Made by a program: the position numbers and the translations under genes
Shown: positions 1 through 64,000 of the stretch, piece after piece
How positions within the stretch are numbered: position 1 is the first letter of the stretch
Layout: the number at the start of each line of letters is the position of its first letter
The notes under the pieces: model-generated
What the model was told of the DNA's origin: nothing
Seen by the model: only the letters and a program-made list of their open reading frames with translations
The model's database searches: none
DNA from: an uncultured virus (IMG/VR IMGVR_UViG_3300025138_000031)
Taxonomy: Duplodnaviria > Heunggongvirae > Uroviricota > Caudoviricetes
DNA length: 64,000 bases
IMG/VR virus record: IMGVR_UViG_3300025138_000031
Reading direction: 5' to 3' (one strand)

Positions 1-182
1 AGTGGTTCTACCAAAATGGTACTATGGACTACATGGGAAGAACTCAAGGTTTTGCTTCTACTGGACAATTCAATGGATATAGAGTTTATATGACTCAGAC
101 CATGCCAGCTATTTGGGTTAAGGATCCTACTAAAGTTCTTAAAATTGTAATGAGAAATCCTGTAACAGGAGGATCATTCTAG
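1..182 (+). CDS. Major capsid protein, C-terminal fragment (5' truncated by window)
   Basis: Frame from nt 3 reads WFYQNGTMDYMGRTQGFASTGQFNGYRVYMTQTMPAIWVKDPTKVLKIVMRNPVTGGSF-TAG. The 'GY.V...IWVKDPT' end resembles crAss-like MCP C-termini. It is followed by a strong terminator and crAss-like post-capsid genes. Not in the ORF track. Confidence 0.75.
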   Translation, partial: WFYQNGTMDYMGRTQGFASTGQFNGYRVYMTQTMPAIWVKDPTKVLKIVMRNPVTGGSF

Positions 183-193
183 TAATTATAATT

Positions 194-224
194 AAGGGGG
201 AGGTTAATCCCTCCCCTTTTTTTT
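194..224 (+). terminator. Rho-independent terminator after MCP
   Basis: GGGGAGG-TTAATC-CCTCCCC stem-loop followed by T8. Confidence 0.85.
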
Positions 225-247
225 ATTAACATTTAAAGAAATAAATT

Positions 248-496
248 ATGGGAAAACCTAAGCAAGTAAATAAATTAAGTCAGAAGTTTGAAAGTGCTGC
301 GTATGAAGGAGTTACAAGAGCTCAGACAGGTAATGCTAGATTGCTACATGTAAATGAAGTAATTAGTTGGATCCGTGATCTTGCAGATTCTACCACATAT
401 GCTAATGAAACTGCTGCAAAAGCTGCTGGATTAAAAAAGGGAGACCTATATATTCAGACAGGTAGTGGTGCAATTAACATAGTACTAACAACATAG
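248..496 (+). CDS. Small virion/head-decoration-like protein (82 aa)
   Basis: C-terminal YANETAAKAAGLKKGDLY..TG motif of the kind seen on phage fibre/decoration proteins; lies directly after the MCP gene. Confidence 0.5.
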   Translation: MGKPKQVNKLSQKFESAAYEGVTRAQTGNARLLHVNEVISWIRDLADSTTYANETAAKAAGLKKGDLYIQTGSGAINIVLTT

Positions 497-507
497 TCAA
501 AAACTTT

Positions 508-531
508 AAGCAAGATTAATCTCTTGCTTTT
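508..531 (+). terminator. Stem-loop / weak terminator
   Basis: AAGCAAGA-TTAATC-TCTTGCTT followed by TT. Confidence 0.55.
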
Positions 532-617
532 AGAAATATTAGTAATAATAGAATGTACACTACGGTGTATTATTTGACTTGAGTACCAATTATTAATTTT
601 TAAAAAAACCAAACGGA

Positions 618-1637
618 ATGGATGATTACACAATTGTTGAAAAGTATCAACACGCAAAAAAAACTAGCTCAATAGCTATACGCCCTTATTTTAATCCGGG
701 CAAAGAAAATATGGGATTAGAACAATATGGATTGTCTTTACATGATGGAGTATTTCATGAAGAGTCTTTAGCATGTTTAGAAATGAATGGAGTTAAAAGA
801 TACATTACTGGATTAAATGAATTTGATCCTAAAGTAAAGATGCTTCCTCCAAAAGAGAAGAAGGCTAAAATTGCAGAAATCAGAAAAGTAGTTTCTGAAT
901 TAGAAGCTGAACTAGCTGCTAATCAAGTTGATGTAGAAGATAAAGACTTCTGGAACAAGCTAACTGTTATGAAGCCTGACAATTCTAAATTTTGGGATAA
1001 GATAACTTTGAGGTGTGGTAATGATCCAGTTTTTTTAGATGGTGATGTAGATCCATATGACAGAATTAAATTGCATGCTATTAGAGCTGGTGGATTTTCA
1101 ATTGTAGCTAAGTCATTGAAAGATGCTAAGTCATCAAATGATAATCCAAAGTTTTATTTAGATACAGTTGAGGAAACTCTTACTACAAGAACAGAATTAA
1201 CTAAGTTGAAAAATAAAGCATTGACAGCATTACAAAATCTATATGATACTAATACAACTAAATTGATATATGTTGCTAAAGTAGTAGATAGTGATAGTGT
1301 ACAATATACTAAAAATACACCAAATGATGTTATGTATGAAAACATGGATGAATACATTAATGGAAGAGGTGCTGAAAGTAACAAAAAAAGAGCTGCTAAA
1401 CAATTTTTAGATGTATCTAGTTTAGATATGGAAGAATTAAAAATCAGATCTTTAATTAAAGATGGATTATACTATAGATTTATTACAACTAAAGCAGGGG
1501 GATGGATTGAACCAATTGATAGTGGAATAAGAATGGGTAAAAGACCATCTGAAGTATTGGACTTTTTAAAAGATCCAAATAATGAAGAGTCTCTTTTATC
1601 TTTAATGGATAAAGTAGATCCATACTGGAATTCATAA
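618..1637 (+). CDS. Conserved crAss-like protein downstream of MCP (gene 75-like), function unknown
   Basis: 339-aa soluble ORF; assignment is by synteny after MCP only. Confidence 0.5.
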   Translation: MDDYTIVEKYQHAKKTSSIAIRPYFNPGKENMGLEQYGLSLHDGVFHEESLACLEMNGVKRYITGLNEFDPKVKMLPPKEKKAKIAEIRKVVSELEAELAANQVDVEDKDFWNKLTVMKPDNSKFWDKITLRCGNDPVFLDGDVDPYDRIKLHAIRAGGFSIVAKSLKDAKSSNDNPKFYLDTVEETLTTRTELTKLKNKALTALQNLYDTNTTKLIYVAKVVDSDSVQYTKNTPNDVMYENMDEYINGRGAESNKKRAAKQFLDVSSLDMEELKIRSLIKDGLYYRFITTKAGGWIEPIDSGIRMGKRPSEVLDFLKDPNNEESLLSLMDKVDPYWNS

Positions 1638-1647
1638 ATATTAAATA

Positions 1648-2355
1648 ATGGAAAATAATACTGCATTCATAAAGCTTAAGCAAAGGTTGAATAAATTAGA
1701 TAGTCAAGACTTTGATAATATAGAAGCTTGGCAATTTATTGAAGCTTTTAATAAAGCTCAAATAGAGTGGTGTAGGAGAAATCTTCATGGTGGTAATATG
1801 TATAAAGAAGGAGATGAATTATCTAAGAAAAGAATAGATGATTTACAACCTTTACTTAGAGAATTATCTTTAACAGGTACAGTAAGTGATACATATTTTG
1901 AATCAGACAATTTTCCAGTTGATACTTATTTAGAATTTAAAACTGTAACAACAGATGCAAATCAAGAGTGTTGTCCTGAACCAAGATCAATGACAGTATA
2001 TTTAGCTGAAGAAGCAAATGTATCATTGATTTTAAGAGATCCTCTTAAGAATCCTGATTTTGAATGGGGTGAAACATTTTGCACAATGTTAAATAATACA
2101 ATAAGAATATACAGGAATAGCAATTTCAATATTGTTAATCCTGTATTAACTTATTATGAAAAGCCTAGACTGATACAAATGGTAGGAGCTGTTAATCCAT
2201 ATACTGGGGCAGTAAGTACTGTTAATGTTAATAGTGAGTTTAAAGATGACTTAGTAGAAGTAATGCTGGATGATACAGCATCTATTATTGCTGGAGATAT
2301 AGAGAACTCATATCAACAACAAAGAGGTACTCAGGCTGCAGAAAGAAATAATTAA
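1648..2355 (+). CDS. Neck/tail ring (head-tail adaptor) protein
   Basis: RLNKLDSQD..AFNKAQIEW..KRIDDLQPL and YYEKP pattern resembles crAss-like ring proteins; size and synteny agree. Confidence 0.6.
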   Translation: MENNTAFIKLKQRLNKLDSQDFDNIEAWQFIEAFNKAQIEWCRRNLHGGNMYKEGDELSKKRIDDLQPLLRELSLTGTVSDTYFESDNFPVDTYLEFKTVTTDANQECCPEPRSMTVYLAEEANVSLILRDPLKNPDFEWGETFCTMLNNTIRIYRNSNFNIVNPVLTYYEKPRLIQMVGAVNPYTGAVSTVNVNSEFKDDLVEVMLDDTASIIAGDIENSYQQQRGTQAAERNN

Positions 2356-2381
2356 TATATTGGTTATCTAGTAGAAAATTA

Positions 2382-2389
2382 GTATATTA
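2382..2389 (+). promoter_or_regulatory. Recurring GTATATTA putative promoter motif
   Basis: Same motif recurs in intergenic gaps at 4110, 13592, 31811 and 60316, with a variant at 17842. Confidence 0.5.
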
Positions 2390-2483
2390 TTATAGTAACA
2401 AGGATGTTACGCACAGAGTAAACTGTTTAAATCTTTTTTTATAACTAGTGGGGGTAATGGTCCTCACACAAATTTTATTTATT

Positions 2484-4031
2484 ATGGCTTATTTTAATAA
2501 TGCGTTTAACAAGACATTTGTTGTCAGTTCAGTGGATGTAGCCGCTGGAACTGGATCAGGTGCACTTGCCGCAGGACAATTGGGTTTAGTAGATGGAGCA
2601 GATTGGCAAACAGTTGCTTTACCAGGTGGTGCAGGAGTTCCTGCAGTTACAGCTGGTGACTTAGCTTATGTTGTACAAGGTTCTTTCTATTCTAAAGACA
2701 CAATTGGAAACAATCCTGGACACGGTGGGTATCAAGAGTCAGTAAAATCTAAGGGTATTAACCCAAGATATATTACTAGACTATGGGCTGCAAACTGCTT
2801 TGATGCAAGTCAAGCTACTGCTGAATTATGTTTAGCATCAGATTGTGCTCCATGTGGTAAAACACAATTTATGAGAATTGACGTGAAGGGTTCACCTGCA
2901 CTAAGATTTTTAAATCACAATGCATATGCAATTGCTGACTCAGCAAATGTATGTTGTATTGACGGACAAGAATATATTGATCCTGCTTTAATTTTAGCAA
3001 CTATGATGGATATGTCTCTTTCAGATCCATTAATCAAACCATTTGCTGCTGAAGGTGATGTTAACGGTCTCCTTGAAGGAGCTGGTTTAACATTAGCTGC
3101 TGGTGCTGGCTTAACAGTTGGTGTTAAAGCAACATCTGCTGTTGATGCAGGAGGATCTGCTATTACAGCTTCAAGCCGTCCAGGTTTTGTTGATGCTGCA
3201 ATTGAAGTATTAACTGTATCTGGTGCAGGTGCTGTTGAAAGTTATGATGTAGCACAAGCTGGTTCAGGATACAAAGTAGGTGATGTAGTAACTCTAACAG
3301 ATGCTGGAGCAACTACAGATTCAACTCTTACAGTTGCTGCTGCAGGTTTAACTGCTGGTGGTATTATTGTTACTGAAACAACTGCTGCTGGAGTAGTATC
3401 TAATAAAGTTTATACAATTGCACAAGCTAAAGGTAATGGTGCAGGAGCTTATGTTCCTTCAACTGATCCTAATGGAGCTGTAAAAGTTTCAGCATGTGCT
3501 AAAGTTGTAGGTGCTTATGTAGACACTACGTTTGGTAACTGTTCATTTGACACAAGAGATCACTATAACGCAGAACCTGTGGAAATCATTTTATCTTCTT
3601 TAGATGAAACTGGTAATCCATGTAATGACTGTGGTGTAGCTTCTAGAACTCCTGGATCAATGCAACAAACACAAGGTGAAGAAGTAATTAGAGAATTAAT
3701 TTTATCTGAAAGATACCGTCAGTCTCCTTATAACCAAGGAAATGCTAGCAGTGCAAGAATCAGAGAGATTGAAATGTCTGATGAACTTTTAGCTGCGGTT
3801 GATAGAACAGCTACTTATAGAGCTTACTATATCCAACATTCAGTTCCAAGATTCAATAACCCAACAGGGGTATTTGACAATGACCAATATGTTTATAAAA
3901 TCTACGCTAAGTGTTCTGATGCTGCTGATCAAGCTGCAATCAAAAAACTTATGGAAGGTTTAGAAGCATGGGCTGCAGACAATGGAAATAAAGTTGTTTA
4001 TACAGATGAAGCACTACAACCATACTGGTAA
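2484..4031 (+). CDS. Abundant structural protein, possibly auxiliary capsid protein, with an Ala/Gly-rich insertion
   Basis: ATG at 2484 (MAYFNNAF) preferred over the GTG at 2448. Has its own promoter motif and a strong terminator, Cys pairs, and a GSGYKVGDVVTL beta-repeat-like insert; position matches crAss auxiliary capsid genes. Confidence 0.5.
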   Translation: MAYFNNAFNKTFVVSSVDVAAGTGSGALAAGQLGLVDGADWQTVALPGGAGVPAVTAGDLAYVVQGSFYSKDTIGNNPGHGGYQESVKSKGINPRYITRLWAANCFDASQATAELCLASDCAPCGKTQFMRIDVKGSPALRFLNHNAYAIADSANVCCIDGQEYIDPALILATMMDMSLSDPLIKPFAAEGDVNGLLEGAGLTLAAGAGLTVGVKATSAVDAGGSAITASSRPGFVDAAIEVLTVSGAGAVESYDVAQAGSGYKVGDVVTLTDAGATTDSTLTVAAAGLTAGGIIVTETTAAGVVSNKVYTIAQAKGNGAGAYVPSTDPNGAVKVSACAKVVGAYVDTTFGNCSFDTRDHYNAEPVEIILSSLDETGNPCNDCGVASRTPGSMQQTQGEEVIRELILSERYRQSPYNQGNASSARIREIEMSDELLAAVDRTATYRAYYIQHSVPRFNNPTGVFDNDQYVYKIYAKCSDAADQAAIKKLMEGLEAWAADNGNKVVYTDEALQPYW

Positions 4032-4055
4032 ACAGTAGTTTCATATAATTTAATT

Positions 4056-4090
4056 AGAGCAGGGGAAAAATCTCCTGCTCTTTTTATTTT
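4056..4090 (+). terminator. Rho-independent terminator
   Basis: AGAGCAGGGGA-AAAA-TCTCCTGCTCT followed by TTTTATTTT. Confidence 0.85.
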
Positions 4091-4109
4091 ATATTGTCTT
4101 TAATTTTTT

Positions 4110-4117
4110 GTATATTA
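4110..4117 (+). promoter_or_regulatory. GTATATTA putative promoter motif
   Basis: TTTGTATATTATCTATA between the terminator and the ATG at 4148. Confidence 0.5.
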
Positions 4118-4147
4118 TCTATATAGTGTAATAAAGTAACAGATAAA

Positions 4148-4723
4148 ATGGCAAAACAACATATATTAAGCTTAGAAATACCAGCAGTATCTAATTGTGA
4201 ACTATTATGTATTAAAGATACTAGTCAATATAGTGATGAGCTAGCTGTAGATTGTGAAGAACTTTTAATTACGTTACCTGGATATAGTGTACCAGTTCTT
4301 ATTAAAGTAGATAAAAACTTTGATATGTGTTTAACTGCATGCACATTGGCATTACAAACAAAAGAATGTGGTAAAACACAAGAAAAAATTCCTGATGGAA
4401 TATACATTGTTAAATACAGTGTATCTCCAAACTCTAAAGTGTATGTAGAATACAATCATTTAAGAGTAACTAGATTACTAAGTACATATTATGATGTGCT
4501 TTGTGAACTAGATGTACAGGCTTGCCAACCCAATTCAGAGAAACAAGCTTTGCTTGCAGAAATGAGTTACATTAGAACCATGATTGATGCAGCTGTATCA
4601 AACGTTGAGTACTGCCAATCAGCAGCTCAAGGTATGCAGTTATACAATTATGCAAAAAACAGATTGAACAAAATTGCTTGTCCATCAGGAGACTGTGGAT
4701 CAAGCTCTTCATATTTAATTTAA
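4148..4723 (+). CDS. Cys-rich structural protein (tail hub-like)
   Basis: IPDGIYIVKY beta-sandwich motif, helical C-terminus, many Cys; synteny with crAss hub genes. Confidence 0.45.
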   Translation: MAKQHILSLEIPAVSNCELLCIKDTSQYSDELAVDCEELLITLPGYSVPVLIKVDKNFDMCLTACTLALQTKECGKTQEKIPDGIYIVKYSVSPNSKVYVEYNHLRVTRLLSTYYDVLCELDVQACQPNSEKQALLAEMSYIRTMIDAAVSNVEYCQSAAQGMQLYNYAKNRLNKIACPSGDCGSSSSYLI

Positions 4724-4733
4724 AACCAAAAAA

Positions 4734-4913
4734 ATGGCAAATTGTGCACACTGTAATAAAACATTTACTTGTGGATGTCAAAAGGCTAGTTTAGGAAATG
4801 GGGTAGTTGTATGTAAAAATTGTAAAGCATTAGCTGAAGCAAATACAAGTACTTCAAGAGATTTGAATTTAGAATTAGCAAGACAACAGATACAAGATTT
4901 AAGAAGTAAATAA
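4734..4913 (+). CDS. 59-aa Cys-rich microprotein (CxxC..CGC..CxxC)
   Basis: MANCAHCNKTFTCGCQKASLGNGVVVCKNCKALAEANTSTSRDLNLELARQQIQDLRSK; fills the gap between neighbours and has an AAAACCAA leader; missing from the ORF track. Confidence 0.8.
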   Translation: MANCAHCNKTFTCGCQKASLGNGVVVCKNCKALAEANTSTSRDLNLELARQQIQDLRSK

Positions 4914-4915
4914 AT

Positions 4916-5458
4916 ATGGCAACAGCAATAGCGGGGACATCTAATGAAACTCAAAAAAAAGAGTTAGCTGAATTGAAGCGTATAAAAATTGAGCAAAGAT
5001 TTGCTAGACAATTCTATGCACAATTTAAATCATTAAGATTTGGTATTGAAGCATGCTGTTATGAAGATTTAGAAAGTGCAACTCTCAATAAAGAGTTATG
5101 TGATTGGAAGAATTCAAGTAGCAGTAAAATTGTAGTAGCTACTGAAACTCCAGGAGTATTTGTAGAACCAATAGCAACAGTTAATATTATAGCAAGTAAG
5201 TCTTGTCCAACTATACCATCTAACGTATGTACTATAGTTGACTTAGCAAATATAATTGCTAAAGCTGGTACTTATTCAGAATGCTTTGAAATAGCTGCTG
5301 ACTCATGGGTGATAACACATAATTTAGGAAGGTATCCATCTGTTACCGTTGTAGATAATAATAATAAAGTTGTTGTAGGAGATATACAATATAACAACAC
5401 TAATACTATAACAATATCATTTGATAAAGCTTTTGTAGGCTGTGCATTTTTAAACTAA
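4916..5458 (+). CDS. Structural/fibre-associated protein
   Basis: N-terminal helix with CC; C-terminal WVITHNLG.YPSVTVVD..GDIQY..ITISF small beta-domain typical of phage fibres. Confidence 0.55.
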   Translation: MATAIAGTSNETQKKELAELKRIKIEQRFARQFYAQFKSLRFGIEACCYEDLESATLNKELCDWKNSSSSKIVVATETPGVFVEPIATVNIIASKSCPTIPSNVCTIVDLANIIAKAGTYSECFEIAADSWVITHNLGRYPSVTVVDNNNKVVVGDIQYNNTNTITISFDKAFVGCAFLN

Positions 5459-5500
5459 AGAAATAATTAAAAAAAAATAACATAACTAAAAACAAAAATA

Positions 5501-7825
5501 ATGGCAATTAATTTTCTAACAGGGTTAAATATAGATGGAAACATTGATTTAAACTCTAATCAATTAAAAGAGGTTAGGATAGATAACATTGGATCAGCTC
5601 CATCTGGTTCCCTGGGAAGAATCTATTATGACACAACATCAAATAAACTTAGACTTTATAATGGAGGCTGGGTTGATATTGATACAGGAACAGATGGAGA
5701 CACTACTTATGATTTATCAGGTGTTGGTTCTTCAAATGGAACAGCAGGTGTAAGGCTTGCAGGATCAGATGGAACTAATGATGATGTAATTATTACAGGT
5801 GCAGGTACAGTAGGAGTAACAAGAAGTGGTAATACACTTACAGTTACAGGTACTGACTCAGCAGCAGGTACAGTAACTAGTGTATCTGGTGGAACTGGTA
5901 TATCAATTTCAGGTAATGCTTCTGTAACACCTACAGTTAACATTGATACTACAGGTTCTGACAATGCAATTTTAGTATTAAGTGCTGCAACTCCTGTAGG
6001 AGCTGATACAATGTGGTTTTCTGATGCAAATGACAGTACACTTAAAAAGTCTTTATTATCTAATTTTCCAGGATTTGGAAAAGATGGTACTGTTATTTCT
6101 GTAGCTACAGGAGCTGGTTTGACAGGTGGTACAATTACTTCATCAGGAACATTAGCAGTAGATTATGCTGGTTCAGATAACGTTATATTAGCTGCTGGTG
6201 ATGGAACATCTATAACACTTGCTGCAAGTGATAAGGTTCTATTTTCTGATGCAACTGATAGTAACGCTAAATTTGCAAATTTATCTCAAGTAGCAAGTTA
6301 TATTAATGCAGGAGCAGGTTCTGTAACTTCAGTAGGTGTGAGTGGTGGTTCAACAGGATTCTCATTCAGTAACTCTCCAATTACTTCTAGTGGTACTATG
6401 ACAATGTCAGGTACATTAGATGTAGATAATGGTGGTACTGGACTTGCAAGTTATACAACAGGAGATATATTATATGCTTCTGGTGGATCAACATTAGCTA
6501 AACTAGCTATAGGTACAGCAGGACAAGTATTAAAAGTAGCATCTGGAATTCCTAGTTGGGCAGCAGATTCTAATTCTGGCGGTACAGTAACAAGTATTAC
6601 TCCAGCAGCAGATTCAGGTTCAGGTACAGCAATTACTTCTTCAGGAGTGTTGACTTTATCTTCAAGTAGTGGACTTATAACAACAAGTGTAGCAGGTACA
6701 ACTTGGAAGATTAGTACTACAGCAACAAATAATACAGGTACTGTAACAAGTGTAACTGCAGGAGCAGGTATGACACAAACAGGTACCTCAACTGTTAATC
6801 CTACTTTAAATGTAGTTCCAGCAGCAGGTGGTGGTATATCTGTAGCAGTAGATAGTGTATCTGTAGATGCTACAGTTGTTAGAACATCAGGTGCTCAATC
6901 AATAGCAGGAACAAAAACATTTAGTAGTAATATAGTAGTACCAATTACTCCTAGTATATCTACAAATGCTGCATCTAAGAGTTATGTTGATTCTACATTT
7001 GCAGGATCTGGAGCTTTAATCTTCCAAGGAGGATATAATGCAGCAACAAACACACCAGATCTAGATAACACGCCTTCTGCAGCAATTAAACAAGGTTGGA
7101 CATATGCAGTAACAAATGCAGGTTCTTTCTTTAGTGAAACAGTTGAAGATGGGGATTTACTTATTGCAGAATCAGACTCTCCAACAGCATTATCTGATTG
7201 GACAGTTGTTCAGAATAATATAGGTATTGCAACAGCAGGATCTACAGATGGAGGTACAACAAAAGGTATTTCAGGATTTGATAGTGCAAACTTTACAGTA
7301 ACAGCAAACGGTTGGGCACAAATTAAAGCAGGTGGTATTAGTGATGCTGAGTTAGCAAGTACATTTAATAAGATTATTGGTACTGACTCAGATGTAAATA
7401 CAAGTGGTGTTACAGTAATAGATACTATTAACTTAACTGATGGTGTTGTTACTTCTGCTATAGGAACAAGAGCATTACCAACTACTTCTCAAACTAACTT
7501 AGGTGTGGTTGAAATGGCTGATGCTTCTGAAGTAACAGCAGGTACTATAACTAATAAAGCTATATCACCAGCTACGTTGCTAGGTTCTCATCAAGCAGAA
7601 AGCTATTCAGTAGCATTTCCAAGTTCTACAACAAATAGTTTTAGTGTATCAGCAGGAACACATAAATTAGGTACAGGACCATTTATTATTCAAACTTATG
7701 GTAAAGGGGGTAGTCAAATATTTATGGATGTTACTGTTAATCCATCAACTGGTGAAGTTGATTTAGATTGGACAACAAATGCAAGTGCTAATGATTACAC
7801 TTTAGTAATGAGTAGGGTAAGATAA
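5501..7825 (+). CDS. Fibre protein 1 (774 aa)
   Basis: Gly/Ser/Thr-rich; repeated GTVTSV, AASKSYVD, GG.NA.TNTP knob, THKLG-type C-terminal domain. Confidence 0.8.
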   Translation: MAINFLTGLNIDGNIDLNSNQLKEVRIDNIGSAPSGSLGRIYYDTTSNKLRLYNGGWVDIDTGTDGDTTYDLSGVGSSNGTAGVRLAGSDGTNDDVIITGAGTVGVTRSGNTLTVTGTDSAAGTVTSVSGGTGISISGNASVTPTVNIDTTGSDNAILVLSAATPVGADTMWFSDANDSTLKKSLLSNFPGFGKDGTVISVATGAGLTGGTITSSGTLAVDYAGSDNVILAAGDGTSITLAASDKVLFSDATDSNAKFANLSQVASYINAGAGSVTSVGVSGGSTGFSFSNSPITSSGTMTMSGTLDVDNGGTGLASYTTGDILYASGGSTLAKLAIGTAGQVLKVASGIPSWAADSNSGGTVTSITPAADSGSGTAITSSGVLTLSSSSGLITTSVAGTTWKISTTATNNTGTVTSVTAGAGMTQTGTSTVNPTLNVVPAAGGGISVAVDSVSVDATVVRTSGAQSIAGTKTFSSNIVVPITPSISTNAASKSYVDSTFAGSGALIFQGGYNAATNTPDLDNTPSAAIKQGWTYAVTNAGSFFSETVEDGDLLIAESDSPTALSDWTVVQNNIGIATAGSTDGGTTKGISGFDSANFTVTANGWAQIKAGGISDAELASTFNKIIGTDSDVNTSGVTVIDTINLTDGVVTSAIGTRALPTTSQTNLGVVEMADASEVTAGTITNKAISPATLLGSHQAESYSVAFPSSTTNSFSVSAGTHKLGTGPFIIQTYGKGGSQIFMDVTVNPSTGEVDLDWTTNASANDYTLVMSRVR

Positions 7826-7840
7826 TCAATGCTAAAAAAT

Positions 7841-7882
7841 ATAAAGGGAGTTGTGTCTATTAGTTTACTCAACTCCCTTTAT
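7841..7882. terminator. Hairpin / possible bidirectional terminator
   Basis: 13-bp perfect inverted repeat ATAAAGGGAGTTG / CAACTCCCTTTAT with a 16-nt loop. Confidence 0.7.
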
Positions 7883-7916
7883 TATAATTTTATTATCTTA
7901 GCAAACAAAATATAGA

Positions 7917-10900
7917 ATGGCAATAGAATTTAAAAAAGGTATAAGTGTAGATGGTAATAGTTCCATAACAGGTACAGTTTCTGTAAGTAGTGTTACTTCA
8001 GATAATAGTACTTATACAGGTATTATGGTATGGGATGGTGGTGTTCTTAAATATAGAACTAAGTCACAGATTCTTTCTGATATTGGTGCTACAAGTAATA
8101 CTGGTACAGTAACCTCAGTTACAGTACAAGGAACAACAGGACTAAGTGGTAGTGGTACAGTAACTACTTCTGGTACTATTACTTTAACAAACTCTGATAG
8201 AGGTTCAAGCCAAGCTATATATAAAAATATTGCTACACAAAGTGGTACGGCTACAGCAAATAGTAATAATGATACATTAACTATTACTGGAACAGGTGGT
8301 ACTACTACGTCTAGAAGTGGTGATACTATTACAATAAATTCTACAGATAATAATGATAATTATTATGTAAGTTCAGTAAGTTTTAATACTGGTAATGGTG
8401 TCCTAACTCTTAATAGACATAATACTACATCACTTACAGTAGATCTTGATGGAAGATACTTAGAACTTAGTGGCGGGACTATGTCAGGTAGTATTGCTAT
8501 GGGTAATAATAGTATTACTGGTGTAAATGAGATACAGGCTAATGGAGATCTTAAACTTAATACTTCAACTGGTGAACACGCTGTGTATGGAGCTGCAAAT
8601 GCTCAAACAATGATATATCATAATGGTGTAAAAAAGTTTGAAACTGCAAGTAATGGTGTTAGTATAATAGGTAACATTGATTTGACTCCAAGTAGTTCTG
8701 ATATTTCCATGATAGATAATAGTGGTGCTGCTTTAGAAGTAAAACAAGGCTCTGATTTATATATGAGATTTATTACTACTAATGGCGGTGAGCATATAGA
8801 GGTTAATAAAAATATGGAAATCCAAGGGTTGACAGCAACTTCAGCTACTTTCTCAAGTACTGTAACTGTCAGCAATGGTCAAATAGTTTTAAATGGTACT
8901 GGTAGAATACAAGGTGTAGATACAGTTAGTTCTGGAACTGACGCAGCAAACAAGACTTACGTTGATAATGCTGTGGCTGGTGTGCCTCAAGGAACTGTAA
9001 CAAGTATAAAAGCTACAACAGATGGTAATTCATTAGGTTTATCAGGAGCAGTAACTAGTATTGGAACTTTAACTCTACCTTGGCAAGGTTCAACTAGTCA
9101 GTATGTAAGAGGTGATGGTTCTTTAAGTACTTTCCCAGCTATACCATCAGTAGGAAATGGAACACTTACAATGACCACAAGCACAGGTCTTGATGGTGGA
9201 ACAACATTTACAGCTAATCAGTCTGGCAACTCAACATTTGCAGTTACTTTAGATTTGTCTGAAATAACTTTAAGTGCTGGTTTAGATGCTGGTGCTACTT
9301 CACTTAGCTTAGATTTATCTGAATTTACAGATATGACTGCAGCAATGAATACTAATGATGAATTTATTGTATTAGATAGTAGTGCTGAAAGAAGAAAACG
9401 TGCAGGTGAAATAGGTCTTAGTATATTTAGTAATGATTCAGGGTTTATAACTTCATCATCTTTACCAACAGTAAACAATGCAACTATAACTATAGCTGCA
9501 GGTACAAACTTAACTACTGGTGGTAATTTTACAACTAATCAGGGTAGTAATGAAACAATTACTATTAACATGGCAACTGGTGGTGTTGGAGCTGGAACTT
9601 ACGGTTCTACTTCTAACAGTACTAAGATAGATAATATTACAGTAGATGCATACGGTAGAGTAACTGGTGTATCTACAGGAGCTACTGGTCAAGTAAATAC
9701 TGTATCTGCAGGTAACGCAAACACAATTCAGGTAAGTGGAACTACTGGGGTTACAGTAACAGCTAATACAGGTACAGTAAGTTCTTCTTCTTCTAACTTA
9801 GCAACAGGAGCACAAATACAAACAGCTATTAATACAGCTATAACAGGAGTATTAAAATATGATGGAACTTGGAACGCAAGTACAAACTCACCAGCATTAT
9901 CAAGTGGATCAGGGACAGTAGGGGAATATTATATAGTATCTGTAGCTGGATCTACTAACCTAGATGGTATAACAGATTGGGCCGTAGGAGATTGGGCAGT
10001 ATTTTCTGATCAAGCAACAGATGCTTGGCAGAAGATAGATAATACTCAAGTAGGTAATGTAACAGGTTCTGGTAGTAATACTAGACTTGCAGTATGGAAT
10101 AGTAATTCAAATATTACAAGTGATTCTGATTTTACAACAAGTGGGACAAGATTAATTGCTACACAATTAGCTGCAGGTGATGGGACAGATGGTTATTTCT
10201 ATAGTGATTCAGCTGGACGTACTGCTTTTACAGCAGGTGATTTTTATATACAATCTGGCGTAAGTAATTATTACAATTACGCAACAAATATATATCTTGG
10301 AAATACAAGTGGAGATAATGTCCGTTTTAGAGGTAATCCATTAACAGGAGATAATTGGGGTATTGCAGCAACAGGAATTATGACAGCTCCTGGAGGTAAC
10401 TCTCAAGAGTGGAATGCTGCTTATGATAATCATATAACAGGAATATCAGATTCAGGATCTTCTACTATTACTATAACTCTTACACAAAATGATGGTGGTA
10501 CTTATAGTACATCATTTAGTAATCCTCAAGGAACTACAACCCCAAGTAATACACAAACATTTACTAATAAGTCAGGTAACATATCTCAGTGGACCAATAA
10601 CTCAGGGTACATAACCTCATCTTCATTACCAACTGTAAATAATCCTACGGTAACAGTAACTACCGCTTCAGGTTTAGATGGAGGAACAAGTTTTACTCTT
10701 AATCAATCAAGTAATAAAACAATTGCCTTAAGTTTAGATTTATCTGAGCTAACAGATATGACAGCTACTATGACTGGCACTGATGAGTTTATAGTATTAG
10801 ATTCAGGTGCAGAGCGTAGAAAGGCTGCAAGTGAAATAGGCAATAGTATATTCTCTAACACTGCTGGGTATATAACATCTGCATCTTTACCAAGTGTTGG

Positions 10901-12725
10901 TAATGGTCAAATTGACGGTAGAACAAGTGGTAATGGATTAAGTGGTTCTATGGATGCTACTGCAAATCAAAGTGGTAACACTACATTTACAGTAACTTCA
11001 AACGCAACAACTGCTGCAACAGCAAGTACTATTGCTTATAGAGATTCATCAGCAGATCTTAATGTTAGATTACTTAGAGCTAATTACGGAGATCAAAGTA
11101 CTATATCTGGAGCAATGGCTTTTAGAGTTAATAGTGGTTCTGATAACTACACACGTTATTGTAACAGTCCTTCTGCTATTAGAACTTTTATAGGAGCAGC
11201 TTCAAGCTCAGTTGTTTCAGGTGTTACAAGTGTAGCCACTGGTAACGGAATATCAGGTGGAACAATAACTTCAACAGGTACTTTAACTGTTAGTGCAGGA
11301 GATGGTTTAAGTCAATCAACTACAGGATTATTAGTTGACTACCTTGGTACAAATAATATTATTTTATCTGCACCTAGTACAGCCACAGGCACATTAGGTA
11401 CTTCAGATCAAATATTGGTTAGTGCCAACTCAACAAATAACATTGTTAAATCAACAATAAGTAATTTACCATTTACAAATAATGCAGGTGATATAACAGC
11501 AGTAGTAGCAGGAAATAAATTAACAGGTGGTGGAACATCTGGTTCAGTAACATTAGGTTTAGCAAGTAATAACATTTCACAGTGGAGTAATAATAGTGGT
11601 TACACTACAAATACTGGAACAGTTACAAGTATAAAAGTTACAACTAATGGTACTGCATTAGGTCTATCTAATAGTGTATCAACAAGTGGAACTTGTACTT
11701 TACCTTGGGCTGGTACTTCTACTCAATATGTAACAGGTAATGGTGCTTTAAAATCATTTCCATCAATACCAGCTGGTGCAAATAATGCTACTATAACTTT
11801 AGCTGCTGGAACAGGATTAACTGGTGGTGGTAGTTTTACTGTAAATCAATCTGGTAATCAAACTATAACCTTTAATGCTTCAGGTGGAGGAGGAACTGGT
11901 AATGTATCTAATACAGGAACCCCTCTTAATGATCAACTGGCTGTATGGACAAATTCAACTACTATTGAAGGAACAGCAAATTTAACATTTAAAAGCGGGG
12001 AGTTAGCTGTAAATGGAATAGTATCAGTAAAAGAATCTTTAAGCTCTATAGGGACTCTTTATTTAGGTGCAAATAGCAGTAGTATATATTTAAGACCTAA
12101 AGGTTATTCCACTACAACTAATGAAGCTGAATTAGATGTTAATGGTCAATGGGACTGGTCTGCATATAGTGCATCTTCAGTTGCTACAAGTGGTAGTATA
12201 AATGCAAACCAAAACTTCCAAGCTCCAACTCAAGACACATTAGCAAGTGTATGTGTTGATCCAAGTGGTAATGTTGTTAGAGGATCACAAGAAGCAACTT
12301 GGACATTTTCAAAAGCATTCCTTAATGGAACTTTAAGTAACACTTTAATATCAGCTCCAGGAGCAGGTAAATATATTGTAGTAGAAGAATCAATCTGGAA
12401 AGTAACACATGCAGGAGGTGGAACATCAAAAGGACATAAAAATCCTGAACTTATAGTTAGACAAGTATTTAGTTCTAGTTTTGATGTAGTTACAAAAATA
12501 CCAGGTGCAAATATTGATGCTATTCAAAATTTAAATGCTGCTGCTGGGTCAGGATTATATGGTAGAGATGTTCCGGCTGCTTCTGTTAGTGCAAGAATGT
12601 ACAAACCTAATACAGCTACAACATTACATAAAAATAGTGCAGGGTCAGGAACTCAAATGGATGTTAATATAGTATCTGTTTCATTAAAAATGAAATATAG
12701 AATTTTAAGTGACTCTACCTTTTAG
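7917..12725 (+). CDS. Long tail fibre protein 2 (1602 aa)
   Basis: GTVTSV, DAANKTYVD, VDAYGRVT, DLDGRY and GTWNASTNSP motifs; internal duplications. Confidence 0.85.
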   Translation: MAIEFKKGISVDGNSSITGTVSVSSVTSDNSTYTGIMVWDGGVLKYRTKSQILSDIGATSNTGTVTSVTVQGTTGLSGSGTVTTSGTITLTNSDRGSSQAIYKNIATQSGTATANSNNDTLTITGTGGTTTSRSGDTITINSTDNNDNYYVSSVSFNTGNGVLTLNRHNTTSLTVDLDGRYLELSGGTMSGSIAMGNNSITGVNEIQANGDLKLNTSTGEHAVYGAANAQTMIYHNGVKKFETASNGVSIIGNIDLTPSSSDISMIDNSGAALEVKQGSDLYMRFITTNGGEHIEVNKNMEIQGLTATSATFSSTVTVSNGQIVLNGTGRIQGVDTVSSGTDAANKTYVDNAVAGVPQGTVTSIKATTDGNSLGLSGAVTSIGTLTLPWQGSTSQYVRGDGSLSTFPAIPSVGNGTLTMTTSTGLDGGTTFTANQSGNSTFAVTLDLSEITLSAGLDAGATSLSLDLSEFTDMTAAMNTNDEFIVLDSSAERRKRAGEIGLSIFSNDSGFITSSSLPTVNNATITIAAGTNLTTGGNFTTNQGSNETITINMATGGVGAGTYGSTSNSTKIDNITVDAYGRVTGVSTGATGQVNTVSAGNANTIQVSGTTGVTVTANTGTVSSSSSNLATGAQIQTAINTAITGVLKYDGTWNASTNSPALSSGSGTVGEYYIVSVAGSTNLDGITDWAVGDWAVFSDQATDAWQKIDNTQVGNVTGSGSNTRLAVWNSNSNITSDSDFTTSGTRLIATQLAAGDGTDGYFYSDSAGRTAFTAGDFYIQSGVSNYYNYATNIYLGNTSGDNVRFRGNPLTGDNWGIAATGIMTAPGGNSQEWNAAYDNHITGISDSGSSTITITLTQNDGGTYSTSFSNPQGTTTPSNTQTFTNKSGNISQWTNNSGYITSSSLPTVNNPTVTVTTASGLDGGTSFTLNQSSNKTIALSLDLSELTDMTATMTGTDEFIVLDSGAERRKAASEIGNSIFSNTAGYITSASLPSVGNGQIDGRTSGNGLSGSMDATANQSGNTTFTVTSNATTAATASTIAYRDSSADLNVRLLRANYGDQSTISGAMAFRVNSGSDNYTRYCNSPSAIRTFIGAASSSVVSGVTSVATGNGISGGTITSTGTLTVSAGDGLSQSTTGLLVDYLGTNNIILSAPSTATGTLGTSDQILVSANSTNNIVKSTISNLPFTNNAGDITAVVAGNKLTGGGTSGSVTLGLASNNISQWSNNSGYTTNTGTVTSIKVTTNGTALGLSNSVSTSGTCTLPWAGTSTQYVTGNGALKSFPSIPAGANNATITLAAGTGLTGGGSFTVNQSGNQTITFNASGGGGTGNVSNTGTPLNDQLAVWTNSTTIEGTANLTFKSGELAVNGIVSVKESLSSIGTLYLGANSSSIYLRPKGYSTTTNEAELDVNGQWDWSAYSASSVATSGSINANQNFQAPTQDTLASVCVDPSGNVVRGSQEATWTFSKAFLNGTLSNTLISAPGAGKYIVVEESIWKVTHAGGGTSKGHKNPELIVRQVFSSSFDVVTKIPGANIDAIQNLNAAAGSGLYGRDVPAASVSARMYKPNTATTLHKNSAGSGTQMDVNIVSVSLKMKYRILSDSTF
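8991..11771 (+). repeat. Dispersed internal duplications in the tail fibre gene
   Basis: GTVTSIK..LPW.G..QYV.G.G.L..FP.IP at about 8991-9146 and 11616-11771; LSLDLSE.TDMTA.M...DEFIVLDS.AERRK at about 9300-9480 and 10728-10907; NISQW.NNSGY twice. Confidence 0.85.
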
Positions 12726-12739
12726 TAAATAAAATAATT

Positions 12740-13204
12740 ATGGCACAGAAAAAAACAAAGGCTAAAAAGAATACTAGAAAAAGAAAACCAGCCAAAACTA
12801 CAATTGTTAATTTAAAAAACAATGTAGAAGAAAAACTTAGAGAACTAAGAAAGAAAGAAAAACCTTTTATAAGGTACAGTTTTCATATCAACTCTATTAA
12901 AGTAGATGCTAATAATATATTAGAAGAGGTGATATATGATTATAGAGGTGTCTTAGTAATACCTAAATCACAAAAAGATAACTATAAACCAGGTAATGTT
13001 TCTGTAACTGGTGTATACATTTTATCTAATGGATTAAAGTGGAATGGATCTAATAAAGATATGAGTAAAGTTAGTAAATCAGATGTTATAAATCTATTAA
13101 AAGATAACATTAGAGAAGGTTATATAGACTCAATGAAACAAACAATTGAGAAAGAGTTAATGCCAGAGTTTAAAATTATAAATGATCTTCCTTGGAAATA
13201 TTAA
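12740..13204 (+). CDS. Hypothetical protein, possible fibre assembly factor
   Basis: Basic N-terminus, C-terminal LPW motif; directly follows the fibre gene. Confidence 0.4.
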   Translation: MAQKKTKAKKNTRKRKPAKTTIVNLKNNVEEKLRELRKKEKPFIRYSFHINSIKVDANNILEEVIYDYRGVLVIPKSQKDNYKPGNVSVTGVYILSNGLKWNGSNKDMSKVSKSDVINLLKDNIREGYIDSMKQTIEKELMPEFKIINDLPWKY

Positions 13205-13221
13205 ATATTTCATTATCTTTG
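13192..13221 (+). promoter_or_regulatory. Bacteroidota sigma70-type promoter
   Basis: TTG (13192-13194), 19-nt spacer, TATCTTTG (13214-13221); matches the TTG-N19-TAnnTTTG Flavobacterium consensus. Confidence 0.75.
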
Positions 13222-13252
13222 TAAATAATAATTATTAAAAACCAATATTAAG

Positions 13253-13522
13253 ATGGCAAAATCAAAATCAAAAAAGGTTACATCAAAAGAACTAGAAACA
13301 ATTAAAGATTTACAACAAAAAATCAATACAGTATTAATGAATATAGGTAATGCAAGTATTGTAAAAAATCAATTAATTGAAAGTCATGTTAAGTTACAAT
13401 CTGAATGGAAAGCAGGAACTGAGAAGCTTGAAAAGAAATATGGTAATGTAAACATTAGTTTAGAAGATGGATCTATTAGTCCTTTAGAAGCAAAAGAAGA
13501 AGTACCTGCAGTTACTGCATAA
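13253..13522 (+). CDS. Small coiled-coil protein (possible fibre chaperone)
   Basis: 89 aa, helical, LEKKYGNVNISLEDG motif. Confidence 0.5.
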   Translation: MAKSKSKKVTSKELETIKDLQQKINTVLMNIGNASIVKNQLIESHVKLQSEWKAGTEKLEKKYGNVNISLEDGSISPLEAKEEVPAVTA

Positions 13523-13541
13523 TTTCTTTCCATACTTGTTT

Positions 13542-13594
13542 TATAAAATTTTTTAAAACCAGCATTAACTTGTTTGGTTTTAAAAAATTTTGTA
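13542..13594. repeat. 21-bp inverted repeat / hairpin
   Basis: TATAAAATTTTTTAAAACCAG, 11-nt loop, TTGGTTTTAAAAAATTTTGTA (two G-T pairs). Confidence 0.8.
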
Positions 13595-13640
13595 TATTAT
13601 AATTGTATAGTTTACCAGAGAGCAGTACATTATAGTAAAA
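13592..13640 (+). promoter_or_regulatory. GTATATTA motif plus AGCAGTACAT leader element
   Basis: Both elements recur together at 60316-60350. Confidence 0.5.
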
Positions 13641-13649
13641 TAAACATTT

Positions 13650-15869
13650 ATGATTCCAACAAATTCAAGCGGCACCACAAATGGGTGTGATAATATATCA
13701 TCTAATTGTGTAGTATGGCAAGGTCCTGATATTGCATGTATAAATTTATGTAGTGGAGATACTATTAGTGAAGTAACATCTAAAATTGCTACTAAGGTAT
13801 GTGACATAATTACAAATGGAGTATCAGCTAATCCAAGTTTAGCAGGATTAGATCTTACATGTTTAAATATCAGTGGCACTACCCCAACAACTTTAGTTCC
13901 TGTTTTACAGGAAATGGTAAATGCTATTTGTTCAAATAGTGGTACTACTAGAAGTTCTTTAACTCCTAGATCTCAAGTACAAGATGATTTACCAACTATG
14001 ACATTACCTGCATGTTTGCAGTATAATGATGCTAATGGTAACCCAGTAACAGAATTACGTTTAGATTTATTTGCATCACTTATTGCAAATCAAGTATGTA
14101 CTAACTTAGCTAGTATTAACTTAATTAATTCTACACTTACAAGTTACAGTAATAGACTAGATGTATTAGAAGCATGTGTATTACCATGTTCAGGTGCAGT
14201 AACTGAAGTACAAATTATACCAACTTGCGTTAGTAATGTTGGTAATTTAACAAATGTATCTATTGTTGTTTCAGCATTAGAGAGTGCATATTGCACATTA
14301 GTAGGAGGAACTGGTACAGTTGCTCAAATGAATTTAGCAATAGCACAAACTTCAATAACTAGTGCTTCTCCAACAAGAAATAATTCAGGTGCTACATATA
14401 GTAGCATAACTGGTTGGCAAACATCTGCAACTACATTAGCTCAATCATTACAAAATGCTTGGGTAGTGATAGATGATTTATATGCAGCAGTGGGAGATAT
14501 ACAAACAAATTGTTGTTCAAGCGGCTGTGATTCAGTAATCTTTGGATACAGCACATCTACAACAGTAGGAGCTAATGGGCTTTTAAATTCTGTTAACTTT
14601 AATTTTATTGGATCAACTATACCAAGTTCATTTAATGATAGTGCAGGATTTAGTAAACTTACTTTAACAGATGCATTAGGGGCTTCATTAACACAAGTAG
14701 TCAGCGTTTCATCTTTACAAAATAATTCAAATGGTTTTGACTTTTCAACTGGTAGTTTAAATACTCAACAAGACTTATCAATACAAGTTCAATTTAGTGT
14801 TACTAATGGTGTAGATACTTGTGAGGCAACTCAAAGTAATACAGTACCAGGTGTAGTACCATGCCCAACAGTAAGTATGACAGCAATAACTGGTACAGAA
14901 GCAACAGTAAACTTTACTAACCCAATAGGAACTACTGCAGTTTATGTACTTGATGTATTAGATGCATCAAATGCAGTAATTGCTACACATACAGTAAATA
15001 ATCCATCAGCTAGTGTATCATATCAATTTACAGGCTTGACTCCTGGTACTCCTTATGTTATAAGAGTAACAGTACAATATGGTGGTGCAACAAAAGTATG
15101 CCCATCAAATGCATTTTCTACAAGTTCAGGTGCAGCACCATGTACAAATGGAATGGATGTAGCATTTATAATTGACTATACATCAAGTATGTCTGGTGAA
15201 ATTGAAGCAATTAAAACAGGTGTAGCAAGTATTATAAATACTATTAACACTGCTTCAGGAGCTAATAACTATAGATTAGGATTAGTTACAGCAGATGAGA
15301 ATAATACTGGAACACCAACTTATGCTACATCAACTGATTACTTAGCATTACCATCAGCACAAAGAATTATAAACACAGGATCTAATAATCATTATCAAAT
15401 TATTACAGCATGGGAAATGTTCCAAGATAATAATGATACAACATTTACTGCACAATTAAATAAACTTAATAGTGGAACAGCTCCATCTGGTGTACCAATG
15501 GGACAAGGAGATGGTTTACCAGAACCAACAGATATGGCACTTGGTCAAGTTATTGAATCTAGCAATTTCTTAAATGCATTTAGAAATAATGTAGCTAAGT
15601 ATGCTATAATTATAACAGATGATGCAGCAGGAGGAGATGATGATACTTTCAACTCAGTAGACTATGCAAGAATTGGAAGTTTAACAACTACAGCATTAAA
15701 CAATGGAATTAAAGTATTTGTACTTGGTGCAGGTGTTAATAAAACTTATAATGGTGGTTCAGGTATAGTATATCCATGGAGAGAATTATCAACTAATACT
15801 GGAGGTAACTGGAATGTAAGTGAATCTCCAACGGCAATACAGAATGAAATAATTGCTGGTTGCTCTTAA
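13650..15869 (+). CDS. Cys-rich structural protein with FN3 and C-terminal VWA domain
   Basis: FTGLTPGTPYVIRV (FN3); DVAFIIDYTSSM MIDAS-like motif at about 15174, RLGLVT, IIITDD, IKVFVLG (VWA). Confidence 0.8.
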   Translation: MIPTNSSGTTNGCDNISSNCVVWQGPDIACINLCSGDTISEVTSKIATKVCDIITNGVSANPSLAGLDLTCLNISGTTPTTLVPVLQEMVNAICSNSGTTRSSLTPRSQVQDDLPTMTLPACLQYNDANGNPVTELRLDLFASLIANQVCTNLASINLINSTLTSYSNRLDVLEACVLPCSGAVTEVQIIPTCVSNVGNLTNVSIVVSALESAYCTLVGGTGTVAQMNLAIAQTSITSASPTRNNSGATYSSITGWQTSATTLAQSLQNAWVVIDDLYAAVGDIQTNCCSSGCDSVIFGYSTSTTVGANGLLNSVNFNFIGSTIPSSFNDSAGFSKLTLTDALGASLTQVVSVSSLQNNSNGFDFSTGSLNTQQDLSIQVQFSVTNGVDTCEATQSNTVPGVVPCPTVSMTAITGTEATVNFTNPIGTTAVYVLDVLDASNAVIATHTVNNPSASVSYQFTGLTPGTPYVIRVTVQYGGATKVCPSNAFSTSSGAAPCTNGMDVAFIIDYTSSMSGEIEAIKTGVASIINTINTASGANNYRLGLVTADENNTGTPTYATSTDYLALPSAQRIINTGSNNHYQIITAWEMFQDNNDTTFTAQLNKLNSGTAPSGVPMGQGDGLPEPTDMALGQVIESSNFLNAFRNNVAKYAIIITDDAAGGDDDTFNSVDYARIGSLTTTALNNGIKVFVLGAGVNKTYNGGSGIVYPWRELSTNTGGNWNVSESPTAIQNEIIAGCS

Positions 15870-15886
15870 AATAAAAAAGAAAAAAA

Positions 15887-16453
15887 ATGGCATGTAATTG
15901 TACAAAATGTGATCAAAAATGTGGATGTAGTGATACAGCTCTAACTAACCCATGTACTTATACTGATTGTAGTGTAGGTAGTGAAAGATGTACAGATATT
16001 CAATGTGCTGAATGTGTTAGTTATTGTGGGACTTCATTTCAAATAGGAGACGCAAATGCTAGAATAACAATTCAATCTGGAGAAAGACTAGATTCTATTA
16101 TTCAAAAATATGCTATGATCTTAGCAAACGGATTAGGTGCTTGTACATCAAATGATGTTCAACATGATCCATATAATGTATATGCAGGTGTAATTACAAG
16201 CAGTACAGTAAATGTTTTATGGAATGGTATATGGAGTTCTAGTACAGGTTTTAATATATACATAGACACAGTAATAGCACCTTCTGGATGGGGTACTCCA
16301 GTAAATGGAGGAACTCCTATTGTAACAACTATAAGTAATTATACTATATCAAACTTATTGGCTAGTACAGCTTATAAAGTAAAGGTAGTAGATAATGGTA
16401 ATTCTGCAGCGTGTAAACCTCTAGAAATATTGTTTACTACTCTAGCAACATAA
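15887..16453 (+). CDS. Cys-rich protein with C-terminal FN3 domain
   Basis: 11 Cys in the first 47 aa; VLW..FNIY..NLLASTAYKVKV FN3 pattern. Confidence 0.7.
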   Translation: MACNCTKCDQKCGCSDTALTNPCTYTDCSVGSERCTDIQCAECVSYCGTSFQIGDANARITIQSGERLDSIIQKYAMILANGLGACTSNDVQHDPYNVYAGVITSSTVNVLWNGIWSSSTGFNIYIDTVIAPSGWGTPVNGGTPIVTTISNYTISNLLASTAYKVKVVDNGNSAACKPLEILFTTLAT

Positions 16454-16503
16454 TACAACAACAGCAAGTAGTGGTTTGTTGGTTTTCTACTGCAAACGTT
16501 GGG

Positions 16504-16538
16504 AGAGACTGGGTTTATATCCGGTCTCTTTTTTTTTT
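16504..16538 (+). terminator. Rho-independent terminator
   Basis: AGAGACTGG..CCGGTCTCT followed by a T-run. Confidence 0.85.
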
Positions 16539-16567
16539 GTATCTTTAGCCCAAAATAATAAAAAGTT

Positions 16568-17803
16568 ATGAACAATTTAAAACAAAGGATAATTGAATCA
16601 TTTAGGTGGAAAAAACATCCACGTATATGTGCAGAAAAGCTAAATATTACTGAAAAGCAATATGTAAAATTAAAGAGGGAAATACTACAAGAAAGAAAGA
16701 AAGAAAGAAAAGAAGAAAAAGATAAAAAGAAATTCTTTACAAATGCTGAGGGAAAATGTCAGATGGTTGAGTCAATTGATCTAGAAAAGGGGGAAGGTAA
16801 AATATCAGGTACTTTTGATCATGAACCAAAATCATCAGAAGAAATTATTAAATTATTAAAGATAGACACAAACAAGTGGAAGCTATCACAGTATTGGAAT
16901 AAACAAATGGGAGACCATTGGAGAGTTTCTGCATTAGTATCACAAATTAAAAACCCAGAAAATAAATTATTTGAAGAGTTGTTAGCCAACTGGAAACCTA
17001 AAACATATAAGATCCCTAAAGTAAATTTAAAAGGAATTAAAAGTAAAGATCCATTATGTGGAGTAATGTCTTTACAAGATATACATTTTGGTAAAGAAGG
17101 TAATGATACTATAGATAAAGACTTTGAAGACACAATTAAAAATCTTATACAAAGAGCAGTACCTGTTCATTATATAGAAACTATGTATTTTGTTGTAGGA
17201 GGTGATCTAATCAACATGGATACGTTTGAGGGTAGTACCACTAGTGGGACTGTTTTAGATAACTGTATGACCGCTACAGAGGCTTACGTACAAGCATTTG
17301 ATGCTATGCATTGGGCTATAAATTATATTAAGGGTTATTGTAAAAATTTAATTATAGTATATGTTCCCGGTAATCATGATAGATTATCTTCTTATCATCT
17401 AGTTCATGCATTATCAAAGTCTATTGAGTCAGAAGAAATAACTTGGGACATAAAATATGAAGAAAGAAAAGTACATGTATGGTATAATAACTTTAATGCT
17501 TTTGAACATGGTGATAAACGTAGCAAAAACAACCCATTAATATTTGCTACAGAATATCCTAGAGAATGGGGGAGTACAACAAATAGAACTTTATTTAAAG
17601 GTCATATACATACAGATAGAAAGGTTGAATATATGACATCTAATGAGACAGCAGGTTTTGTAGAAAAAACTTTACCTAGCTTAGGAAAAGCAGATTATTA
17701 TCATTACAGCAATAAATATGTAGGTAATAGAAGATCTGGTAAATTAGAAATCCAACACCCTACAATGGGTAATATATGTGAGTTAACTTATCAAGCTCTG
17801 TAA
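16568..17803 (+). CDS. Calcineurin-like metallophosphoesterase with N-terminal extension
   Basis: All five motifs present: DIHFG, GDLIN, GNHD, EHGD, GHIH. Confidence 0.9.
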   Translation: MNNLKQRIIESFRWKKHPRICAEKLNITEKQYVKLKREILQERKKERKEEKDKKKFFTNAEGKCQMVESIDLEKGEGKISGTFDHEPKSSEEIIKLLKIDTNKWKLSQYWNKQMGDHWRVSALVSQIKNPENKLFEELLANWKPKTYKIPKVNLKGIKSKDPLCGVMSLQDIHFGKEGNDTIDKDFEDTIKNLIQRAVPVHYIETMYFVVGGDLINMDTFEGSTTSGTVLDNCMTATEAYVQAFDAMHWAINYIKGYCKNLIIVYVPGNHDRLSSYHLVHALSKSIESEEITWDIKYEERKVHVWYNNFNAFEHGDKRSKNNPLIFATEYPREWGSTTNRTLFKGHIHTDRKVEYMTSNETAGFVEKTLPSLGKADYYHYSNKYVGNRRSGKLEIQHPTMGNICELTYQAL

Positions 17804-17805
17804 AG

Positions 17806-17841
17806 ACCTTACTTTTAATTTCATAAAGTGAGGTTTTTTTT
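17806..17841 (+). terminator. Rho-independent terminator
   Basis: ACCTTACTTT / AAAGTGAGGT followed by a T-run. Confidence 0.75.
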
Positions 17842-17862
17842 GTAAATTATAAATATAACTAT

Positions 17863-18429
17863 ATGATCAACAATTTTAAAAAGCCCAATCTAAATGCTCC
17901 TAGATATAGAGAGAAAAGAATGGGGTTGCTAAATGAAGAAACAATCAGAGAGTTTAAGGATAAGAAGCCTTTATACTCTCACATAGATAATGTTAAATTA
18001 AAAAAGATAATAAAACTATATAATAAAAAACTTTGGGAAGCTGTAGTAGAAAATAGAAATGGTGTGGAGTTACCAGATTCATTAGGTTATTTATTTATAG
18101 GAACATGTAAGGCAGCAAAGACAGTAAATACAAACTATGCTTTATCAAAAGAATATGGTAAAGTATTACAGAATAAAAACTGGGAAACAGATGGTAATTT
18201 AGGTAAAATATTTTATACAAATTATTCTACTAAATATAGATTTAAAAATAGAGAGTTATGGAGATTTGTAGCTTGTAGAGACTTTAAAAGAACAGTTGCC
18301 AAAGAGTATCCTAAGAATTGGACTAAGTATGTAGTTATGAAAAATAAATATAAAGTAGCTCATTTGTATGATGAAAACTTTGAAGAAACCAACAAAGCAT
18401 TAAATTATTACAATGAATTTGAAAAATAA
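17863..18429 (+). CDS. IHF/HU-like DNA-binding protein (crAss-type)
   Basis: Basic; GVELPDSLGYLFI and WRFVACRDFKR resemble HU/IHF arm motifs; position before tail ring genes as in crAss-like phages. Confidence 0.65.
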   Translation: MINNFKKPNLNAPRYREKRMGLLNEETIREFKDKKPLYSHIDNVKLKKIIKLYNKKLWEAVVENRNGVELPDSLGYLFIGTCKAAKTVNTNYALSKEYGKVLQNKNWETDGNLGKIFYTNYSTKYRFKNRELWRFVACRDFKRTVAKEYPKNWTKYVVMKNKYKVAHLYDENFEETNKALNYYNEFEK

Positions 18430-18434
18430 ATAAC

Positions 18435-19109
18435 ATGGCAACAATTGGAGAAACAATATCTAGAATTAGAGGACAAGTTAAAGCAGAGGTTCAAGATGCT
18501 TTTGTCACTGATAGATATATTTACAGCCTAATAGAAAAACATGCACAGTTTTTAATGAGAAGACAAGACTATGCAAATAAATTATTAAAGTTTAATTCTG
18601 TTTGGAAAACATTACCATATGTAGAACTTATTGACGTAGATAAAGTAGAAGCACATTGTGCAGGTATTACAAGTGGATGTACAATAAAACGTACAAAACA
18701 CAAACTACCCTCAATGTTTGAAGGATATTGGGGACCCCTTATCCGTACTATTGGATCAATAGATGGTTCATTAGAACTACAGGCAACTCAACCAGGCACA
18801 TATACATCAATGACTAAATCATCATCTTTTAAGTATAATGATACATTGTACTTTTGGTGGTTAGATGGATATATATACTGCCCAAATATTGCATGGGATG
18901 CATTAAAAGTAGAAGGAGTATTTGACTCAGACATTACAGCTTGGGATTGTGATACAGAAAACAATTGTACACCAAGATATAAACAAGAAATATATATACC
19001 TGAAGCATTGTTTGCAGAAATTGAACAACAGGTGGTTGCTACTATGATGAATACATTGAAGGTACCTTCAGAAGACTCTGACAATAAACGTAACTTAATG
19101 AGAAATTAA
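18435..19109 (+). CDS. Tail ring/adaptor protein
   Basis: Helical N-terminus, beta middle (WWLDGYIY), IYIPEALFAEI C-terminal helix; synteny. Confidence 0.6.
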   Translation: MATIGETISRIRGQVKAEVQDAFVTDRYIYSLIEKHAQFLMRRQDYANKLLKFNSVWKTLPYVELIDVDKVEAHCAGITSGCTIKRTKHKLPSMFEGYWGPLIRTIGSIDGSLELQATQPGTYTSMTKSSSFKYNDTLYFWWLDGYIYCPNIAWDALKVEGVFDSDITAWDCDTENNCTPRYKQEIYIPEALFAEIEQQVVATMMNTLKVPSEDSDNKRNLMRN

Positions 19110-19120
19110 AATAAAAAATC

Positions 19121-20098
19121 ATGGGAGTATCACAAAAATATAGAACGTTCAATCAATTAATGGAAGATGTATCTATTGACTTTTCTACATATGCTTTAGA
19201 AGGTCTTATAGAACCTGCACAACTTATTAAAGTAGCAACCAGAGTTAATTATGATTTAGGTCTTAAAATACATAGAACAAAAGAAGTAGTATTAGATGTA
19301 GAGCACGGTAAAACTCAAATGCCAATGGATTTTCAATATTTGAATTATGCATTTAGATGTGGCTCTTATTCTATAAATAATACTATGCCATCAGGAACAC
19401 ATGTTGAAACATTTAATGATGTACCTTATGTACCTGCCCCAGGAGAAATGTCCCCATGCAGTAAGGATGATACATGTAAAGATGTTTGTGTAATAAAAAC
19501 ATGTGATGATAAAAATAGCTATCAACTTGTACAAAGAGTGGGTCCAAGTAACTTTAGAACATTTACAGATTGGACTGAGTTAAGAATACAAGGGGTAAAT
19601 GATGATGTTTGTTTTTGTCCTCAACTAGGTGCTCAAGCACTAGATATTGCAGAACTTAAAGATGGTTTCTTATTAACAACATTTAAAACAGGAAAAGTAT
19701 ATTTAAGTTATCAAGGAGCTATGGAAAATGCTGCAGGTGAATTATTGGTATTAGATCAACCTTATTGTAATGAATATTATGAGTATGCTATAAAACAAAG
19801 AATACTAGAGAATATGGTATGGAATGGAGAAAATGTTTCAAATCAGTTACAGCTTGTAGAAACAAGATTACGTGCTGCTAGAAATAATGCATTAGGTTTT
19901 GTTAATACACCAAACTTTGCAGAAATGAAAAAGATGTGGGAAGTAAATAGAAGAGCACAATATCATAATTATTATAATATGTTTTTAAGTTATGCACCAA
20001 TCAACCCAAGAGTAGTATCAGGACCAAGAACACCATCTGCTAGTGCAGCAGCTAGTGCAGCAGCTTGTGCAACTACAAGTAGTAGTACAGTTAAATAA
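19121..20098 (+). CDS. Tail tubular/ring protein (P22 gp4-like role)
   Basis: F.TGKVYLSY.G..D..Y.EY motifs; immediately upstream of the muzzle gene. Confidence 0.6.
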   Translation: MGVSQKYRTFNQLMEDVSIDFSTYALEGLIEPAQLIKVATRVNYDLGLKIHRTKEVVLDVEHGKTQMPMDFQYLNYAFRCGSYSINNTMPSGTHVETFNDVPYVPAPGEMSPCSKDDTCKDVCVIKTCDDKNSYQLVQRVGPSNFRTFTDWTELRIQGVNDDVCFCPQLGAQALDIAELKDGFLLTTFKTGKVYLSYQGAMENAAGELLVLDQPYCNEYYEYAIKQRILENMVWNGENVSNQLQLVETRLRAARNNALGFVNTPNFAEMKKMWEVNRRAQYHNYYNMFLSYAPINPRVVSGPRTPSASAAASAAACATTSSSTVK

Positions 20099-20112
20099 AG
20101 AGTTAAAATATT

Positions 20113-23100
20113 ATGGCAAAAAAACGTACAACTAATTCTGGTAGTAAGGCAAATATTCCAGCAAAGGGTAGTTCTTCAGTACAGACTAACTCCTTTGTAA
20201 AAGGAATGAATAAAGATATTACACCTTCCTTAGAAAACAATCAGGCTTGGTGGCATGCACGTAATCTTGTAAATAATTCAACAGATGGGGATTTAGGTGT
20301 AGTAGGTAATGAGCCTTCTAATTTAGCTTGTGGTGTAATACCTTATACAGTAATTGGTGCTATACATAGATATGGTGATGAGTGGATAGTTTATTCTACA
20401 GATAATATAAGTTCTGAGATAGGAAGATTTGATGATAGTGAGTGTAAATATACAACTATAATTAATGATCCTTGTCTTAATTTTTCAAAGAAGTTTTTAA
20501 TAACAGGAGCAGCAAAAGAAAATTTTGATTGTTCATGGCAAGTATATTGGGATGATGGTAATAATCCATCACGTTCATTAAATATAGATAATGTACCCTA
20601 TTTACAATTTGTTAGTTCAGCTCCAGGAGATCCATGTATAGTTTATTCTGATGTAGAACCTAAACAATTAGATTGTGAAAAAATAAGATTAGCACCATTG
20701 GTAGATACACCTTGTATTAAATTAACAAAAGCTACAGATGGGGGTATGTTAGTTAATGGTACTTATCAGGTATTTATTGCATATACAGAAAACTCACAAC
20801 GTGTTACTGATTACATTGGTGTATCTAATATGCAGACTATGTGGAGTCATGAAGGTAGTAATGGATCACTTGATATAGAAGTTACCAATTTAGATCAAAA
20901 ATATTTTTACTATCAGTTAGTTGTATTAAGAAGAAATCAAGGGCAAACATCTGCAAAAATTATTGGGTTATATAGCACAGAACAAAATTCTATTAATATT
21001 GATTATATAGATGCAGGTTTAAAGTCAGAAGATTTAGCAATAATTCCTATGATGAGCCCAGCTTATGAAAAGTCAGAATCAATGTTTGTTGTGAATGATT
21101 GGTTAATTAGACAGGGACCAACAGAACAATTTGATTTTAACTATCAACCATTAGCAAACAACATCAAAGTAAAATGGGTGGTAAATCAATTAGATTCAAA
21201 TTACTATACTAAAGCTGGTAATAAGCTTGGGTTTATGAGAGATGAGCAATATGCATTTTTTATAAGATGGATATACAATACAGGAGAAAGATCATCCTCA
21301 TATCATATACCAGGTAGAGCTGCAGGTACATATGCAGCTACTGGAGAAAGTGAAACAAAAGTATTATACGGTGATAATGTACTTAATGATAATGATGGGG
21401 ATATGTTATTCCAAGTATATAATACAGGTAGTGGTGGATTAGTTCCACCAGAATTACAACCTGATGGAAGTACAATAATTGCCAGAGGGGAGATGGGATA
21501 TTGGCAATCAACTGAAAAATATCCAAGTAATAGACCTGATATATGGGATTCAAGTTATCATACTTGGTCAGATGAAGGTGATCCTGGAGCAGATTTATGT
21601 GGTGAATATATTAGACATCACAAAATGCCTGATGAAACTATAAATAGTAATTTACATATAAGTACAGATAATGCAGATAGCATTAATGTATTAGGTGTTG
21701 AGTTTAGTAATGTATCAAAACCAAAAAATAATGATGGCTCATTTATACAAAATGTAGTAGGATATGAGATACTAAGAGGATCAAGACAAGGTGCAAGATC
21801 TATACTAGCTAAAGGTATGTTTAAGAACATGCGTAAGTATGATATACCTGATGCAGAAAATATATTAAATACATCTGTTACACAAGGTTTATATCCTAAC
21901 TATCCATATAACTGTTTGCAAAATGATATTTTCTTTCATGATGGGGATGATGCAGGTGCTGATAAAAGAACTGATGGATGTGATAATTGGAACGGAAGTA
22001 TTGCTGATTACAAACCATTGGTGGGACATACTAATGATGTATTTACTTTTCATTCTCCAGACCTTATGTTTACTAAGCCATTTTTAAATGCTTATGAAAC
22101 AAAAATATATGGTGATATAGATGGTAGATCTACAGGTACTTTTTTACCTTCTGAAAAACACCCACAATTTAAATTATTAAGACCTAAAGCTGCATCATTA
22201 GCAGGTATTATAGGTATTGGATATGCACTAAATGCAGTACAAGGAACTACATCAAAAACTGCTAAAGCTGTACAAGGTTCTAATGCAGATGGTAATGGAC
22301 CTTTCTTTGGAGCATCTAACTCTATTGGTACTCAGATTCCTAATGCTGCAGGTATTGGTGGATTATCATTAGGTAATGCTATATGGGATATATTCTTAGA
22401 TGGGTTATTAGATACTGCTGCAGATGTAGCAGATTTATATGGTGGTGGTATTGCATCATCATCTGTATTAAATGTCAACGGGTCAGTTAACTTTTTAAAG
22501 TCAGCATTACCTGGTGTAACCGGTGGTGGTATTGATGAGAAAGTAGAATGGGGAAAACCAGAAGGATCAATGCCAAATGTTTTAAGATTGATAACCGGTC
22601 TTTCTTTGGCACAAAAAAATATTACATTAGGTGGTAATGAAATTATTGAGTTAATGTATAATCTTGTTACACCAACAGATTTTGTACTTAAATATAACTC
22701 AAATGGATTTTATAATTCATTCACACCTACTGCAACAAACATAATATTTAGAACAAGAAATTATGATTCTAATTATATTGGGTCATCATTCCAAACTTTT
22801 GATGGTATAAAATATAAAATTAATAATTTATTTAGACCATCAACTGTAGCTGTATCTACTGTAAAAGCACTTGCTAACCCGGCAGTAACTGATAATTCAA
22901 GATTTGCAGTGGGAGGTGATGCTTCTGGAAGTTTTGGAAATACTAACATAAAAAATTATGAGGGCCCTTATAGAAAAAATATATCTGCTAAATATGGTGC
23001 ATTAAAATTCCAAATGGATAATCAATATGGTCAATTAGATGGTATTAAGCAAGTACAAATGAGAGGTTGTGTAGAATTGCTAGATCCATCTAAACCTGAT

Positions 23101-26100
23101 GCATATAAATATTCTACTCAAGCAAGTTTTTCTGGTGATGTATTTATAAATAGATATACAGAAAAATGTATTATGCCAATATTTACAAATTTCTTAAATG
23201 GTCAACCAGATGAGTTTGCTTTTGATTATAGTTTGTATACTAATATACCTTATCCAAGATTTTGGTTAGATTCAACTAGATATGATATAGGTGGTATGGC
23301 AGCAGAAATAGCTACGTTAGGTTTTAGTCCAGGTAGTTGGGCAGATTCATTACCCACAGATAACTATTATTTAGATAGAGGTACAGGTACATGTCAGCCA
23401 ACAAGTATATTTGGAAGTTTATTTGGAGGTAGTAATAAAATCAATCCGGCATATAATATGAAGTATGCTTATATGTATACTCACATAAATGGTATAAATG
23501 AATTTTTTGTAGAATCAGAATTAAATTTGGCATATAGAGATTATGAAGATATGCCAAGTAAAAGATTTTATGATGTATATCAATACAATGATCTAAAAAC
23601 ATTATTTCATGCAGATAGTATTAAAGCAGATAACTTTTATAAATATGATGATTCATTAAGTCCAATAAAGTTTCCTACACAATTAAGTACTTTTGGATTA
23701 ATGCAAGACAGAGATTATGATCCTGAAGTTGCTGCAGAATGTTTTGTAAGTTATCCTAAAAGACTTATATATTCATTACAGGCACAACAAGAATCTAAAA
23801 AAGATTTCTGGAGGGTTTTCTTAAATAATAATTATAAGGACTTTAAAAATGCTGTGAGTGTTATTAAACCAATTAACAAGAGTGGTGCTTTAATATTTTT
23901 TCCATATTTATCACCACAAATGTTTCAAGGTCTTGACACACTTAAAACACAACTAGATACTAAATTGACTATTGGTGATGGAGGTTTATTTAGCCAACCT
24001 TTTCAAAATGTAGCTAATGCAGATATATCTAATGAATATGGATCATGTGAAAGTTTAAGAGGTGTTATTAATACAGCAGCTGGTTTATTTTTTATATCTC
24101 AACAACAAGGTAAAATATTTCAATATGGTGGTAAAGGTTTAGATCCTATATCTAATCAAGGTATGAAGTGGTGGTTTGCTAAATATTTACCTTCAAAATT
24201 TATTCAACAATTTCCTTCTTCTGAAAATACAGCATGGACAGACAACCCAGTAAGTGGTGTTGGATGTCAAGTAATGTATGACTCTGTAGATGATACAGTT
24301 TACTTTATGAAAAAGGATTATCAATTAAAGCCAGAATATATAGCAGGAGCAGAATTTTCTGATAATGATGCAAAACCTGTAACTATAACATCTGGAGTTT
24401 GGGGATCAATTAATGTTGATATTGGTGATCCAATATATTTTGATGATTGCTCTTGGACTATAAGTTATGATCCAAAAGTAAAAGCATGGATTTCTTTTCA
24501 TGACTGGCATCCTGAATTAGCATTACCAAGCATTAATCATTTCTTTACTACAAAGACTATAACAGGTACTATACCACAATGTCCACCAGGATATAACTTT
24601 AATTCTAGTAATGGGTTGTGTGAAATAGGTGTAAATGAAACTATTGATGCAACAGTAACTATAGATGAAATAGCTTCTACATTATCAGGTGGTCCAGTAT
24701 CATGTCAAGTAGATGTAGTAATTGCTATGGATGTATCAGGTAGTACTAATGGTGCAGGTAGAAGGGCAGCTCAATTAGCTTGGTTAAATTCATTATTAAA
24801 TAATGCTGGTATTGTAGGTTTTATGGCTAATAATCAAATGCAAATTGGATTTTTGTCATGGGATGAAAATCCAGGTGGTGTTAGATATTATGATATTCCT
24901 GATGGTAGTGGTGGTACATATTCTATGAGTAATACAGTAACTCCAGCACAAGTAAGTACTTGGTACAATGCTAACTGGATGGGTGGTGGTACTGATGTGT
25001 TATTAGGAATGAATGCTGGTCAAACTAGAATAAATCAAAAAGCTGCTTCTCAATTAGGTGATAGATCAGCTGATCCTAACTTTAGACAAATAATTATTTT
25101 AGTAACTGATACAGGCAGTAATCCTGGAAATATAGGCTGTCCATTCCAAGCAACTGGAGTTAATGGTAATACTTCTGGTCCTGCAAATCAATTTGTATAT
25201 GGAATGTATTGTGGTGCTAATAGTGCTAATCCTCCTAGTCAAGGTGTATTAAATAATGTTACTTGTACACCTGGTCCAGTTTCAACTCAATCACCTCCAA
25301 ATAATGATCCTTATCAATTTGGTATTGATGCAAGTGCTAACCCATCTACTTGGGATGCTGTAGCTGATTCAATAGCAGGTTCAGTATGTGGTACTGCGTG
25401 GGTGTGTGATTGTCCAGCAGGATACACCAAAGTATTTCAAGATCCAGCAACTAGTACATATAGTTCACCAACTGGTACATGTGATGATGTAACTCCTCCT
25501 ATATGTAGAAAGGTAACATGTGAATGTCCTCCTGCTACTATACCAGGAACAGTAGTTACTGAACTAGGAACTTGTCCTGATACAGCACCAGGTATTTATA
25601 ATCCTTTACCTAATGATAAACAATGTAATTATTTCTTTTATAGTGGTGTGCAAGCTAATTATGATGTTGGAGCATTTTGGAGACATAATGTAAGATGTGA
25701 TAGTTTTGTTAATTTCTATACACAAGATTATCCTTGGGAAATAGATTTAATATCAAATACTGGTCAAGCAGTTAACACAGTTAGAAGTTTTGAATATCAA
25801 TTAGAAACATTTGTATATAAAGGAGATCCTCAATATAATATGTGTGGAGGAGATAAATGGGAAGATTTAGATTATAATTTTGATGCATCTATTGTATATA
25901 ACAATGATCAGGTATCAGGACTATTAGTTTTAAACCCACAACCATTTAATAATCCTTGGGGTAACTTAACATATCCTATAGTTAATACAAATAATATAGA
26001 TGTATTAGTTTCTAAAGAAGAACATAAATTTAGATTTAATCAATTTTGGGATATAACAAATGACAGAGGTGAGTTTACAAATGCTGAGCAAGCAATATTT

Positions 26101-26286
26101 AACACTGATTGTAATGGATATATAAGAACATTAAATTCTATAAATCTTAATTATAATAAATCACAAACACAACGTAAAAAGTTTAGACATTATTCTAACC
26201 AAGTTATTTTAAGACGTAATGTATCAGGAAATAGAAAAATGTTACTAAGACTTTACAATACTAAGTTACAATTATCAATGAGATAA
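20113..26286 (+). CDS. Muzzle / tail stabilisation protein (P22 gp10-like role) with inserted VWA domain
   Basis: FVKGMNKD..ARN N-terminus, GFMRDEQYAF, GDVFI, FFVESELN, WISFHDW motifs of crAss-like muzzle proteins; DVSGS MIDAS at 24730. Confidence 0.8.
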   Translation: MAKKRTTNSGSKANIPAKGSSSVQTNSFVKGMNKDITPSLENNQAWWHARNLVNNSTDGDLGVVGNEPSNLACGVIPYTVIGAIHRYGDEWIVYSTDNISSEIGRFDDSECKYTTIINDPCLNFSKKFLITGAAKENFDCSWQVYWDDGNNPSRSLNIDNVPYLQFVSSAPGDPCIVYSDVEPKQLDCEKIRLAPLVDTPCIKLTKATDGGMLVNGTYQVFIAYTENSQRVTDYIGVSNMQTMWSHEGSNGSLDIEVTNLDQKYFYYQLVVLRRNQGQTSAKIIGLYSTEQNSINIDYIDAGLKSEDLAIIPMMSPAYEKSESMFVVNDWLIRQGPTEQFDFNYQPLANNIKVKWVVNQLDSNYYTKAGNKLGFMRDEQYAFFIRWIYNTGERSSSYHIPGRAAGTYAATGESETKVLYGDNVLNDNDGDMLFQVYNTGSGGLVPPELQPDGSTIIARGEMGYWQSTEKYPSNRPDIWDSSYHTWSDEGDPGADLCGEYIRHHKMPDETINSNLHISTDNADSINVLGVEFSNVSKPKNNDGSFIQNVVGYEILRGSRQGARSILAKGMFKNMRKYDIPDAENILNTSVTQGLYPNYPYNCLQNDIFFHDGDDAGADKRTDGCDNWNGSIADYKPLVGHTNDVFTFHSPDLMFTKPFLNAYETKIYGDIDGRSTGTFLPSEKHPQFKLLRPKAASLAGIIGIGYALNAVQGTTSKTAKAVQGSNADGNGPFFGASNSIGTQIPNAAGIGGLSLGNAIWDIFLDGLLDTAADVADLYGGGIASSSVLNVNGSVNFLKSALPGVTGGGIDEKVEWGKPEGSMPNVLRLITGLSLAQKNITLGGNEIIELMYNLVTPTDFVLKYNSNGFYNSFTPTATNIIFRTRNYDSNYIGSSFQTFDGIKYKINNLFRPSTVAVSTVKALANPAVTDNSRFAVGGDASGSFGNTNIKNYEGPYRKNISAKYGALKFQMDNQYGQLDGIKQVQMRGCVELLDPSKPDAYKYSTQASFSGDVFINRYTEKCIMPIFTNFLNGQPDEFAFDYSLYTNIPYPRFWLDSTRYDIGGMAAEIATLGFSPGSWADSLPTDNYYLDRGTGTCQPTSIFGSLFGGSNKINPAYNMKYAYMYTHINGINEFFVESELNLAYRDYEDMPSKRFYDVYQYNDLKTLFHADSIKADNFYKYDDSLSPIKFPTQLSTFGLMQDRDYDPEVAAECFVSYPKRLIYSLQAQQESKKDFWRVFLNNNYKDFKNAVSVIKPINKSGALIFFPYLSPQMFQGLDTLKTQLDTKLTIGDGGLFSQPFQNVANADISNEYGSCESLRGVINTAAGLFFISQQQGKIFQYGGKGLDPISNQGMKWWFAKYLPSKFIQQFPSSENTAWTDNPVSGVGCQVMYDSVDDTVYFMKKDYQLKPEYIAGAEFSDNDAKPVTITSGVWGSINVDIGDPIYFDDCSWTISYDPKVKAWISFHDWHPELALPSINHFFTTKTITGTIPQCPPGYNFNSSNGLCEIGVNETIDATVTIDEIASTLSGGPVSCQVDVVIAMDVSGSTNGAGRRAAQLAWLNSLLNNAGIVGFMANNQMQIGFLSWDENPGGVRYYDIPDGSGGTYSMSNTVTPAQVSTWYNANWMGGGTDVLLGMNAGQTRINQKAASQLGDRSADPNFRQIIILVTDTGSNPGNIGCPFQATGVNGNTSGPANQFVYGMYCGANSANPPSQGVLNNVTCTPGPVSTQSPPNNDPYQFGIDASANPSTWDAVADSIAGSVCGTAWVCDCPAGYTKVFQDPATSTYSSPTGTCDDVTPPICRKVTCECPPATIPGTVVTELGTCPDTAPGIYNPLPNDKQCNYFFYSGVQANYDVGAFWRHNVRCDSFVNFYTQDYPWEIDLISNTGQAVNTVRSFEYQLETFVYKGDPQYNMCGGDKWEDLDYNFDASIVYNNDQVSGLLVLNPQPFNNPWGNLTYPIVNTNNIDVLVSKEEHKFRFNQFWDITNDRGEFTNAEQAIFNTDCNGYIRTLNSINLNYNKSQTQRKKFRHYSNQVILRRNVSGNRKMLLRLYNTKLQLSMR

Positions 26287-26287
26287 A

Positions 26288-29200
26288 ATGGGAAATAAAA
26301 AAAGCATAGGACTACCTGGGGGGCCAAATGAATTCTTACAAGATATTACACAATATATATCTGTAGATGGATACAGAAATGATAGTGCAGATAAAACCAA
26401 TCCGGTTAATCTGATTCCGTCAGGGGATATAAGCATGAAGAATGTTGACTTCCCTATATTGGGTACAGATAACTTGGGTAATTCACAAATGATGTTCCCT
26501 GAGAATGAATACCAATTTCCAGGTGATATGGTGATGGAAATACCACAAGCTCAATTTGGGCTTAGTTGGGATGAACTAACTAGCCCTCTGAGAAAAAACT
26601 TGGCAGACAATTTATGGCCTGTAGGGTATCATGGTTCTGGAAGAAATAGTAGGAGAGAGACAGAAAGATATGGTCCAGTAAGAAAATTTACTAAAGCACT
26701 TTTTGGTAATCCAGATGATAGTATCAATAGAAGCAACAATGACATTGAAAAAAATCAAGATTGGATTAGAGAAAGAAAAGATCTTTTACAAATGGCAATG
26801 GGTTTTGACCAAAAAAATAATAGTGTACCACTATCTAAATACAGACCAACTAAATCAAAAGATAAAGATATACAATATTACTCCTCTCCTTATACTGAAA
26901 AAATTATTATGGAGCAGTTAGCTTTTGCAAAAGAATTAGCTCTTAAATATCCAGATGAAAATGTTCCTGTGACTGGAGACCTTGACATAGGTAATAATAA
27001 TATGGGTGATGTTTTAGGACAATATACAATAGATGAGGGAGAAGATGATAGAGGTAAATATATTTCTTATTATGATAAATGGGATTTCCAACCTTTTGAT
27101 GATAAAAGTCCATTAGGTATTATTGCTGAATATGGACAAGATGCATTAGGAATAAAAACTCCTGAGATATATGGGAGAATATATTATGATGATATAAAAA
27201 AGTATGGAGGAGGTAATTTACCAGAAAAACAATTAGGTGGACTTGTTAAACTTATTAAACAAGGTATAAAACAAGCTCCTAAGTATATGGATGATATAAC
27301 AAAAAACGCATATAAATATAACCCATGGGCATATAACAATATTGATTCAAAACTTCCTGAAATATTACAATTTAATAGAGAGAATGACAGTTGGCTTAGA
27401 CAGGTGGGTAGACCAGCAATTGATGATGTTAAAGAAACAGGTGTTGTAAGAGAAATAAATGAAGTTATTAATCCAAAATTATTTGATGAAAAAGTTAAAG
27501 CACTTCAAAATCAACAAACAGGAATAAATTTTTCTTTAGACAAAAGGTATCCAGGTCCGTTCTTTAAGAAAGGTGAAACTTTTTTTGATATGAACAAACT
27601 ATCTAAAAATAGAAAGCTTGATGGACTAAGAAATACAAGAGGTAGATCAGGTAGTGCAGAATATTTAATTGAGACAGGACCTTCAATAGGTGATGATCTT
27701 TTTCAACCAGCATATCAGCAAAGTATGTTTAGAGACTTTGCAGAAAAAGGTATTGGTGATATAGCTATTATGAAACCTTTTAGCAGAGAAGCAAGTAATT
27801 TTAATTTTTATAAAAAAGATTGGTGGGATGGTTATAAAAGAACCCCATTAGATGAATTACAAAGCGGTGGAGGAGTCCTTGGAGCAATGTATAAACTTGC
27901 AACAGATGATAATTATAAATGGACAGATGCTTTATATGATAGTTCACCGTTACCTGGAATATCAAATGCTCTTGATGTAGTGAGTATACCAGGAGCATTA
28001 GTTGGTGAAGCCGGTGAATATTTTACTGGGCGTGGAGATGGTGAATTTAATTTTAGTGATGCTATGCCAGCTTTGAAAGGTGACTTCAGTTTTGAAAATG
28101 TAAACGGTACACAGATTAAAGATTTGGCAGGACTTAAAGATAAAGATGGTAATCCATTAGTTGATAATGCTGTTGGTGGATTTTTGCTTAACATGGCAAC
28201 TGATCCAAGTAGTTATGTTGGAGCAGGAATAGTAAAATCCATTCTTAAAAAAGGTGTAACAAAAAGTGCACCCATAATTAAAAATGTAATAACTAATTCA
28301 GCAAAGTCTACAGATGATATAATTAAAACAACTGCAGATGATATGGTAGAAGTATTTACTTCAGATGGTTCTAAAAAACTTATGAAGAAAACAGATGCTA
28401 TAAGATTAAATAGAATTGAAGATGCAAATGTAAATAATAAAACATTTACAAACTATGAAGATGGTAATTGGTTTAGTGATGAAGTCCGTCCATTTTATTT
28501 AAACAATGCAAAGAATAGTTTAAAGGGTGGTATATTAAATCCTAATGATCCTAAAAGAGTTATGTCAGCATATTTAGATCCAAAAGATGCAAAACTTTTT
28601 AATGTTAGTTCAGAAGGTACATCAGTTGCTAGAAATATGAGCGGGGGTGTGGGTAATCCAGCTTTACAAAGTGAATACGTTTTACCACCAGCTTTAGTTA
28701 AAATTATGAGAGAAGGTACTAGTGGTCCAGGATTTAATACTATGATAGGTAACTCTGAAACAATTATGAAAAACTTAGATGCTTTTTATAAAAAACTTGG
28801 TGGTGGGGTTTATCAAGAAGGTGGAAGCTGGAGAGATATAGATGTAAATATAGAAGGTGTAAAAAAAGCTATTGCACAAGCTGAAAGTTTGGGTGGTAAG
28901 CTAATGAAAAATAAAGAATCTTCTGCATCAGGATTATATGGTCAAAGATTTTCTGAACTAGATAAATATAATCTTTATGATGGTACAAGAGATGAATTTA
29001 TAGCAGACAAAGATGCACAAGAAAGAATATTTAATATGCGTTTAAATGAAGGGTTAGTAAGCAAAAAGGGAGATACTATAACTACTCCTTTACTTAAAGA
29101 TGCTTATGATTTAACAATTGAATACAAAGATCAATTAGGTGATGATTGGGATTATTCATATGAGGATATTATTAACTTGTCTAACTTTATAGGTAGAGGT

Positions 29201-31777
29201 GGAACAAGAAAGTATTTTGGTGATGTAATAAGAGATGGTAAAAAATTAGAAGATGTATATCCAACATTGTTTGGACCCAATGCTAAACAAAAAAATAAAA
29301 CACCAGAAGAATATTTAAAAATAAGTAGAGAGTTTTATAAAGGTGGAGGATCAACAAGTTGGATGTGGAAAGGAAAATCATATTCAGGTACACTTATTCC
29401 TAGTATGGAAACTGAAAAGAATAGATATGCTAGAACTAAGAATGGTAAGATCAAAACATTACCTAAAGGACAAGATGGTAATAGAGAAGTATTTGAAGCA
29501 AAGGTAGATAACACTAGGGTAGCAACACCAAAGTTTAATATGTTGCCTGACTTAGGCTATATTAAAAATCCCATTGTAGAGCCCCAAATAAATAATCCAT
29601 TTGGTTCATATGCTGGTTTTGATCCGTCAGAGTTTGAGGTAGTTCAAGATAAAACTTATGTTGATACTACTACTTTTGATATATATGATAAAGAATACTT
29701 GAAAAAGTTACAAAGTGAAAATCCTACATTATCTATTGAAGAAATAGAACAAATATTATATGAAAGCAGGAGTGAACAAAATCAAGAATTATTAGAAGAA
29801 TATCAAGATCCAGTTTTAATTGCTGACTTTATAAAGAAATCTAATTATTATGCTGAAGGATGGCAAGATATGGAAGGTGCACCTGAAGAAGAAATAAAAG
29901 ATTTACAGAAAATTTTGTTAAGCAAAGGATATGATATTGGTATAACAGGTGTTGATGGAGATTATGGTAGCAGAACTTATGGTGCTCACAGAGCAATGGT
30001 GGATGATAGCAATCTTGATCCTACTTCTATAACTAGATATTATAAAAACTATAGTAAAGATACTTATGATGAAGTAAAAGGTATACAGAATTTGCTTGTT
30101 ACAAAAGGATATATGGATCCTATGTTAACTAATAAAAAAGGTTCTAGTATTGATGGTAAATTTGGTGATCAAACTAAAAATGCACTAGATGCATTTAATA
30201 CAGATAACTTTGAAGAAGATCCAAAAGCTACAGTATTTAATAATATTCCAAGTGCTTTGGATGAACCAAGATGTGCTGCTGGTATGTGTAATATATTAGA
30301 AGGTAATGGAGTTCTTACAGAAGCTATTGGTGTTAAGTATAAAGATGCTTGGGATTTATTTGAATCTATGGAAGGAGCAGATAATAGCACAAGTATATAC
30401 AATATATATGATAGTAATTTATTTGATAATGTAGATGAAGATACACCAATTGAATTACTTAAAAGCATTACTGGTAAAGTAAAAAAGAAATCACAAACAA
30501 AAGCAAGTGATTATAAGATAGGAGACATAGTAGGTTTGTATTGGCAGGGCTCTAGTCATCATGAAGAAACTTTAGGTTCTAAGACTCATAATACTCATAG
30601 TGGATTTGTATCTAATATAGTAGATGGTGTTCCAATTATAACTCATAATGTTAATGGTAAAGTAATACAACAACCATATAATGAATTATCTACAGCATGG
30701 ATTAGAAGACCAAATGAAGATGTAGAAGTAAGATCTAAATATGAAATAACTGATGAGATAAATAATATAAATAAAGATAATTTAGCTATTATAAATTTAG
30801 AAACAAAATATAACTCTAGGTTATCTGATGAACGTAAAGAAGTAGTTGCAAATATATTACAAAGAGCTACATATAATTCATCTAAAATACCAGAGATATT
30901 AAATTCTTCTGTTGATCAAGATTGGTTAAAAGCTGCTACATTTGGTATAACAGGTGTTGAGTCAGGTGTAGGATTTAATGCACCAAGAACTGTTGAACAA
31001 GCAAGAAGTGAAAATGCAGGTTTACAAGGTATAGCATATGATATTGCAGGTAAAGAAGATTCAGGTATTTCATTAGGTATTGGTAAAACTAAATTTGCTT
31101 CATTAGACAAATTTGCAAGACAGTATTTTGATATAAATAGCCCAGAAGATTTAGCAGATGATAATAAAGCTGTAGATGCAGTAAGTTATATACTAACTAA
31201 AAACTATGAATTATTTAAAGACTATGCTAAACAGTATCCATCTTTAGGTTTGACTGAACAAGATATAAGGAACATGGCTATATTGTCTTATAATCAAGGC
31301 TCTAATAGACTTATTGGTACTGGAAGGGTGGATGATGATAGAACACCAGAAGAAGAAATAGCAGCTCTTAGAGCTTTATATGAAGGAACTGCACCAGATA
31401 TAAGTTCAACAAAATATAGATTTGGTAATAAATTAGTACCTGGTTTAGGAGATGTTGTATATAATACTGCATTAGCAGTTGGATTAGAAGAACCAGGAGA
31501 ACAATATATATCTAAAGTAAACAGCTATATTGAAGATATATTTCCACAACAAATTGCTCTGTCTCAAGTTGATCCATTTGAGGTTACAACTATGGCACAA
31601 GGTGGTGAGTATGGAGTATTTAAAAATTATATAAAAGGAGATTATGATGGAACAAAAAGAGAAGTATATGCAAAAGGTTTATATGATAAACTAAATAGAA
31701 AGCATTATAGACAAGCAAAATTAGCTGGAATGTCTCCTGCTAATTATATAATGACTAACCTTGTAGACAATTCTTAA
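26288..31777 (+). CDS. Multidomain cargo protein: two ART-like, two lysozyme-like, two PG-binding and one papain-like amidase domain
   Basis: R..GNWFS..QSE; AES..SSASGLYG; LQ.IL..KGY..DG.YG..T twice; RCAAG..GDIV..THSG..THN; VES..SLG..SYNQG. Confidence 0.7.
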   Translation: MGNKKSIGLPGGPNEFLQDITQYISVDGYRNDSADKTNPVNLIPSGDISMKNVDFPILGTDNLGNSQMMFPENEYQFPGDMVMEIPQAQFGLSWDELTSPLRKNLADNLWPVGYHGSGRNSRRETERYGPVRKFTKALFGNPDDSINRSNNDIEKNQDWIRERKDLLQMAMGFDQKNNSVPLSKYRPTKSKDKDIQYYSSPYTEKIIMEQLAFAKELALKYPDENVPVTGDLDIGNNNMGDVLGQYTIDEGEDDRGKYISYYDKWDFQPFDDKSPLGIIAEYGQDALGIKTPEIYGRIYYDDIKKYGGGNLPEKQLGGLVKLIKQGIKQAPKYMDDITKNAYKYNPWAYNNIDSKLPEILQFNRENDSWLRQVGRPAIDDVKETGVVREINEVINPKLFDEKVKALQNQQTGINFSLDKRYPGPFFKKGETFFDMNKLSKNRKLDGLRNTRGRSGSAEYLIETGPSIGDDLFQPAYQQSMFRDFAEKGIGDIAIMKPFSREASNFNFYKKDWWDGYKRTPLDELQSGGGVLGAMYKLATDDNYKWTDALYDSSPLPGISNALDVVSIPGALVGEAGEYFTGRGDGEFNFSDAMPALKGDFSFENVNGTQIKDLAGLKDKDGNPLVDNAVGGFLLNMATDPSSYVGAGIVKSILKKGVTKSAPIIKNVITNSAKSTDDIIKTTADDMVEVFTSDGSKKLMKKTDAIRLNRIEDANVNNKTFTNYEDGNWFSDEVRPFYLNNAKNSLKGGILNPNDPKRVMSAYLDPKDAKLFNVSSEGTSVARNMSGGVGNPALQSEYVLPPALVKIMREGTSGPGFNTMIGNSETIMKNLDAFYKKLGGGVYQEGGSWRDIDVNIEGVKKAIAQAESLGGKLMKNKESSASGLYGQRFSELDKYNLYDGTRDEFIADKDAQERIFNMRLNEGLVSKKGDTITTPLLKDAYDLTIEYKDQLGDDWDYSYEDIINLSNFIGRGGTRKYFGDVIRDGKKLEDVYPTLFGPNAKQKNKTPEEYLKISREFYKGGGSTSWMWKGKSYSGTLIPSMETEKNRYARTKNGKIKTLPKGQDGNREVFEAKVDNTRVATPKFNMLPDLGYIKNPIVEPQINNPFGSYAGFDPSEFEVVQDKTYVDTTTFDIYDKEYLKKLQSENPTLSIEEIEQILYESRSEQNQELLEEYQDPVLIADFIKKSNYYAEGWQDMEGAPEEEIKDLQKILLSKGYDIGITGVDGDYGSRTYGAHRAMVDDSNLDPTSITRYYKNYSKDTYDEVKGIQNLLVTKGYMDPMLTNKKGSSIDGKFGDQTKNALDAFNTDNFEEDPKATVFNNIPSALDEPRCAAGMCNILEGNGVLTEAIGVKYKDAWDLFESMEGADNSTSIYNIYDSNLFDNVDEDTPIELLKSITGKVKKKSQTKASDYKIGDIVGLYWQGSSHHEETLGSKTHNTHSGFVSNIVDGVPIITHNVNGKVIQQPYNELSTAWIRRPNEDVEVRSKYEITDEINNINKDNLAIINLETKYNSRLSDERKEVVANILQRATYNSSKIPEILNSSVDQDWLKAATFGITGVESGVGFNAPRTVEQARSENAGLQGIAYDIAGKEDSGISLGIGKTKFASLDKFARQYFDINSPEDLADDNKAVDAVSYILTKNYELFKDYAKQYPSLGLTEQDIRNMAILSYNQGSNRLIGTGRVDDDRTPEEEIAALRALYEGTAPDISSTKYRFGNKLVPGLGDVVYNTALAVGLEEPGEQYISKVNSYIEDIFPQQIALSQVDPFEVTTMAQGGEYGVFKNYIKGDYDGTKREVYAKGLYDKLNRKHYRQAKLAGMSPANYIMTNLVDNS

Positions 31778-31810
31778 ACCATAAAGATTAGTGAATCTCC
31801 TTAATTATTT

Positions 31811-31818
31811 GTATATTA
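31811..31818 (+). promoter_or_regulatory. GTATATTA putative promoter motif
   Basis: TTTGTATATTAATAATATA ending just before the ATG at 31829. Confidence 0.5.
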
Positions 31819-31828
31819 ATAATATAAT

Positions 31829-34507
31829 ATGAGCAAAGTGAATTTAAACAAAATAAGTGTAAAACAACAAGGTGGACAAATGATTCCAGGGCAACCGGCT
31901 ATGCAAACAGGACAGGCTGTCCCATCTATGATGCAGCCTCAACAACAAGTTGATCCTGCTATACAACAAATTTCACAATTTTTTACTGAATCTATTGAAC
32001 AAGGTGCAAAACCTGAAGAAGTAGTAATGAATTTGATGCAACAAGAAGTTGATCAGGGTACTATTGCTCAAGCATTAATGACAGTTGGTTATGCAGAACA
32101 AGATATAACTGTACTATTTAAAAATGTACAAATGATGAGTCAACCAGGAAAAGCATCAGCTGAAGAAGTAAATGCAAATCCTCAAGAGTTAGCAAGAAAT
32201 CAAGAGTTAGCACAACAACAAGAAGGACCAGTAAGTGTAGACCCTATAGAAATGGCTAAGTCAGGAATTGAAATAGATCCTAAAAACAAAGGTAAGTTTA
32301 CTAGATGGGCTAAGGCACGTGGTATGAGTGTTAAGGAAGCATATAACAAGGTTATGGGCAATACTGATGCTTACCCACCATCTGTAGTTAAGATGGCTAA
32401 TTTTGCAAAGAATGCTGCTGGATGGAAAAAAGAAGAAGGTGGTGAAGAAGAAGTAACTGAAAAGGATGAGGTATCACTTACAGATGAACAAAAAGCACAA
32501 AATGAAATGATGCAAAAGTTTTTAGATGCTTCTAATGTTACACTAACAAATCAAAATAATGAAGTTATTGGTGGTAAGAATCCAAGCTCAAGTGATGAGG
32601 GAATTCTAAAAACTAAAAATTATTTTAATCCTAATGCATTCAAAACAGGAAACAATTTTAGTTTAGGTAAAGCTGCTAACGTATTAAATAATGCATATCA
32701 AGATATGTTTGCCGGTGATGAAGATGGAGATGGTTTAAAAGATGGATCATTCCGTGATTGGAAAAATAAAACTATTAATAACAAAATAAATAAAGAACTA
32801 GATGCAAACTATAAAGTAGAGTTAGATCTTTCTGATGAAAATAAAGCAGCTGCTCAAGCATGGAAGAAACAATATGATATTGAAAATCCTGCAGTAGATG
32901 AGTTAGGTAATGTAATAGAACAAGAAAAATTTAATGAAGATGGTTCTATAGATACTTCTATAGAGATAACTAACACTCCAGTACAACAAGTTACAGAAGA
33001 CTTTAGTAATTGGTTTGACAAAAACACAGATGGGTTAAGTGAAACAGCTAAAGCAACATATGATGCATTAAGAAAAAAACTATTAGGTGATAAAGATGCA
33101 GAAGTAACTGTTCAAGCTTATGGGTCAGAAATACCTAAAGCATTATTTGGTTTTGGAAAAAGAGCTAAGAAAGCTATGCAAGATCCTATGTCAGTTGCAA
33201 GAGTTGCAGCAGGAGACTTTTCTGCTATGCAAAATTTAATGATGGAAGGTGGACCTTTACCTAAAGCACAATTTAGTACACCAGATACTGGAGCTCCTTT
33301 TGCAGATCCAATGGATAGTGATGTTGCTGTTAATGATGATCCATTAACTTTTGAAGAATGGGTACAACAAGATCCTATTAGAAGAGGTACTGCTAATGCA
33401 CAACAAGAATATCAAGCTTATGTTGCTGGTTTCAATTCTGATGCTGCACCAGATGCAACTCCAGATGCTACTGAAGATGGGGGTACAGAAGAACCAAAAC
33501 AAAGAACAGCTGCAGATTTATTTACAGATATACAAGGACCTAAAGTAGAAAAAGATTATGGTGGTCTAGGAGGGTTTGTAGATAGAACAATAAATAGTAA
33601 TGTTGCAAGAGCGTTTGGTGATGTAAGTAATTTTGCAGTTGAAGCAGCTGATGTAGTAAATGACTGGTTTGAGGATAAAAATATTAAAGATGCAAAGGAT
33701 GATCTAAGAGCTAACCTTGTTGCTGACAATCTTTATGGAACTAAAACGGATGCCTTTAATAAAAGAGGGACATTTGATATTAACTCAGGACTTATGGGTA
33801 GTGAAGGAGATAGAACTACAGGTTTATATATGAGTAAACAAGGAGGGGGAGTAAACAATCCTGGTTTTAAAGCATTGCCACCAGAAGCACAACATAACAT
33901 ATTAAGTAATATGGCATATGGTGGGGCTAAAGGTGCAGAAGCATACTTAGAAAATAGAGATAGAGTTATTAAAAGAGAAATGGCTAAAGCACAAGACGGA
34001 GAGGAAACTGGTAAGAATCATCCTTATTATGAAGAGTACTTAGAAAAGTTTAAGCAAGAGGGGATCTCAAAAGAAAAAGATGCACTAAAGATTTTAATGG
34101 ATATGAATGTAACTCCAACAGATACTTTAATGATTAATAAAGGTTACAATAAAAACATGGCCAGAACTATGAATAATATGAATTTAGCTAATTTTGTTGC
34201 TAAAGATATTTATGATGATGGTACAGGTAATTTTAAAGGTGTTGTTAATCAGAAACTTAAAATGCCATACTTTACCACTGAACCAGATACAGATGGTAAA
34301 AGCTATGACTTTGCAAGAAGTTTTTATAAAGCTGATGATTTTGATGGGCTAAATAATATTGTAGAAGTACTTAAATCCAAACAACCTAACAATGATGCAA
34401 GCTTAATGAAACTGTTTGGTTTGCAACAAGGGGGAGAAACAGTTAATGTTGATTCAACAATGTTAGCAAAATTAATTGCAGCAGGAGCTGATATTGAAAT
34501 GTTATAA
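31829..34507 (+). CDS. Cargo/internal virion protein, acidic, modular
   Basis: Q/M-rich N-terminus, IEIDPKNKGKFT..ANFAKNA..W micro-domain, many xxGG motifs, no Cys. Confidence 0.6.
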   Translation: MSKVNLNKISVKQQGGQMIPGQPAMQTGQAVPSMMQPQQQVDPAIQQISQFFTESIEQGAKPEEVVMNLMQQEVDQGTIAQALMTVGYAEQDITVLFKNVQMMSQPGKASAEEVNANPQELARNQELAQQQEGPVSVDPIEMAKSGIEIDPKNKGKFTRWAKARGMSVKEAYNKVMGNTDAYPPSVVKMANFAKNAAGWKKEEGGEEEVTEKDEVSLTDEQKAQNEMMQKFLDASNVTLTNQNNEVIGGKNPSSSDEGILKTKNYFNPNAFKTGNNFSLGKAANVLNNAYQDMFAGDEDGDGLKDGSFRDWKNKTINNKINKELDANYKVELDLSDENKAAAQAWKKQYDIENPAVDELGNVIEQEKFNEDGSIDTSIEITNTPVQQVTEDFSNWFDKNTDGLSETAKATYDALRKKLLGDKDAEVTVQAYGSEIPKALFGFGKRAKKAMQDPMSVARVAAGDFSAMQNLMMEGGPLPKAQFSTPDTGAPFADPMDSDVAVNDDPLTFEEWVQQDPIRRGTANAQQEYQAYVAGFNSDAAPDATPDATEDGGTEEPKQRTAADLFTDIQGPKVEKDYGGLGGFVDRTINSNVARAFGDVSNFAVEAADVVNDWFEDKNIKDAKDDLRANLVADNLYGTKTDAFNKRGTFDINSGLMGSEGDRTTGLYMSKQGGGVNNPGFKALPPEAQHNILSNMAYGGAKGAEAYLENRDRVIKREMAKAQDGEETGKNHPYYEEYLEKFKQEGISKEKDALKILMDMNVTPTDTLMINKGYNKNMARTMNNMNLANFVAKDIYDDGTGNFKGVVNQKLKMPYFTTEPDTDGKSYDFARSFYKADDFDGLNNIVEVLKSKQPNNDASLMKLFGLQQGGETVNVDSTMLAKLIAAGADIEML

Positions 34508-34509
34508 CT

Positions 34510-37356
34510 ATGGCAAAAATTAAAATAAATAAATTACCAAAGGGTTTTGAATTAGTAGATGGTAAAGTTCAAGAAAGCAAAAGCATGCAAGAAGGTGGCA
34601 TGATAACTGGTGACCAAGCTGATTATGGATTGGTTACAACTCCACAAGCATATTATGGAAGTACTAATTTTAATAACACTAAAGATGAGAGTGTTAGATA
34701 TAGTCTTTCTAGTGTACCAAGAGATAATGCTAATGTAGAAGCAGAAGGTGGAGAAACTGTGTTAACAGACTTGAATGATGATGGTAACTTTGGACTTTAT
34801 GATATTACAGGACCTAGACACTCTAAAGGTGGTGTACCAATGTTTTTACCTGAGCAATCATTTATTTATTCTGACACACCAAAATTAAAGTTTGGGAAAG
34901 AAGAAATGGCTGAATTAGATATTGCAGGAGATAGAAAAACTCCTGCTAAATTATCTAAGAGATTTGGCTTAAATGATTACTATGGTGAATTAGATTCACA
35001 GTATGCTGATAACATATCTTCCTTAAGTGCAGAGTTAATGCTGAAAAAAAATATGAGTGATTTATCTAAGCTAGCTTTTATGCAAGAATCTAAGAAGAGT
35101 TTTTCTGATGGTGTTCCATTAGCTGCTCATCCTTACTTAGTTTCTATAGGAGAAGATCCTATAAAATTTACAGCACAAGTAGAACAGATTACAGAAGAAC
35201 AAGCAAAAAGAGAAGCTATAGCAGCATTGTCTCCTGAGCAACAACAACAAATTATGATGTTGCAACAGTTTATGGCTCAAGCACAAGAACAACAACAAGC
35301 ACCTCAACAACAACAAGCTCCAGCACAAGGATCATTTGAACAAATGCAATTGGCTGATGCTAATAGTGATTTAATGCTAGAAGCTAGATTTGGAGGTAAC
35401 TTAGATAGTTATCAAAAAGGAGGGCAGAAAGCATCTGACTTTGCTAAAGAGAAAGGTCAACAATGGCCTGAAGGTGCACAAGATCCTACATGGAATGGTA
35501 AGAAATGGGAGTTTGATGATGGCAGAACGTTGGGTATGATGGAAGCTTTAAGAATGGCAAACAAAGTTAACAACGGTGGAGATATTCCAGAAGAGTATAG
35601 AGTTGGATATGAGCCTACAGAAGTTAAAGAAACTGTAGAAGTTACTGATAAGATGGTTGAAAATGCTACTGTTACAACACAAGATGGAGGGGGTGATGAA
35701 GACCTTAAAGAAGAAGTAGAGGTTACTGATGGTAAATTATCTACAGCTAAAAATCCATTTAAAGAAGGTTCAGATAATTACAACAAACTAGAAGAATACA
35801 GAAAGAATGGATATGAATTATCTGTAGTTACTGTAGATGGTAAAAAACAAATTAGAGCATATAAACCATATGACTCAAAATTTAAAGATCAACCTAAAGT
35901 AGTTGTAGAAGATATTGAAGGAGTAGGCACAGGTGAAACATCTGTTATATCTGAAGAAAACCAAGCACAAGGTGAGGTGCTAGAAAACTCTCCTATTGGA
36001 TCATACAGACCTGGAATTTATTCAGGTGGTAATAGACCTATAAAACAAGGTACTATATATCAGAATCAAATTGTTGATGGTGTATATGATCCTAGTATTA
36101 AAGCTGATAAATCAACACCTATTTATTCATATGGTAGTTCTGAATTAAAATCAGAGAAGGGTGCTGCAGATTTTAATGCTAGATGGGGTGATGTTACTTC
36201 ACAGATAGAAGGTTTTGATTATAGCAAACCTGCAAATGATCCTCAATGGAAAGAGTTCCAGGTATTAGCAGAAGAAACTAGAAAGAAAGAAGCTGAACAA
36301 TTAGGTATACCTTATGTACCACATTTTAAGAAACCTGGAGATGAAGGTTATGTACAAGGAGAAGGATATGATGGAGCATTAGGATTTCATACTTTTAACA
36401 CTCCTAGATTAGATGTTGACTTTACATCACAGGATGAACAGTTTATGGATCTTCCTGAAAAACCAGATGAAAAACCAAAAGTAGATATTCAGGAAAAAGA
36501 TCCAGCAAAAGCAGAATGGTGGAAACAAGATGAGAATAACTTAAATACATTGATGGGTATTGAAGATGAACTCTTTTTACCTTTTGCACCTACTTTAGAA
36601 GAACAAAAAGTAGATTATGTACTAGATGATTATACAGGTAGAGTTAATGCTAACAATGCTGCATTAAATACTATGTCAGGTGCATTGAGTGCTTATGGCC
36701 CACAAGCTTTGGCAAGAAGTAATGTATTTGGAAAAACTTTAGATGCTAATGCTAAAGCTATCAATCAAGTAAATAGCAATAACGTTAAGACAATGAATCA
36801 AGTAGCTACACTTCAACCTCAATTAGATTTACAGGTAGATGTTAGAAATGCTGCTAAGGATACTAAGTTATATGATGATACTATAACAAGTCTTCAAAAT
36901 GCACAAAACTTTTCTAATTGGAAAACAGCTAAAGCAAATGAATTATATAACACAGGAATAACTAATGCAGCTAATACTGCTAATATGAATGATTTATATG
37001 ATTATTATGACATTAATCCACAAAGAGCTGGTAGAGTAGAGTGGGGTGAAGATGGTAAACAGTTATATAAAGATTCTCAACAACCACAAGCAGAGGCATT
37101 TAAAGATTGGTATACAGATATACAAGGGCAATTTCCTGATCAAGAACTTAATATGACTGATGCATTAAAGGTTTGGGGTCAAATAGGAGGTGGTAAAAAA
37201 CAAACACCAGATACTACATTAGGGCAACAAGAAGCATCATCTAATGGTTTACCTGGGTATCCATCTAGTAATGTACAGATAACACGTAAATCCAGAGATG
37301 GTAAGGAAATGAAAAAGTTTGCAGTGCCATTTTACAGTGGTAGAATGGGTGTATAA
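34510..37356 (+). CDS. Cargo/ejection protein
   Basis: ANVEAEGGETV..GPRHSKGGV..FIYSD motif as seen in crAss-like cargo proteins; Asn/Ala-rich coiled-coil C-terminus. Confidence 0.6.
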   Translation: MAKIKINKLPKGFELVDGKVQESKSMQEGGMITGDQADYGLVTTPQAYYGSTNFNNTKDESVRYSLSSVPRDNANVEAEGGETVLTDLNDDGNFGLYDITGPRHSKGGVPMFLPEQSFIYSDTPKLKFGKEEMAELDIAGDRKTPAKLSKRFGLNDYYGELDSQYADNISSLSAELMLKKNMSDLSKLAFMQESKKSFSDGVPLAAHPYLVSIGEDPIKFTAQVEQITEEQAKREAIAALSPEQQQQIMMLQQFMAQAQEQQQAPQQQQAPAQGSFEQMQLADANSDLMLEARFGGNLDSYQKGGQKASDFAKEKGQQWPEGAQDPTWNGKKWEFDDGRTLGMMEALRMANKVNNGGDIPEEYRVGYEPTEVKETVEVTDKMVENATVTTQDGGGDEDLKEEVEVTDGKLSTAKNPFKEGSDNYNKLEEYRKNGYELSVVTVDGKKQIRAYKPYDSKFKDQPKVVVEDIEGVGTGETSVISEENQAQGEVLENSPIGSYRPGIYSGGNRPIKQGTIYQNQIVDGVYDPSIKADKSTPIYSYGSSELKSEKGAADFNARWGDVTSQIEGFDYSKPANDPQWKEFQVLAEETRKKEAEQLGIPYVPHFKKPGDEGYVQGEGYDGALGFHTFNTPRLDVDFTSQDEQFMDLPEKPDEKPKVDIQEKDPAKAEWWKQDENNLNTLMGIEDELFLPFAPTLEEQKVDYVLDDYTGRVNANNAALNTMSGALSAYGPQALARSNVFGKTLDANAKAINQVNSNNVKTMNQVATLQPQLDLQVDVRNAAKDTKLYDDTITSLQNAQNFSNWKTAKANELYNTGITNAANTANMNDLYDYYDINPQRAGRVEWGEDGKQLYKDSQQPQAEAFKDWYTDIQGQFPDQELNMTDALKVWGQIGGGKKQTPDTTLGQQEASSNGLPGYPSSNVQITRKSRDGKEMKKFAVPFYSGRMGV

Positions 37357-37380
37357 ACTTAAAGAGTTTATTTATTACAT

Positions 37381-37411
37381 TTTGTAAACTTATTAAATTA
37401 TATTAATTTTG
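37381..37411 (+). promoter_or_regulatory. Bacteroidota sigma70-type promoter (predicted leaderless transcript)
   Basis: TTTG (37381-37384), 19-nt spacer, TAATTTTG (37404-37411); ATG follows at 37416. Confidence 0.65.
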
Positions 37412-37415
37412 AACT

Positions 37416-40400
37416 ATGGCAACATACATTAAAGGAGCAGATACATATTTACCAGACATTAAACCGTTTACACCGGATTATAAATTTTTGTCTGCAGTTT
37501 TACAAACTAAAACGGATAAGTATGATGCTAACTTCAAAGCAACTAATGAACTGTATAACAAGGTGGTATATGCAGATCTATCTAGAATGGATAACAAAGA
37601 CAAAAGAGATCAGTATGCAAGTACTATAGCACCAGCTATTGAAAAAATATCTGGTATGGATTTATCTTTACAACAAAATGCAGATAATGCAAAAGGTGTT
37701 TTTGCTCCTTTTTATGAAGATGATTTAATTGTTAAAGATATAGTATATACTTCTAATTATAGAAATGAACAGAAGAAAGCCCAAAGATTTTTGGATATGG
37801 GTACTGAAAAGGCAGTAGATAGATATTCAGCAAGAGGTGTAAAAAGTTTACAGTATCAAATGGATGACTTTATTAATGCTGATGCAGACAAAGCATTAGC
37901 TATGAAGTATCCAAAGTATGTACAGAATGTAAACCTATATAAAATGTCTGAACAAATATTAGGTGAGATGGATCCTCCTTTAAAAATGAAGATGGATCAA
38001 TTTAGTGAAGATGGAAATTTTATAATTACTAATCAAAATGGTGCTCTTATTACTGGGGCAGCTTTACAAGTATTACAACAGACATTACAAAAAGACCCAA
38101 GAGTACAAGCAGCATATGCAGATGATGCCTTTGTTGCAAGTAGAGATTTTGCAGCTGGTGGTATGCAAGCTGGGCAATTTAGTAGTGTAGAGGAAGGTCA
38201 AGATGCTTGGGCTACTGAAACAATAGCTAGAATTAATGAAAGAAATGAACAAGCTATTGTAGATGGTTTAGAACAACAAGCAGCACAGATTAATATTAAT
38301 ACTAATTGGGAAAACTATCAGGGTCAAAATGGGATTGTTCCCGGTTCTGATATGGAAAAAGCATTAGAAGAACAAATGTCTATTGCAGAAGCTACACAAG
38401 CTGCTTTAGATGCTAAGATGAATATTAGAAGAGAAGGTCAACTTCCTACAGATAACTTAGACGGCAACTTAAATAAAGCATATAGAATGCTTATGGGTGC
38501 TAATATACAAACAGATTTAGTAAATGCTGCTGTGTCATATGGTGCCAGAGATCAAGAACATACTTTTAGAGTTAATGAAAGAAAATTGGTTGATGATAAG
38601 TTTAGATATGACATGGCTAAGATTAGAGCTAATGCAGAAAATGACATGGCTTTAGCAAAGTATAAAGCTGATAGAGAAGAAGATTTAGCAGAAAAGAAAG
38701 GTGAGCTAGGTGGGTTAAATAATCCATTAGGTAATGCTCTTACAGATGCTAGGGTTATATTTGGAGATGGAGCTACTATAGACGGAGCAACAGATGAAGA
38801 TGGTGCGTTAGATCCTAATACAGATCTTATTGTAAGAACTAATGAACAATATGTAACTGAAGATAATAAAGTGTTTAATTCTCAGCTAGAAGATAGTTTA
38901 GCTATGATGCAATTGTTAAATCCAACTGGAGATAACTCTAGTCAGGATCAAACATATGGTGTTAAATTACAAGACGGTACAGATTACAGAGGTACTATAG
39001 AACAAATAAGAAAAAAATTAAGTGGTCAAAATGAAGTAGATCCAAATGCTAAAGTAAGTGAGTCAGGAACAGGTGGTGGTCCATCAATATATAGTCAGAG
39101 AAATGCTGTACAAAATTTGTTTACAGGTTTATCTACTAAGTTTAAAGATACAAGACAAAGAACTTTAGATGATCCATCTTTGACTATGGGCTCTGATAAA
39201 AGAAATCAATATGATGCTTTATATGGTAGAATATTTGGAGCTAATGGTACCATAAATAAACAAGCCGGTTTAGATCAATATATGCAAACTGCTTTACAAA
39301 ACCATAGAGATGTATATGAAGTAACATCTAGACAGTTACTAGAAAGTGATGGTGGTGGAAGTATATATAAACAAATGTCTGATGCAGGCTTTCCTCCTAT
39401 TATGAATGAGGATAATACTTTGATGACTTATGAAGACTATCAAGAATTAGTAGTAAAAGGAATTGAATCTGGTAATATTACAAATCCAGATTTAGGAAAC
39501 TGGACTTGGGATACAGGTACTAGTAATGAAGATTACATGATTCAAGAAGAAGAAACAATATATTATGAATATGGTGCAACCACAGAAAAAGTATACAATG
39601 AAGATGGATCTCCAAAAATGATAATTGATATGAGTGCAGTTAAAGATGAGGCTCAAAGATATTATGATGAACAGAGAAACAGATTAAATATAGGACTTAC
39701 TTCTGGTGATTTTGCAAGTGGAGATTTATATGCTACAGCATATGGGCGTAGTGATGCAAAAGGTGTTGATGTTGTAATGAGTCCAACATATGAATATATG
39801 TTAAACCCTCTTTCACCAAACCCAGCAGCAGAAGCTGAGATGGTTCAACTAATACAACAACTAAATGTATTAGATAATGCAGGTAATAAATATGGTGTTA
39901 TACAAGGAGATCTAGATGCATCAAGAGAATTTTTTGGATTAGAGTTTGATGATGTAGGTAGCTATTTACAAAATGATGCTACAGCATTAAAAGCATGGAA
40001 CTTATATAAAGAAGATTTAAACACATGGTATAATAATCCTAAAAGATCAAACACTGATAAGATAGCTCCCGTTGCTACTATACAGTATATGCCTGTAGGT
40101 GGTAAGTCAGATGATCCAAATAAAGAAAATGCTATATATAGAGTTAATTTTGGACCAGAATGGTTAGCAAGTAAAAAGGTTGGTTCTAATTCAGCTAGTG
40201 GTACTAGTGTAGAATTTGGTGCTTTAACTACGGAAGAAATAAATAGCCTAAGTGGTGCTAGTGGTGCATCAGATGGTGTACAAGGTACTGCCGGTATAAG
40301 TTTTATTGTACCTCATGAATTTGATAATAATACAAAAAGTCAGAAAAACCTATACTATTCTAATATAGAAACTGCAATATTAGCTAATGGTAATGGTTAT

Positions 40401-40673
40401 GCTGAATTTGAAATGCCAGAAGGATTATCTCCTACTGGTAAATACAGAGTAATTAAAGCAGGAAATAATCAATATAACTTACATTATTCTATTAACACAT
40501 ATGTACCTGGTGGCTCTTATGTTACAAAAACAGAAACACAACCTATTGATATGCAGTATGGATTAAGAGGTTTAGATAAACGTATTTCTAGTTTTAATCA
40601 ATTTTTAGTAACCAAAAGAGAACAAAATAGATTAGCTAGGGAAAAAGATAATGCTGAAAACGGCCAAAAATAA
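37416..40673 (+). CDS. Cargo/ejection protein (1085 aa)
   Basis: Helical, PFTPDY N-terminus, no Cys; directly upstream of the virion RNAP. Confidence 0.55.
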   Translation: MATYIKGADTYLPDIKPFTPDYKFLSAVLQTKTDKYDANFKATNELYNKVVYADLSRMDNKDKRDQYASTIAPAIEKISGMDLSLQQNADNAKGVFAPFYEDDLIVKDIVYTSNYRNEQKKAQRFLDMGTEKAVDRYSARGVKSLQYQMDDFINADADKALAMKYPKYVQNVNLYKMSEQILGEMDPPLKMKMDQFSEDGNFIITNQNGALITGAALQVLQQTLQKDPRVQAAYADDAFVASRDFAAGGMQAGQFSSVEEGQDAWATETIARINERNEQAIVDGLEQQAAQININTNWENYQGQNGIVPGSDMEKALEEQMSIAEATQAALDAKMNIRREGQLPTDNLDGNLNKAYRMLMGANIQTDLVNAAVSYGARDQEHTFRVNERKLVDDKFRYDMAKIRANAENDMALAKYKADREEDLAEKKGELGGLNNPLGNALTDARVIFGDGATIDGATDEDGALDPNTDLIVRTNEQYVTEDNKVFNSQLEDSLAMMQLLNPTGDNSSQDQTYGVKLQDGTDYRGTIEQIRKKLSGQNEVDPNAKVSESGTGGGPSIYSQRNAVQNLFTGLSTKFKDTRQRTLDDPSLTMGSDKRNQYDALYGRIFGANGTINKQAGLDQYMQTALQNHRDVYEVTSRQLLESDGGGSIYKQMSDAGFPPIMNEDNTLMTYEDYQELVVKGIESGNITNPDLGNWTWDTGTSNEDYMIQEEETIYYEYGATTEKVYNEDGSPKMIIDMSAVKDEAQRYYDEQRNRLNIGLTSGDFASGDLYATAYGRSDAKGVDVVMSPTYEYMLNPLSPNPAAEAEMVQLIQQLNVLDNAGNKYGVIQGDLDASREFFGLEFDDVGSYLQNDATALKAWNLYKEDLNTWYNNPKRSNTDKIAPVATIQYMPVGGKSDDPNKENAIYRVNFGPEWLASKKVGSNSASGTSVEFGALTTEEINSLSGASGASDGVQGTAGISFIVPHEFDNNTKSQKNLYYSNIETAILANGNGYAEFEMPEGLSPTGKYRVIKAGNNQYNLHYSINTYVPGGSYVTKTETQPIDMQYGLRGLDKRISSFNQFLVTKREQNRLAREKDNAENGQK

Positions 40674-40679
40674 TAATAG

Positions 40680-43600
40680 ATGGAGAACCAAAATGACACT
40701 AATCTAAAAGATCAGTCTCTAGCTAGTACTATACAGGAAACACAAAGACCAACTGCTAGTGTAGTACCACCTGGCCAAGACTTTATACCTGTTACAGAGA
40801 TGTTTGAGAATGCGTATACTAGGATTGCAGATATTAATGCTATAGATCCAAGTATAATTTCAGGTGTCAATAGATATAGAAATGAATTAGATGAATATGG
40901 TATACCTGCTCTAGCTAGTTTAGGTGTGGCTAGACCTTCTTTAGCCACTGGTAAATTTGATCCAGTTGCTCAACAGAATCCTCCTGCTAATGATTTTAGT
41001 AAAATACAACAAATATTAAATGAAGATGTTTCTGAGGGACCAGCTGATGATATAGCTGCTCCTAGATTTGTCAATATGAGAAGTTCACAATTTGATAGAT
41101 ATTTTAATAATAGAAAATTTGATGATTTAGGTTTTACTCCTTATAGTAATACAGAAGAATATTACAACCAAAATTCTGATGTATATGATGACATGTCTAG
41201 AATGTGGGGTCAGTATACAAGTTTAGCTGGTTCAGGATTTAGTAGTGTATACAGATCTATAGGAGATTTTTTTGATGGAGATAACTATGCATACGCACCT
41301 GATATTTCTACTGCAATGGAATTTGAAGATGCAATGAGAGTTGGTAATTCTTCAAGAGATGGGGGTATGGCTTGGACCAACAACCTGCTGTTAAACTCTG
41401 CATATACAATGGGTATTATAGGATCTATTGCTGTAGAAGAGTTAGCATTGTTTGCTGCTGCAGGAGTACAAGGTTTTTTAAATCCTGCTTCAGATGCAGT
41501 ATTATTAGCTAGAACTGGAGCAAATATAAAAAGACTAGCCGTTGAAGGAGCAAGAGTATTTAATGTATTTAGAGGGTTGGAAGCTGGTAGAGATATTTAT
41601 AAAACTTTAAAAAGTGCTGAAGCAGCTAAAGACTTTTGGTCTGCTGCTAAAACAGGTGGAAGAGTTTTAGGAAATGCGTTTGCACCTAATACAGTATATG
41701 CTTTAAAGAATTTTAAGACTGCACAAAATGCAACACAAAATGGTATTAACATAGCAAAAGCAGCTAGTACATTTGGTGGTTTTTATAGAGATGTAAGAGC
41801 AATAAATTTAGCATTAGCAGAAAGCAAGTTGGAAGGTGGTATGGTTTACAACCAACTTGTAAGAGATGGTATTAGAATACATGAAGCAAAAACAGGTAGA
41901 CCTGTTACACCTGATCAAATGGCAAAGATTGAATCAGCAGCAAGTAAAGGTTCATTTTATACTACTATGGCCAATGCACCTATTATATATGCTAGTAACT
42001 GGTTTGTACTAGGGAATGCAATGGGTGGGTTTAATAGAACTTTAAGTAGAGTATTTAATGATTCTTATAGAAGAGGTTTTAAAAGTATAGTTCAAACAGG
42101 AGCTACAAGAAATGCTAAGGGTGTATTAAATAAAAATGTATTTGAAAATGTAGGAGCAAATCTAGGTGGTACTTGGAAGAAAGTAAAAGCAGGTGGATGG
42201 AAAGGTTTAGTAGGAAGTGGTGGAGCAGCCATGTTAAGATATGCTGCTGCTAATATAGCAGAAGGTGTACAAGAAGTATCCCAAGAAGCAGTATCTGCAG
42301 CAACTACAGGATACTATAATGAAGTTATGAAAGATCCATTAGCTGGTGGAATGGAACTTAGAAATACTATGATTGCTAATGGTATAGGGTCACAGCTATC
42401 TTCAGAAGGATTTAGTGTATTTATGTCTGGTTTCCTAATGGGTGGTGTAGTACAATTACCACAAAAAATGTTTTTCCAAGGAGTTCCTTCTATATACAAG
42501 TATGGAGCAAACCAAGCAGCTTCTGGTCTAGGAATGGACGGAGGTGTATTTGGTACAAAAGGACAAAATGAAGCTTGGGCTGAATACAAAGAACAAAGAG
42601 ATGAGTTTTTAGCAGATATATTAGAACAACACAATACAGTATGGAATAATCAGATTGATGATCCTACTTCATTGTTTGATGAAACCAAGTTTAATTTCTT
42701 TATGCAGAAGCAAATGGCTGATGGCATGAAAGCTGCCAATGGTCAAGACATGTTTGCTTTTAAAGATGAGCAAGATGCTTCTAAGTTCCAACAAATGTAT
42801 ACTATATTTCAACACGGTACATCACAAATTTACAGGGATCAGTTAACTGACATGTTGAAACTTACTAATGAAGAATTGTATGAGGCATATTCAGGATCAG
42901 CAGGAGTAAAGAAATCTGATATTAAAAATGGAAAGATAAGAGAGCGTTTAACTAATATGGTTGAGGCTATAGATAAACAAGAACAAAACTATCTAGATGA
43001 TGTAGCTAAATTTCCACAACCTTTTGATCCTTCTAAATTTAAAAAAGGCACTCCTGAATTTACACAAGAAGTATTAAGTGCAAATGCATGGAATCATGCT
43101 AGATTCTTGTATATGTTTACCAAAGATGGTTTTACACAAGCATTAGAAAGATCAAATAAGATCTACTCTTTATTAGAGAATGAACCAATCTTTGCAAAAA
43201 TGGAAGCTAAAGACCTTACTGTACTTCTTAGTGCAGAAAGTATAGATGCAGAAATAAAGATGCTTAAAGCTGAGAAACAAGTATTTCAAGATTCTGATCA
43301 AGCACCACAAACTAAACAAATTGCTGAGAAAGCAGAACGTATTGCAAAATTAGAAGCTATTAAAGCTATCTTAACAGATCCTAAATATACTACTAAGTCA
43401 GATGGAAAAAGAAAAGGAACATTTGACAGAAGAAATATTAAAAAATTAAGTCCTGCATTTGCAGCATATGTAAAATATCTTGCAGGAACTCAAGATTCTT
43501 TTGTAAGTGAAGAAAACATTAATAAAGCATTAATAGATATAGTAGATCATATTGCTCTAAAAGAAAGAGCTAAGGTATATGATAAAGCTATAGAGTATTT

Positions 43601-46600
43601 AGGTAACCCAGAAAGATTTGGTGAAATTTTTAATAGACAACTTGAATACAACAAACAATATTTTTCAAAAGTAAAAGAAAACTTTGAAAAACAATTAAAG
43701 AAATATGTAAGTATTCAAGAAGCTAATCAATTGATGAGTGAATTTTTAGCATTAAACCCTTCTGTTTTCTTTGATCCAGAAGAAACAAAAATGTTTTTAG
43801 AAACAAATGATATTAAATATCTTAAAACAGCTTATACTGAAACCAGTCAGGTATCAGGTATTGATTCAGATGGGGCCTTTGTAATTTATGATAAGATTTT
43901 ACATGAACAAATTAAACAGAAGTTAAGAACATATGCTGGGATTCAAGAAGATGTGTTTGAGCAACCAGAAACTAAACCAAAAACAGAAAGTGATTTATCA
44001 AATGAAGCTGCTGCTGATGTAGAAGATACATTAGGTAATATGGGTATTGATGTTGTATTGGATCAACCAAATAATACACCAATGCTTAATGCTCTACTAA
44101 AAAAAGAATATAGAAAGTATCAAGCTACAGCATCTATAATGGGTGATCCAGTAATATCATTTGATAGATGGAGAGATAGTCAAGAAGGTGTAAATTTACA
44201 AAATGGTTTCAATGCATTAAAAAAGATTTGGGCAGCTGGTAAAATGTCTAATAATCCTAGTACTCAAGAAATAGAATATATTAGCCCATTAAGCTCTGAG
44301 CAAGTTATTTCTGAAAAAGGTTTTGAACAATGGGCATTATCAAGAGATACTCAAGAAAGTCCACAAGTAAGAAGAGTGTTAGATCAGCTAGGATTAAAAC
44401 TGTCTGATATATTTGTAAACGTAGATGCAGTTGGTGATAAAGGATCTACTATACCAGGAGATGCAAACAGAAAAGTAATAGAGAAAGGATCTACTGCAGC
44501 ACTTATAAAAATAGACACTGTTGATGTAAATTCAGGAGATAGAGTTTCTCAGTATAAGATTACAGATTTAAACGGAAACAACTTATCCAAAGAGTTATTA
44601 AATTTCTTAGATCAAAAAAACCAAGTACATAGGTTTGGAACATTTACTACATTAGGTAAAGCACTAGCTGCATATAAGATAATAGAAGCAACAGCACCTG
44701 ACACATCAATATTTCCTTTTGATGGAGTAGAGGGTTTAAATCAAGGGATGCTTGTATACAAAGATAATGAACCATTTATTATTTTAAGTAATCCTGGTGA
44801 AGCAGCCAATGGATATTTAAAAATAATTCCTGCTGCATTAAATACACCAAATAAAAAAGAGCTAAAAAGTAATACTATTACTTTACAGCCAGGACAATTT
44901 AAAGGTGTATACACAAAACAAGATTTAGATACTACTAAGTTTAATGCTAATGTAGCACGTATAGATGTTAATGAACCTATTACACCATATAAGGCAGTTA
45001 ATAAAGGTGAAGATAGTGGGTCATTTGGTGAAGCAGAAGCTAGATATAATCTTATTGTTAGCATGTTATCTGCTGATGAATTAGCAAATCTTGAATTTGT
45101 TATTTCAGTTCCAGAAAATAGTGGTGAAGTAAGTGAAAGGCCATTTAGTATAACAGGTAAGGATGGTGTACAATATTTATCTCCTAACCCACTTGTTAAA
45201 CTTGTAAAAAGTAAATACCAAATAGGTATAAGAATTAAGGATGCAGCTATTAATAGTAGATTAATGGATGCATTACTTAAGGTTGGTTTAAAACCAAATA
45301 CAAATGAGGGGAACTTCTTTGCATTTTTAAACAACCAATATGTAGTAATGGAAGATTTACAAGGCAAGCCGGTAGATCCACGTAGTATGTCAGAAAGTCA
45401 AATGCTGAACACTATATATCCAGGAGGTGTACAGAACATGTCTAATAAAGAACTATTAAATTTAGTTCATAACAACTTTGCATTAAATGCTTTAATAGTT
45501 AGTGAGTTAGATGAATTAGGATTAACAACTGAGAGTGGAGAAGTATCATTTATAAATGGTTTTGGTAAGTTTGGTCTTAAGGTTGATGGTGGTAGAGTTG
45601 CTTATCCAGAAAAAGGACAGCAAATATCTAGACCTGTAAATGATTTATTGTATAATGATTCAGATGGAAACGGTGGTATACTTATATATGATTTTAAATA
45701 TGATCCTGATTTAGGGAAAAGAACTGTACAAACAGTAACTAATTTAGAAGGTGATGCACAATCTAAACTTAGAGCTGATGTAAAACAAGGTTTAGGAGAT
45801 AGATATAATGACATGATCACAGGTAGTGATAGATACTATGTTATTATTAAATTACCTAATGGAACCTATGCTCCAGTTAATTTAAAATCTAGAAAGAAAA
45901 CATTAGTGGAAGTTACTAGTTTGTATACTAGGATTATTTCTAGAGCTCAAGATACACTTAAAGATAATAAAAAAGGAGATGTATTATTTAATGAAAAATT
46001 TAATGAAGAGACAAACAATGAGTTGTTTATAAGTAATAAGCCTGGTTATATTATTGATTTAGAAGTTAGTCCATTTGGACAACCACAACTTATATTAAAG
46101 AAAAAATTAGGTAAAGATAATTTTGAAGAAAAAGCTAGAATAGAAATAAGTAAAGATGTAGTAAGAGATGCAAAACTAGGTTCTACAAAAGAAATGCAAA
46201 CTTTATTAGATGACTTTAATAAAGATGAAGCAGTCAGAGCAGAAGGAGTCAAACTTTCACCAGCTAATTTTAGAGAGTCATTTCCTGATGGTGCACCAGT
46301 TGAAACAATACTAGAAAAAAGTAGAACTAATGTTTTACCTAATGTTGTAGAGCAACAAAAATTAAGAGTAACAGGTGATGATGCAGCTATACAGGCTTCT
46401 AAAGATGTTGCATTTATTAGTCCTTTAAAACCAGATGAGGTTAAACCATTAGAGAATCCTACAAATGAAGAATTGGGAGATGATGGAATAAATGGAATAT
46501 CAGATGAATTGTTTGATGAACAATTAGAACGTGAATTTGAAGAATATAGTAATCAGACTTTACAGCCTATAGTTAATAAGATATTAAGGGGATTAGAATT

Positions 46601-49600
46601 AAATGCACGTGAAGAAAATGTATATAAATATTTAGAGTCTAAAATAGAACTTTTAGTTTTAAATCAAGGAGGAAGAGGTAGTAAAGCAGAAGCAACTGAG
46701 GTTTTGGAAAGCCCTTTACAAAGAGCTAAGCAAGAACTAGATGTATATAAAGAAGAGCTACTTGCAGGTGTACTTTTTAAAGATCACGCTAAGACATTAA
46801 AGAATAGTAAAGAGTATCAAAGGTTAGTGAAGAACTATAAGCAGCTTGCAAAAATTGCTAACAAACTTTTAAAACCTAGTCTAACACCATTAGAGGTTGA
46901 AGAGATAAATACATTTATAGATTGGGCTAGAGTTAATTTACCTGATTACATTTCTGTTGAGACTTTAGAAAATCTAAGAGATAACTTCCAGAGTAATAAT
47001 GAGCGTGTAGGTGCATTTATGCTAAATATGAGTGGTATAGGAAATGGTGTACAAGGAACTATATTTACAAAAGCTTTATCTCCATTTAAATACCATGAAG
47101 CTTTTCATGGTGTGTTTAGAATGCTACTATCTCAAGAAGAAATAGTTAAGTTCCGTAACATAGCAAGAAAAGAAGTAAGAGCAAAACTTAGAGCAGAAGG
47201 AAAAAGCTTTAAGAAAGAATTAGGAATATTTAGAAACTCAGCTAGTACCTATACTAACATGAGTGAGAAGGAATTAGAAAATGAATATTATGAGGAATAT
47301 CTTGCAGATGAATTTGAGAAGTTTAAGATGGATCCCAAAAGTTCTAATGTGGATGCTGAAGTTAAGTCTTTCTTCACTAGACTTATGGAATGGCTCAAAT
47401 CTCTATTCAATAATGTTGCACAAGATGAGCTTCAAACCTTATTTAAGAATATTGATACAGGAAAATATCAACAAGCTCAAGTAGCTAAGAATGAGTTTAC
47501 TGCTGCTATGAATGCAGGACCAATTGTAGCTAATGCATTATTGCCTTATAGTAATGAACAAGTAGAAGATGTATCAGGAAATATAAGAACAGGTACTCTT
47601 TATTTAAACAGTGACATATCTAACCCATTAATTGGTAGTATGGCAGCAATGTTTTTAAATAGAGTTAGTGAAATAAAAGGTGCATATAACCCAGCATCTG
47701 TTTTAGAAGTTTTGATGGGTGACTTTCAAAATTTATATCATCCACTAAATCCAGCTAATGAATCTTTAACAGAAGAACAACTTGCTGAATTAAGCATTAT
47801 ACAAGATTCATTTAATATTTATCCTGAAGAAATAACTAAAGCTGTTGTGTCTCAATTAAACACAATAGGAACACAAGTAGAGAATGAACAATTTACTTTA
47901 GATGAATTTGAAGATTCTAGTGGAGTTAGAACAACTTCTCAATATGATAAAGATGCTTCATTGATTGGAGGTTTTAATTCTTTAAGTTCATTTATAAGAG
48001 GTTTTATAGCAACAACAAATCTAGTTGCTGATGATCAAGGTCTTGTCATGGATTTGTATGGTAATACAGAACTTGAAAGTAGTGATGAAAACATTGGTAC
48101 TAAACCACTTATTATTCCGGTAGATGCACAGTATGCTTACAATGCCTTACTAAAGGCTGTTAAAAATACAGAGGACACTAAACAAATTTTAGAACAGATG
48201 TATGCTTTTGGGGTAGATAACCCACATGCAGGTGCTGTAGTAACTAGAATATTAAATAGAGCAGGTATTAGTCCTGAGACATTATTAAGTAAAGATCCTT
48301 TACCAGTTAATTTTGTAATGAAAGATCCAGGATTTTTACAGTCAATAATTAAAGGTTTCCAAAATTATAGAGTAAATTATATATTTAATGAAAGAGATGA
48401 ATATGGTAATATTAGAATATATTCTGCTGCACAAAGAGATGATATTAATGCACAACTAGATAAATGGAATCAAGCATTCATAAGCAAGAAGAAAAGATTT
48501 AATAATGAAAAAGTACAGAACCAAATAGAAGAACTACTTAATGGTTTAAATGATTTATTAACGTCCCAGAAAAAAATAACAAATAAAGCATTATCTGAAA
48601 AGGCTTCTAAATATTCTCTAGATTTATTTAACCTAGTAGGAATAAAACTTAGCCCATTGTATATACGCTTTAGTGCATTAAAGAGCAAACCAACATCTGT
48701 ACTAAATGTATCTCAAGCTAGTCTTGTTAGAAATAATATTGATCAATTAAGTATAAATGAAATAGGTCTTAATCAAACTAGCAAAACAGTTAATGAGTAT
48801 GTTACAACTATAGAAGAGCTTAGGCTTGGTATACAACGTAATGCAAATATTTTTAGTACAGGCAATGATGGTATAGCTTCTAGATTATATGAGCTATCTC
48901 AAAACAATGCAGCATTTGATGAGACAGTAGGTGCTTCAGTATTTAAAAACCCTAATGGTGATTTAGTATTTGCACATCAGTTGCCTACTTATCATTTAAA
49001 ACAAGTTAAGGCATTAAATAATATTAGTACACTAGATAGTTTAAAAGCTACTGATCCATACTTAACTAATAATTACTTACTAAATAGTGCAGCATTTAGA
49101 AACATGTCTAACAAACAAAAGCTGCAGATTTCTAGAATAGCTGGAAGTAAGATTGGTCAAGAATTAAATTCTGAGGCAGATTTAAATGAATTTATAAGTG
49201 GTATTAAGTCTACTCAAACATATGGTGAGTTTACTCCTCAAGAGTTTGCGGTTACAATGATTAATAATTACACTGCATTCTTTAATACAAAAAGTAATAA
49301 AGTAGACAGAGTCTTAGATGCAGAAGGTAATGAAGTAGGGATAGCCCCTATTCTTGTTAGAGTAATGGAAGCTTCTAATACAGGAGACATGCTTGGACTA
49401 CCTGTTATTAAAGCAGTTGAGACAGTAAATGGTGAAGTTAAAATAACTGATACAGCTATTGATATTGTTGTTAATGAAATTGCTACAGAGTTTTCTAGAA
49501 TAAACAGAGAAGCACAACAACTAAATGATGCAGGCAGACAATTAATTAAAGGATACAATGTTAATGAAAATGGAAGAGCCTTTAAAATCAACAACAATAA

Positions 49601-52600
49601 ACTTGCTCTTTCTGAAGAATTAAGAACAAGACTAGAGAGAGTTGCTATTGAACAAGGTAAAGAAGGTAATACAATTACATTACAAAATGCTTTATCTGCA
49701 GCAGACACAAGTATTGGTGCATTAAAAGCAGACATTAGTAAAAGTTTAGAAATTCAGTTTGATGAATTTCAAGACACATTAGATGAACTAAATGTAAGGG
49801 ATCAGTTCTCTAAATATATTAAAGATGGATTAGCTGTTGGACAAGGGGTAGCTAGAAAAGAAACATTAAAATCAGCTAGACTTCTTAATTTAAATTATTT
49901 AGAAGAACACAACCTAAAACAAATATTTATTAATGATTATATTAATACATTATCTATAAATCAAGTTTTATTAGGAGATGAAGCTATGTCTTTAAAGGAT
50001 CCTATTGATCAGGTTAAAAGGGCTAAGATGCAAAATGCAGCATACTATAGTGCATATAGTTCTTTCTCTGCACCTTTACTGGGAGTAGATCACAATGTAG
50101 AAGATATTTCTTTAATTACTTTTGAAGAACCAAAAGGTCAATCAGCTATTACAGGAGAAGATATAGATAGAGCTGATGCCCAAATGTATATAACTACTAA
50201 AGCATTTAGATACATGTGGTTTGGTTTTGGTAAACTTACAAAAGCACAAGCAGAACTAATTGATGCTATTGAGAGTGGTCAGACTTTGCCATTAGGAACT
50301 TATGATCTAGCAAATCAATTGTTTGGTAATGAACAATCTCCAATAGGACTAGTAGATCAACAGGCTATGTTGAATTCTAAGAAACTAGTTTATGGAGATG
50401 GTAAGACATTTTTAAAGATGTCTGCATTTGTGTTGACACCACAATATACTTCAACATTAGATGATCAAGGCAAGTGGGTTGCTAAACCAAATAGAATTGA
50501 GCTACATAATTTAAGAGTTAAACTAGAAGCTATAGAGAACAAAGAAGGTGCACAAACACTTGGTATTGCTGCTCCTGAATCTGCTTCTAAGATGATGAAG
50601 CAAAACATCAATAACATAGAACAACTAGGTAATACAAGAGAATTTACTGAGGAAGTAACAAACCTAGATGCTAGAATGATGGGGTTACAAGTTCTTAATC
50701 CTAGTAATAAACTAGATATAATTGATCCTACACAGATTAAAGAGATATTAACATCTGAACAAGATGATAGTGTTTATGTTGCTGCTTTGGATATGACAAT
50801 TGGAGAAATTAGATCAGCATACAACCAGGCTGTGTCACAAAGAGTTGAGCTTAAATTTAAAGATAGAAGAAACTTAATATTTACTTTAGGGACATCTTAC
50901 GATGAATTAGCTGTATCTAAAGAACAAGGAAAACTTACACCTAATCTTCAAGCATTTTTAAATTATGCAGTTAATAGTTTAAAAGCTTCTCAATCATCAG
51001 AGACCTTATTAGATTTCTTTTCATCAACAGATGGTGTACAGAATTATGATTTAAACAACCCTGTAACAGTAAAGAAATTTGAACAACTATTCTTAAGCTA
51101 CTTTAGTAAGGGTACATTATCAGAACGTGCTCCAGGAGTTTCATTAACTTTGGTTTCTGATTTTGGAAATAAAGTATACAGAAGAGTATATGAAGTAGAT
51201 GCAAACGGAGTACCAGTAAGATCTGAAGTAATTAGAGAAAATGTTTTTGAAAAAAATCCAGAAGCTTTAGTTGAATTAGATTCATTAGTAGAAGGTGATC
51301 ACAATGGTGTGGTAGTACTAGATAGATTAAGAACTGGTTTAATGGGATATACTGATCCTAAAGACAAGTCTACAGCTACAGGAGAAAGATATTCAGAAAT
51401 GATAATGCCAGCTCACTATAAAGATATTATGACTTTAGTTGAAGAGGGTACAATGGAAATGCCTGAAGCTATAAGTAAAATGTTTGCTGTAAGAATACCT
51501 ACACAAGATAATCATTCTGCTATGGCTGTAAGAATGGTTGACTTTATGCCAGCTTATTATGGATCTACTGCAATGTTTTCTCAAGAACTAATAGAAATAT
51601 CAGGTGCAGATTTTGATATAGATAAAGTTTTTGCATTAATTAAAGAGTTTTACGTAAAAGATAATAAGTTTGTAGAGTATAGCCAAGAAGGAAGTTATGA
51701 TGAATACTTCAGATATGTAAGTGAAAGAGTTCTTAAGTCTGGAAATATATATGCAGAAGCAGCTAATTTATGGGTTGATGAACAATCAGAATCCAAAACT
51801 CCTATAACTCTAGCAGAAGAAAACAATGTTACAGATGCAGGTTTAAGTGAAAGGGGTTTACAAGCACTAAAAGTATTAGGTCTTCCTATTACTAAAGCAC
51901 AATACAAACTGTATGTTGCAAAATTTGGTGTTCCTTATGCAGCTCCACTTAACAATAAACTTGTAGATCTTAAGTATGCATTGGTATCTAATACCGGTGT
52001 GACGGAAAGTGAATCAGGAGTTCCTATTTCTTATCAATCAGCTAACCAACAGATAATCACAGATGTGTTAACTGAGTTAGCAAATGAGTCAGATTATTTT
52101 AAGAAAAAAGTAGAAGAAAATGTATCAGATATTAATAATTTAAATGGTAAGATACTTGCTTTTAAAGCTAATAAGGGTGCATCAATTGGTGCATTTGTAT
52201 TGCCTAATTTATATTTAAGTTTATTGACTGAATATAAATCTGAATTGAAATCACCAATTACAGTTAACGGTAAGCCTTATTCTAAATATGGTGTTACAGT
52301 AATGGAGAATGGTGATAGAAAGCAAGATGTTAATTCTTCTTTAGTTACCATGGCAACAGATAATGCTAAAGACCGTAATGTTGGTAAGCTTGGTTTAAAT
52401 AGAAATGCATCAGCTGTATTAATGAATATGGTTGCATTAGGTATTCCACTTAAGACTGCCGTGTTATTAATAAATGTACCAAAAGTTCAAGAGCTTTATA
52501 CAGCAGCTATAAACAAAACAGATATGTTTGATGCTGGTATTATTGCTTTAGTAAAAGCTGAATTAAGTGAGTCAGAACAAAAAGGACAAACTGGTTTGAT

Positions 52601-54416
52601 TACAGATGAAATACTATTAGATGCAATCAATAATGACAACACAGAAAGTGAAAAACAAATTTTACAACTATTCTTACAAGTTTTAAACCTTACTGCATTT
52701 ACTGGAAACATGGGTGCCATTACTGGACTTACTAAAGGTTTAGGTAAAAGTATAGTAGATATAAATACTAAAGCTGAAAGTATAGAAAAGTTAATGGATC
52801 CTAAAGCTCTTATTGACTTGTCTAAAATTTATAAGGGTAAGACATTCCAAAACACATACTTAAAAATATTTTATCAAATCAAAGAAAAACTTTTGCCTGC
52901 AACATTCTTAACTGCAAGTGCTGATTTTAGCATATTAGCTGATGAAGTATTTAAAGAGATGAATACAAATGATCTATCATTTACAGAAGAAACAAAAGAA
53001 AAAGTAAGATTAGATCTATTATCTTATTTGACAATTAAGGCATATGATAATCATATGATGAATAATAATAGTAGAAAAGTTGCTACATTAAATAACCAAA
53101 TACTATATCCATCACGTGATAGTGAATCTATTGTAGATGTAACACAAAGATTATTTGATTGGGCAGAAATTAATGATCCAAATAATTTCTTTATTATGAA
53201 CTTTCTGGACATTACTAAGGCTGATAACATTGACAATACAACTGGTTTAAATTTAGCTATGGCTAATACATTTAGACAAATTAGTTCTGCTCAAAAATTA
53301 GACCTTGTAAATGACTTTAATAAACTATACACCAATGTACAAACTAAAGATGATGCACAAGCAATAGTAAACTACATAATGGTTAAAGATGGATTACAGT
53401 TAGGATATGGTTCTTTACTATCTGCAATTGCACCACAAGTATTAAATGATTACTTAGATCAAGTTGACTCAGTAAGAAAAACATTAGAAGGTGAAGTAAC
53501 GTTTGGAACTACATTTAATTCTACGCAAGAAGAATTAATAGAAGAGTTTAAAGATGGGTATTTAACTTCTAACATAACAGGACCATTGTTACCTAACTTA
53601 GTACGAAGTGAGATTAAAAAGTTACCTAAACCGGTTACATTAAAAGGTGATAAGCTTACTATCAAATTTAAAGATGAGAGTAGTATTAAGAATTATATAA
53701 GAATTTCAAATGTTTCAGAGCTTGGAGGAGCAACATATAAAACATATAAAGCAAATCCAGAACAAGAAGGCTTAACAATTGAATATTCTGAGGTTCCAAC
53801 TTATGGGTCAAATCAACAAACAGCTATAGGTTTTATGTTTAATACTCCAGAATTTAGTAGACCAACCTATGCTGAAAATAGAGAGTATGTAAAGAATAAA
53901 AATAATCAAACTTCAGAGGAAAGTAAAATGGATAAGATGGAATTTGGTTTGTCAGAAGCTGCCGCTATACAGCAAGATGTATTAAATGACACAACTAATA
54001 ATATAGTTGCTACAGACAAAAGTGTAGAAGCTAATGGTATAAATATGGCTGATACAGATGCTTTGATGAAAAACATTTTAGAAAAAAGTGCTGCAATAGA
54101 AAATATAGAGTCTGAAATTAATACTCTAGAAGATACAGAAAATGCATTACCAACAATAGATGTAAATGAACAAGGGCAATATGCAATGTTTGCAGAAGAT
54201 ATACTTGGAGAAGCATCACAGTTTCCTTTATTGTCTGAAGGTTATGCTAACATTATGAGTAATCCATCTAACAAAAGTATTATGATGGAAAATAAATTAT
54301 TTCCTTTTAGTAATATGATTAGTGAATATAATGATAACTTTGTTAAAGAAAAGGAAACAGAACAAGAAAACCAAGAAGCTTTTTTAGATCAACTAAAATG
54401 TCTAGGTATAAAATAA
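40680..54416 (+). CDS. Giant virion RNA polymerase polyprotein (N-terminal ejection region, zincin protease, two-barrel RNAP)
   Basis: GADFDIDK at 51609-51626 (the DFDID catalytic motif of crAss-like virion RNAPs such as phi14:2 gp66), RIPTQ, TDNAK; HEAFH plus EEYLAD zincin at about 47094; hydrophobic Gly/Ala segments and EGVQEVSQ near the N-terminus. Confidence 0.92.
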   Translation: MENQNDTNLKDQSLASTIQETQRPTASVVPPGQDFIPVTEMFENAYTRIADINAIDPSIISGVNRYRNELDEYGIPALASLGVARPSLATGKFDPVAQQNPPANDFSKIQQILNEDVSEGPADDIAAPRFVNMRSSQFDRYFNNRKFDDLGFTPYSNTEEYYNQNSDVYDDMSRMWGQYTSLAGSGFSSVYRSIGDFFDGDNYAYAPDISTAMEFEDAMRVGNSSRDGGMAWTNNLLLNSAYTMGIIGSIAVEELALFAAAGVQGFLNPASDAVLLARTGANIKRLAVEGARVFNVFRGLEAGRDIYKTLKSAEAAKDFWSAAKTGGRVLGNAFAPNTVYALKNFKTAQNATQNGINIAKAASTFGGFYRDVRAINLALAESKLEGGMVYNQLVRDGIRIHEAKTGRPVTPDQMAKIESAASKGSFYTTMANAPIIYASNWFVLGNAMGGFNRTLSRVFNDSYRRGFKSIVQTGATRNAKGVLNKNVFENVGANLGGTWKKVKAGGWKGLVGSGGAAMLRYAAANIAEGVQEVSQEAVSAATTGYYNEVMKDPLAGGMELRNTMIANGIGSQLSSEGFSVFMSGFLMGGVVQLPQKMFFQGVPSIYKYGANQAASGLGMDGGVFGTKGQNEAWAEYKEQRDEFLADILEQHNTVWNNQIDDPTSLFDETKFNFFMQKQMADGMKAANGQDMFAFKDEQDASKFQQMYTIFQHGTSQIYRDQLTDMLKLTNEELYEAYSGSAGVKKSDIKNGKIRERLTNMVEAIDKQEQNYLDDVAKFPQPFDPSKFKKGTPEFTQEVLSANAWNHARFLYMFTKDGFTQALERSNKIYSLLENEPIFAKMEAKDLTVLLSAESIDAEIKMLKAEKQVFQDSDQAPQTKQIAEKAERIAKLEAIKAILTDPKYTTKSDGKRKGTFDRRNIKKLSPAFAAYVKYLAGTQDSFVSEENINKALIDIVDHIALKERAKVYDKAIEYLGNPERFGEIFNRQLEYNKQYFSKVKENFEKQLKKYVSIQEANQLMSEFLALNPSVFFDPEETKMFLETNDIKYLKTAYTETSQVSGIDSDGAFVIYDKILHEQIKQKLRTYAGIQEDVFEQPETKPKTESDLSNEAAADVEDTLGNMGIDVVLDQPNNTPMLNALLKKEYRKYQATASIMGDPVISFDRWRDSQEGVNLQNGFNALKKIWAAGKMSNNPSTQEIEYISPLSSEQVISEKGFEQWALSRDTQESPQVRRVLDQLGLKLSDIFVNVDAVGDKGSTIPGDANRKVIEKGSTAALIKIDTVDVNSGDRVSQYKITDLNGNNLSKELLNFLDQKNQVHRFGTFTTLGKALAAYKIIEATAPDTSIFPFDGVEGLNQGMLVYKDNEPFIILSNPGEAANGYLKIIPAALNTPNKKELKSNTITLQPGQFKGVYTKQDLDTTKFNANVARIDVNEPITPYKAVNKGEDSGSFGEAEARYNLIVSMLSADELANLEFVISVPENSGEVSERPFSITGKDGVQYLSPNPLVKLVKSKYQIGIRIKDAAINSRLMDALLKVGLKPNTNEGNFFAFLNNQYVVMEDLQGKPVDPRSMSESQMLNTIYPGGVQNMSNKELLNLVHNNFALNALIVSELDELGLTTESGEVSFINGFGKFGLKVDGGRVAYPEKGQQISRPVNDLLYNDSDGNGGILIYDFKYDPDLGKRTVQTVTNLEGDAQSKLRADVKQGLGDRYNDMITGSDRYYVIIKLPNGTYAPVNLKSRKKTLVEVTSLYTRIISRAQDTLKDNKKGDVLFNEKFNEETNNELFISNKPGYIIDLEVSPFGQPQLILKKKLGKDNFEEKARIEISKDVVRDAKLGSTKEMQTLLDDFNKDEAVRAEGVKLSPANFRESFPDGAPVETILEKSRTNVLPNVVEQQKLRVTGDDAAIQASKDVAFISPLKPDEVKPLENPTNEELGDDGINGISDELFDEQLEREFEEYSNQTLQPIVNKILRGLELNAREENVYKYLESKIELLVLNQGGRGSKAEATEVLESPLQRAKQELDVYKEELLAGVLFKDHAKTLKNSKEYQRLVKNYKQLAKIANKLLKPSLTPLEVEEINTFIDWARVNLPDYISVETLENLRDNFQSNNERVGAFMLNMSGIGNGVQGTIFTKALSPFKYHEAFHGVFRMLLSQEEIVKFRNIARKEVRAKLRAEGKSFKKELGIFRNSASTYTNMSEKELENEYYEEYLADEFEKFKMDPKSSNVDAEVKSFFTRLMEWLKSLFNNVAQDELQTLFKNIDTGKYQQAQVAKNEFTAAMNAGPIVANALLPYSNEQVEDVSGNIRTGTLYLNSDISNPLIGSMAAMFLNRVSEIKGAYNPASVLEVLMGDFQNLYHPLNPANESLTEEQLAELSIIQDSFNIYPEEITKAVVSQLNTIGTQVENEQFTLDEFEDSSGVRTTSQYDKDASLIGGFNSLSSFIRGFIATTNLVADDQGLVMDLYGNTELESSDENIGTKPLIIPVDAQYAYNALLKAVKNTEDTKQILEQMYAFGVDNPHAGAVVTRILNRAGISPETLLSKDPLPVNFVMKDPGFLQSIIKGFQNYRVNYIFNERDEYGNIRIYSAAQRDDINAQLDKWNQAFISKKKRFNNEKVQNQIEELLNGLNDLLTSQKKITNKALSEKASKYSLDLFNLVGIKLSPLYIRFSALKSKPTSVLNVSQASLVRNNIDQLSINEIGLNQTSKTVNEYVTTIEELRLGIQRNANIFSTGNDGIASRLYELSQNNAAFDETVGASVFKNPNGDLVFAHQLPTYHLKQVKALNNISTLDSLKATDPYLTNNYLLNSAAFRNMSNKQKLQISRIAGSKIGQELNSEADLNEFISGIKSTQTYGEFTPQEFAVTMINNYTAFFNTKSNKVDRVLDAEGNEVGIAPILVRVMEASNTGDMLGLPVIKAVETVNGEVKITDTAIDIVVNEIATEFSRINREAQQLNDAGRQLIKGYNVNENGRAFKINNNKLALSEELRTRLERVAIEQGKEGNTITLQNALSAADTSIGALKADISKSLEIQFDEFQDTLDELNVRDQFSKYIKDGLAVGQGVARKETLKSARLLNLNYLEEHNLKQIFINDYINTLSINQVLLGDEAMSLKDPIDQVKRAKMQNAAYYSAYSSFSAPLLGVDHNVEDISLITFEEPKGQSAITGEDIDRADAQMYITTKAFRYMWFGFGKLTKAQAELIDAIESGQTLPLGTYDLANQLFGNEQSPIGLVDQQAMLNSKKLVYGDGKTFLKMSAFVLTPQYTSTLDDQGKWVAKPNRIELHNLRVKLEAIENKEGAQTLGIAAPESASKMMKQNINNIEQLGNTREFTEEVTNLDARMMGLQVLNPSNKLDIIDPTQIKEILTSEQDDSVYVAALDMTIGEIRSAYNQAVSQRVELKFKDRRNLIFTLGTSYDELAVSKEQGKLTPNLQAFLNYAVNSLKASQSSETLLDFFSSTDGVQNYDLNNPVTVKKFEQLFLSYFSKGTLSERAPGVSLTLVSDFGNKVYRRVYEVDANGVPVRSEVIRENVFEKNPEALVELDSLVEGDHNGVVVLDRLRTGLMGYTDPKDKSTATGERYSEMIMPAHYKDIMTLVEEGTMEMPEAISKMFAVRIPTQDNHSAMAVRMVDFMPAYYGSTAMFSQELIEISGADFDIDKVFALIKEFYVKDNKFVEYSQEGSYDEYFRYVSERVLKSGNIYAEAANLWVDEQSESKTPITLAEENNVTDAGLSERGLQALKVLGLPITKAQYKLYVAKFGVPYAAPLNNKLVDLKYALVSNTGVTESESGVPISYQSANQQIITDVLTELANESDYFKKKVEENVSDINNLNGKILAFKANKGASIGAFVLPNLYLSLLTEYKSELKSPITVNGKPYSKYGVTVMENGDRKQDVNSSLVTMATDNAKDRNVGKLGLNRNASAVLMNMVALGIPLKTAVLLINVPKVQELYTAAINKTDMFDAGIIALVKAELSESEQKGQTGLITDEILLDAINNDNTESEKQILQLFLQVLNLTAFTGNMGAITGLTKGLGKSIVDINTKAESIEKLMDPKALIDLSKIYKGKTFQNTYLKIFYQIKEKLLPATFLTASADFSILADEVFKEMNTNDLSFTEETKEKVRLDLLSYLTIKAYDNHMMNNNSRKVATLNNQILYPSRDSESIVDVTQRLFDWAEINDPNNFFIMNFLDITKADNIDNTTGLNLAMANTFRQISSAQKLDLVNDFNKLYTNVQTKDDAQAIVNYIMVKDGLQLGYGSLLSAIAPQVLNDYLDQVDSVRKTLEGEVTFGTTFNSTQEELIEEFKDGYLTSNITGPLLPNLVRSEIKKLPKPVTLKGDKLTIKFKDESSIKNYIRISNVSELGGATYKTYKANPEQEGLTIEYSEVPTYGSNQQTAIGFMFNTPEFSRPTYAENREYVKNKNNQTSEESKMDKMEFGLSEAAAIQQDVLNDTTNNIVATDKSVEANGINMADTDALMKNILEKSAAIENIESEINTLEDTENALPTIDVNEQGQYAMFAEDILGEASQFPLLSEGYANIMSNPSNKSIMMENKLFPFSNMISEYNDNFVKEKETEQENQEAFLDQLKCLGIK

Positions 54417-54424
54417 TATAAGTT

Positions 54425-57400
54425 ATGGCAAGATGTCCAAATAAAAATACTGCAGAGTATAAAGCATTACAAGATGTATTTCAAACAGAAATAAGAACTA
54501 ATAGTGTTATAAATACTTGGCAAGACATTAATAACTCAGATGCATTTCCTACACCTTTTCAGGCTAATGAGATGGTGTCTGATCAGAAAGTTGCTTTTGC
54601 TTTAAAACAAAAATCATTTGGATTAAGTTTATTAGATAACTTACGTAGAGAACATATAGGTCATACATTCCAGGGACAATTTTTAATTAATAATTCTAAC
54701 CCAGTTACAAGAGAATATGACTCAATGTTTTTAGATGCTAATGTTAAAAAACTATATAGATATTTAAGAATAAACAATATACCTGCTGACACAGTTACAT
54801 TACAAAGAACACCAAAGACATATAGACTAATTGTAAATGAGGATTTATTTACTAATAAAGATGTACTTGAAAAGTCTAGGTCATGGGATACTAATAGGTC
54901 TAGAGAGGTTGTTATGCACCTAAAAAGAATGTTTCCACAAGTTAATGTAGAAATGTTGAGTGTTACTGAAGCTGCAGATATGTTTTCTATGTTTCCAGAA
55001 TGGAAGAAGAGTAATGTTAAATTTAAAGATGTAAAATCTTTTTATGTAGACGGTACAGCATACTTAATAAAAGGTAGAGTAACTGATGAGACAGCAATAG
55101 AAGAAATGCTACACCCTTTAGTAGATGCAATCAAAGTAGACAACCCTGAATTATTTAATGGTTTGTTAGCAGAGGCCAGCAAGACTTTTCCAGAAATGGT
55201 TCAGCAGATAAAAGCTGAGTATAATGAGAATACCAGAAACTTTAGTGATACTGAAAGAAATCTAGAAATAGTAACACAAGCCTTATCAAGACACTTTAAG
55301 AAAGAATATGAAACTAATCCTAGCCAAGGATTCCTAGACAAAGTAAATGAGTTTATGGATTGGTTTATGGAACTTATAAATAACCTTAGTGAGTATTTAA
55401 CAGGTACACCTTTATCTGTAAAAGATATAAACCCAAGTGGTAACTTAAGTGATATTGCTAAACTTTTAAATACAGAAAGAATACAATTTAAACTGGAGAG
55501 TAGAGCTGATGGAAAGATAAGGTTTAGTTTATCTCCAGAAAAGAAAAGACAGGTTGATCAAGCCTTGTCTGAAGCTAATGGGGTACAAGCAGAAATAATA
55601 AAAAGTTTATTTCATGTAGCCAACTCATCAGATGTTGAAGTTAATTCATTGTCTGGTAGCAGATTTAAAACTGAAGAGGAAATGCAAAGAGGAGACTCAG
55701 GAGAAACCATTGTTGTTTTAAATGAGAAGAATCACACATACTATGATATAACAGATAAGCTTCAGCAGAAACCATATACCTCAGTTACTACAGCAATCAA
55801 AGGCACTCTTAAAAACTTAGAAGATGTTCAGCTTAATTTAGATATTGGCAATGATGTTGATGCTTTATTAGATGCTTTGGTAACACACCGTAGTGTAGAG
55901 GATGTATTTGATCAAATGAAAGTTGTAGATCTAGAGACTGCTAAAACTGTTTATAATACATTACAAACTACACTAACTAATATAATGCCTGAAGGATCTA
56001 TTGCTTTATCTCAAGTTGTAGTATTTGACAAAGCAACAAAAATGGCTGGTACAGCTGATTTAGTTATTGTAGATAAAAATGGTTTTATTAAAATTGTAGA
56101 TTTAAAGACTACAAAAAATTCTTTAAAAACCTATACTACAGAAGATACAAAGGTAGGGAGAAAACAAACTGTATATTATGATAAAGAATGGGCACTAAAT
56201 GAGGATAGTTTATTGAAACAAAAAGGAATTGATAAATTATCTACTAGAGGTCAACATAACCTACAAGTAAACATTTATAGAAGGATGTTTCAGAATATGG
56301 GATATGATGTATACATGGGAGACTATGCTGCATCTACTTTTCATTTAGTTGCTGATATAAGTGGGAAAGGCAAGAACCAAAAGTTCAATGGGAATATTAA
56401 GTCTGATCAATGGGTAGATCATCCTATATCTCAGAATATTAATTATGTTAATATGCTTATGCCGCTCAATCCTGATACAACTAAAAAAGAAGAGTTAGAT
56501 GAGCTTACTAAAGATATGGAAAATAAACTGGTTGATCCAGATGTTGTTCCTGCAGATTTAGTAGAAGAAGATGAAAAAACAGCAGAAACGGTTACACCAG
56601 TTCCAGAAGATCCAGTATATGATACTATTTCTGGCATACTTAAAGAATACCAATTATCATTAATAAATAAAATAGATTTACTTGAGGCAAAGAAATTAGC
56701 CAAAGCTTCTATATTTATTGATAGAACAAAAGATGAAGCAATAGAACAATTGGCTTCTACAATTGCTTTTATTAATATAGCAATGAGTGAGGGGCCTATA
56801 GCTAGATCTTCTGCTTATTCAGAATTATTACAAGACTCACTAAGACAAGTTAGAAAGTTTAGTGCCTATGTTCAAGATCCTAAGAACTTTGCTAAATCTG
56901 AATACATTACTTATGTATTAAATTTTGATAAGTTTATAAAAACATTCCAAGGTTTACAAAGCATTACTGATCTAGCACCTTTAAATGCAACGCAAAGATC
57001 TTTAATATTGTCTCTTAAGACAGATCTTAATAAATTAACTGGTGCTGATGGAACACAACAAGGTTTAATAGATGGTGCTATTAATGATTATGTTAAGGAA
57101 ATTATTAGAAACAAATCTAATAGAGCTTATGGTGAAGAAGGAAGCTTCTTTACAGAAGCAAATCTAGAATTGTTGTTAAAAGAAGCCAGAGACATCTCTG
57201 GTACAGATCTTTACACTAGGGATTTGGCTACACAAGGTGATGTTATTTTAGCTTTGATGGATAAAATATATAAGTCTAAAAAACAAGAGCTATTAGATAA
57301 AGTTGCAGAAAGAGAAGGTGTAATTAAAGCAGCAGGTAACCAAGTAATTAAACTTACACCCAATGCAAAACGTAATACAGCATATAATTTTATGTTAGTA

Positions 57401-60262
57401 TATGATGAGAATGGTGAGTTTACAGGTAACTATGTAAAAAAGATTGGTCAACAGTACTATAAAAAGCAGGAAGAACTAAGAGCACCTCTATATGATAATG
57501 ATAATAACCCATATCAATATGAAGAAATTTTAGCATCTGATATAGAAGAGCTTAAAAAAACCAAAGAGGGACGTGCAAAAATAAAATATAATCAAGATCT
57601 TGCAGATGCTAAAGCTGCATTCAGTGCATTCTTTAGAGCTGAAAGAACTACAGATGAACAGTATGATGATGGTGAATACCATACATATACAAAAGAATTT
57701 AAAGATGCAAGAGATAGAGTAGAATACTATGTGCCTGGTAAAGATGGTAGTCCTTTTGGAAATTGGTATAGAAAACCACGTGTTTCTGATGTACAATATG
57801 CAAAGTATGAAGCTAGGTATTTTAAAGTAAATGAGTACACTAAAGCAATAAGAATAGATGGGGTACCTACTGGAGCTGTAGTAGCTGGTCAAACATACCG
57901 TTCACCAAAAGTAAAGTATAGAGTAGCATTAGAAAGAAGTAATCCAGTAGATGGCTTACCTCAAGATATGACTAGTGAACAATATAGAAGCATTATGAAT
58001 CCTAGTGATGCATTAGGAATAGCACAAAAAGAATTCTATGAATTGTTTGTACAGTATTTTGAAAATGAACTTCTAGAAAAGTTACCACAGAATGTTAAAA
58101 ATAACATGCTTGGTAGAGTACCGTTAGTTCAAGGTGCTGCTATTAATACTATGAAAAAGAAGTCATCCTTCTGGAATCAATTGTATGCAAAAACTGTAAG
58201 AAGCAGAACATGGAATATGTTTAATAAAACTTCAACTCAAAAAGGAGTTATGGTAGATCCTGTTACTGGATATATTGTAGATCAGATGCCTATTTTTTAT
58301 ACAGGTAGGCCAAAGATTGATGGTGAGATGGAACAAATAGAAAAGGAAAAACTTGCTATACAAGACCAATATAAAACAGGTAAGAAGCAAGATGGTACTA
58401 CATATACAGAAGATGACTATAATATTGATTTAGCTGGGATTAATGGTAAGTTAGCTAGAATAAGATCAACACCTAGTGTAGGAGAAATTAGTACTGACTT
58501 AGCAACCAGTCTTATTAAGTTTAGTGCAATGGCAGAAAACTTTGAGACAATGGCTACTATTGATGATACTCTTAATGCAATGATGAAAGTTATAGAAAAC
58601 AGACATTATCAACCATCTGAAGGCTCAGGTATAACTTTTATAGATAAAGTAAAAGGTGTAGTTTCAGGAACACCAAAAAGCAAATATGCTAAAAATGAAA
58701 ATACAAAGAAGAGAGCTCAGAAATGGATGAGTCAAGTGTATTATGATAATGAAAATATTACAAAAGGAGCAGGTGATAAAATAGCTGAGGGAATTATTCA
58801 ACTGTCTTCTTTGTCTTATGTAGCCTTTAACCCTTTTGGTAACTTTAATAACTACTTAATTGGTAGAGTCAATAACAATATTGAATTACTAGCAGGTAGG
58901 TTTGTAAGTAGAGATGCACAACTAAGAGCATCAAGAGAGTTTAATAAAAGAGCCTTACCTGATATGGTTTCAAGAACAGGTGCAGCAATGACAGATGCAG
59001 TTGACGTACTTACATTTGGTAAAATACCAGGTTTAAAATCAAGTGAGTATGATCCTAAAAGAGCTAATAGTAAATATGAAGCATTTGTAGATATGTTTAG
59101 GATGATGGATAAGATGTCTGAATTGCGTGAACAGGGAGCAGATACTGCAGAGGGCAAAACTTGGTTTGAAAGAGCAGCTGAATGGGGTTATGTAATGCAA
59201 GATGCAGCAGAATATAATGTACAAACTAAAATGGGTATGGCTGTTTTGATGGATACTACTATGCTTAATCCAGACACTGGGGAAACATTATCTTTATATG
59301 ATGCCTTTATGTATGATGCCAAGTCACACACAAATAAAATTAAAGAAGGTTTTACCAAGATTGTTAAGTTAGATAAAAATAACAAAATAATTAAAGGGAG
59401 TGAGCAAGACTATACTAATGAATTTAGATATGATTTAAGAAATAAAATCAGAGAAATAAATAAACAAATTCATGGTAACTATGCTAGAGAAGATAGGATG
59501 GTTATGCAACAACATACATTAGGTAAACTTGCAGTTCAATTTAAGAAGTGGGTGGCACCTGCTATTAGAGCTAGATACCAAAGAGAATACTTTGATGAGA
59601 ATCTAGGTTGGATGGAAGGTAGATATAGATCTGCTCTTAGCTTTTTAAGATATACAGGTCAACAACTTAGAAAAGGTAATACAGAATTTAATACCTATGG
59701 TAAAGGTTTTATGGAAGCACAAAAAGGATATGATGGAAAAGGTGGAAATGCAGATCAACGTGCACAGAATAAACTATTTGGGTTCTATAGAACAATGGGT
59801 GAGATAGCTATTATGACAAGTGCACTATTAATCAACTCTATATTAAGTGAATTACTAGCGGGAGATGGAGATGATACTGACTTAGAAAGAAGAATGAAGA
59901 ATTTATCTAAGTATCAAGTAAACAGAATTTACAAAGAGATGGTGTTATTTATGCCTTGGATTCCTGATGGAGGTAAGCAAGTATTCCAACAGTTTGGTAA
60001 TCCAGTAGCTGCCACTAGAACTTTTGGTGAGTTATCTGAACTATTAGGAATGACATTAGTAACTGGCTATAAAGGTCTGAGACTCAAAGCAGGAGGTAAA
60101 GAAGAAGATTATTTCTATGGAGATAGTTCAATAGTATATCAGAAAGGTAAAAGAAGAGGTGAACTTAAGTTATACAAAAACTTTAAGGATGTATTTCCTA
60201 TTGTGTATAGTATTCAGAAATGGGAGTCTTATTTAACTAATGATGATTTCTATATAAAATAA
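54425..60262 (+). CDS. Large polyvalent cargo protein with degenerate zincin and PD-(D/E)XK nuclease domain
   Basis: EEMLH (55100-55114) in place of HExxH; AGTADL..IVDLKT..QVNIY (about 56045-56280), RecB/Cas4-like; long helical C-terminal region with a hydrophobic segment. Confidence 0.75.
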   Translation: MARCPNKNTAEYKALQDVFQTEIRTNSVINTWQDINNSDAFPTPFQANEMVSDQKVAFALKQKSFGLSLLDNLRREHIGHTFQGQFLINNSNPVTREYDSMFLDANVKKLYRYLRINNIPADTVTLQRTPKTYRLIVNEDLFTNKDVLEKSRSWDTNRSREVVMHLKRMFPQVNVEMLSVTEAADMFSMFPEWKKSNVKFKDVKSFYVDGTAYLIKGRVTDETAIEEMLHPLVDAIKVDNPELFNGLLAEASKTFPEMVQQIKAEYNENTRNFSDTERNLEIVTQALSRHFKKEYETNPSQGFLDKVNEFMDWFMELINNLSEYLTGTPLSVKDINPSGNLSDIAKLLNTERIQFKLESRADGKIRFSLSPEKKRQVDQALSEANGVQAEIIKSLFHVANSSDVEVNSLSGSRFKTEEEMQRGDSGETIVVLNEKNHTYYDITDKLQQKPYTSVTTAIKGTLKNLEDVQLNLDIGNDVDALLDALVTHRSVEDVFDQMKVVDLETAKTVYNTLQTTLTNIMPEGSIALSQVVVFDKATKMAGTADLVIVDKNGFIKIVDLKTTKNSLKTYTTEDTKVGRKQTVYYDKEWALNEDSLLKQKGIDKLSTRGQHNLQVNIYRRMFQNMGYDVYMGDYAASTFHLVADISGKGKNQKFNGNIKSDQWVDHPISQNINYVNMLMPLNPDTTKKEELDELTKDMENKLVDPDVVPADLVEEDEKTAETVTPVPEDPVYDTISGILKEYQLSLINKIDLLEAKKLAKASIFIDRTKDEAIEQLASTIAFINIAMSEGPIARSSAYSELLQDSLRQVRKFSAYVQDPKNFAKSEYITYVLNFDKFIKTFQGLQSITDLAPLNATQRSLILSLKTDLNKLTGADGTQQGLIDGAINDYVKEIIRNKSNRAYGEEGSFFTEANLELLLKEARDISGTDLYTRDLATQGDVILALMDKIYKSKKQELLDKVAEREGVIKAAGNQVIKLTPNAKRNTAYNFMLVYDENGEFTGNYVKKIGQQYYKKQEELRAPLYDNDNNPYQYEEILASDIEELKKTKEGRAKIKYNQDLADAKAAFSAFFRAERTTDEQYDDGEYHTYTKEFKDARDRVEYYVPGKDGSPFGNWYRKPRVSDVQYAKYEARYFKVNEYTKAIRIDGVPTGAVVAGQTYRSPKVKYRVALERSNPVDGLPQDMTSEQYRSIMNPSDALGIAQKEFYELFVQYFENELLEKLPQNVKNNMLGRVPLVQGAAINTMKKKSSFWNQLYAKTVRSRTWNMFNKTSTQKGVMVDPVTGYIVDQMPIFYTGRPKIDGEMEQIEKEKLAIQDQYKTGKKQDGTTYTEDDYNIDLAGINGKLARIRSTPSVGEISTDLATSLIKFSAMAENFETMATIDDTLNAMMKVIENRHYQPSEGSGITFIDKVKGVVSGTPKSKYAKNENTKKRAQKWMSQVYYDNENITKGAGDKIAEGIIQLSSLSYVAFNPFGNFNNYLIGRVNNNIELLAGRFVSRDAQLRASREFNKRALPDMVSRTGAAMTDAVDVLTFGKIPGLKSSEYDPKRANSKYEAFVDMFRMMDKMSELREQGADTAEGKTWFERAAEWGYVMQDAAEYNVQTKMGMAVLMDTTMLNPDTGETLSLYDAFMYDAKSHTNKIKEGFTKIVKLDKNNKIIKGSEQDYTNEFRYDLRNKIREINKQIHGNYAREDRMVMQQHTLGKLAVQFKKWVAPAIRARYQREYFDENLGWMEGRYRSALSFLRYTGQQLRKGNTEFNTYGKGFMEAQKGYDGKGGNADQRAQNKLFGFYRTMGEIAIMTSALLINSILSELLAGDGDDTDLERRMKNLSKYQVNRIYKEMVLFMPWIPDGGKQVFQQFGNPVAATRTFGELSELLGMTLVTGYKGLRLKAGGKEEDYFYGDSSIVYQKGKRRGELKLYKNFKDVFPIVYSIQKWESYLTNDDFYIK

Positions 60263-60315
60263 GGTTTACACGTCAAATTTGCAGTGAAATAATTTTTAAG
60301 GATCATTTAGATTGT

Positions 60316-60350
60316 GTATATTATATTATAAACCAGCAGTACATAGTAAA
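60316..60350 (+). promoter_or_regulatory. GTATATTA motif plus AGCAGTACAT leader element
   Basis: Matches 13592-13640. Confidence 0.5.
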
Positions 60351-60366
60351 CAATTAATTTATATAT

Positions 60367-61638
60367 ATGAAAAAATGTATACATCTGCTGGTCATCTTTA
60401 TTCTATTTTATACACCCCTTCAAGCACAAATAGATACTCTTCCAGAAGATCAAATAATTAAACTTAAAAAAGGTTGGGAAAAAAAACAATTCTTTAAGGG
60501 TCTTTATGAAGACTTTTTAAAGTATGGTACTATATATGGTGCTGGTGATATAAACAACTCTATAGAAGCTGATGAGTCAACTTATTTTGTTAGAACAGGA
60601 GATGGGAATGGTTTATATGATATTCCTGTTGTTGTAGATAATACACCTGAATATCCATTTGATTATAGAATAGGTTTTGGTATTAGAAAACTAGCAAGGT
60701 TTAGTTATGAAAGAAAACCTAGAAACTTTTATGATGGTACTGAAGAGCAGTTAGCATTTAGTGCACCAACATCTGCATTAGCAGGTTTAGAATATCAATT
60801 ACATTGGGAAAAGGAACGTTGGAGAGGGGAAGACTTCAGGAATCATAGGTTCTTTATAAAGCACACAGGCAAACATCACATATTTAAAGTTGAGTCAAGA
60901 GAAGTAGGAAAGATAAACCTAGCTTATGAGTCAGCAGAAGCAAGATTAAGGTTACCTATAGGAGAAAAGTTTAGCATTTCTGCGGGTGCAATCTACCGTA
61001 CTCACTCCCGTGCATATGGTTATAATCCAATTGAGATCTGGTTAAATGAAACAGTGATGTATACTGACCCAAATACAGGTGAACAGTTTGAATATCCAGC
61101 AAACCCTTGGTATACATTAGGATTTGAGTATGGTTATACTGATCATTTTACTACATACACAGATGCTAATACAGGTGAGGAAATGCAAGATTGGATTTGG
61201 AAAGATGAAGATGGAAATATTGTAGCTTATTCTGATATTGACTTTAGAGAAACTATATTTACCCAGCTAATGAACCGCTTTAATAGTGAGGCATTGTCAG
61301 AGATAGATGCATTTGGTGAGATAGCACCAATAGTAGGAATGGATTTTTATCATTATAAAAGAAATTTCTGGTTACATGCATATGCAAATTATATACTACC
61401 ATATCACAGATACTTAAAAGGAGATGAAGTTGTTTCTTATTTAAATAGAAATAACTGGGGTAAAGGAGGTTTGAGAGAAGATTCCAAGCTAGAGCAATGG
61501 GCAGACTATTCTTTTGGTGCTAATTTAGGTTGGAAGATTAATAAAAATTTAGGAGTGTTTGTTGAAGGAGAGTACTCTAAGATGTGGGACAGCCAACTGT
61601 TCCAATCAACAGTAGGATTAAATTATACATTTAAGTAA
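60367..61638 (+). CDS. Secreted outer-membrane beta-barrel-like protein
   Basis: Signal peptide MKK..LQA|Q, alternating aromatic beta-strands, C-terminal QSTVGLNYTFK beta-signal. Confidence 0.7.
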   Translation: MKKCIHLLVIFILFYTPLQAQIDTLPEDQIIKLKKGWEKKQFFKGLYEDFLKYGTIYGAGDINNSIEADESTYFVRTGDGNGLYDIPVVVDNTPEYPFDYRIGFGIRKLARFSYERKPRNFYDGTEEQLAFSAPTSALAGLEYQLHWEKERWRGEDFRNHRFFIKHTGKHHIFKVESREVGKINLAYESAEARLRLPIGEKFSISAGAIYRTHSRAYGYNPIEIWLNETVMYTDPNTGEQFEYPANPWYTLGFEYGYTDHFTTYTDANTGEEMQDWIWKDEDGNIVAYSDIDFRETIFTQLMNRFNSEALSEIDAFGEIAPIVGMDFYHYKRNFWLHAYANYILPYHRYLKGDEVVSYLNRNNWGKGGLREDSKLEQWADYSFGANLGWKINKNLGVFVEGEYSKMWDSQLFQSTVGLNYTFK

Positions 61639-61651
61639 AAAAAATAAAACA

Positions 61652-61939
61652 ATGGCAGAAGTACCTCAGATTGGAGAACAAACAAAAGTAACTTTAGATC
61701 TTAAAACAATTGGAATGATAGTGGGATTTGTAATTTCATTATCAACCATGTGGTTTACATTAAAGGCAGATATAGCTCAGGCTATGGAAAACCCCAAACC
61801 ACCAATAGAAAGGGTAGAATATGATTTAAAAGATGAACTTGTAAGACAGACCATAATGGAAACCCAGGAAGACGTGGAGATGTTGCTTCAGAAGTTTGAA
61901 AAAATGGAAGAAAGAATCTATGAGTTAACCAAAAAATAA
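61652..61939 (+). CDS. Single-pass membrane protein with coiled coil
   Basis: TM segment IGMIVGFVISLSTMWFTL followed by an acidic helix. Confidence 0.6.
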   Translation: MAEVPQIGEQTKVTLDLKTIGMIVGFVISLSTMWFTLKADIAQAMENPKPPIERVEYDLKDELVRQTIMETQEDVEMLLQKFEKMEERIYELTKK

Positions 61940-61943
61940 TATT

Positions 61944-62357
61944 ATGAAAAAGGTTTTGTTGTTTATTCTAGCATTGTTTATTACCTCAACTATACAAGGT
62001 CAACAGTGGGTTAGTGATGATAGCTTTACTGATGAAATAAACGGACATTCAGGTGATCAAGATGAAGATATAGTTATTATAGAGTTTTGGGCAGAATTTA
62101 ATAAAGACAATGCTTTTGTAGAGTGGAAGAAGGTAGATGACCTTGACGGTGTAAAATATTTAAGAGCTAACATAGCCCTTTGCCCATCATTAAAAAAAGA
62201 ATTTAGAATTAGAATGGTGCCCACTATATTAATTTTTTCAGGAGGAGACGCATTTATAAAGTTCAAAGCTAAAGCCGGTCTAGACCTCCTATGCCCTGTA
62301 GACTATCCTAGGATGGTCAGAGCAATAGAGGTTGTTAGACGAGAAGCTTCTTACTAG
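61944..62357 (+). CDS. Exported thioredoxin-fold protein lacking CxxC
   Basis: Signal peptide; VIIEFWAEFN at the WCxxC position; IRMVPTILIF cis-Pro motif. Confidence 0.75.
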   Translation: MKKVLLFILALFITSTIQGQQWVSDDSFTDEINGHSGDQDEDIVIIEFWAEFNKDNAFVEWKKVDDLDGVKYLRANIALCPSLKKEFRIRMVPTILIFSGGDAFIKFKAKAGLDLLCPVDYPRMVRAIEVVRREASY

Positions 62358-63979
62358 CCTTCACAGCTAGAGCATTCCAAAATATTTCTTGCAAAATCTT
62401 GAGCACTACTTTTACTAAATTGATAGTATAAAGTTTTTACTCCTTCCTCCCAAGCATATAAATACAATTGATTAATCTGTTTAGCAGATACTGATGGGTC
62501 AATCATTAGGTTTAGTGACTGTGACTGATCAATATACTTTTGTCTTTGTGCTGCCTGCAAAACAAGTTCTTTAGGTGTAATCTCAACAAAAGATTTAAAT
62601 ACAGCTTTGGTAGGAAAGTTTAAGTGTTGGACACTACCATCTTTTTTTAAGATAGACTTCCAGGTCTTATCTGTATTAAGATCATACTTATCAAGCTCTG
62701 CCTCTAGAAAAGGGTTTTTATACACTGTTTTAGATTTAGCAAGATCCTTAATAAAATAATTAGACTTGATAGGCTCTATACCCATAGACACAGCACCATG
62801 TATAAAAGAACTAGACTTTGTAGGAGCTATAGCCATAAGAGTAGTATTAGCATAACCTTCTCTCAAAGATCTGTATCCCCATGCACCATGCAACTTTCTT
62901 GATGCAATTTCACTTCTATCTTTTAGAGTCCTAAATATTTCTGAGTTAAGTTGTTTAGCTTCAAGTGACTCAAACTCTATTAACTTAGATTGAAATAAAG
63001 AATGGTATCCTAACACACCTAAGCCAATTGCTCTATGTTTCTCAGCAAAATTAAAGGCTCTCTTCATCCCAGGCATTGTCTCTGCTTTAATAATAAACTC
63101 ATCCATTACTGCATTTAAAAAGTATACATATGTTTGTATAGCATCTGTTTCTTTTATTTCATCCCAATGTAAAAGGTTAATAGATCCTAAACAACAAACA
63201 AAAGAGTTATAACTATCTGTTGGTAATTGTATTTCAGAACATAGGTTAGATGCTGTAATATCTAAACCTAGATCTTTATATGGAGAATTGTTATTAGAAT
63301 TATCTTTAAACATTATATAAGGATAACCAAACTCAGATCTACGTTGTATGATTTTAGCCCACACTTTACGTTTTTTTCTGTCTCCTTCTTTCATTTCTTC
63401 CATCCACTTATCTGTGACAGTAATACCATACTGTAGGTTCTGTATAGGATTGCCTTCAGTACCTATGTCTAGAAACTCTTCTATGTCAGCATGCTCTACA
63501 GGTAAGTACACTGCACATGCACCACGTCTTGCCTCAGACTGTTTACAAACATCTACAACTGTATCATACATTCTAGCATAATGTATAGGGCCATCAGCAT
63601 GACCACCTGTAGATATTTCACTTCCTCTAGGTCTAATGTTTCCAAGGTATGCACTTGTTCCTCCACCATACTTAGACATCATTCCAATTTCACGGCCTGC
63701 ATTAAGTATACTATCTAAGTTATCATCTATGTTAGAACCATAACAACTAATAGGTAGTCCTTTCTGCTTGCCAAAGTTAATCCATACAGGAGTAGACAGA
63801 GAGAAAAAACCTCTTGCCATATAATCCTCAAACTTTTCAGCAAAGCCTTTGATGTTTAAATATTTTTCTGCCTTGATGGCAATGTCTTTAATTCTTTGTT
63901 CAGGTGTTTCTGTTATATATCCTCTTGATAAGAAGGTTCTGCTATCATCATTTAGCCAGTAATACTTTTTATATTCCAT
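62354..63979 (-). CDS. nrdA: Class I ribonucleotide reductase alpha subunit, short, no ATP-cone
   Basis: PISCY, SNLCSEI (NxCxE), CCLGSINL, APTKSSS, KTLYY, C-terminal CSSC. Confidence 0.95.
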   Translation of the reverse strand: MEYKKYYWLNDDSRTFLSRGYITETPEQRIKDIAIKAEKYLNIKGFAEKFEDYMARGFFSLSTPVWINFGKQKGLPISCYGSNIDDNLDSILNAGREIGMMSKYGGGTSAYLGNIRPRGSEISTGGHADGPIHYARMYDTVVDVCKQSEARRGACAVYLPVEHADIEEFLDIGTEGNPIQNLQYGITVTDKWMEEMKEGDRKKRKVWAKIIQRRSEFGYPYIMFKDNSNNNSPYKDLGLDITASNLCSEIQLPTDSYNSFVCCLGSINLLHWDEIKETDAIQTYVYFLNAVMDEFIIKAETMPGMKRAFNFAEKHRAIGLGVLGYHSLFQSKLIEFESLEAKQLNSEIFRTLKDRSEIASRKLHGAWGYRSLREGYANTTLMAIAPTKSSSFIHGAVSMGIEPIKSNYFIKDLAKSKTVYKNPFLEAELDKYDLNTDKTWKSILKKDGSVQHLNFPTKAVFKSFVEITPKELVLQAAQRQKYIDQSQSLNLMIDPSVSAKQINQLYLYAWEEGVKTLYYQFSKSSAQDFARNILECSSCEG

Positions 63980-64000
63980 ATTGGTTTTTTTAAAAGAGAT

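Follow-up and report, generated by a model that had tools for sequence, protein, structure and literature searches.

Near-complete loss of the trinucleotide TCG from both strands of a marine crAss-like phage genome segment

The DNA analysed here (the window, 64,000 nucleotides) is part of a marine crAss-like phage genome of about 115 kb; its features are collected in Table 1. The phage is placed among the crAss-like phages by its tail ring proteins 2 and 1, of which the former matched CrAss_Ring_2 with an E-value of 9e-18 and the latter CrAss_Ring_1 with 4.7e-6 (26.6 bits, slightly below the 27-bit cut-off). The block of giant virion/cargo genes stands after the ring genes, as it does in crAss-like phages. 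A single nuclease-like gene was noticed in the window, that of the 411-aa metallophosphoesterase-like protein, which one source names an MPP superfamily phosphohydrolase and for which no PDB or Pfam match was found. It is not a PD-(D/E)XK protein; Pfam found no domain of this type, whose specificity the first-pass annotation (made from the letters alone) had wished to see tested, among the 24 ORFs of the window that reach 100 aa.

Table 1. Features of the window, with the positions at which CGA persists on the + strand.
Feature	Position	Strand	Remarks
Window nearly devoid of 5'-TCG-3' on both strands	1..64000	0 on +, 3 on -	counts, Markov expectation, shuffles, codon phases
Tail-fibre/receptor-binding ORFs, 774 aa (BppL_N) and 1602 aa	5501..12725	+	
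411-aa metallophosphoesterase-like protein, virion module	16568..17803	+	phrog_704 'DNA repair exonuclease', E 5e-45
crAss-type tail ring proteins 2 and 1	18435..20098	+	PF25702, PF24228
Seven giant virion/cargo ORFs (2057, 1829, 892, 948, 1085, 4578 and 1945 aa)	20113..60262	+	
Residual CGA (ACGA)	50900..50902	+	codon junction TAC/GAT, 4578-aa ORF
Residual CGA (ACGA)	53604..53606	+	in-frame Arg codon, 4578-aa ORF
Residual CGA (ACGA)	62340..62342	+	in-frame Arg codon close to the end of the thioredoxin-like ORF
Ribonucleotide reductase large subunit	62354..64000	-	no TCG, no CGA

The exact base counts of the window were A 24083, T 19069, G 12282 and C 8566. CG dinucleotides are scarce as a whole (212, or 0.129 of expectation; the first-pass annotation had put them at roughly 190), and CA (1.26) and TG (1.18) are in excess. 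CGA was found three times on the + strand, against 74.4 expected from a first-order Markov model, and TCG not at all; the only TCG in the window are the three on the - strand. The recount thus agrees with the positions and the zero given by the annotation. Over both strands there are 3 TCG/CGA for 129.9 expected, and the resulting ratio of 0.023 is the lowest of any trinucleotide, followed by GCC/GGC at 0.53. In 100 dinucleotide-preserving shuffles the number of TCG on both strands was 126.47 on average (standard deviation 9.50), which confirms the near-complete avoidance. The deficit covers all TCGN and NCGA contexts, TCGA being just one of them, and the tail-fibre ORFs (none for 16.4 expected) and the giant ORFs (no TCG, two CGA) show it alike. 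The remaining CG of both strands lie, as annotated, mostly in ACG/CGT (233) and CCG/CGG (127), with 61 in GCG/CGC, and GATC is unaffected (224 versus 199.6 expected).

The annotation had also called the effect independent of reading frame and not explicable by codon bias alone, and both statements hold. Counted on simple longest-ORF calls, every codon phase is emptied. Not one of the 1528 Ser codons is an in-frame TCG, and just 2 of the 681 Arg codons are CGA. Across codons, G follows none of the 177 NTC codons and none of the 841 T/C junctions, so that none of the 63 CGN codons stands after a T-ending codon; a C-ending codon precedes only 1 of the 2556 GAN codons, and none of the 586 G/A junctions comes after an NCG codon. 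One hundred synonymous-codon shuffles gave expectations of 54.2 and 26.5 for the two classes of cross-codon TCG (minima 37 and 18; observed 0) and of 16.4 and 132.2 for those of cross-codon CGA (minima 9 and 108; observed 1). Together, about 229 cross-codon sites are expected when codon usage is preserved and one is present, a count that no shuffle approached. A shortage of the matching tRNAs, or codon usage that shuns TCG and CGA as rare codons, would suit the in-frame counts, but the words are missing to the same extent from the remaining two phases and from the antisense strand; as the sole cause it is refuted, and we consider it scarcely credible. No tRNA genes were found in the 64-kb window.

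The deficit is clade-wide and graded. IMG/VR contains 391 relatives of the terminase, and a scan of TerL alignments kept 80 loci, every one with at least 83% identity and all within the clade. In the loci of 69 non-redundant relatives the observed/expected ratio of TCG/CGA ranged from 0.02 to 0.62 (median 0.19), and in nine complete genomes of closely similar layout it was 0.057–0.322, with 23 to 154 sites per genome. When these nine genomes and the window were pooled, CGA/TCG stood at 0.163 and the next lowest trinucleotide at 0.63. One relative (G004) has a match to Crass_capsid (PF23898, E 6e-22) that is not present in the window; among cultured or reference phages, its TerL is best matched by those of Crassvirales and of Flavobacterium FpV4-like phages, with just 21–27% identity. 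Megablast of window positions 1–20000 against cultured phages gave no match. The segment 20001–30000 was wholly or partly present in 20 runs from 15 studies, and at least half of its sampled words were found in 17 public runs; the carrier clade, whose members are uncultured, is abundant and among the most widespread marine phage clades.

The hosts are probably Flavobacteriaceae, at the level of the family, judging from the phage GroEL of the relatives, which is 70–74% identical to GroEL of Flavobacteriaceae versus 49–69% (mostly 50–66%) for other matches. Comparison with this candidate host family, as with related phages, had been proposed by the annotation. In 50 stretches of Flavobacteriaceae genomes the TCG/CGA ratio was 0.59–1.41 with a median of 1.01, and the purge is therefore specific to the phage lineage and not a matter of host composition. 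The search for methyltransferases in the phage lineage, likewise proposed, found none in 55 relatives' records: PF00145 methylases were absent from 5 of 5 and 50 of 50 records, and PF01555 did not exceed the cut-off in any of 45. In relatives G045 and G015 the equivalents of the window's tail-fibre genes are lineage-unique and freshly swapped; they carry 46 and 43 sites and are near normal in TCG/CGA (0.78 and 0.90), while the remainder of the same genomes is depleted (0.21 and 0.37). Avoidance in the clade extends to orthodox restriction palindromes, namely CCCGGG (0 for 31.5 expected), CGTACG (0 for 16.9), GACGTC (2 for 36.6), GGTACC (ratio 0.26), GGATCC (0.35) and CATG (0.61), which shows that site avoidance operates on its DNA. 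No account of phages that avoid TCG/CGA came up in a literature search. The portion available to us of a marine metaepigenomic study ties no TCG or CGA motif to Bacteroidetes and lists an m4C GCGC motif in marine genomes (PMC8919816).

The strand symmetry claimed by the annotation stands only roughly, since all three residual sites of the window are TCG on the - strand and the nine complete relatives are strongly biased. On their + strand, TCG and CGA number 81 and 305 in regions of plus-strand genes and 22 and 147 in regions of minus-strand genes; in the latter the expected TCG share was about 0.59, with p < 0.005 in each of the nine genomes. Pooled over gene regions this amounts to 452 sites in the majority and 103 in the minority orientation (555 in all), with each orientation strongly depleted. 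TCG is thus 4–7 times scarcer on one DNA strand irrespective of the direction of transcription. No other TC or GA word is biased in this way, the differences between gene orientations being just 0.8–1.16-fold. Per-strand factors fitted to the pooled counts were 0.67 for A, 0.82 for C, 0.47 for G and 0.048 for T as the base before CG. The strand that is purged harder has G in excess of C at four-fold sites. A strand with such a skew is usually taken to be the one more often single-stranded.

Turnover was analysed among strong avoiders compared at about 90% identity. The relatives are either at most 90% identical, with silent sites near saturation, or nearly identical. Apparent gains of TCG were rare: TCA to TCG at 57 of 12762 sites versus 294 of 13251 for ACA to ACG (5-fold lower), and TTG to TCG at 21 of 15138 sites versus 418 of 13857 for ATG to ACG (21-fold lower). 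For the residual TCG/CGA sites, the apparent per-site loss relative to ACG was just 0.8–3, and the compared genomes had 66 of 200 such sites in common; sites that are lost instantly leave no trace in such data. For the residual sites, then, gains are suppressed rather than losses rapid. The alternative states at TCG were TCA and TTG in a ratio of 57:21, versus near 1:1 in other contexts. Among 40 of the approximately 796 strain variants listed for four contig runs, none created TCG/CGA and three created another CG (two of them adjacent, at the same spot), a sample too small to argue from. As a third of the residual sites is kept at 90% identity, those sites are not strongly harmful, and the target would therefore depend on the strand and on the 3' base besides TCG; the tolerated form is ACGA on the + strand. 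Likewise, the viability of genomes with 23 to 154 sites means that a single site is not lethal. Divergence data do not formally tell very strong selection from equally strong context-specific hypermutation, since both require a class of tolerated sites.

The annotation had offered three causes, i.e. selection against a very short host target, methylation-driven mutation and self-protection from a phage nuclease. Their common core, an effect at the level of DNA that is independent of frame and specific to the phage, stands; of the three we favour selection, to which the suppressed gains, the avoided classical restriction sites and the undepleted host family point, while the other two are weakened. 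In the proposed mechanism, purifying selection on the DNA itself would hold 5'-TCG-3' off both strands across the clade, at no cost to the proteins, by selecting among synonymous codons and matching each codon to the next. The motif would be read as N-C-G, one strand at a time, with T nearly forbidden, G half tolerated and A and C tolerated, and one strand would be met by the reading factor more than the other. The likeliest agent would be a defence that the host encodes and directs at DNA, in the form of a restriction-like nuclease or of a DNA modifier. Its CG-centred target would be unusually short, and the unmodified phages would escape it by having no sites. We put the chance that such a putative defence is at work at just short of even. 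To our knowledge, a TCG specificity of just three bases has not been described for any enzyme or defence system.

The removal of sites by hypermutation instead of selection has several observations in its favour. Cytosines in TCG would undergo deamination, whether as methylated bases or through a deaminase that attacks replication intermediates while they are single-stranded, and decay to TTG or TCA would outpace the origin of new sites without any selection on the motif. CG is indeed depleted overall with CA and TG in excess, transitions are the main alternative states at CG in all contexts, CG-containing trinucleotides turn over 2–3 times faster than the rest, and the harder-purged strand is the one with G over C at four-fold sites. 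The 55 records, however, yielded no C5 or N4/N6 methylase, and TTG is not in excess at TCG. Apparent losses at just 0.8–3 times the rate for ACG, together with gains that are 5–21 times lower and the third of sites held in common, also speak against decay, as does the undepleted DNA of the host family. Moreover, TC, TCA, TCT and TCC do not differ between the strands, so that a general T-C deaminase has left no trace, and extra C-to-T change on the + strand would turn CCG into TCG, contrary to the observed bias. We regard this explanation as rather unlikely, though it deserves to be kept in mind. Degradation of host DNA at TCG/CGA by a nuclease or nickase of the phage, for which host-family DNA offers about one site per 50 bp, is in our judgement an unlikely cause; the phage genome would be spared by lacking sites and not by methylation, in keeping with the missing methylases. 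Chlorovirus enzymes with 2–3-base specificity do exist, many ORFs of the phage have no known function, and nuclease-like genes are present (the 411-aa metallophosphoesterase-like protein, and two PD-(D/E)XK proteins and a small HNH protein in G004). Against it, complete genomes of nearly the same layout differ from 23 to 154 in their sites, the swapped fibre genes with 43–46 sites are tolerated, and a graded continuum is not what the all-or-none risk of self-cutting would give; the nuclease families present are recombination and repair types without known sequence specificity, and the orientation bias finds no obvious explanation.

TCG on either strand might also be the PAM of a common CRISPR system of the host, the phage having dropped all potential targets. 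A PAM is short and non-palindromic and would be counted over both strands, and weak PAM depletion in phages appears in the available part of one report (PMC4246573). A matching spacer is required as well, so that selection per PAM would be weak and a near-total loss hard to reach, and when window positions 1–20000 were compared by BLAST with 401 Flavobacteriaceae genomes, nothing resembling a spacer was matched, the only hits of 100% identity being 24–26 nt long with E-values above 1e-4, as expected by chance. We know of no TCG PAM, the orientation bias is again left without explanation, and we hold a PAM to be very unlikely. As a separate observation, the same search matched the fibre gene of the window over 116 nt (76%) to a 1.7-Mb genome whose own TCG/CGA ratio is normal (0.70–1.10). 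An artefact of sequencing or assembly, such as a modified motif that is miscalled, found no support and has a practically negligible chance: the pattern recurs in 80 + 80 independently assembled IMG/VR loci, window positions 20001–30000 occur in runs from the 15 studies, and the long ORFs are intact.

Selection by a host defence can be set beside known systems. The avoidance of restriction sites in phages, as far as the accessible text of Rusinov et al. 2018 (PMC6286503) goes, nearly always concerns orthodox Type II sites. The present case resembles what is described there for non-temperate dsDNA phages in that short words are lost from an unmodified genome, with a Markov deficit, variation among relatives and an unaffected host; it differs in that the word has three bases, is not palindromic, is lost in every flanking context and is biased in orientation. 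By Markov and shuffle statistics the deficit of TCG is clear, but the word is not the known Type II site of 4–8 bp, usually palindromic, that such cases involve. In phage T7 the sites of EcoP15I (Type III) are reportedly co-oriented genome-wide, independently of transcription, and not depleted. Here there is likewise an asymmetric word with a strong, transcription-independent strand bias, but the depletion, by a factor of 3 to 50, affects either orientation, and minority sites remain (81 + 22 of 555). Chloroviruses encode nickases and methylases with specificities such as CCD and RGCY and protect themselves by methylation. They show that nucleases and methylases of 2–3-base specificity take part in the conflict between virus and host, whereas no methylase or homologue was found in the clade of the window. 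DarT of the DarTG system is a single-strand DNA ADP-ribosyltransferase that reads a T-containing motif of 3–4 bases, and a DarT-like defence would give reading per strand and unequal exposure of the strands. We are not aware of any DarT with TCG specificity. DarT itself (PF14487) was considered as the agent and set aside, as it was found in 5 of 201 Flavobacteriaceae genomes, too few for the argument. Decay of CpG by cytosine methylation occurs in vertebrates and in Mollicutes with CG methylases. It shares with the window the CG deficit and the TG/CA excess; the window differs in that no methylase was detected in the phage lineage, in that the turnover of residual sites argues against hypermutability and in that the depletion depends on one flanking base only.

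Cultured phages show related patterns. The observed/expected ratio of CG is 0.031 in the first 50 kb of Bacteroides phage crAss001 and 0.052 in the first 76 kb of Flavobacterium phage FpV4; Cellulophaga phages phi14:2 and phi17:2 have no CCGG. In crAss001 CG is lost in all contexts, whereas the clade of the window loses TCG/CGA and retains CG between A or C and G or T at 0.3–0.5. FpV4 is the opposite of this clade, as 71 of its 73 surviving CG lie in TCG or CGA. A wider proposal, which we find somewhat doubtful, is that Bacteroidota, including marine Flavobacteriaceae, may carry an undescribed class of defence that reads N-C-G on single strands, perhaps on replication intermediates, with a flanking-base specificity that depends on the host. 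Such host-dependent specificity would yield the purge of TCG seen here, that of all CG in crAss001 and that of nearly all CG except TCG/CGA in FpV4.

Avoided motifs are a record, kept by the phage, of what its hosts can see. The near-total loss of a three-base, non-palindromic word, independent of frame, strand-wise and biased in orientation, is not expected from known restriction enzymes. Should a host defence be the agent, this would represent a new kind of DNA recognition with a very short target, and the CG-poor genomes of crAss-like phages from gut, lake and sea would be explained in part. The cultured relatives with related purges, FpV4 of Flavobacterium psychrophilum and crAss001 of Bacteroides intestinalis, make the idea testable at the bench. 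Were an N-C-G-reading defence to prove true, the TCG-free genome would be the mark left by an immune sensor that reads three bases.

The window contains 24083 A, 19069 T, 12282 G and 8566 C, and its 212 CG dinucleotides compare with 1644 predicted by base composition, a ratio of 0.129. TCG is absent from the + strand and CGA occurs three times, at 50900, 53604 and 62340; the exact count agrees fully with the first-pass annotation, which had reported these three CGA and no TCG. On both strands together, 129.9 TCG/CGA sites are expected by a first-order Markov model (ratio 0.023), and an independent count on 100 dinucleotide-preserving shuffles gave 126.47 ± 9.50 sites versus the 3 seen. The second-lowest trinucleotide, GCC/GGC, stands at 0.53. 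The NCGN table is triangular (ACGT 62, ACGG 41, ACGC 21, ACGA 3; CCGT 24, CCGG 21, CCGC 7, CCGA 0; GCGT 20, GCGG 13, GCGC 0, GCGA 0; TCGN 0 for every fourth base). GATC, also annotated as not avoided, is normal (224 versus 199.6 expected), and CATG is low (118 versus 211.9).

Codon usage was assessed in 24 ORFs, 23 of them on the + strand, which cover 96% of the window. In frame, TCG is used for none of 1528 Ser codons and CGA for 2 of 681 Arg codons. None of 177 NTC codons has G next, and no G follows any of 841 T|C codon junctions, so that none of the 63 CGN codons comes after a T-ending codon; a C-ending codon precedes 1 of 2556 GAN codons, and no NCG codon has A next. When synonymous codons were shuffled within genes 100 times, preserving proteins and codon usage, cross-codon TCG was expected 54.2 + 26.5 times (minima 37 and 18; window 0) and cross-codon CGA 16.4 + 132.2 times (minima 9 and 108; window 1). 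Every codon phase is thus near-empty and the shuffles lie far above the observed values, which upholds the earlier view that the effect is frame-independent and not due to codon bias alone: codon usage does not account for the deficit. Because each cross-codon site is avoidable silently, the purge proceeds without amino-acid change.

Pfam identified crAss-type tail ring proteins in the window, together with a BppL_N fibre domain and, at the right end, ribonucleotide reductase and thioredoxin; megablast of window 1–20000 against cultured phages gave no match. In IMG/VR the ring protein has 109 relatives (70–95% identity, contigs up to 118 kb) and the terminase of the clade 391. A 411-aa protein of the window has 1200 homologues. 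Complete relatives (about 113–118 kb) encode crAss-type capsid, portal, terminase, DNA polymerase, primase and DnaB, and also a UDG-family protein, MazG, GroEL/GroES and RNR. At half or more of its sampled words, the stretch 20001–30000 was present in 17 sequencing runs, which mostly bear marine or seawater metagenome labels; 20 runs from 15 studies contain all or part of it. Strains 2–3% diverged from the window occur together in several marine runs (window 20001–36000 versus runs X14, X17 and X19), and there, on the + strand, transitions between purines (A>G 75–96, G>A 61–74) exceed those between pyrimidines (C>T 38–48, T>C 41–48).

Features of the window, of relatives (G-numbers, genomes; L-numbers, loci) and of a Flavobacteriaceae genome
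Feature	Genome	Coordinates (strand)	TCG/CGA sites
Fibre ORF (1602 aa), stretch shared with a Flavobacteriaceae gene	Window	8316-8839	
411-aa protein	Window	16568-17803	
crAss-type tail ring proteins	Window	18435-20098	
Seven giant ORFs, up to 4578 aa	Window	20113-60262	
DUF1599 protein ('nucleotide modification associated domain 1')	G004	L090 14034-14444 (-)	
GroEL, 544 aa	G004	L090 14416-16050 (-)	
MazG pyrophosphatase	G004	L090 17219-17530 (-)	
GroES	G004	L092 6324-6608 (+)	
Fibre region	G045	30063-39846 (L237 10063 to L238)	46 vs 59.2 expected (0.78); rest of genome 0.21
Fibre ORF	G015	23636-28144 (L254 3636-8144)	43 vs 47.9 expected (0.90); rest of genome 0.37
Gene sharing the fibre stretch	Flavobacteriaceae, 1.7 Mb (G283)	C1 about 158.4-161.6 kb (L382/L383)	

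Flavobacteriaceae are probably the host family, because the GroEL of the relatives is nearest to that family (70–74% identity; other matches 49–69%, mostly 50–66%). Its match to 396 of the 401 Flavobacteriaceae genomes searched is almost uniform, at about 71–74%, which suggests an old capture from the family. The stretch common to the 1602-aa fibre ORF and a Flavobacteriaceae gene (89 residues at 58%, 116 nt at 76%) could represent a surface domain that is shared or of host origin.

All 80 of 80 ring-protein loci combine a CG observed/expected ratio of 0.15–0.38 with a TCG/CGA deficit. Over 69 non-redundant loci the TCG+CGA ratio ranges from 0.02 to 0.62 (median 0.19) and climbs with CG observed/expected (Spearman 0.68, p 1.6e-10); in the nine complete genomes it is 0.057–0.322. 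In 50 Flavobacteriaceae genome stretches CG observed/expected was 0.32–1.22 (median 0.82) and the TCG/CGA ratio 0.59–1.41 (median 1.01). Small streamlined genomes of this family have CG at 0.32–0.54, yet no TCG-specific deficit; their CG level resembles that at which the phages retain CG in A/C-CG-G/T contexts (0.3–0.5 of the junction-independent expectation). The purge is a property of the phage lineage and not of host composition.

In the weaker avoiders G045 and G015 the sites cluster in tail-fibre ORFs for which none of the other relatives has a nucleotide homologue; that of G015 ends in a Peptidase_S74 fibre chaperone domain. These ORFs, swapped between near-identical phages, mark recent module swaps. 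The window's own fibre ORFs hold 0 TCG/CGA versus 16.4 expected; hence the purge is still under way, and foreign DNA must pass through it. Genomes with dozens of TCG/CGA sites stay viable.

Palindromes were counted in the nine complete genomes and the window, pooled. CCCGGG (0 versus 31.5 expected), CGTACG (0 versus 16.9) and GACGTC (2 versus 36.6) were strongly depleted, and GGTACC, GGATCC and CATG reached 0.26, 0.35 and 0.61 of expectation; CCCGGG, CGTACG, GACGTC, GCGC and CGCG are each absent from the window. The DNA therefore acts like unmodified DNA under restriction pressure. In G004 the DUF1599 and MazG genes lie near each other in the replication module, with GroEL and a DUF932 gene between them, and flank the DNA polymerase side; neither a thymidylate synthase nor a dCMP-modifying enzyme was seen in the gene scans of this genome.

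Overall, the TCG/CGA purge is real and very strong, and codon usage, host composition, phage methylation and artefact do not explain it. The mechanism with the best support is purifying selection at the DNA level against TCG, each strand being read separately, and the selecting agent would probably be a host defence whose CG-centred target is very short. Of the three causes offered by the first-pass annotation, selection against a host target is thus the one best supported. Methylation-driven mutation fares less well, as no phage methylase was found: PF00145 was found in 0/5 and 0/50 relatives' records, PF01555 was above cut-off in 0/45 (two sub-threshold matches, 11.7 and 12.8 bits), and no methylase turned up when the non-structural genes of G004 were scanned with Pfam and PHROG. 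A phage self-nuclease cutting at TCG/CGA is likewise a weaker alternative. The PD-(D/E)XK domain to which the annotation had pointed was not detected by Pfam in the window, where the sole nuclease-like gene, that of the 411-aa protein, is metallophosphoesterase-like; two PD-(D/E)XK proteins are encoded elsewhere, in G004.

Enzymatic hypermutation of TCG, also a weaker alternative, was weighed from turnover in pairs of strong avoiders of about 90% identity. The partner genome differs at 134 of 200 TCG/CGA occurrences, compared with 37% for ACG/CGT, 54% for CCG/CGG, 55% for GCG/CGC and 15–21% for the tabulated non-CG trinucleotides; per-site loss of TCG/CGA is 0.8–3 times that of ACG. Apparent gains of TCG are strongly reduced, with 57 TCA|TCG differences per about 12762 TCA sites versus 294 ACA|ACG per about 13251, and 21 TTG|TCG per about 15138 versus 418 ATG|ACG per about 13857. 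The alternative states at TCG (TCA:TTG 57:21) show no TTG excess, other contexts being near 1:1. Among 40 listed of about 796 variable places in public runs, no change creates TCG/CGA. Such turnover fits a filter that removes new sites and lets a tolerated minority (mostly ACGA on the + strand) last, and does not fit simple hypermutability; it falls short of proof because the sites of an extremely fast, context-limited mutator, destroyed at once, would be equally invisible.

The residual sites, those at 50900, 53604 and 62340 in the window included, have an orientation bias, which is a new observation. With the nine complete genomes oriented so that structural genes lie on the + strand, + strand TCG:CGA was 81:305 in plus-gene regions (expected TCG share 0.41) and 22:147 in minus-gene regions (about 0.59; p < 0.005 in every one of the nine). 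On the sense strand, TCG was 5.3 times commoner in minus than in plus genes and CGA 0.21 times as frequent; the controls TC, GA, TCA, TGA, TCT, AGA, TCC, GGA, CC, GG, AC and GT differed only 0.80–1.16-fold. The bias thus goes with the absolute strand rather than with transcription, and is TCG-specific. A symmetric per-strand model of the pooled counts gave tolerance factors for the base preceding CG of f(A) 0.67, f(C) 0.82, f(G) 0.47 and f(T) 0.048, and its chief misfit was again orientation (ACGA 93 versus 42.5 predicted, TCGT 16 versus 30.1). On the sense strand, four-fold-site GC skew was near 0 for plus genes and ran from −0.18 to −0.26 for minus genes (G001, G004 and G005); its absolute-strand component is consistent with replication in which one strand is treated in the same way genome-wide. 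Skews are usually read as marking the G-rich strand as more often single-stranded. By this reading the + strand, G-rich and supposedly more single-stranded, is also the more thoroughly cleared of TCG.

Cellulophaga phages phi17:2 (L231) and phi14:2 (L235) have CG observed/expected of 0.28 and 0.49, normal TCG/CGA (0.91 and 0.90) and no CCGG; other CG contexts are present in both despite the absence of CCGG. csAssE-Sib was unremarkable (0.86 and 0.84). Bacteroides phage crAss001 (1–50000, L234) has 44 CG (observed/expected 0.031) and Flavobacterium phage FpV4 (NC_041872, 1–76000, L372+L373) 73 (0.052). FpV4, cultured on Flavobacterium psychrophilum, shares the genome layout of the window's clade, but its context rule is the reverse, the CG left being almost all in TCG or CGA (71 of 73). 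Thus, CG-centred purges with lineage-specific flanking rules recur in Bacteroidota crAss-like phages. Orthodox restriction-site avoidance is defined by a palindromic Type II site, which TCG here is not; the TCG purge therefore lies outside it and represents a new form of motif avoidance.

Follow-up and report, generated by a model that had tools for sequence, protein, structure and literature searches.

A conserved hairpin between a stop codon and a terminator in an uncultured crAss-like phage, a candidate antisense regulator of several phage genes

Classification and features

The window, as the whole stretch of 64,000 nucleotides analyzed here is called, is part of the genome of an uncultured crAss-like phage. 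It contains a block of virion genes, very large ones included, and ends with nrdA (assigned by PHROG) on the minus strand. Close relatives in IMG/VR are 107-118 kb long. In one of them, G002, the terminase and portal genes (both assigned by PHROG) are followed by a gene for a 441-aa protein (family F41), the capsid gene, a small gene and the orthologue of ORF 618 of the window (family F60); from this order the window presumably starts at the end of the capsid gene. The capsid protein of G002 is of the Crassvirus type (Pfam Crass_capsid PF23898, E 4e-30) and the gene order is terminase, portal, gene, capsid, which is the basis for the term crAss-like, the taxonomy being known here from genes alone.

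Among cultured phages the nearest infect Flavobacterium and Cellulophaga and are only distantly related. The cultured crAss-like phages phi4:1 (Cellulophaga) and Fpv1 (Flavobacterium) share with the window distant homologues of one virion protein, with 21-26% identity, and the records of cultured phages contained no real DNA match to the window and no homologue of ORF 618. Distant homologues of the exonuclease and of one virion gene, in the same order, are present in a phage deposited as infecting Leptolyngbya (L927, PP438436.1). The leaders of the phage genes have adenine peaks at positions -3 and -11 to -13 and lack a G-rich element. The same adenine pattern was described for F. johnsoniae (PMC6847099), which makes a host from the Bacteroidota likely and agrees with the suggestion in the preliminary description that the host would be of a type that does not use Shine-Dalgarno pairing.

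The locus under study lies between two genes on the plus strand. The upstream gene (15887..16453) encodes 188 aa with weak fibronectin-III and tail-protein matches (Pfam fn3 below its cut-off). The downstream gene (16568..17803) is exonuclease-like (PHROG 704, E 5e-45) and is preceded by TATCTTTA, which we take to resemble the -7 promoter element of Bacteroidota. Between the stop codon of the former and an intrinsic terminator (16502..16538, plus strand), a hairpin of 14 pairs with a U tract (T run in the DNA) that covaries in the relatives, sits the hairpin described below.

Structure and conservation of the hairpin

The hairpin (16468..16493, plus strand) has a stem of 7 bp, GTAGTGG (16468-16474) with CTACTGC (16487-16493), and a loop of 12 nt, TTTGTTGGTTTT (16475..16486; UUUGUUGGUUUU as RNA), which is the candidate seed and whose core GTTGGT is kept family-wide. 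Hairpin, terminator and four complementary boxes before start codons had been placed correctly, coordinates included, in the preliminary description, which gave the hairpin a 15-nt loop of G and U only. This register was rejected, since the conserved stem, in the alignment of 72 homologues as well as in RNAalifold, closes 12 nt. A weak outer stem, CAAC (16456-16459 or 16459-16462) with GTTG (16498-16501), spans 16456..16501 on the plus strand; both of its ends are conserved in the close clade only, it is not part of the RNAalifold consensus, and distant clades have different flanks.

In the alignment of the 72 distinct close homologues, made without regard to structure, 98.8% of the cells of the stem are paired, five of the seven pairs have double changes and none of 500 shuffles reaches this, a comparison in which relatedness alone can beat the shuffles. 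RNAalifold on the relatives returned the same stem. The cells comprise 386 Watson-Crick pairs, 112 G-U pairs and no A-C combination on the plus strand, and six others; 112 G-U against no A-C means that it is the plus strand that folds. All 12 columns of the loop are invariant in alignment A1, apart from one inserted base in L335 and, in three rows, an additional T. Opening of the loop costs 0.3 kcal/mol in 16454-16538 and 1.4 kcal/mol in a 240-nt context of the window copy, and the loop core opens for less than 1 kcal/mol in 68/72 close and 72/94 distant copies. A conserved, accessible seed, as expected of a base-pairing small RNA from a 3' UTR, is present. In stability the isolated hairpin does not stand out (z -0.4 to -1.3), and in some of the sequence segments folded at 37 C it has a competitor, a structure with the loop buried; the case therefore rests on comparison and not on folding energy.

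The position of the hairpin is as constant as its loop. Among loci selected by the upstream protein the 12-nt loop follows directly after the stop codon in 63 of 64, the remaining locus being a match to another gene, with the hairpin further on. Among 80 loci selected by a second protein 78 reach the site, 77 with the exact loop and one with a one-base insertion, and in all 78 the hairpin precedes the exonuclease gene. One exact copy per genome was found in each of three records checked. A search of the window with Rfam 15, GcvB and C4 included, gave no match, the best local scores being 17-19 bits against cut-offs of 41-80. Pattern matches in cellular genomes numbered 12, of which eight are without the structure and four either contain the phage-type hairpin or match phage copies exactly; these four look like phage contigs in genome bins, and no cellular family of the hairpin was seen among the 12. 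Contigs with a phage-type hairpin occur in bacterial bins assigned to Gammaproteobacteria, Flavobacteriales, Pseudomonadales and Lacinutrix (L187, L190, L191 and L198), the two flavobacterial ones being weak hints to the host.

Boxes in the leaders

The 3' part of the loop (16479-16486) is the exact complement of the box AAAACCAA, of which the window has 16 copies against 5.7 expected (reached in 0/100 shuffles). Four of its 28 leaders contain the box, against 0.06 expected (a count reached in none of 20000 leader shuffles). The remaining 12 comprise the loop itself, a palindrome at 13554-13590 and copies inside genes. This long AT-rich palindrome (13545-13592 in its full extent, z -5.8), with arms AAAACCA/TGGTTTT, overlaps a promoter-like motif before gene 13650; it was found in two of ten relatives checked and so is not family-wide.

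The preliminary description had named four genes as one target set, and orthologues uphold two of them. The box of ORF 618-1637 (F60, 339 aa) lies at 605..612 on the plus strand, positions -13 to -6 of the leader, and is kept in 9/9 close orthologues. ORF 618, the second gene after the capsid gene, belongs to no Pfam or PHROG family and to no Atlas family. The box of ORF 4734-4913 (F73, 59 aa, cysteine-rich) lies at 4722..4729 on the plus strand (-12 to -5) and is kept in 7/7. The two others are lineage-specific and patchy: the box of ORF 13253-13522 (13238..13245, plus strand, -15 to -8) is present in 4/10 orthologues, and that of nrdA, which reads downwards from 63979 (box 63981..63988, minus strand, -9 to -2), occurs as AAACCAA in 5/11. 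The best match belongs to F41, the gene before the capsid gene and just outside the window, with AAACCAA in 10/10 close relatives. F41, F60 and F73 are the three of 87 gene families in which every member has AAACCAA; the counts omit members that piece boundaries had split.

The enrichment in leaders that had been predicted is also found beyond the window, where AAACCAA is the top 7-mer of the phage leaders, in 58 of 938 against about 10 expected; these leaders come from 12 relatives and the window and are orthologues, hence not independent. By a position-aware model the 8-mer AAAACCAA is not enriched in 307 sampled leaders of Flavobacterium succinicans (2 against 2.5), of which 14 contain AACCAA; a cruder pattern count gave some excess of TAAAACCAA before ATG in four genomes of the host type (39 against 11, 47 against 17, 19 against 15 and 29 against 15).

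Among 220 arrangements of its own bases the loop ranks third, and the top four share GUUGGUUUU. In the window the duplexes of loop and box are short, and weak at -7.1 to -9.6 kcal/mol; those of the F41 orthologues reach -9.8 to -13.2. The first C of the last box clusters at -8 to -11, with a peak at -9. Doubled boxes are common (two or more in 125/211 F60 leaders), and the leaders look AU-rich, with probably little structure to melt. A gene of 196 aa found only in relatives (F8; 9027-9617 in L205), just before a DnaB-like helicase gene and on the strand opposite the hairpin, has the box in 6/12 relatives and a weak match to the MotA activation domain.

Distribution in distant loci

Homologues of ORF 618 that are distant from the window led to 307 further loci, 224 of them distinct. 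In these an AACCAA box precedes the F60 gene in 205/217, F41 in 192/209, F73 in 98/103 and the capsid gene in 1/214; some of the misses are wrong start calls that were left in the counts. Capsid leaders are equally rich in A and C, with AACAA in 119/172. The distant stems differ completely from the close ones, with GTTGGT unchanged. In one clade (L607-L613, G081-G084) the box is lost before F41 and F60 and kept before F73, and the loop is kept.

The covariance model R1 matched 39/44 records at E up to 0.5; of its best 30 matches, 27 are the hairpin, two are boxed F60 leaders read backwards and one looked like the latter. The model R2 matched 23/33 and 32/33 further records at E up to 0.02, and all 46 of its best 50 matches that are seen in full show the hairpin, the other four being seen only to just past the loop. 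A metagenome scan for one sub-type gave at least 120 stretches, 97 of which pass the terminator filter. R2 gave only weak matches in Lbo-JY46 (best E 0.015) and found no hairpin in the records of phi4:1 and Fpv1, in which respect these two would differ from the phage of the window; the models also missed true divergent copies. One divergent clade (L481-L488) escaped both covariance models, the pattern search and the protein search and was found by gene order, so that misses of the models are not absences.

Changes in loop and boxes

In the deepest clade reached (L481-L488) the loop ends in GTTGGTTC (GGUUC) in 4/4 records, and 13/14 boxes read GAACCAA, as against 2/668 elsewhere. The C in the loop needs a G in the box, and two separate leaders changed; the pair GGUUC/GAACC is taken as a single mirrored evolutionary event in a long-branch clade. 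The fold that presents the loop is the minimum-energy fold in only one of three sequences folded from this clade. In about eight other lineages the loop changed without a matching change in the boxes: where the first 3' position of the loop differs, the facing base is still A in 23/23 boxes, and a new A on the 5' side is faced by T in 1/19. Such changes at the loop edges would only shorten the duplex around a fixed core. The base opposite the loop G is C in 467 cases, T in 109, A in 118 and G in 4; relative to A, T is more frequent than in the background, an excess that G-U pairing would permit.

A second pairing site is a possible lead. CTGAC is present in the RNA of 7/7 records that have GTCAG in F41 or F60 leaders, seven further records have CTGAC without GTCAG, and GTCAG occurs in 0/87 records without CTGAC; this motif was chosen after the data had been seen and spans four lineages. 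A family-wide test gave p 0.038 for F41 and nothing significant for the other families, with better values for hand-drawn clades; without the four lineages it was null for F41 and F60, and the signal of F73 was mimicked by a reversed tail. For held-out metagenome loci from 12 lineages, with leaders read within 10-kb flanks, p was 0.014 for run length (0.60 when reversed) and 0.08 for energy (0.06 when reversed). Independent pairs were too few for a comparison. The clade of the window has no CTGAC/GTCAG site. Leaders of L411, L558, L580, L626, L630, L633 and L634 and of the metagenome loci L835, L859 and L864 contain a second motif, GTCAGTCA, whose complement lies in the RNA directly 3' of the loop. 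In L835 and L864 up to 12 contiguous pairs join the RNA and the F73 leader, and in F73 the motif overlaps the Cys-stop end of the upstream gene.

Transcription

RNA contigs of four runs were compared with 13200-18500. Low coverage of the upstream genes came from X1 and X2, and no contig of any run spans the hairpin, contigs of this kind showing neither transcript ends nor absence. No promoter motif was found within 75 nt upstream of the hairpin in 63/63 close loci. A promoter-like motif, TATATTA (13589..13612, plus strand), precedes gene 13650 and is the likely start of a two-gene transcript that would end in the hairpin; the latter is therefore probably the 3' end of the gene-13650 transcript or a piece cleaved from that transcript. 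In 234/292 loci F41 has a TATATT-type motif upstream, as do genes 2484, 4148 and 13650 of the window. A recurring motif, GTATATTA followed by TATA, at 2383, 4111 and 13593 and upstream of F41 in the relatives is a candidate late promoter. Terminator-like hairpins at 194-219 and 4056-4081 separate the target genes from the transcript of the hairpin.

Proposed function

A structured RNA throughout the family, together with conserved tags in leaders that match it and a single mirrored change, is real and far beyond chance, and the element is a strong candidate for a phage-encoded antisense regulator with several targets. That its loop pairs in trans with leaders of the phage, whichever the direction of control, appears likely; the narrower reading, in which the phage-encoded hairpin pairs in trans with the boxed leaders and represses them, is the one that we favor, with some reserve.

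The hairpin would act as antisense RNA from the 3' end of a late transcript of tail-fibre type, either while it is still the end of that mRNA or, after processing, as a fragment that the terminator protects. The presented loop would pair in trans with the AACCAAC boxes that immediately precede the start codons of F41, ORF 618 and ORF 4734, and the duplex would cover the A-rich stretch that ribosomes of Bacteroidota use instead of a Shine-Dalgarno sequence. In F. johnsoniae adenines at -12/-13 promote initiation (PMC6847099). With the first C of the last box at -8 to -11, the A run of the box covers these positions, so that masking of the stretch would most likely lower translation. Repression is also the simplest outcome of such a duplex by the example of GcvB, which masks ACA enhancers (PMC3879156). 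Translation of the boxed genes would then fall once late transcripts accumulate, and the untagged capsid gene would stay on. From these patterns we infer pairing in the cell, action in trans and repression. F41 is a probable scaffold by its place between the portal and capsid genes, and Atlas gives weak scaffold leads (0.81-0.83); damping of F41 and the two other genes, with the capsid gene spared, might serve the timing or stoichiometry of head assembly. When the whole 85-nt RNA was co-folded with leaders, targets (-1.7 to -2.8) could not be told apart from non-targets (-0.7 to -3.0), in a model that cannot pair the loop without opening its stem.

If this is true, a widespread group of aquatic phages sets the output of several late genes by an RNA regulator of its own, and regulation of this kind works in hosts that ignore Shine-Dalgarno pairing. 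The element would be short and portable, with a natural compensatory pair (GGUUU/AAACC against GGUUC/GAACC), and the box would mark which genes without assigned function are regulated together with the probable scaffold.

Alternative explanations

The same pairing could activate translation or stabilize the tagged mRNAs, by shielding from nucleases or by loading of ribosomes. All of the pairing evidence applies equally to this reading, the boxes lie at the position of a Shine-Dalgarno sequence and are often doubled, as in more than half of the F60 leaders, and lambda has an activating phage small RNA (10.1101/2024.10.31.621285). It is nevertheless unlikely, as pairing would mask adenines that promote initiation, the AU-rich leaders seem to offer little structure to be melted, and the capsid gene is left without a box. 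The capsid protein is normally the most heavily made virion protein.

Quite improbable is a reading in which the box is a binding site for a protein, either a translational regulator of the phage or bS1, for which the minus strand of the hairpin region serves as a decoy. That strand can fold a hairpin with the loop AAAACCAACAAA, which as a mimic of the boxes would also change together with them, and A/C-rich motifs are described as translation enhancers in themselves (PMC3879156). The strand of the structure argues against the decoy, however: every one of the 112 pairable cells other than Watson-Crick is G-U on the plus strand and an A-C mismatch on the minus strand, with none the reverse, and the terminator faces plus.

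There is a slim chance that the hairpin acts only in cis, in processing, stability, termination or as a protein site, and that the boxes are an independent enhancer that matches the loop incidentally. The lack of a promoter motif before the hairpin (0/63) fits this, as do the unmirrored loop changes and the clade that kept its loop after losing most boxes, and matches of low complexity between U/G and A/C stretches arise easily in AT-rich DNA. This would leave unexplained why an invariant loop has its exact complement in the leading conserved word of the leaders, why three genes keep the box and the capsid gene has none, and why GGUUC/GAACC changed in mirror fashion.

It is likewise doubtful that loop and box make up a private code of addresses in place of the Shine-Dalgarno pairing that the host ribosome cannot use, by which tagged leaders would be switched on or delivered to ribosomes or to the assembly site, perhaps from mRNA to mRNA, with GTCAG/CTGAC as a second address in some lineages. 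Very improbable, finally, is that the main targets are host mRNAs with AACCAA-type leaders, for shut-off or steering, and the phage boxes secondary: dozens of TAAAACCAA sites before ATG in host-type genomes, and the AACCAA in sampled leaders noted above, speak for it, but the position-aware model found no enrichment of the 8-mer there, and it is the phage's own boxes that are conserved and changed together with the loop.

Comparison with known systems

The favored reading, a repressing hairpin loop, has its likeness in GcvB, a small RNA of enteric bacteria that is Hfq-dependent; to our knowledge, Bacteroidota lack Hfq. As proposed here, one RNA pairs with an A/C-rich, enhancer-type sequence upstream of several start codons, and silencing of ACA translation enhancers is the effect proposed for GcvB (PMC3879156). 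GcvB differs in that it is cellular, acts in hosts that use Shine-Dalgarno sequences and is related to the phage hairpin neither in sequence nor in Rfam; in the phage element a hairpin loop would serve as the seed, and late genes of the phage itself would be the targets.

CpxQ, DapZ and MicL are base-pairing small RNAs derived from 3' UTRs, as reportedly are SroC-type sponges (PMC4474525) and CisR (PMC13250501). The phage element resembles them in its location from stop codon to terminator, its conserved seed and target sites near start codons, and differs in being encoded by a phage and in being known here from sequence alone. Among phage RNAs, the c4 antisense RNA of P1 and P7 uses loop sequences against the phage's own mRNA. 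PreS/LPR1 of lambda is a phage-encoded RNA that acts in trans (10.1101/2024.10.31.621285). Both share with the present element the phage origin and base pairing in trans, which is proposed here; they belong to temperate enterobacterial phages and act on host genes or on the switch between lysis and lysogeny.

The phage small RNAs met in the literature search came from enterobacterial or Pseudomonas phages, and in this search, which fell short of most subscription papers, no published element of the present kind was found. The main text of a 2025 review of phage small RNAs (PMC12197685) lacks the terms 'Bacteroid', 'crAss' and 'capsid'. The loop is absent from six supplements of a large screen for viral RNAs (PMC10690425), files 1, 2 and 4 lying outside that search.

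Other features of the window

Two very large ORFs, 40680-54416 (4578 aa) and 54425-60262 (1945 aa), have no PHROG match and by position may encode proteins packed in the virion. A virion-packed RNA polymerase is known from crAss-like phages and is a possible parallel. Downstream of the exonuclease-like gene, at 17804-17862, a short hairpin with a T run is followed by TAAATTA, which is kept in 12/12 leaders of gene 17863, another conserved leader or promoter element.

Follow-up and report, generated by a model that had tools for sequence, protein, structure and literature searches.

Cysteine content and gene layout of the cargo block

The window, meaning the whole 64,000-nt stretch of DNA analysed here, derives from a marine crAss-like phage. 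Five consecutive forward-strand ORFs from 31829 to 60262 encode 9448 aa and, as claimed in a sequence-only reading of the same DNA, contain only two cysteines; the full count uncovered no additional Cys that this reading had missed. At the rate of twelve other virion-block ORFs (126 Cys in 5604 codons, 2.25%), approximately 212 Cys would be expected, and the Poisson log10 P for two or fewer is -88. The two alternative frames of these ORFs contain 157 and 602 TGY triplets, so mutational supply is not what limits Cys. The sequence-only reading also described the outer virion proteins as very Cys-rich, which holds for four ORFs (4148-4723, 5.8%; 15887-16453, 6.9%; 13650-15869, 2.8%; 20113-26286, 1.7%) but not for four others of the virion block, which are Cys-poor (5501-7825, 0/774; 7917-12725, 3/1602; 12740-13204, 0/154; 26288-31777, 2/1829).

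The three upstream ORFs (31829..40673, forward strand) have no Cys in 2925 aa and encode products of 892 aa (31829-34507), 948 aa (34510-37356) and 1085 aa (37416-40673), which are probably further ejected cargo. Residues 130-206 of the 892-aa product show a weak BLASTP match to residues 357-436 of crAss001 gp45 (E 3e-5); crAss001 carries both gp45 and gp46 as cargo (PMC10172136).

The fourth ORF (40680..54416, forward strand) encodes the virion RNA polymerase, a 4578-aa protein that homology identifies as a fusion of a part like crAss001 gp47 with a part like the two-barrel RNA polymerases gp50 and phi14:2 gp66. In BLASTP, its residues 2138-2267 match gp47 residues 2156-2294 (E 5e-6), residues 3570-3659 match gp50 residues 1403-1498 (E 1e-13) and residues 3591-3939 match phi14:2 gp66 (E 3e-6), while tblastn recovers crAss ‘RNA polymerase’ genes. 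An HMM built from the C-terminal 300 aa of each of 11 gp47-type proteins matches residues 2138-2338 (47091..47693, forward strand; profile positions 92-264 of 322, domain E 2.9e-6), a stretch homologous to the C-terminal part of separate gp47-type proteins, and the fused gp47|gp50 junction is predicted to lie shortly downstream of it. A motif scan placed the DFDID catalytic motif of two-barrel RNA polymerases at residues 3644-3648 (51609..51623, forward strand), within the segment matching crAss RNA polymerases. By full ORF count there is no Cys before residue 4574, fused junction included. The sole Cys of the protein, Cys4574 (TGT, 54399..54401, forward strand), is its fifth-last residue, in the context QLKC-LGIK-stop. 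An AlphaFold2 model of the last 280 aa (mb63849c11095) predicts a C-terminal helical bundle (residues 4516-4574; 54225..54401, forward strand) whose last helix (residues 4561-4574) terminates with the Cys, leaving a 4-residue tail beyond it; the final 60 residues, preceded by a low-confidence linker, have pLDDT values of 72-85.

The polymerase stop codon is separated from the next start by 8 nt (54417..54424), with the two genes in different frames; in relatives this spacer measures 3-24 nt. Since an in-frame TAA (54419-54421) lies 5′ of ATG 54425, that ATG is the first possible start of the downstream ORF (54425..60262, forward strand). Its 1945-aa product is related by sequence to crAss001 gp49 and phi14:2 gp65 (‘RNA polymerase subunit’), with residues 1343-1751 matching gp49 residues 804-1190 (BLASTP, E 3e-29) and residues 1671-1927 matching gp65 (E 2e-5). 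On these assignments the polymerase module of the window would consist of two polypeptides, a 4578-aa gp47+gp50-type fusion and a 1945-aa gp49-type protein. The gp49-type protein has a single Cys, Cys4 (TGT, 54434..54436, forward strand), in the context MARC-PN, so that both positions given by the sequence-only reading, fifth-last in the polymerase and fourth in the next protein, are correct. Cys4 sits in a predicted unstructured N-terminal tail (residues 1-9; 54425..54451, forward strand; AlphaFold2 model m89f8c1dbc567, mean pLDDT 75.5) followed by a helix at residues 10-19. Foldseek searches run on a model of its N-terminal 330 aa found nothing at E 0.001 or better.

Terminal Cys in relatives and at gene breaks

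Both cysteines are strongly conserved. Among the 120 downstream-protein homologues listed, of 318 matches, all have a Cys at residue 3-5 and 117 have no second Cys. All 99 polymerase homologues, which span 2789-5724 aa and are as little as 27% identical at the C-terminus, have a Cys near the C-end; it lies 0-4 residues from the end in 98 and is the only Cys in 97. Alignments A1 and A4 show no variation at Cys4, and homologue comparison gives C-x-N-x-N for the residues from the N-terminal Cys onwards; the motif preceding the polymerase Cys is likewise conserved (F-[IL]-[DE]-x-[IL]-K-x-C, alignment A3). Further afield, 89 of 90 distant downstream-protein representatives of at least 1500 aa have a Cys within the first 8 residues, the exception (P0336, 2437 aa) having no Cys at all. 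The MARCPNKNTAEY codons differ synonymously among relatives of 50-83% identity, and the conservation therefore acts on protein rather than on DNA. The two residues are also kept together, a check that the sequence-only reading had proposed: both are present in 54/54 metagenomic IMG/VR loci showing both ends (19 distinct motif pairs) and in the 14 genomes described below.

These 14 genomes, from four crAss families plus one unclassified cyanophage, allowed us to compare split and fused forms of the module. The gp47, gp50 and gp49 pieces occur in three layouts: Steigviridae, including phi14:2, encode three separate pieces, Intestiviridae and Crevaviridae have gp47 | gp50+gp49, and Suoliviridae share gp47+gp50 | gp49 with the window. 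Across the 19 junctions between separately encoded pieces, a Cys is found on 38/38 facing ends, at a distance of 0-8 residues on C-ends and at residue 3-6 on N-ends, versus 0/28 outer ends of polymerase-module pieces. Control ORFs from the same loci have a terminal Cys at 10/238 N-ends and 14/238 C-ends. The difference between facing and outer ends gives a Fisher P of 3e-19 with kinship ignored, a value that overstates independence because the 14 genomes are related. The Cys pair is present wherever pieces of the polymerase module are separately encoded, and it tracks the gene break. At the fused junction no Cys is seen in the window protein or in cr55_1, and cr4_1 has one (Cys2180) near it; in the other fused giants the position of the junction is approximate or unplaced.

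The ban on Cys is not absolute, as some gut phages carry extra internal Cys in their polymerase pieces (10 in cr116_1, 2507 aa; 10 in IAS, 2159 aa) and the cr271_1 giant has 15. The last of the ten in cr116_1 falls in read-through into an intron. A C-terminal Cys lacking an N-terminal partner in this phage was considered as an exception to the pairing and rejected, as the site is a group I intron with a LAGLIDADG gene and not a protein end.

A probable tail-to-head disulfide and its alternatives

We consider it probable, on sequence evidence, that the terminal Cys pair forms a tail-to-head disulfide that takes the place of a peptide bond. In the virion, the two thiols would form one inter-chain disulfide joining the proteins tail to head, and because both Cys are at chain ends the joined product would be linear, a single unbranched thread of approximately 6500 residues. 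Such an extended thread could pass the narrow portal and tail channel with the polymerase first and the 1945-aa protein after it, the disulfide serving where relatives with fused pieces have a peptide bond. Reduction in the host cytoplasm would break the disulfide and separate the subunits. Bond formation in this phage, the order of ejection and reductive release in the host are steps that we infer. The chaining would not be general to all cargo, since the three Cys-free ORFs of the window stand outside any such chain. Spontaneous oxidation is less obvious for gut crAss phages, whose habitat is anoxic, and this counts against a disulfide; crAss001 virions do form disulfides, in the tail barrel, the hubs and gp57 (PMC10172136).

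A precedent exists in cyanophage A4, where cryo-EM resolved a disulfide between Cys1715 of gp27 and Cys5 of gp26, a pre-ejectosome pair (PMC12002296). A4 is a cyanopodophage (Anabaena phage A-4L, Saffermanviridae), and its gp26 is in PDB 9K3A. According to the A-4L record, the two proteins (1717 and 1114 aa) each have no other Cys. As in the window, the genes are adjacent and the sole Cys lie near the facing ends, in A4 at 2 residues before the C-end of the upstream protein and at residue 5 of the downstream one. The A4 Cys is also borne by a C-terminal helix (PMC12002296), as in our polymerase model. The precedent is one of analogy, as BLASTP at E up to 1e-2 detects no similarity between crAss-type proteins and A4 gp27/gp26; A4 chains are absent from the 50 matches listed for either Foldseek search with the N-terminal 330-aa model of the window protein, and the available sections of PMC12002296 do not use the wording ‘RNA polymerase’. 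They treat the bond as a stabilising contact rather than as something that applies generally. The single pair of A4 contrasts with the one to two pairs of crAss-like phages, which move with gene fusion and fission. Both the A4 terminal disulfide and Cys avoidance in the threaded, ejected proteins of N4-like phages (PMC11445570) are already in print.

It is unlikely that the terminal Cys are instead disulfide-bonded to other partners, whether in like-with-like pairs (two polymerase tails, or two heads of the downstream protein) or to a Cys-rich structural protein, such as the portal or an inner capsid protein, that would anchor the cargo. Several cargo copies are present per crAss001 virion (PMC10172136), the structural proteins of the window are in part Cys-rich, and end-to-end homodimers would likewise be unbranched. 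However, C-terminal and N-terminal Cys are equal in number in 14/14 genomes and always occupy facing ends in gp47-gp50-gp49 order, with none on any of the 28 outer ends; gene fusion would not remove a need for anchoring or homodimers, and the A4 bond is hetero and tail-to-head.

Conserved residues around both Cys suggest a specific docking surface, and the A4 C-terminal helix inserts into a cleft (PMC12002296). The two thiols might accordingly mark a non-covalent docking site, or share a metal ion (e.g. Zn) with other ligands, but we regard this as quite improbable, given that one Cys per chain supplies only two thiolate ligands, His is scarce in both proteins (0.5-0.8%), no conserved His/Asp partner is apparent beside either Cys, the Cys is the very last residue in several phages, a poor setting for a metal site, and the sole solved example, that of A4, is a disulfide.

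Very doubtful, too, is a separate role for each Cys in its own protein with no link between them, whether as a signal for packaging or ejection, as a modified residue or in redox sensing. The bond in crAss-like phages is inferred rather than directly seen, and a Leptolyngbya phage encodes a further 674-aa protein whose sole Cys, at residue 5, has no obvious C-terminal partner upstream; yet separate roles leave unexplained why the site occurs only at facing ends and disappears at the fused junction. The sequence does not fit a lipobox, a CaaX box or a split intein at the terminal Cys.

Termini are often under less constraint, but that two leftover Cys lie there by chance or composition has a negligible probability and is refuted by their conservation (120/120 listed, 98/99 and 54/54 relatives, with synonymous changes nearby), and in the window alone the probability that two randomly placed Cys lie on either side of one of the four junctions, each no more than 5 residues away, is about 2e-6. 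The interpretation of the sequence-only reading, a terminal Cys pair linking two cargo proteins, is supported.

Comparison with related systems

The crAss001 proteins gp47/gp49/gp50 and phi14:2 gp67/gp66/gp65 are homologous to the window proteins and follow the same terminal-Cys rule. Sources for this system are PMC10172136, bioRxiv 10.1101/2020.03.07.982082 and PDB 6VR4. The cargo is packed in the virion and thought to be partly unfolded in tail passage (PMC10172136). In the window, unlike in crAss001 and phi14:2, gp47 and gp50 are joined in a single protein of 4578 aa, and some phages fuse all three (bioRxiv 10.1101/2020.03.07.982082). In the available text of these two papers cysteine is unmentioned; ‘disulfide’ is absent from that of the preprint and is used in that of PMC10172136 for tail and capsid proteins only.

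Like Schitoviridae, the window has a giant virion RNA polymerase and companion ejection proteins nearly without Cys. The Schitoviridae ejection proteins (N4 gp50-52, DEV gp71-73) are Cys-free, with 0.00075% Cys in gp71 homologues versus 0.865% proteome-wide, a lack explained by passage through a periplasm containing disulfide-forming enzymes (PMC11445570). N4-type polymerases have no terminal Cys pair, whereas the window polymerase has one at its break. The N4-type enzyme is one polypeptide of the T7-like single-subunit kind; that of the window is of the two-barrel DFDxD kind and is split, with a Cys pair at each break.

A functional likeness, without homology, can be drawn to two-chain toxins, in which an inter-chain disulfide holds the chains together, the membrane is crossed unfolded and cytosolic reduction frees them. 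In both cases a single disulfide would hold two polypeptides through a narrow channel until reduction on the far side separates them. Here the context is a virion, in which the link would run end to end rather than across the loop of a nicked single chain.

Cysteine content and identity of the cargo proteins

Five consecutive cargo ORFs occupy 31829-60262 of the window and encode 9,448 aa in total. A sequence-only reading had counted two Cys residues in them and proposed that this pair may staple the polymerase to the next protein. Its figures agree exactly with the ORF list, the sequence at 54340-54500 and a residue count, which turned up no further Cys. The ORFs of 892 aa (31829-34507), 948 aa (34510-37356) and 1085 aa (37416-40673) contain none, the 4578-aa ORF (40680-54416) contains one at residue 4574 (TGT, 54399-54401; ...QLKC-LGIK-stop), and the 1945-aa ORF (54425-60262) contains one at residue 4 (TGT, 54434-54436; MARC-PN...). 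The last two genes are separated by 8 bases, and ATG 54425 is the earliest possible start of the downstream ORF because an in-frame TAA lies just upstream. In 12 further ORFs of the virion block, 126 of 5604 codons are Cys, a rate at which about 212 Cys would be expected in the five cargo ORFs, versus the 2 observed. TGY triplets number 157 and 602 in the two other frames of the same five ORFs.

The accompanying claim that outer virion proteins are Cys-rich held for several of them (up to 6.9%) but failed for the Cys-poor proteins encoded at 5501-7825, 7917-12725, 12740-13204 and 26288-31777. The first three of these (5501-13204, + strand) are a 774-aa protein with a BppL_N baseplate match and 0 Cys, a 1602-aa protein with 3 Cys and a 154-aa protein with 0 Cys, and Cys depletion in the window phage therefore extends past the five cargo ORFs. 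The fourth (26288-31777, + strand) is an 1829-aa protein with a peptidoglycan-binding domain match (PF01471, aa 1261-1303), whose only two Cys, 1329 and 1334, stand 5 residues apart. A single close internal Cys pair was also seen in the gp45-type cargo of crAss001 (390, 398), in phi14:2 g069 (369, 378) and in a protein of cr271_1 (337, 347).

PHROGs and Pfam gave no family for either giant protein, the 1945-aa protein having a sub-threshold PD-(D/E)XK match at aa 527-585, and Megablast against deposited phages found no near relative of the window. In the 4578-aa protein the only D-x-D-x-D motif is DFDID, at aa 3644, and by tblastn the segment around it resembles the crAss-type 'RNA polymerase' genes of 51 phage records, all of the matches listed being crAss-type. 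In BLASTP, residues 2138-2267 of this protein align with residues 2156-2294 of crAss001 gp47, near the gp47 C-terminus (E 5e-6), residues 3570-3659 with crAss001 gp50 1403-1498 (E 1e-13) and residues 3591-3939 with phi14:2 gp66 (E 3e-6). The 1945-aa protein aligns over residues 1343-1751 with crAss001 gp49 804-1190 (E 3e-29) and over residues 1671-1927 with phi14:2 gp65 (E 2e-5). The three-part crAss polymerase module is therefore carried in the window on two polypeptides, a gp47+gp50 fusion followed by gp49, and shows the composition of a Crassvirales polymerase module, namely a DFDxD giant homologous to gp50/gp66 adjoining gp49/gp65 and gp47/gp67 types. The window phage is uncultured; mass spectrometry found the module proteins packed in the virions of two cultured relatives, crAss001 (PMC10172136) and phi14:2, in the latter case all three of gp67, gp66 and gp65.

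Some homologues of the 4578-aa protein (P0154, P0155, P0163, P0167, P0183 and P0194-P0218) include longer forms, up to 5724 aa. The longer polymerase relatives carry precomputed PF08719, PF13532, PF09397, PF18760 and PF25176 domains, none of which occurs in the window protein and which look like effector-type modules riding on the ejected protein.

Terminal cysteines across polymerase modules

Co-conservation of the two terminal Cys, the absence of which the sequence-only reading would have taken to refute its proposal, was borne out in the marine clade, both residues being kept in all 54 loci scored in an IMG/VR profile scan (59 loci, of which 5 without the N-terminus of the match were left out). 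By our own count of the output, these 54 loci represent 19 distinct pairs of end motifs. At six IMG/VR loci of 50-100% identity both Cys are kept with no others in the parts visible, and the downstream protein begins with the same twelve residues throughout, encoded by codons that vary at synonymous sites, so the constraint acts on the protein. We accordingly discarded a nucleotide-level junction signal: the N-terminal codons vary synonymously, and in crAss001 the gp47 gene lies on the strand opposite gp50 with facing Cys on both. Among the matches listed for the N-terminal 400 aa of the downstream protein (318 in all), Cys is found at residue 3-5 in 120 of 120 homologues and is the sole Cys in 117; of the remaining three, two are truncated calls carrying additional Cys at their ends, and P0019 has a single additional Cys, at 1024. 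C-terminal identity falls to 27% among the 99 polymerase homologues, which are 2789-5724 aa long; Cys stands 0-4 residues from the C-terminus in 98 of them, the other being P0185 with Cys 16 residues from its end, and 97 have no second Cys. Searching 1.84 billion representatives exhaustively with phmmer yielded 419 matches, 147 of them newly listed and 90 of these at least 1500 aa long. Cys occurs within the first 8 residues in 89 of the 90 (exactly one Cys is present in 54 of the 90), while P0336 is without any Cys. Seven newly listed representatives (2386-3957 aa) have Cys at both ends, like middle pieces. A C-terminal KCL[IL] was seen to pair with an N-terminal CYN, but seemingly within one clade, and we make no claim of motif co-evolution.

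The sequence-only reading had also suggested a survey of the Crassvirales for paired terminal Cys. We surveyed the module of 13 deposited phages and the window, counting Cys and assigning pieces by BLASTP as A (gp47/gp67), B (gp50/gp66) and C (gp49/gp65), and found Cys on every facing end (the protein ends toward the neighbouring piece) across the 14 genomes. In the Steigviridae, three separate pieces are encoded (A / B / C). For crAss001, cr128_1 and phi14:2, A has Cys 0-3 residues from its end, B at residue 3-5 and 1-8 from its end, and C at residue 3-5; for IAS virus and cr116_1, with the same layout, A has Cys 0-1 from its end, B at residue 5 or 3 and 2 or 0 from its end, and C at residue 5 or 6. 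The cleanest case is phi14:2, where gp67 has one Cys (the last residue), gp66 has two (3 and 2179 of 2180) and gp65 has one (3). The Intestiviridae and Crevaviridae (cr3_1, cr271_1, Rudgehvirus, crAssphage LMMB and cr127_1) use an A / BC layout, in which A has Cys 0-1 residues from its end and the BC giant (4070-4620 aa) opens with M-x-C or M-x-x-C, its C-terminus having no Cys. Suoliviridae cr55_1 and cr4_1 share the AB / C layout with the window, the giant's Cys being 3-4 residues from its end and that of C at residue 3-5. The unclassified Leptolyngbya phage Lbo-JY46 has an A-like protein of 1552 aa with a lone Cys as last residue, followed by a protein of 2748 aa with a lone Cys at residue 4.

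In all, Cys is present on 38 of 38 facing ends at 19 junctions in the 14 genomes and on 0 of 28 outer ends (N-terminus of the first piece, C-terminus of the last). The Fisher P for facing versus outer ends is 3e-19, a value that ignores relatedness, though three different break layouts are included. Control ORFs of 150-1199 aa from the same loci have Cys at 10 of 238 N-ends and 14 of 238 C-ends.

The two Lbo-JY46 proteins (PP438436, 8084-20990) are gp47-like (E 7e-11) and gp49-like (E 7e-33), and since this is a cyanobacterial phage the crAss-type module extends past phages of Bacteroidota. The same genome encodes at 1987-4011 a 674-aa protein with a sole Cys at residue 5 and no evident partner.

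There are apparent exceptions. The B gene of cr116_1 (NC_055882) is annotated as two, of 2507 aa ending in Cys and of 833 aa without an N-terminal Cys and with a stop directly upstream. The gap between them (14188-15030), just after the catalytic region, contains group I intron halves (RF00028, E 4e-6 and 9e-7, each below the gathering score) flanking a LAGLIDADG homing endonuclease ORF (PF03161, E 9e-25). The 2507-aa 'end' is therefore read-through into the intron, and in the spliced B, Cys occupies residue 3 and the last position. In IAS virus (NC_049978), the apparent split of B into a 'molybdenum carrier' (837 aa) and an 'RNA polymerase' (2159 aa) falls in a run of N at about 16990-17040 and is probably an artefact of the record. 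Extra internal Cys occur in some gut phages, up to 15 in the cr271_1 giant.

To place the fused junctions, HMMs were built from the terminal 300 aa, at either end, of pieces that are encoded separately. Only the gp47 C-terminal profile has significant matches, in the window protein (aa 2138-2338, domain E 3e-6), cr55_1 and cr4_1. The fused AB protein of the window has no Cys at its A/B junction, and cr4_1 has one Cys (2180) near the predicted A/B junction. The gp50 C-end and gp49 N-end HMMs gave nothing significant in gp50+gp49 fusions, so the reading of no Cys at the fused junction there comes from rough BLAST offsets. Fused forms of the downstream protein were not found among proteins of 3405-5000 aa, which is a weak negative; a full three-piece fusion would exceed that range. 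In cr4_1 (NC_055893), codon 8 of an annotated 594-aa CDS at 632-2416 reads as an in-frame stop under table 11, which may be due to stop-codon recoding.

Possible roles of the terminal cysteine pair

Sequence comparison establishes extreme avoidance of Cys, conserved Cys at facing ends and a pair that tracks the gene break across layouts. We consider it likely that the pair forms a tail-to-head disulfide. The nearest known arrangement is that of cyanophage A4, in whose virions such a Cys pair is a disulfide between ejection proteins (PMC12002296). The Anabaena phage A-4L record gives a 1717-aa gp27 and a 1114-aa gp26 with exactly one Cys each, at residues 1715 and 5, the same layout as Cys4574 of 4578 and Cys4 of 1945 across the 8-nt spacer of the window. 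The likeness found is one of layout: BLASTP at E up to 1e-2 did not match crAss pieces to A4 gp27 or gp26, no PDB chain matched a profile built on the N-terminal 330 aa of the downstream protein at E up to 0.01, and no A4 chain was among the 50 matches listed in each fold search with the N-terminal domain model.

Structure prediction places both Cys at exposed chain ends. For residues 1-330 of the downstream protein, the AlphaFold2 model (mean pLDDT 75.5, from a 21-sequence alignment) has coil at 1-9 and then a helix at 10-19. The model covering the C-terminal 280 aa of the polymerase has a mean pLDDT of 66 and shows a small helical bundle (pLDDT 72-85) behind a low-confidence linker, and the final helix of the bundle (aa 4561-4574) stops at the Cys, four residues before the end. 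Foldseek found nothing at E 0.001 or better for the N-terminal model. In VIA-align, aa 151-328 (54875-55408) resembled zincin-like domains, including the Pro-Pro endopeptidases and, in anthrax toxin factors, the N-terminal domains that dock on the channel, at a middling level (best Z 8.2, rmsd 4.3 Å, 166 aligned) that, as the program warns, may be merely a common arrangement.

Cargo must pass narrow constrictions. The crAss001 atlas lists gp45, gp46, gp47, gp49 and gp50 as cargo proteins that must partly unfold, and it describes disulfides in the virion, namely in the tail barrel, hubs and gp57 (PMC10172136). Were the two thiols bonded in the window phage, they would make one unbranched thread of 4578+1945 residues, and the second protein would consequently trail the first through the tail. 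The disulfide would stand in for the peptide bond of fused relatives, and reduction in the cytoplasm would then separate the parts. More tentatively, we propose that the RNA polymerase borne in the particle could be a single thread of about 5,400-7,400 residues, leaving the capsid as one chain, throughout the crAss-like phages and in at least one cyanophage that has this module. Its pieces would have been cut and fused freely in evolution because terminal disulfide and peptide bond are interchangeable as joints, and host-cytoplasm reduction would be the switch that separates them and activates an auto-inhibited polymerase.

There are other possible explanations. Either Cys could form a disulfide with another partner, which we think unlikely. 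A metal-mediated or non-covalent joint is less probable still. An independent role for each Cys is marginally less so again, and facing ends carry Cys where outer ends do not. Two such roles were tried and rejected: a lipobox has a hydrophobic signal peptide before its Cys, and here Cys is residue 3-6, straight after the start, and is followed by polar sequence (MARCPNKNTAEYK); a CaaX box has Cys exactly four residues from the C-terminus, and here 0-8 residues follow it (0-4 in the marine clade). A split intein was likewise rejected: its N-intein would run for tens of residues from the Cys and its C-intein would end in Asn just ahead of the +1 Cys, whereas just 0-8 residues come after the C-terminal Cys and 2-5 before the N-terminal one, which is preceded by R, K, S, A, T, N, I or Y. 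Chance can be dismissed almost entirely, two randomly placed Cys flanking one junction within 5 residues with P ~2e-6.

Avoidance of Cys in ejected proteins is already known, as is one tail-to-head disulfide between ejection proteins, that of A4. N4 gp50 and DEV gp71 are without Cys, and Cys suppression has been quantified across the Schitoviridae ejection operon in a paper that cites an earlier idea, passage through a periplasm with disulfide-forming enzymes, as its reason (PMC11445570). The window (2 Cys in 9,448 aa) shares this near absence; its polymerase matches are crAss-type two-barrel polymerases. The fusion of the three polymerase proteins in some phages is reported in the phi14:2 preprint (bioRxiv 10.1101/2020.03.07.982082), in which a word search found neither cysteine nor disulfide, as was also the case for a 2026 N4 paper (PMC13434306). 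In the searched text of the crAss001 atlas, 'cystein' is absent and the passages on 'disulfide' do not concern cargo (PMC10172136). Among the papers listed in our searches of the open-access literature, none states a terminal-Cys rule for crAss-like polymerase proteins. What appears new for crAss-like phages is that the rule applies to pieces of the virion RNA polymerase, that it is order-wide and includes a cyanophage with the same module, and that it moves with gene fission and fusion; the window adds a marine clade with the gp47+gp50 fusion, and cr116_1 an intron-resolved exception. The crAss001 structure, in which the polymerase proteins were not resolved, raised the question of how a megadalton cargo that includes the RNA polymerase is stored, ordered and delivered in crAss-like phages, and the sequence rule tells which ends of the polymerase pieces would be joined. 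If the bond is real, it would account for the fusing or splitting of three proteins in any combination, give their order of exit from the particle, suggest a redox trigger of early transcription in the most abundant human-gut phages and their marine relatives, and widen the single structural observation in A4 into a general principle for ejected proteins.

Genes downstream of the module

The gene at 60367-61638 (+ strand) encodes a 423-aa protein with a signal-peptide-like N-terminus containing Cys4 and a C-terminus ...NYTFK, for which no family was found. Relatives keep this gene (402-423 aa) immediately after the gp49-type one. At 61944-62357 (+ strand), adjoining a ribonucleotide reductase gene on the opposite strand, lies a gene for a 137-aa protein with a signal-peptide-like N-terminus and a weak thioredoxin-fold match (PF00085, E 1e-4, just under the cut-off); it is without CxxC and has Cys at 80 and 117.

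Follow-up and report, generated by a model that had tools for sequence, protein, structure and literature searches.

A co-inherited trio of predicted envelope proteins in marine crAss-like phages, tentatively linked to the outer-membrane step of host lysis

Three adjacent genes of an uncultured virus (IMG/VR record IMGVR_UViG_3300025138_000031) are predicted to send a protein to the outer membrane, a protein to the inner membrane and a protein to the periplasm of the bacterial host, which raises the question of what such a set is for. We call these genes and their products p423, p95 and p137, and we call the window the whole stretch of 64,000 nucleotides of the record that was analysed. An earlier note, made from the sequence of the window, had proposed a trans-envelope complex for superinfection exclusion, nutrient uptake or non-canonical lysis. 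The exit of Bacteroidota phages through the outer membrane is a largely unknown route, for which almost no lysis factor is known. A spanin survey that covered 677 phages infecting Gram-negative bacteria found no spanin in 91 of them (13%) (PMC6139136), and for phages of Bacteroidetes a 2025 survey reports the unimolecular type of spanin as the sole one in use (PMC12596118). Here we propose, with a probability of about 0.4, that in marine crAss-like phages of Bacteroidota the trio carries out an undescribed step of host lysis at the outer membrane.

The locus and its upstream region

By matching the window to Pfam we found tail ring proteins (Table 1) that mark the source phage as crAss-like. 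The ring genes are followed by giant-protein ORFs of 2057, 1829, 892, 948, 1085, 4578 and 1945 aa, and this succession of crAss-type ring proteins and giant cargo proteins places the phage in the Crassvirales as judged on these genes alone. No tRNA genes were found. The trio comes after the giant cargo genes, a position that fits a late structural/lysis transcriptional unit, since one such unit is described in a Crassvirales review (PMC10136315). As first described, the trio is tightly spaced: the three ORFs share one orientation and are separated by 13 nt (p423/p95) and 4 nt (p95/p137).

Table 1. Position of the features discussed in the text (window coordinates unless the record is named).
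Feature	Position	Strand	Description
CrAss_Ring_2	18435-19106		Pfam match, 65.1 bits against a cut-off of 27
CrAss_Ring_1	19121-20095		Pfam match, 26.6 bits against a cut-off of 27 (just below)
Conserved upstream block 1	60272..60284	+	GTCAAATTTGCAG; in the 104-nt spacer before the p423 gene
Conserved upstream block 2	60319..60334	+	TATTATATTATAAACC; about 33 nt before the p423 start codon; candidate regulatory/promoter element
p423	60367..61638	+	423-aa ORF; exported protein, predicted 14-16-strand outer-membrane beta-barrel
p95	61652..61939	+	95-aa ORF; predicted bitopic membrane protein
p137	61944..62357	+	137-aa ORF; predicted Sec-exported thioredoxin fold without CxxC
Ribonucleotide reductase large-subunit gene	62354..63979	-	Convergent; its stop overlaps the p137 stop by 4 nt
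Holin	record 67372-67782		phrog_3427, E 4.8e-31; GTA_holin_3TM, 25.2 bits against a cut-off of 24.8

The trio had also been credited with a promoter motif of its own. Of this claim, two conserved blocks upstream of p423 stand (Table 1), but a sigma-70 promoter scan did no better than shuffled sequences (11 sites against 15.2, sd 3.9) and a terminator scan stayed at chance level. Nine clade relatives have the same spacer; block 1 could be aligned in 8 of them, and its loose one-mismatch matches elsewhere in the record fall within genes. Block 2 is kept in 9 clade relatives while its flanking bases vary. Within the window it has no other exact match, and matches with two mismatches are there at the level of chance (5 found, 5.1 expected); the 71,826-base record holds no second copy even when one mismatch is allowed. 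We also searched by eye for a pair following the -33/-7 consensus of Bacteroidota promoters; TTTG and TAATTTTT do occur, yet at a distance of just 8 nt, and for this reason the pair was rejected.

Predicted features of the three proteins

First, p423 and p137 both start with a putative signal peptide made of MKK, a hydrophobic stretch and a small residue followed by Gln, in which Gln21 of p423 is invariant in 54/54 aligned relatives and Gln20 of p137 in 50/50. With a simple custom rule used in place of SignalP, a hydrophobic region with a small|Gln site was found in 122 of 123 barrels and in 109 of 110 thioredoxin-like proteins, counted over the subfamily of the window and a divergent one. In Bacteroidota, the Q-rule says that substrates of signal peptidase I have a Gln directly behind the signal peptide (PMC5837995, PMC10653852), and both proteins follow it at their predicted cleavage sites, in line with the cleavage before Gln that had been suggested for them.

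Second, p423 is predicted to be an outer-membrane beta-barrel with a Sec signal peptide, as initially assigned. Its AF2 model has moderate confidence (pLDDT 72, pTM 0.64, residues 110-137 below 50), the top Foldseek matches of this model in the PDB are all outer-membrane barrels, and VIA-align points to the same class with Z scores of 11.9 for CymA, 10.9 for TamA, 10.6 for Tsx and 10.5 for CdiB, LpxR (Z 7.7) and OmpT (Z 7.1) ranking below the plain channels. The protein ends in VGLNYTFK, with full conservation of G417 and N419 and near-full conservation of T421 and F422. The pattern G-x-x-Y-x-F, a candidate for the proposed beta-signal, is present, but its aromatic residue is not the last one: K or R comes after it in the window subfamily, and the last residue over 123 barrel sequences is K in 36, R in 33, F in 34 and L in 20. 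The YTD(P/A)NTGE duplication is real but local; both copies are there (YTDPNTGE at residues 232-239, YTDANTGE at 264-271), the first of which belongs to a loop with many indels and is shared with the closest relatives alone.

The barrel is well conserved, with 57-92% identity across the 80 loci listed, compared to 36-86% for the giant protein neighbouring the trio where the latter is detectable at all. The unmodelled stretch 110-137 is highly conserved, many invariant charged residues fall in strands, and conservation across both subfamilies chiefly concerns G, Y, R, K and E, besides D326, H337, H347 and D380. No catalytic motif was recognised in p423, and LpxR and OmpT score lower than the channels; a role as outer-membrane lipase or deacylase is neither supported nor excluded. 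In Pfam, PHROGs and NCBIfam we found no credible family for p423–Pfam at E <= 1 gave just a chance DEP match–and its family profile retrieved from PDB sequences only chance matches to TIMP-2 (E 0.9-2). In a protein atlas, p423 falls into viral clusters of its own, the nearest named groups being Lsa36, DUF6850 and Chlam_OMP at 0.92-0.93, which serve as leads only. With its 423 aa and no match to the Lom/Ail family model, it also lies outside these 8-strand barrels of about 170-200 aa.

Third, alignments of p95 show a short N-terminal tail and one hydrophobic span (residues ~19-36) whose 18 residues have a mean Kyte-Doolittle value of 2.04. A hinge rich in Pro and a strongly conserved acidic helix come next, in agreement with the small protein of a transmembrane segment and a coiled coil first described. 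Flanking charges, from which the orientation is weakly predicted, favour N-in/C-out in 76% of 105 sequences. The predicted periplasmic part would have ~57 residues, and the mean net charge of the C-terminal domain is -6.2. Family matches of p95 are weak (phrog_1009 at E 1.2e-3, PspC at 0.0084, Josephin at 0.062), and its profile found only coiled-coil-like matches in the PDB (E >= 0.2).

Finally, we are confident in a predicted thioredoxin fold for p137, with FWAEFN in place of WCxxC as had been read from the sequence; alignment, profile, AF2 and Foldseek agree on it. The Pfam Thioredoxin model (PF00085) scores just under its cut-off (22.7 bits against 23.5, E 1e-4), and the profile of the family reached 161 thioredoxin sequences of the PDB with E <= 0.01 (best 1.5e-10). 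The AF2 model (pLDDT 86.5) has the order beta-alpha-beta-alpha-beta-alpha-beta-beta-alpha, and Foldseek gives 357 matches at E <= 1e-3, with thioredoxin 3hhv as the best one (TM 0.84, rmsd 2.2 A). FWAEFN aligns with FWAPWCGPC of thioredoxins, the divergent subfamily has FNAxWN at this site, and no CxxC occurs in the 57 window-subfamily and 15 divergent sequences examined. The cis-Pro is kept, P93 being invariant and T94 nearly so, and aligns with the iPT of thioredoxin. The two other cysteines that had been pointed out, Cys80 and Cys117, do exist but are not conserved. The sequences of the family end in F or Y in 109 of 110 cases.

Co-inheritance and genomic neighbourhood of the trio

We observed that the trio is strictly co-inherited, without exception among loci with enough flank, and the check by gene-neighbourhood conservation that the earlier note had proposed comes out in its favour. 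Among the 80 IMG/VR loci listed that were found through p423 with tblastn, 79 hold all three genes in order, and the sole exception is a contig that ends inside the trio. The same is true for 71 of the 79 loci found through p95, the other 8 being cut by contig ends at most 900 nt upstream or at most 362 nt downstream. In the divergent subfamily, whose p423 is 32% identical, the trio is complete within ±6 kb in 62 of 80 loci, with p423 up to ~4.7 kb away from the p95-p137 pair. The p137 gene always adjoins p95, often with a 4-nt overlap, and one MAG contig has the permuted but still contiguous order p95-p137-p423.

The trio is restricted to phage contigs. The family profile matches 339 of 1.84 billion cluster representatives (E <= 1e-3), and 185,579 species genomes gave 5 matches, all of them on MAG contigs with inconsistent taxon labels. 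We found ~2,300 barrel homologues and estimate that 1,200 viral stretches carry p95 patterns; the trio is abundant in the sea, phage-specific and fixed across deep divergence. A set of 50,697 GenBank phage records, which may lack those close to the window, gave no match to p423 or p137 (tblastn, E <= 1e-3), to p95 (E <= 1) or to the locus (blastn), and full-text searches of a journal library returned no paper describing the trio. Metatranscriptomes yielded short contigs of the p423 gene (151-206 nt, 95-100% alike) in 3 runs from 3 studies; they give neither level, strand nor timing and may come from DNA carry-over, and thus are no evidence of expression.

We examined 58 distinct loci with a full trio; in 40 of them a gene for an endolysin-like protein or a holin follows downstream on the same strand, at a distance of at most 3 kb. 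An endolysin-like gene is present in 39 of these 40 (in 4 by DUF5675 alone) and a holin in 17, and no recognised lysis gene lies within 3 kb in the other 18 loci. The adjoining lysins are of the types PG_binding_1+Amidase_2, Peptidase_M15_3/phrog_894 and phrog_3000/phrog_33083, and the holins belong to two families (Phage_holin_4_1 and phrog_3427). Since lysin and holin families differ across lineages, the adjacency persists while the lysis genes themselves are swapped. The distance from p137 to the start of the endolysin is as short as 27-30 nt in several loci. The divergent subfamily repeats this linkage: of the 8 loci scanned, 5 have the holin phrog_3427 (E about 1e-31) and 3 have an endolysin. 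There, unknown ORFs of large size (630-994 aa) stand between the trio and the lysis genes. Of the three functions that had been suggested for the trio, the neighbourhoods of its relatives thus favour the lysis-linked one, and we keep the others as rivals.

In the source phage, the nearest lysis gene is a holin ~5 kb past the trio, behind an inverted nrdA-nrdB pair, and the layout trio, inverted nrdA-nrdB, holin is found in 5/5 near-complete relatives. No endolysin was found in the record of the source phage, where tblastn with five lysin/holin representatives returned only the holin, and five near-complete genomes of relatives showed no phrog_894 endolysin either. Within the window no lysis gene adjoins the trio, and in this respect the source phage counts against a lysis role.

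Between p423 and p95, three loci of one lineage (L054, L056 and L057) carry an ORF of 61 aa that pairs a lipobox with a transmembrane span at its C-terminus, the architecture of a unimolecular spanin; it was the sole credible lineage in a scan of all loci with a crude custom pattern. Some loci also carry a transmembrane-helix protein or a PHROG-named "lipoprotein". Any of these proteins could perform the outer-membrane step in place of the trio.

Possible roles and comparison with known systems

How could the trio act in lysis? Towards the end of infection, Sec would export p423, signal peptidase I would cleave it, and the host BAM would place it in the outer membrane. In the inner membrane, p95 would take the N-in/C-out orientation and expose its acidic helix to the periplasm. 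Between the two, p137 would be an adaptor or escort without redox function, with its C-terminal aromatic residue and the stretch 110-137 of p423 as candidates for the contacts. After removal of the wall by holin and endolysin, this assembly would destabilise or open the outer membrane, which is the job of spanins in phages of Proteobacteria. We infer that the three proteins may form one trans-envelope complex. It is more doubtful that the trio represents a third way past the outer membrane beside spanins and disruptin peptides, in which a BAM-inserted barrel would be coupled via a cysteine-free thioredoxin adaptor to an inner-membrane helix, as the lysis device of marine crAss-like phages and their relatives in Bacteroidota.

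Should the trio be a true lysis step, it would add a new mechanism to what textbooks say of lysis, provide a marker by which the lysis cassettes of thousands of uncultured marine and crAss-like phages could be annotated, and offer a case of a virus that uses the host barrel-assembly machinery and a redox-dead thioredoxin as structural parts. Some points count against the lysis reading, besides the loci that have no lysis gene nearby, the large ORFs of the divergent subfamily and the other candidates for the outer-membrane step. First, the adjacency to lysis genes is by itself weak evidence, because accessory envelope genes, such as lambda bor, also adjoin lysis cassettes. Second, known i-spanins are longer than the periplasmic part predicted for p95. 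Third, the conservation of p423 is far above the level usual for spanins.

A role in superinfection exclusion or receptor masking, whereby the barrel would bind or replace a receptor while p95 and p137 would block genome entry of later phages, appears unlikely. It finds precedents in the exclusion proteins of T4, which act in more than one compartment (Imm in the inner membrane, Sp in the periplasm), and in accessory envelope genes that, as with bor, often lie beside lysis cassettes. All three proteins of the trio are predicted to be aimed at the envelope. Moreover, phage-coded outer-membrane barrels are known: a 2026 preprint (10.64898/2026.10.24.761521) reports 1,603 of them in huge phages and cites work in which lambda Lom binds LamB and blocks superinfection; the word thioredoxin does not occur in it. 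However, exclusion genes are usually sporadic and fast-evolving, whereas the trio is fixed wherever the flank suffices, down to 32% identity, and its barrel is better conserved than the neighbouring giant protein. In addition, no PADLOC defence model matches the trio, and its adjacency to lysins persists although the lysin families are swapped.

The same lysis-cassette context could suit a regulator of lysis, with p95-p137 as an antiholin-like or periplasmic timing sensor and p423 as its outer-membrane input, which we consider improbable. The size and architecture of p95 resemble those of T4 RI (~97 aa, N-terminal membrane signal, helical periplasmic domain), and some loci hold other candidates for the outer-membrane step. 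Yet we found no similarity to RI or antiholin families in Pfam, PHROGs and NCBIfam, and a barrel of ~400 aa that is the best conserved member of the trio would be odd in a timing device. Furthermore, the holin families beside the trio vary by lineage, while antiholins usually pair with one holin.

We find it hard to credit that p423 is an uptake channel of the auxiliary metabolic kind, that is a substrate-specific pore, for example for nucleosides used in phage DNA synthesis, with p137 as periplasmic binder. Specific channels (CymA and Tsx) are among its best structural matches, but barrels of any function match at such Z scores, TamA, CdiB and NalP scoring alike; the invariant charged residues in the strands are as expected of a specific lumen. 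Ribonucleotide reductase genes flank the trio upstream or downstream in 31 of the 80 loci listed, but their position varies (upstream, downstream or inverted) while lysis genes directly follow the trio. Besides, p95 has a single span and is no transporter, no inner-membrane permease is linked to the trio, and we know of no solute-binding role for a Cys-less thioredoxin fold. Even if it served exclusion or uptake instead of lysis, the trio would still be an undescribed, obligatory three-compartment module.

Finally, that there is no complex at all–three independent envelope proteins sharing an operon, or p137 as a private chaperone taking the barrel to BAM–would agree with the distance of p423 from the p95-p137 pair in the divergent subfamily and with the fact that thioredoxin folds can be chaperones without redox chemistry, but is hardly probable given the three-way co-occurrence without exception among loci with enough flank and the cohesion of the trio through gene-order permutation and down to 32% identity.

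Coming back to the outer-membrane step of lysis, the trio had been called no described system, and indeed it matches no known spanin or porin family in Pfam, PHROGs or NCBIfam. It bears some likeness to two-component spanins such as lambda Rz/Rz1, as presented in the spanin survey (PMC6139136). The i-spanin is there a class II (N-in, C-out) protein of the inner membrane, and the two subunits bind by their C-termini and are needed to disrupt the outer membrane. Like an i-spanin, p95 is predicted to have an N-terminal transmembrane segment and a helical part, and the trio shares with these spanins a predicted outer-membrane partner, genes in or beside the lysis cassette in most distinct relatives though not in the window, and a role in outer-membrane lysis that we propose for it. 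In contrast, an o-spanin is a small lipoprotein with a lipobox Cys, whereas the outer-membrane partner of the trio is a predicted barrel with a signal of the signal-peptidase-I type; the signals of p423 and p137 have no Cys at +1. As neither exported protein is a lipoprotein, the trio is not a spanin by membership. It also has an obligatory third, soluble protein of thioredoxin fold, lacks conserved periplasmic cysteines and shows no sequence similarity to spanin models. Unimolecular spanins of the T1 gp11 type (PMC6139136) are the type reported for Bacteroidetes phages (PMC12596118), and no trio member combines a lipobox with a C-terminal transmembrane span.

As to the barrel itself, p423 resembles lambda Lom and the outer-membrane proteins of huge phages in being a phage-coded beta-barrel presumably meant for insertion in the host outer membrane. 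Lom, however, is a stand-alone barrel of 8 strands, whereas p423 is about twice that size, has no Pfam family and is locked to two partners; compared to the barrels of huge phages, p423 sits in crAss-like phages of ~100 kb.

Outer layers can also be disrupted without spanins, for instance by the mycobacteriophage esterase LysB or the "disruptin" gp28 of phiKT. These are precedents for a last lysis step of another kind, but one is a soluble lipolytic enzyme and the other a small cationic peptide, neither of them a membrane barrel with partners. For the third protein, phages offer a parallel in E. coli TrxA, which is a non-redox structural subunit of T7 DNA polymerase and acts likewise in f1 assembly. 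There, as we propose for p137, a thioredoxin fold is used as a protein-binding part, except that TrxA is a redox-competent cytoplasmic protein of the host whereas p137 is phage-coded, predicted to be exported and devoid of both redox cysteines family-wide. The Foldseek matches of the p137 model include the thioredoxin chains of the T7 polymerase complex (1t7p_B and 1t8e_B).

Gene layout and co-inheritance of the trio

Two Pfam tail ring proteins and the run of giant ORFs after them indicate that the window phage is crAss-like. CheckV puts the completeness of the 71,826-base record, whose bases 1-64000 form the window, at 63%. Within the run, the 2057-aa ORF resembles PHROGs annotated as "virion structural protein" (phrog_37948, 7.9e-46), the 1829-aa ORF contains a PG_binding_1 stretch and the 1945-aa ORF weakly matches PD-(D/E)XK (E 0.005). 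For a phage of about 110 kb, one ORF of 4578 aa is exceptional. The 774-aa and 739-aa proteins encoded further upstream are likely tail or receptor-binding parts.

Features of the window; "record" marks positions in the whole 71,826-base record
Feature	Position	Strand	Remarks
774-aa protein	5501-7825		BppL_N baseplate motif (9e-10)
739-aa protein	13650-15869		fn3 and start of VWA domain
CrAss_Ring_2	18435-19106		Pfam, 65.1 bits
CrAss_Ring_1	19121-20095		Pfam, 26.6 bits, just below cut-off 27
Seven consecutive giant ORFs	20113-60262		2057, 1829, 892, 948, 1085, 4578, 1945 aa; 3' of the ring-protein genes
p423 (predicted outer-membrane β-barrel)	60367-61638	+	first trio gene, after last giant ORF and 104-nt spacer
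p95 (predicted membrane-anchored helical protein)	61652-61939	+	13 nt after p423
p137 (predicted thioredoxin fold)	61944-62357	+	4 nt after p95
Ribonucleotide reductase large-subunit gene	62354-63979	-	phrog_84, 3e-146; convergent, stop overlaps p137 stop
Ribonucleotide reductase small-subunit gene	record 63990-64967	-	second of inverted nrdA-nrdB pair
Holin	record 67372-67782		phrog_3427, 4.8e-31

The ORF listing shows the common orientation of p423, p95 and p137 and bears out their tight spacing reported in the earlier note, which also placed them behind their own promoter motif. The block corresponding to this motif (60319-60334), a candidate regulatory element, is conserved: together with a second one (60272-60284) it is kept upstream of the barrel gene in nine clade relatives, and it is unique in the record. 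In a promoter scan it did not fit the sigma-70 consensus above chance, and by eye it did not fit the Bacteroidota -33/-7 pattern. Three metatranscriptome runs give only 151-206-nt contigs of the p423 gene, and RNA evidence is negligible.

The gene-neighbourhood check found the trio co-conserved. In metagenomic loci that are mutually related and partly redundant, so that counts are not independent events, p95 and p137 followed p423 in 79 of 80 IMG/VR loci fetched via p423 (tblastn; the exception ends inside the trio), all three were found in 71 of 79 further loci fetched via p95 (the missing gene lying past the contig or locus end in the other 8), and all three lay within 6 kb in 62 of 80 more loci reached through one full-length relative with only 32% identity to p423. 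In this divergent subfamily, p95 and p137 are always adjacent, stop and start often overlapping; p423 either directly precedes them or follows at a distance of up to about 4.7 kb. On one MAG contig (L081:7270-10615, binned as Maricaulis) the order is permuted to p95-p137-p423. The genes around the trio vary freely among relatives. Among 1.84 billion cluster representatives, the family profile picked out just 339 relatives at E <= 1e-3, and the family was found neither in 50,697 GenBank phage records, with the sensitivity of tblastn, nor in cellular genomes beyond five MAG contigs.

Predicted proteins and host

Folds are predictions throughout, and signal peptides and topology were called by simple rules of our own. 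The AlphaFold2 model of p423 (54 relatives; pLDDT 72, pTM 0.64) consists nearly throughout of long β hairpins. Its top Foldseek PDB matches are all outer-membrane barrels (NanC, Vibrio OmpT, BamA, NalP, OmpG and FapF), with E from 7e-5 and low TM-scores of 0.2-0.3, and exhaustive VIA-align gave CymA (Z 11.9), TamA (10.9), Tsx (10.6) and CdiB (10.5), with only barrels thereafter. These models and matches support the β-barrel assignment first made from the sequence. The protein ends in G-x-x-Y-x-F plus a K or R. Conservation is among the highest at residues 110-137, yet their pLDDT is 31, and the strands spanning 140-180 carry an unusual amount of charge. The YTD(P/A)NTGE repeat noted earlier is real, but alignment limits it to the closest relatives. 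A 342-aa viral protein in BFVD (A0A516LKJ4), which matches the p423 model (E 2e-26, TM 0.57/0.69, 22% identity), is a still more distant family member.

We are confident, from its model (pLDDT 86.5), that p137 has a thioredoxin fold: Foldseek gave TM 0.84 and rmsd 2.2 Å to a thioredoxin and 357 matches at E <= 1e-3, and the family profile matched 161 PDB thioredoxin sequences. EFNKDN aligns at the WCGPC site and CxxC is absent from all relatives compared, which agrees with the proposed redox-dead fold; the cis-Pro is retained. The final residue is F or Y in 109/110 sequences.

In p95, a short N-tail bearing a conserved strand-like motif leads into a single TM span, after which come a Pro-rich hinge and an acidic helix with strong conservation. 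Flank charges weakly favour an N-in/C-out orientation. In several lineages (L048, L050, L051, L052, L055, L065) 12 residues with a calcium-loop-like DxDGDG motif (GIDVDGDGKPDF) are inserted in the N-tail; were this tail periplasmic, the proposed topology would be wrong.

As anticipated in the earlier note, both exported proteins have a predicted cleavage before Gln, invariant in p423 (Gln21, 54/54) and p137 (Gln20, 50/50). Since Gln after the signal peptide is a Bacteroidota-specific rule, according to excerpts of PMC5837995 and PMC10653852, a host in that phylum is indicated. Two of the five MAG contigs with the trio are labelled Flavobacteriaceae. Carriers are also binned as Maricaulis, Woesearchaeota and Arcobacter; given such labels, these bins probably include phage contigs by mistake.

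Lysis genes and possible roles

ORFs flanking the trio were clustered and representatives scanned. Downstream on the same strand we found three kinds of endolysin (PG_binding_1+Amidase_2; Peptidase_M15_3/phrog_894; phrog_3000/phrog_33083) and two of holin (Phage_holin_4_1, 22.4 bits vs cut-off 22.2; phrog_3427). An endolysin-like gene or holin lies within 3 kb in 40 of 58 distinct full-trio loci (endolysin-like in 39, 4 of them by DUF5675 alone; holin in 17), and in several the endolysin starts 27-30 nt past p137. Of eight loci scanned in the divergent subfamily, five have a holin and three an endolysin. The permuted contig continues without gaps into genes for a TM-helix protein, a PHROG "lipoprotein", an endolysin of the M15 type and finally a holin. 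In the window phage, as in 5/5 near-complete relatives, the trio is followed by the inverted nrdA-nrdB pair and then, about 5 kb on, the holin; searches of this clade revealed no endolysin, either by tblastn with lysin and holin representatives on the record or by phrog_894 in five related genomes. Excerpts of a Crassvirales review (PMC10136315) place lysis genes in one late unit with structural genes.

Action at the outer-membrane step of host lysis is the most likely role (probability about 0.4). The trio proteins would be exported and the outer membrane then breached, by intermediate steps that we infer. This reading draws on how strictly the three genes are linked and on the predicted placement of their products in three compartments (outer membrane, periplasm and inner membrane), and a functional link to lysis is suggested by adjacency that persists while the lysis genes themselves are replaced. 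Several points count against it: the loose link in the window itself, the 18/58 loci with no lysis gene nearby, the large ORFs without recognised family between trio and lysis genes in the divergent subfamily, the short periplasmic part of p95, and other candidates for the same job in some loci. Accessory envelope genes, which can likewise adjoin lysis cassettes, also weigh against it. Among the other candidates for the job is a 61-aa ORF of u-spanin architecture, which lies between p423 and p95 in one lineage (L054:6634-6819; L056, L057) and pairs an LLFGC lipobox with a TM span at its C-terminus.

Unlike spanins, whose features we took from a survey (PMC6139136) that in the excerpts used counts 91/677 phages without any spanin, the trio has no lipoprotein, lipobox or family match and includes an obligatory third member. 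By membership it is no spanin; by analogy it may work like one. The earlier note recognised no described system here; likewise, no clear match to a known spanin or porin system emerged, p423 having no family in Pfam, PHROG or NCBIfam, and the published full-text literature that we searched describes the trio nowhere. Superinfection exclusion, suggested earlier alongside uptake and lysis, is an unlikely role; excerpts of a 2026 preprint (bioRxiv 10.64898/2026.10.24.761521) catalogue barrels of huge phages and discuss Lom-type exclusion, with thioredoxin unmentioned there. That the trio would set the timing of lysis is quite improbable. An uptake channel has a slim chance, as do proteins that are unlinked or act only as chaperones.

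Further genes around the trio

The nrdA-nrdB pair, inverted between trio and holin in the window clade, precedes the trio in the same orientation in other lineages; this varying place puts the trio at a module border prone to recombination. Some lineages have additional, variable ORFs (101-249 aa) inside or beside the trio (L039:7185-7766, L058:5248-5997, L004, L010, L013, L026, L059), none with a Pfam or PHROG family and several being predicted lipoproteins (LFFGC, LAFSC). In the divergent subfamily, a probable homing endonuclease of 122 aa (endonuclease phrog_452, E about 1e-35; L110:7632-7997, L118:7035-7400, L129:7313-7678) lies beside or inside the trio. Other relatives have nearby a ribosomal protein S21 homologue (L054:8752-8949; 27.4 bits vs cut-off 27), a sigma-70/ECF-type factor (L035:5436-5999; Sigma70_r2, 4.5e-18) and a PAP2 lipid phosphatase (L021:7457-8101; 3.6e-10).
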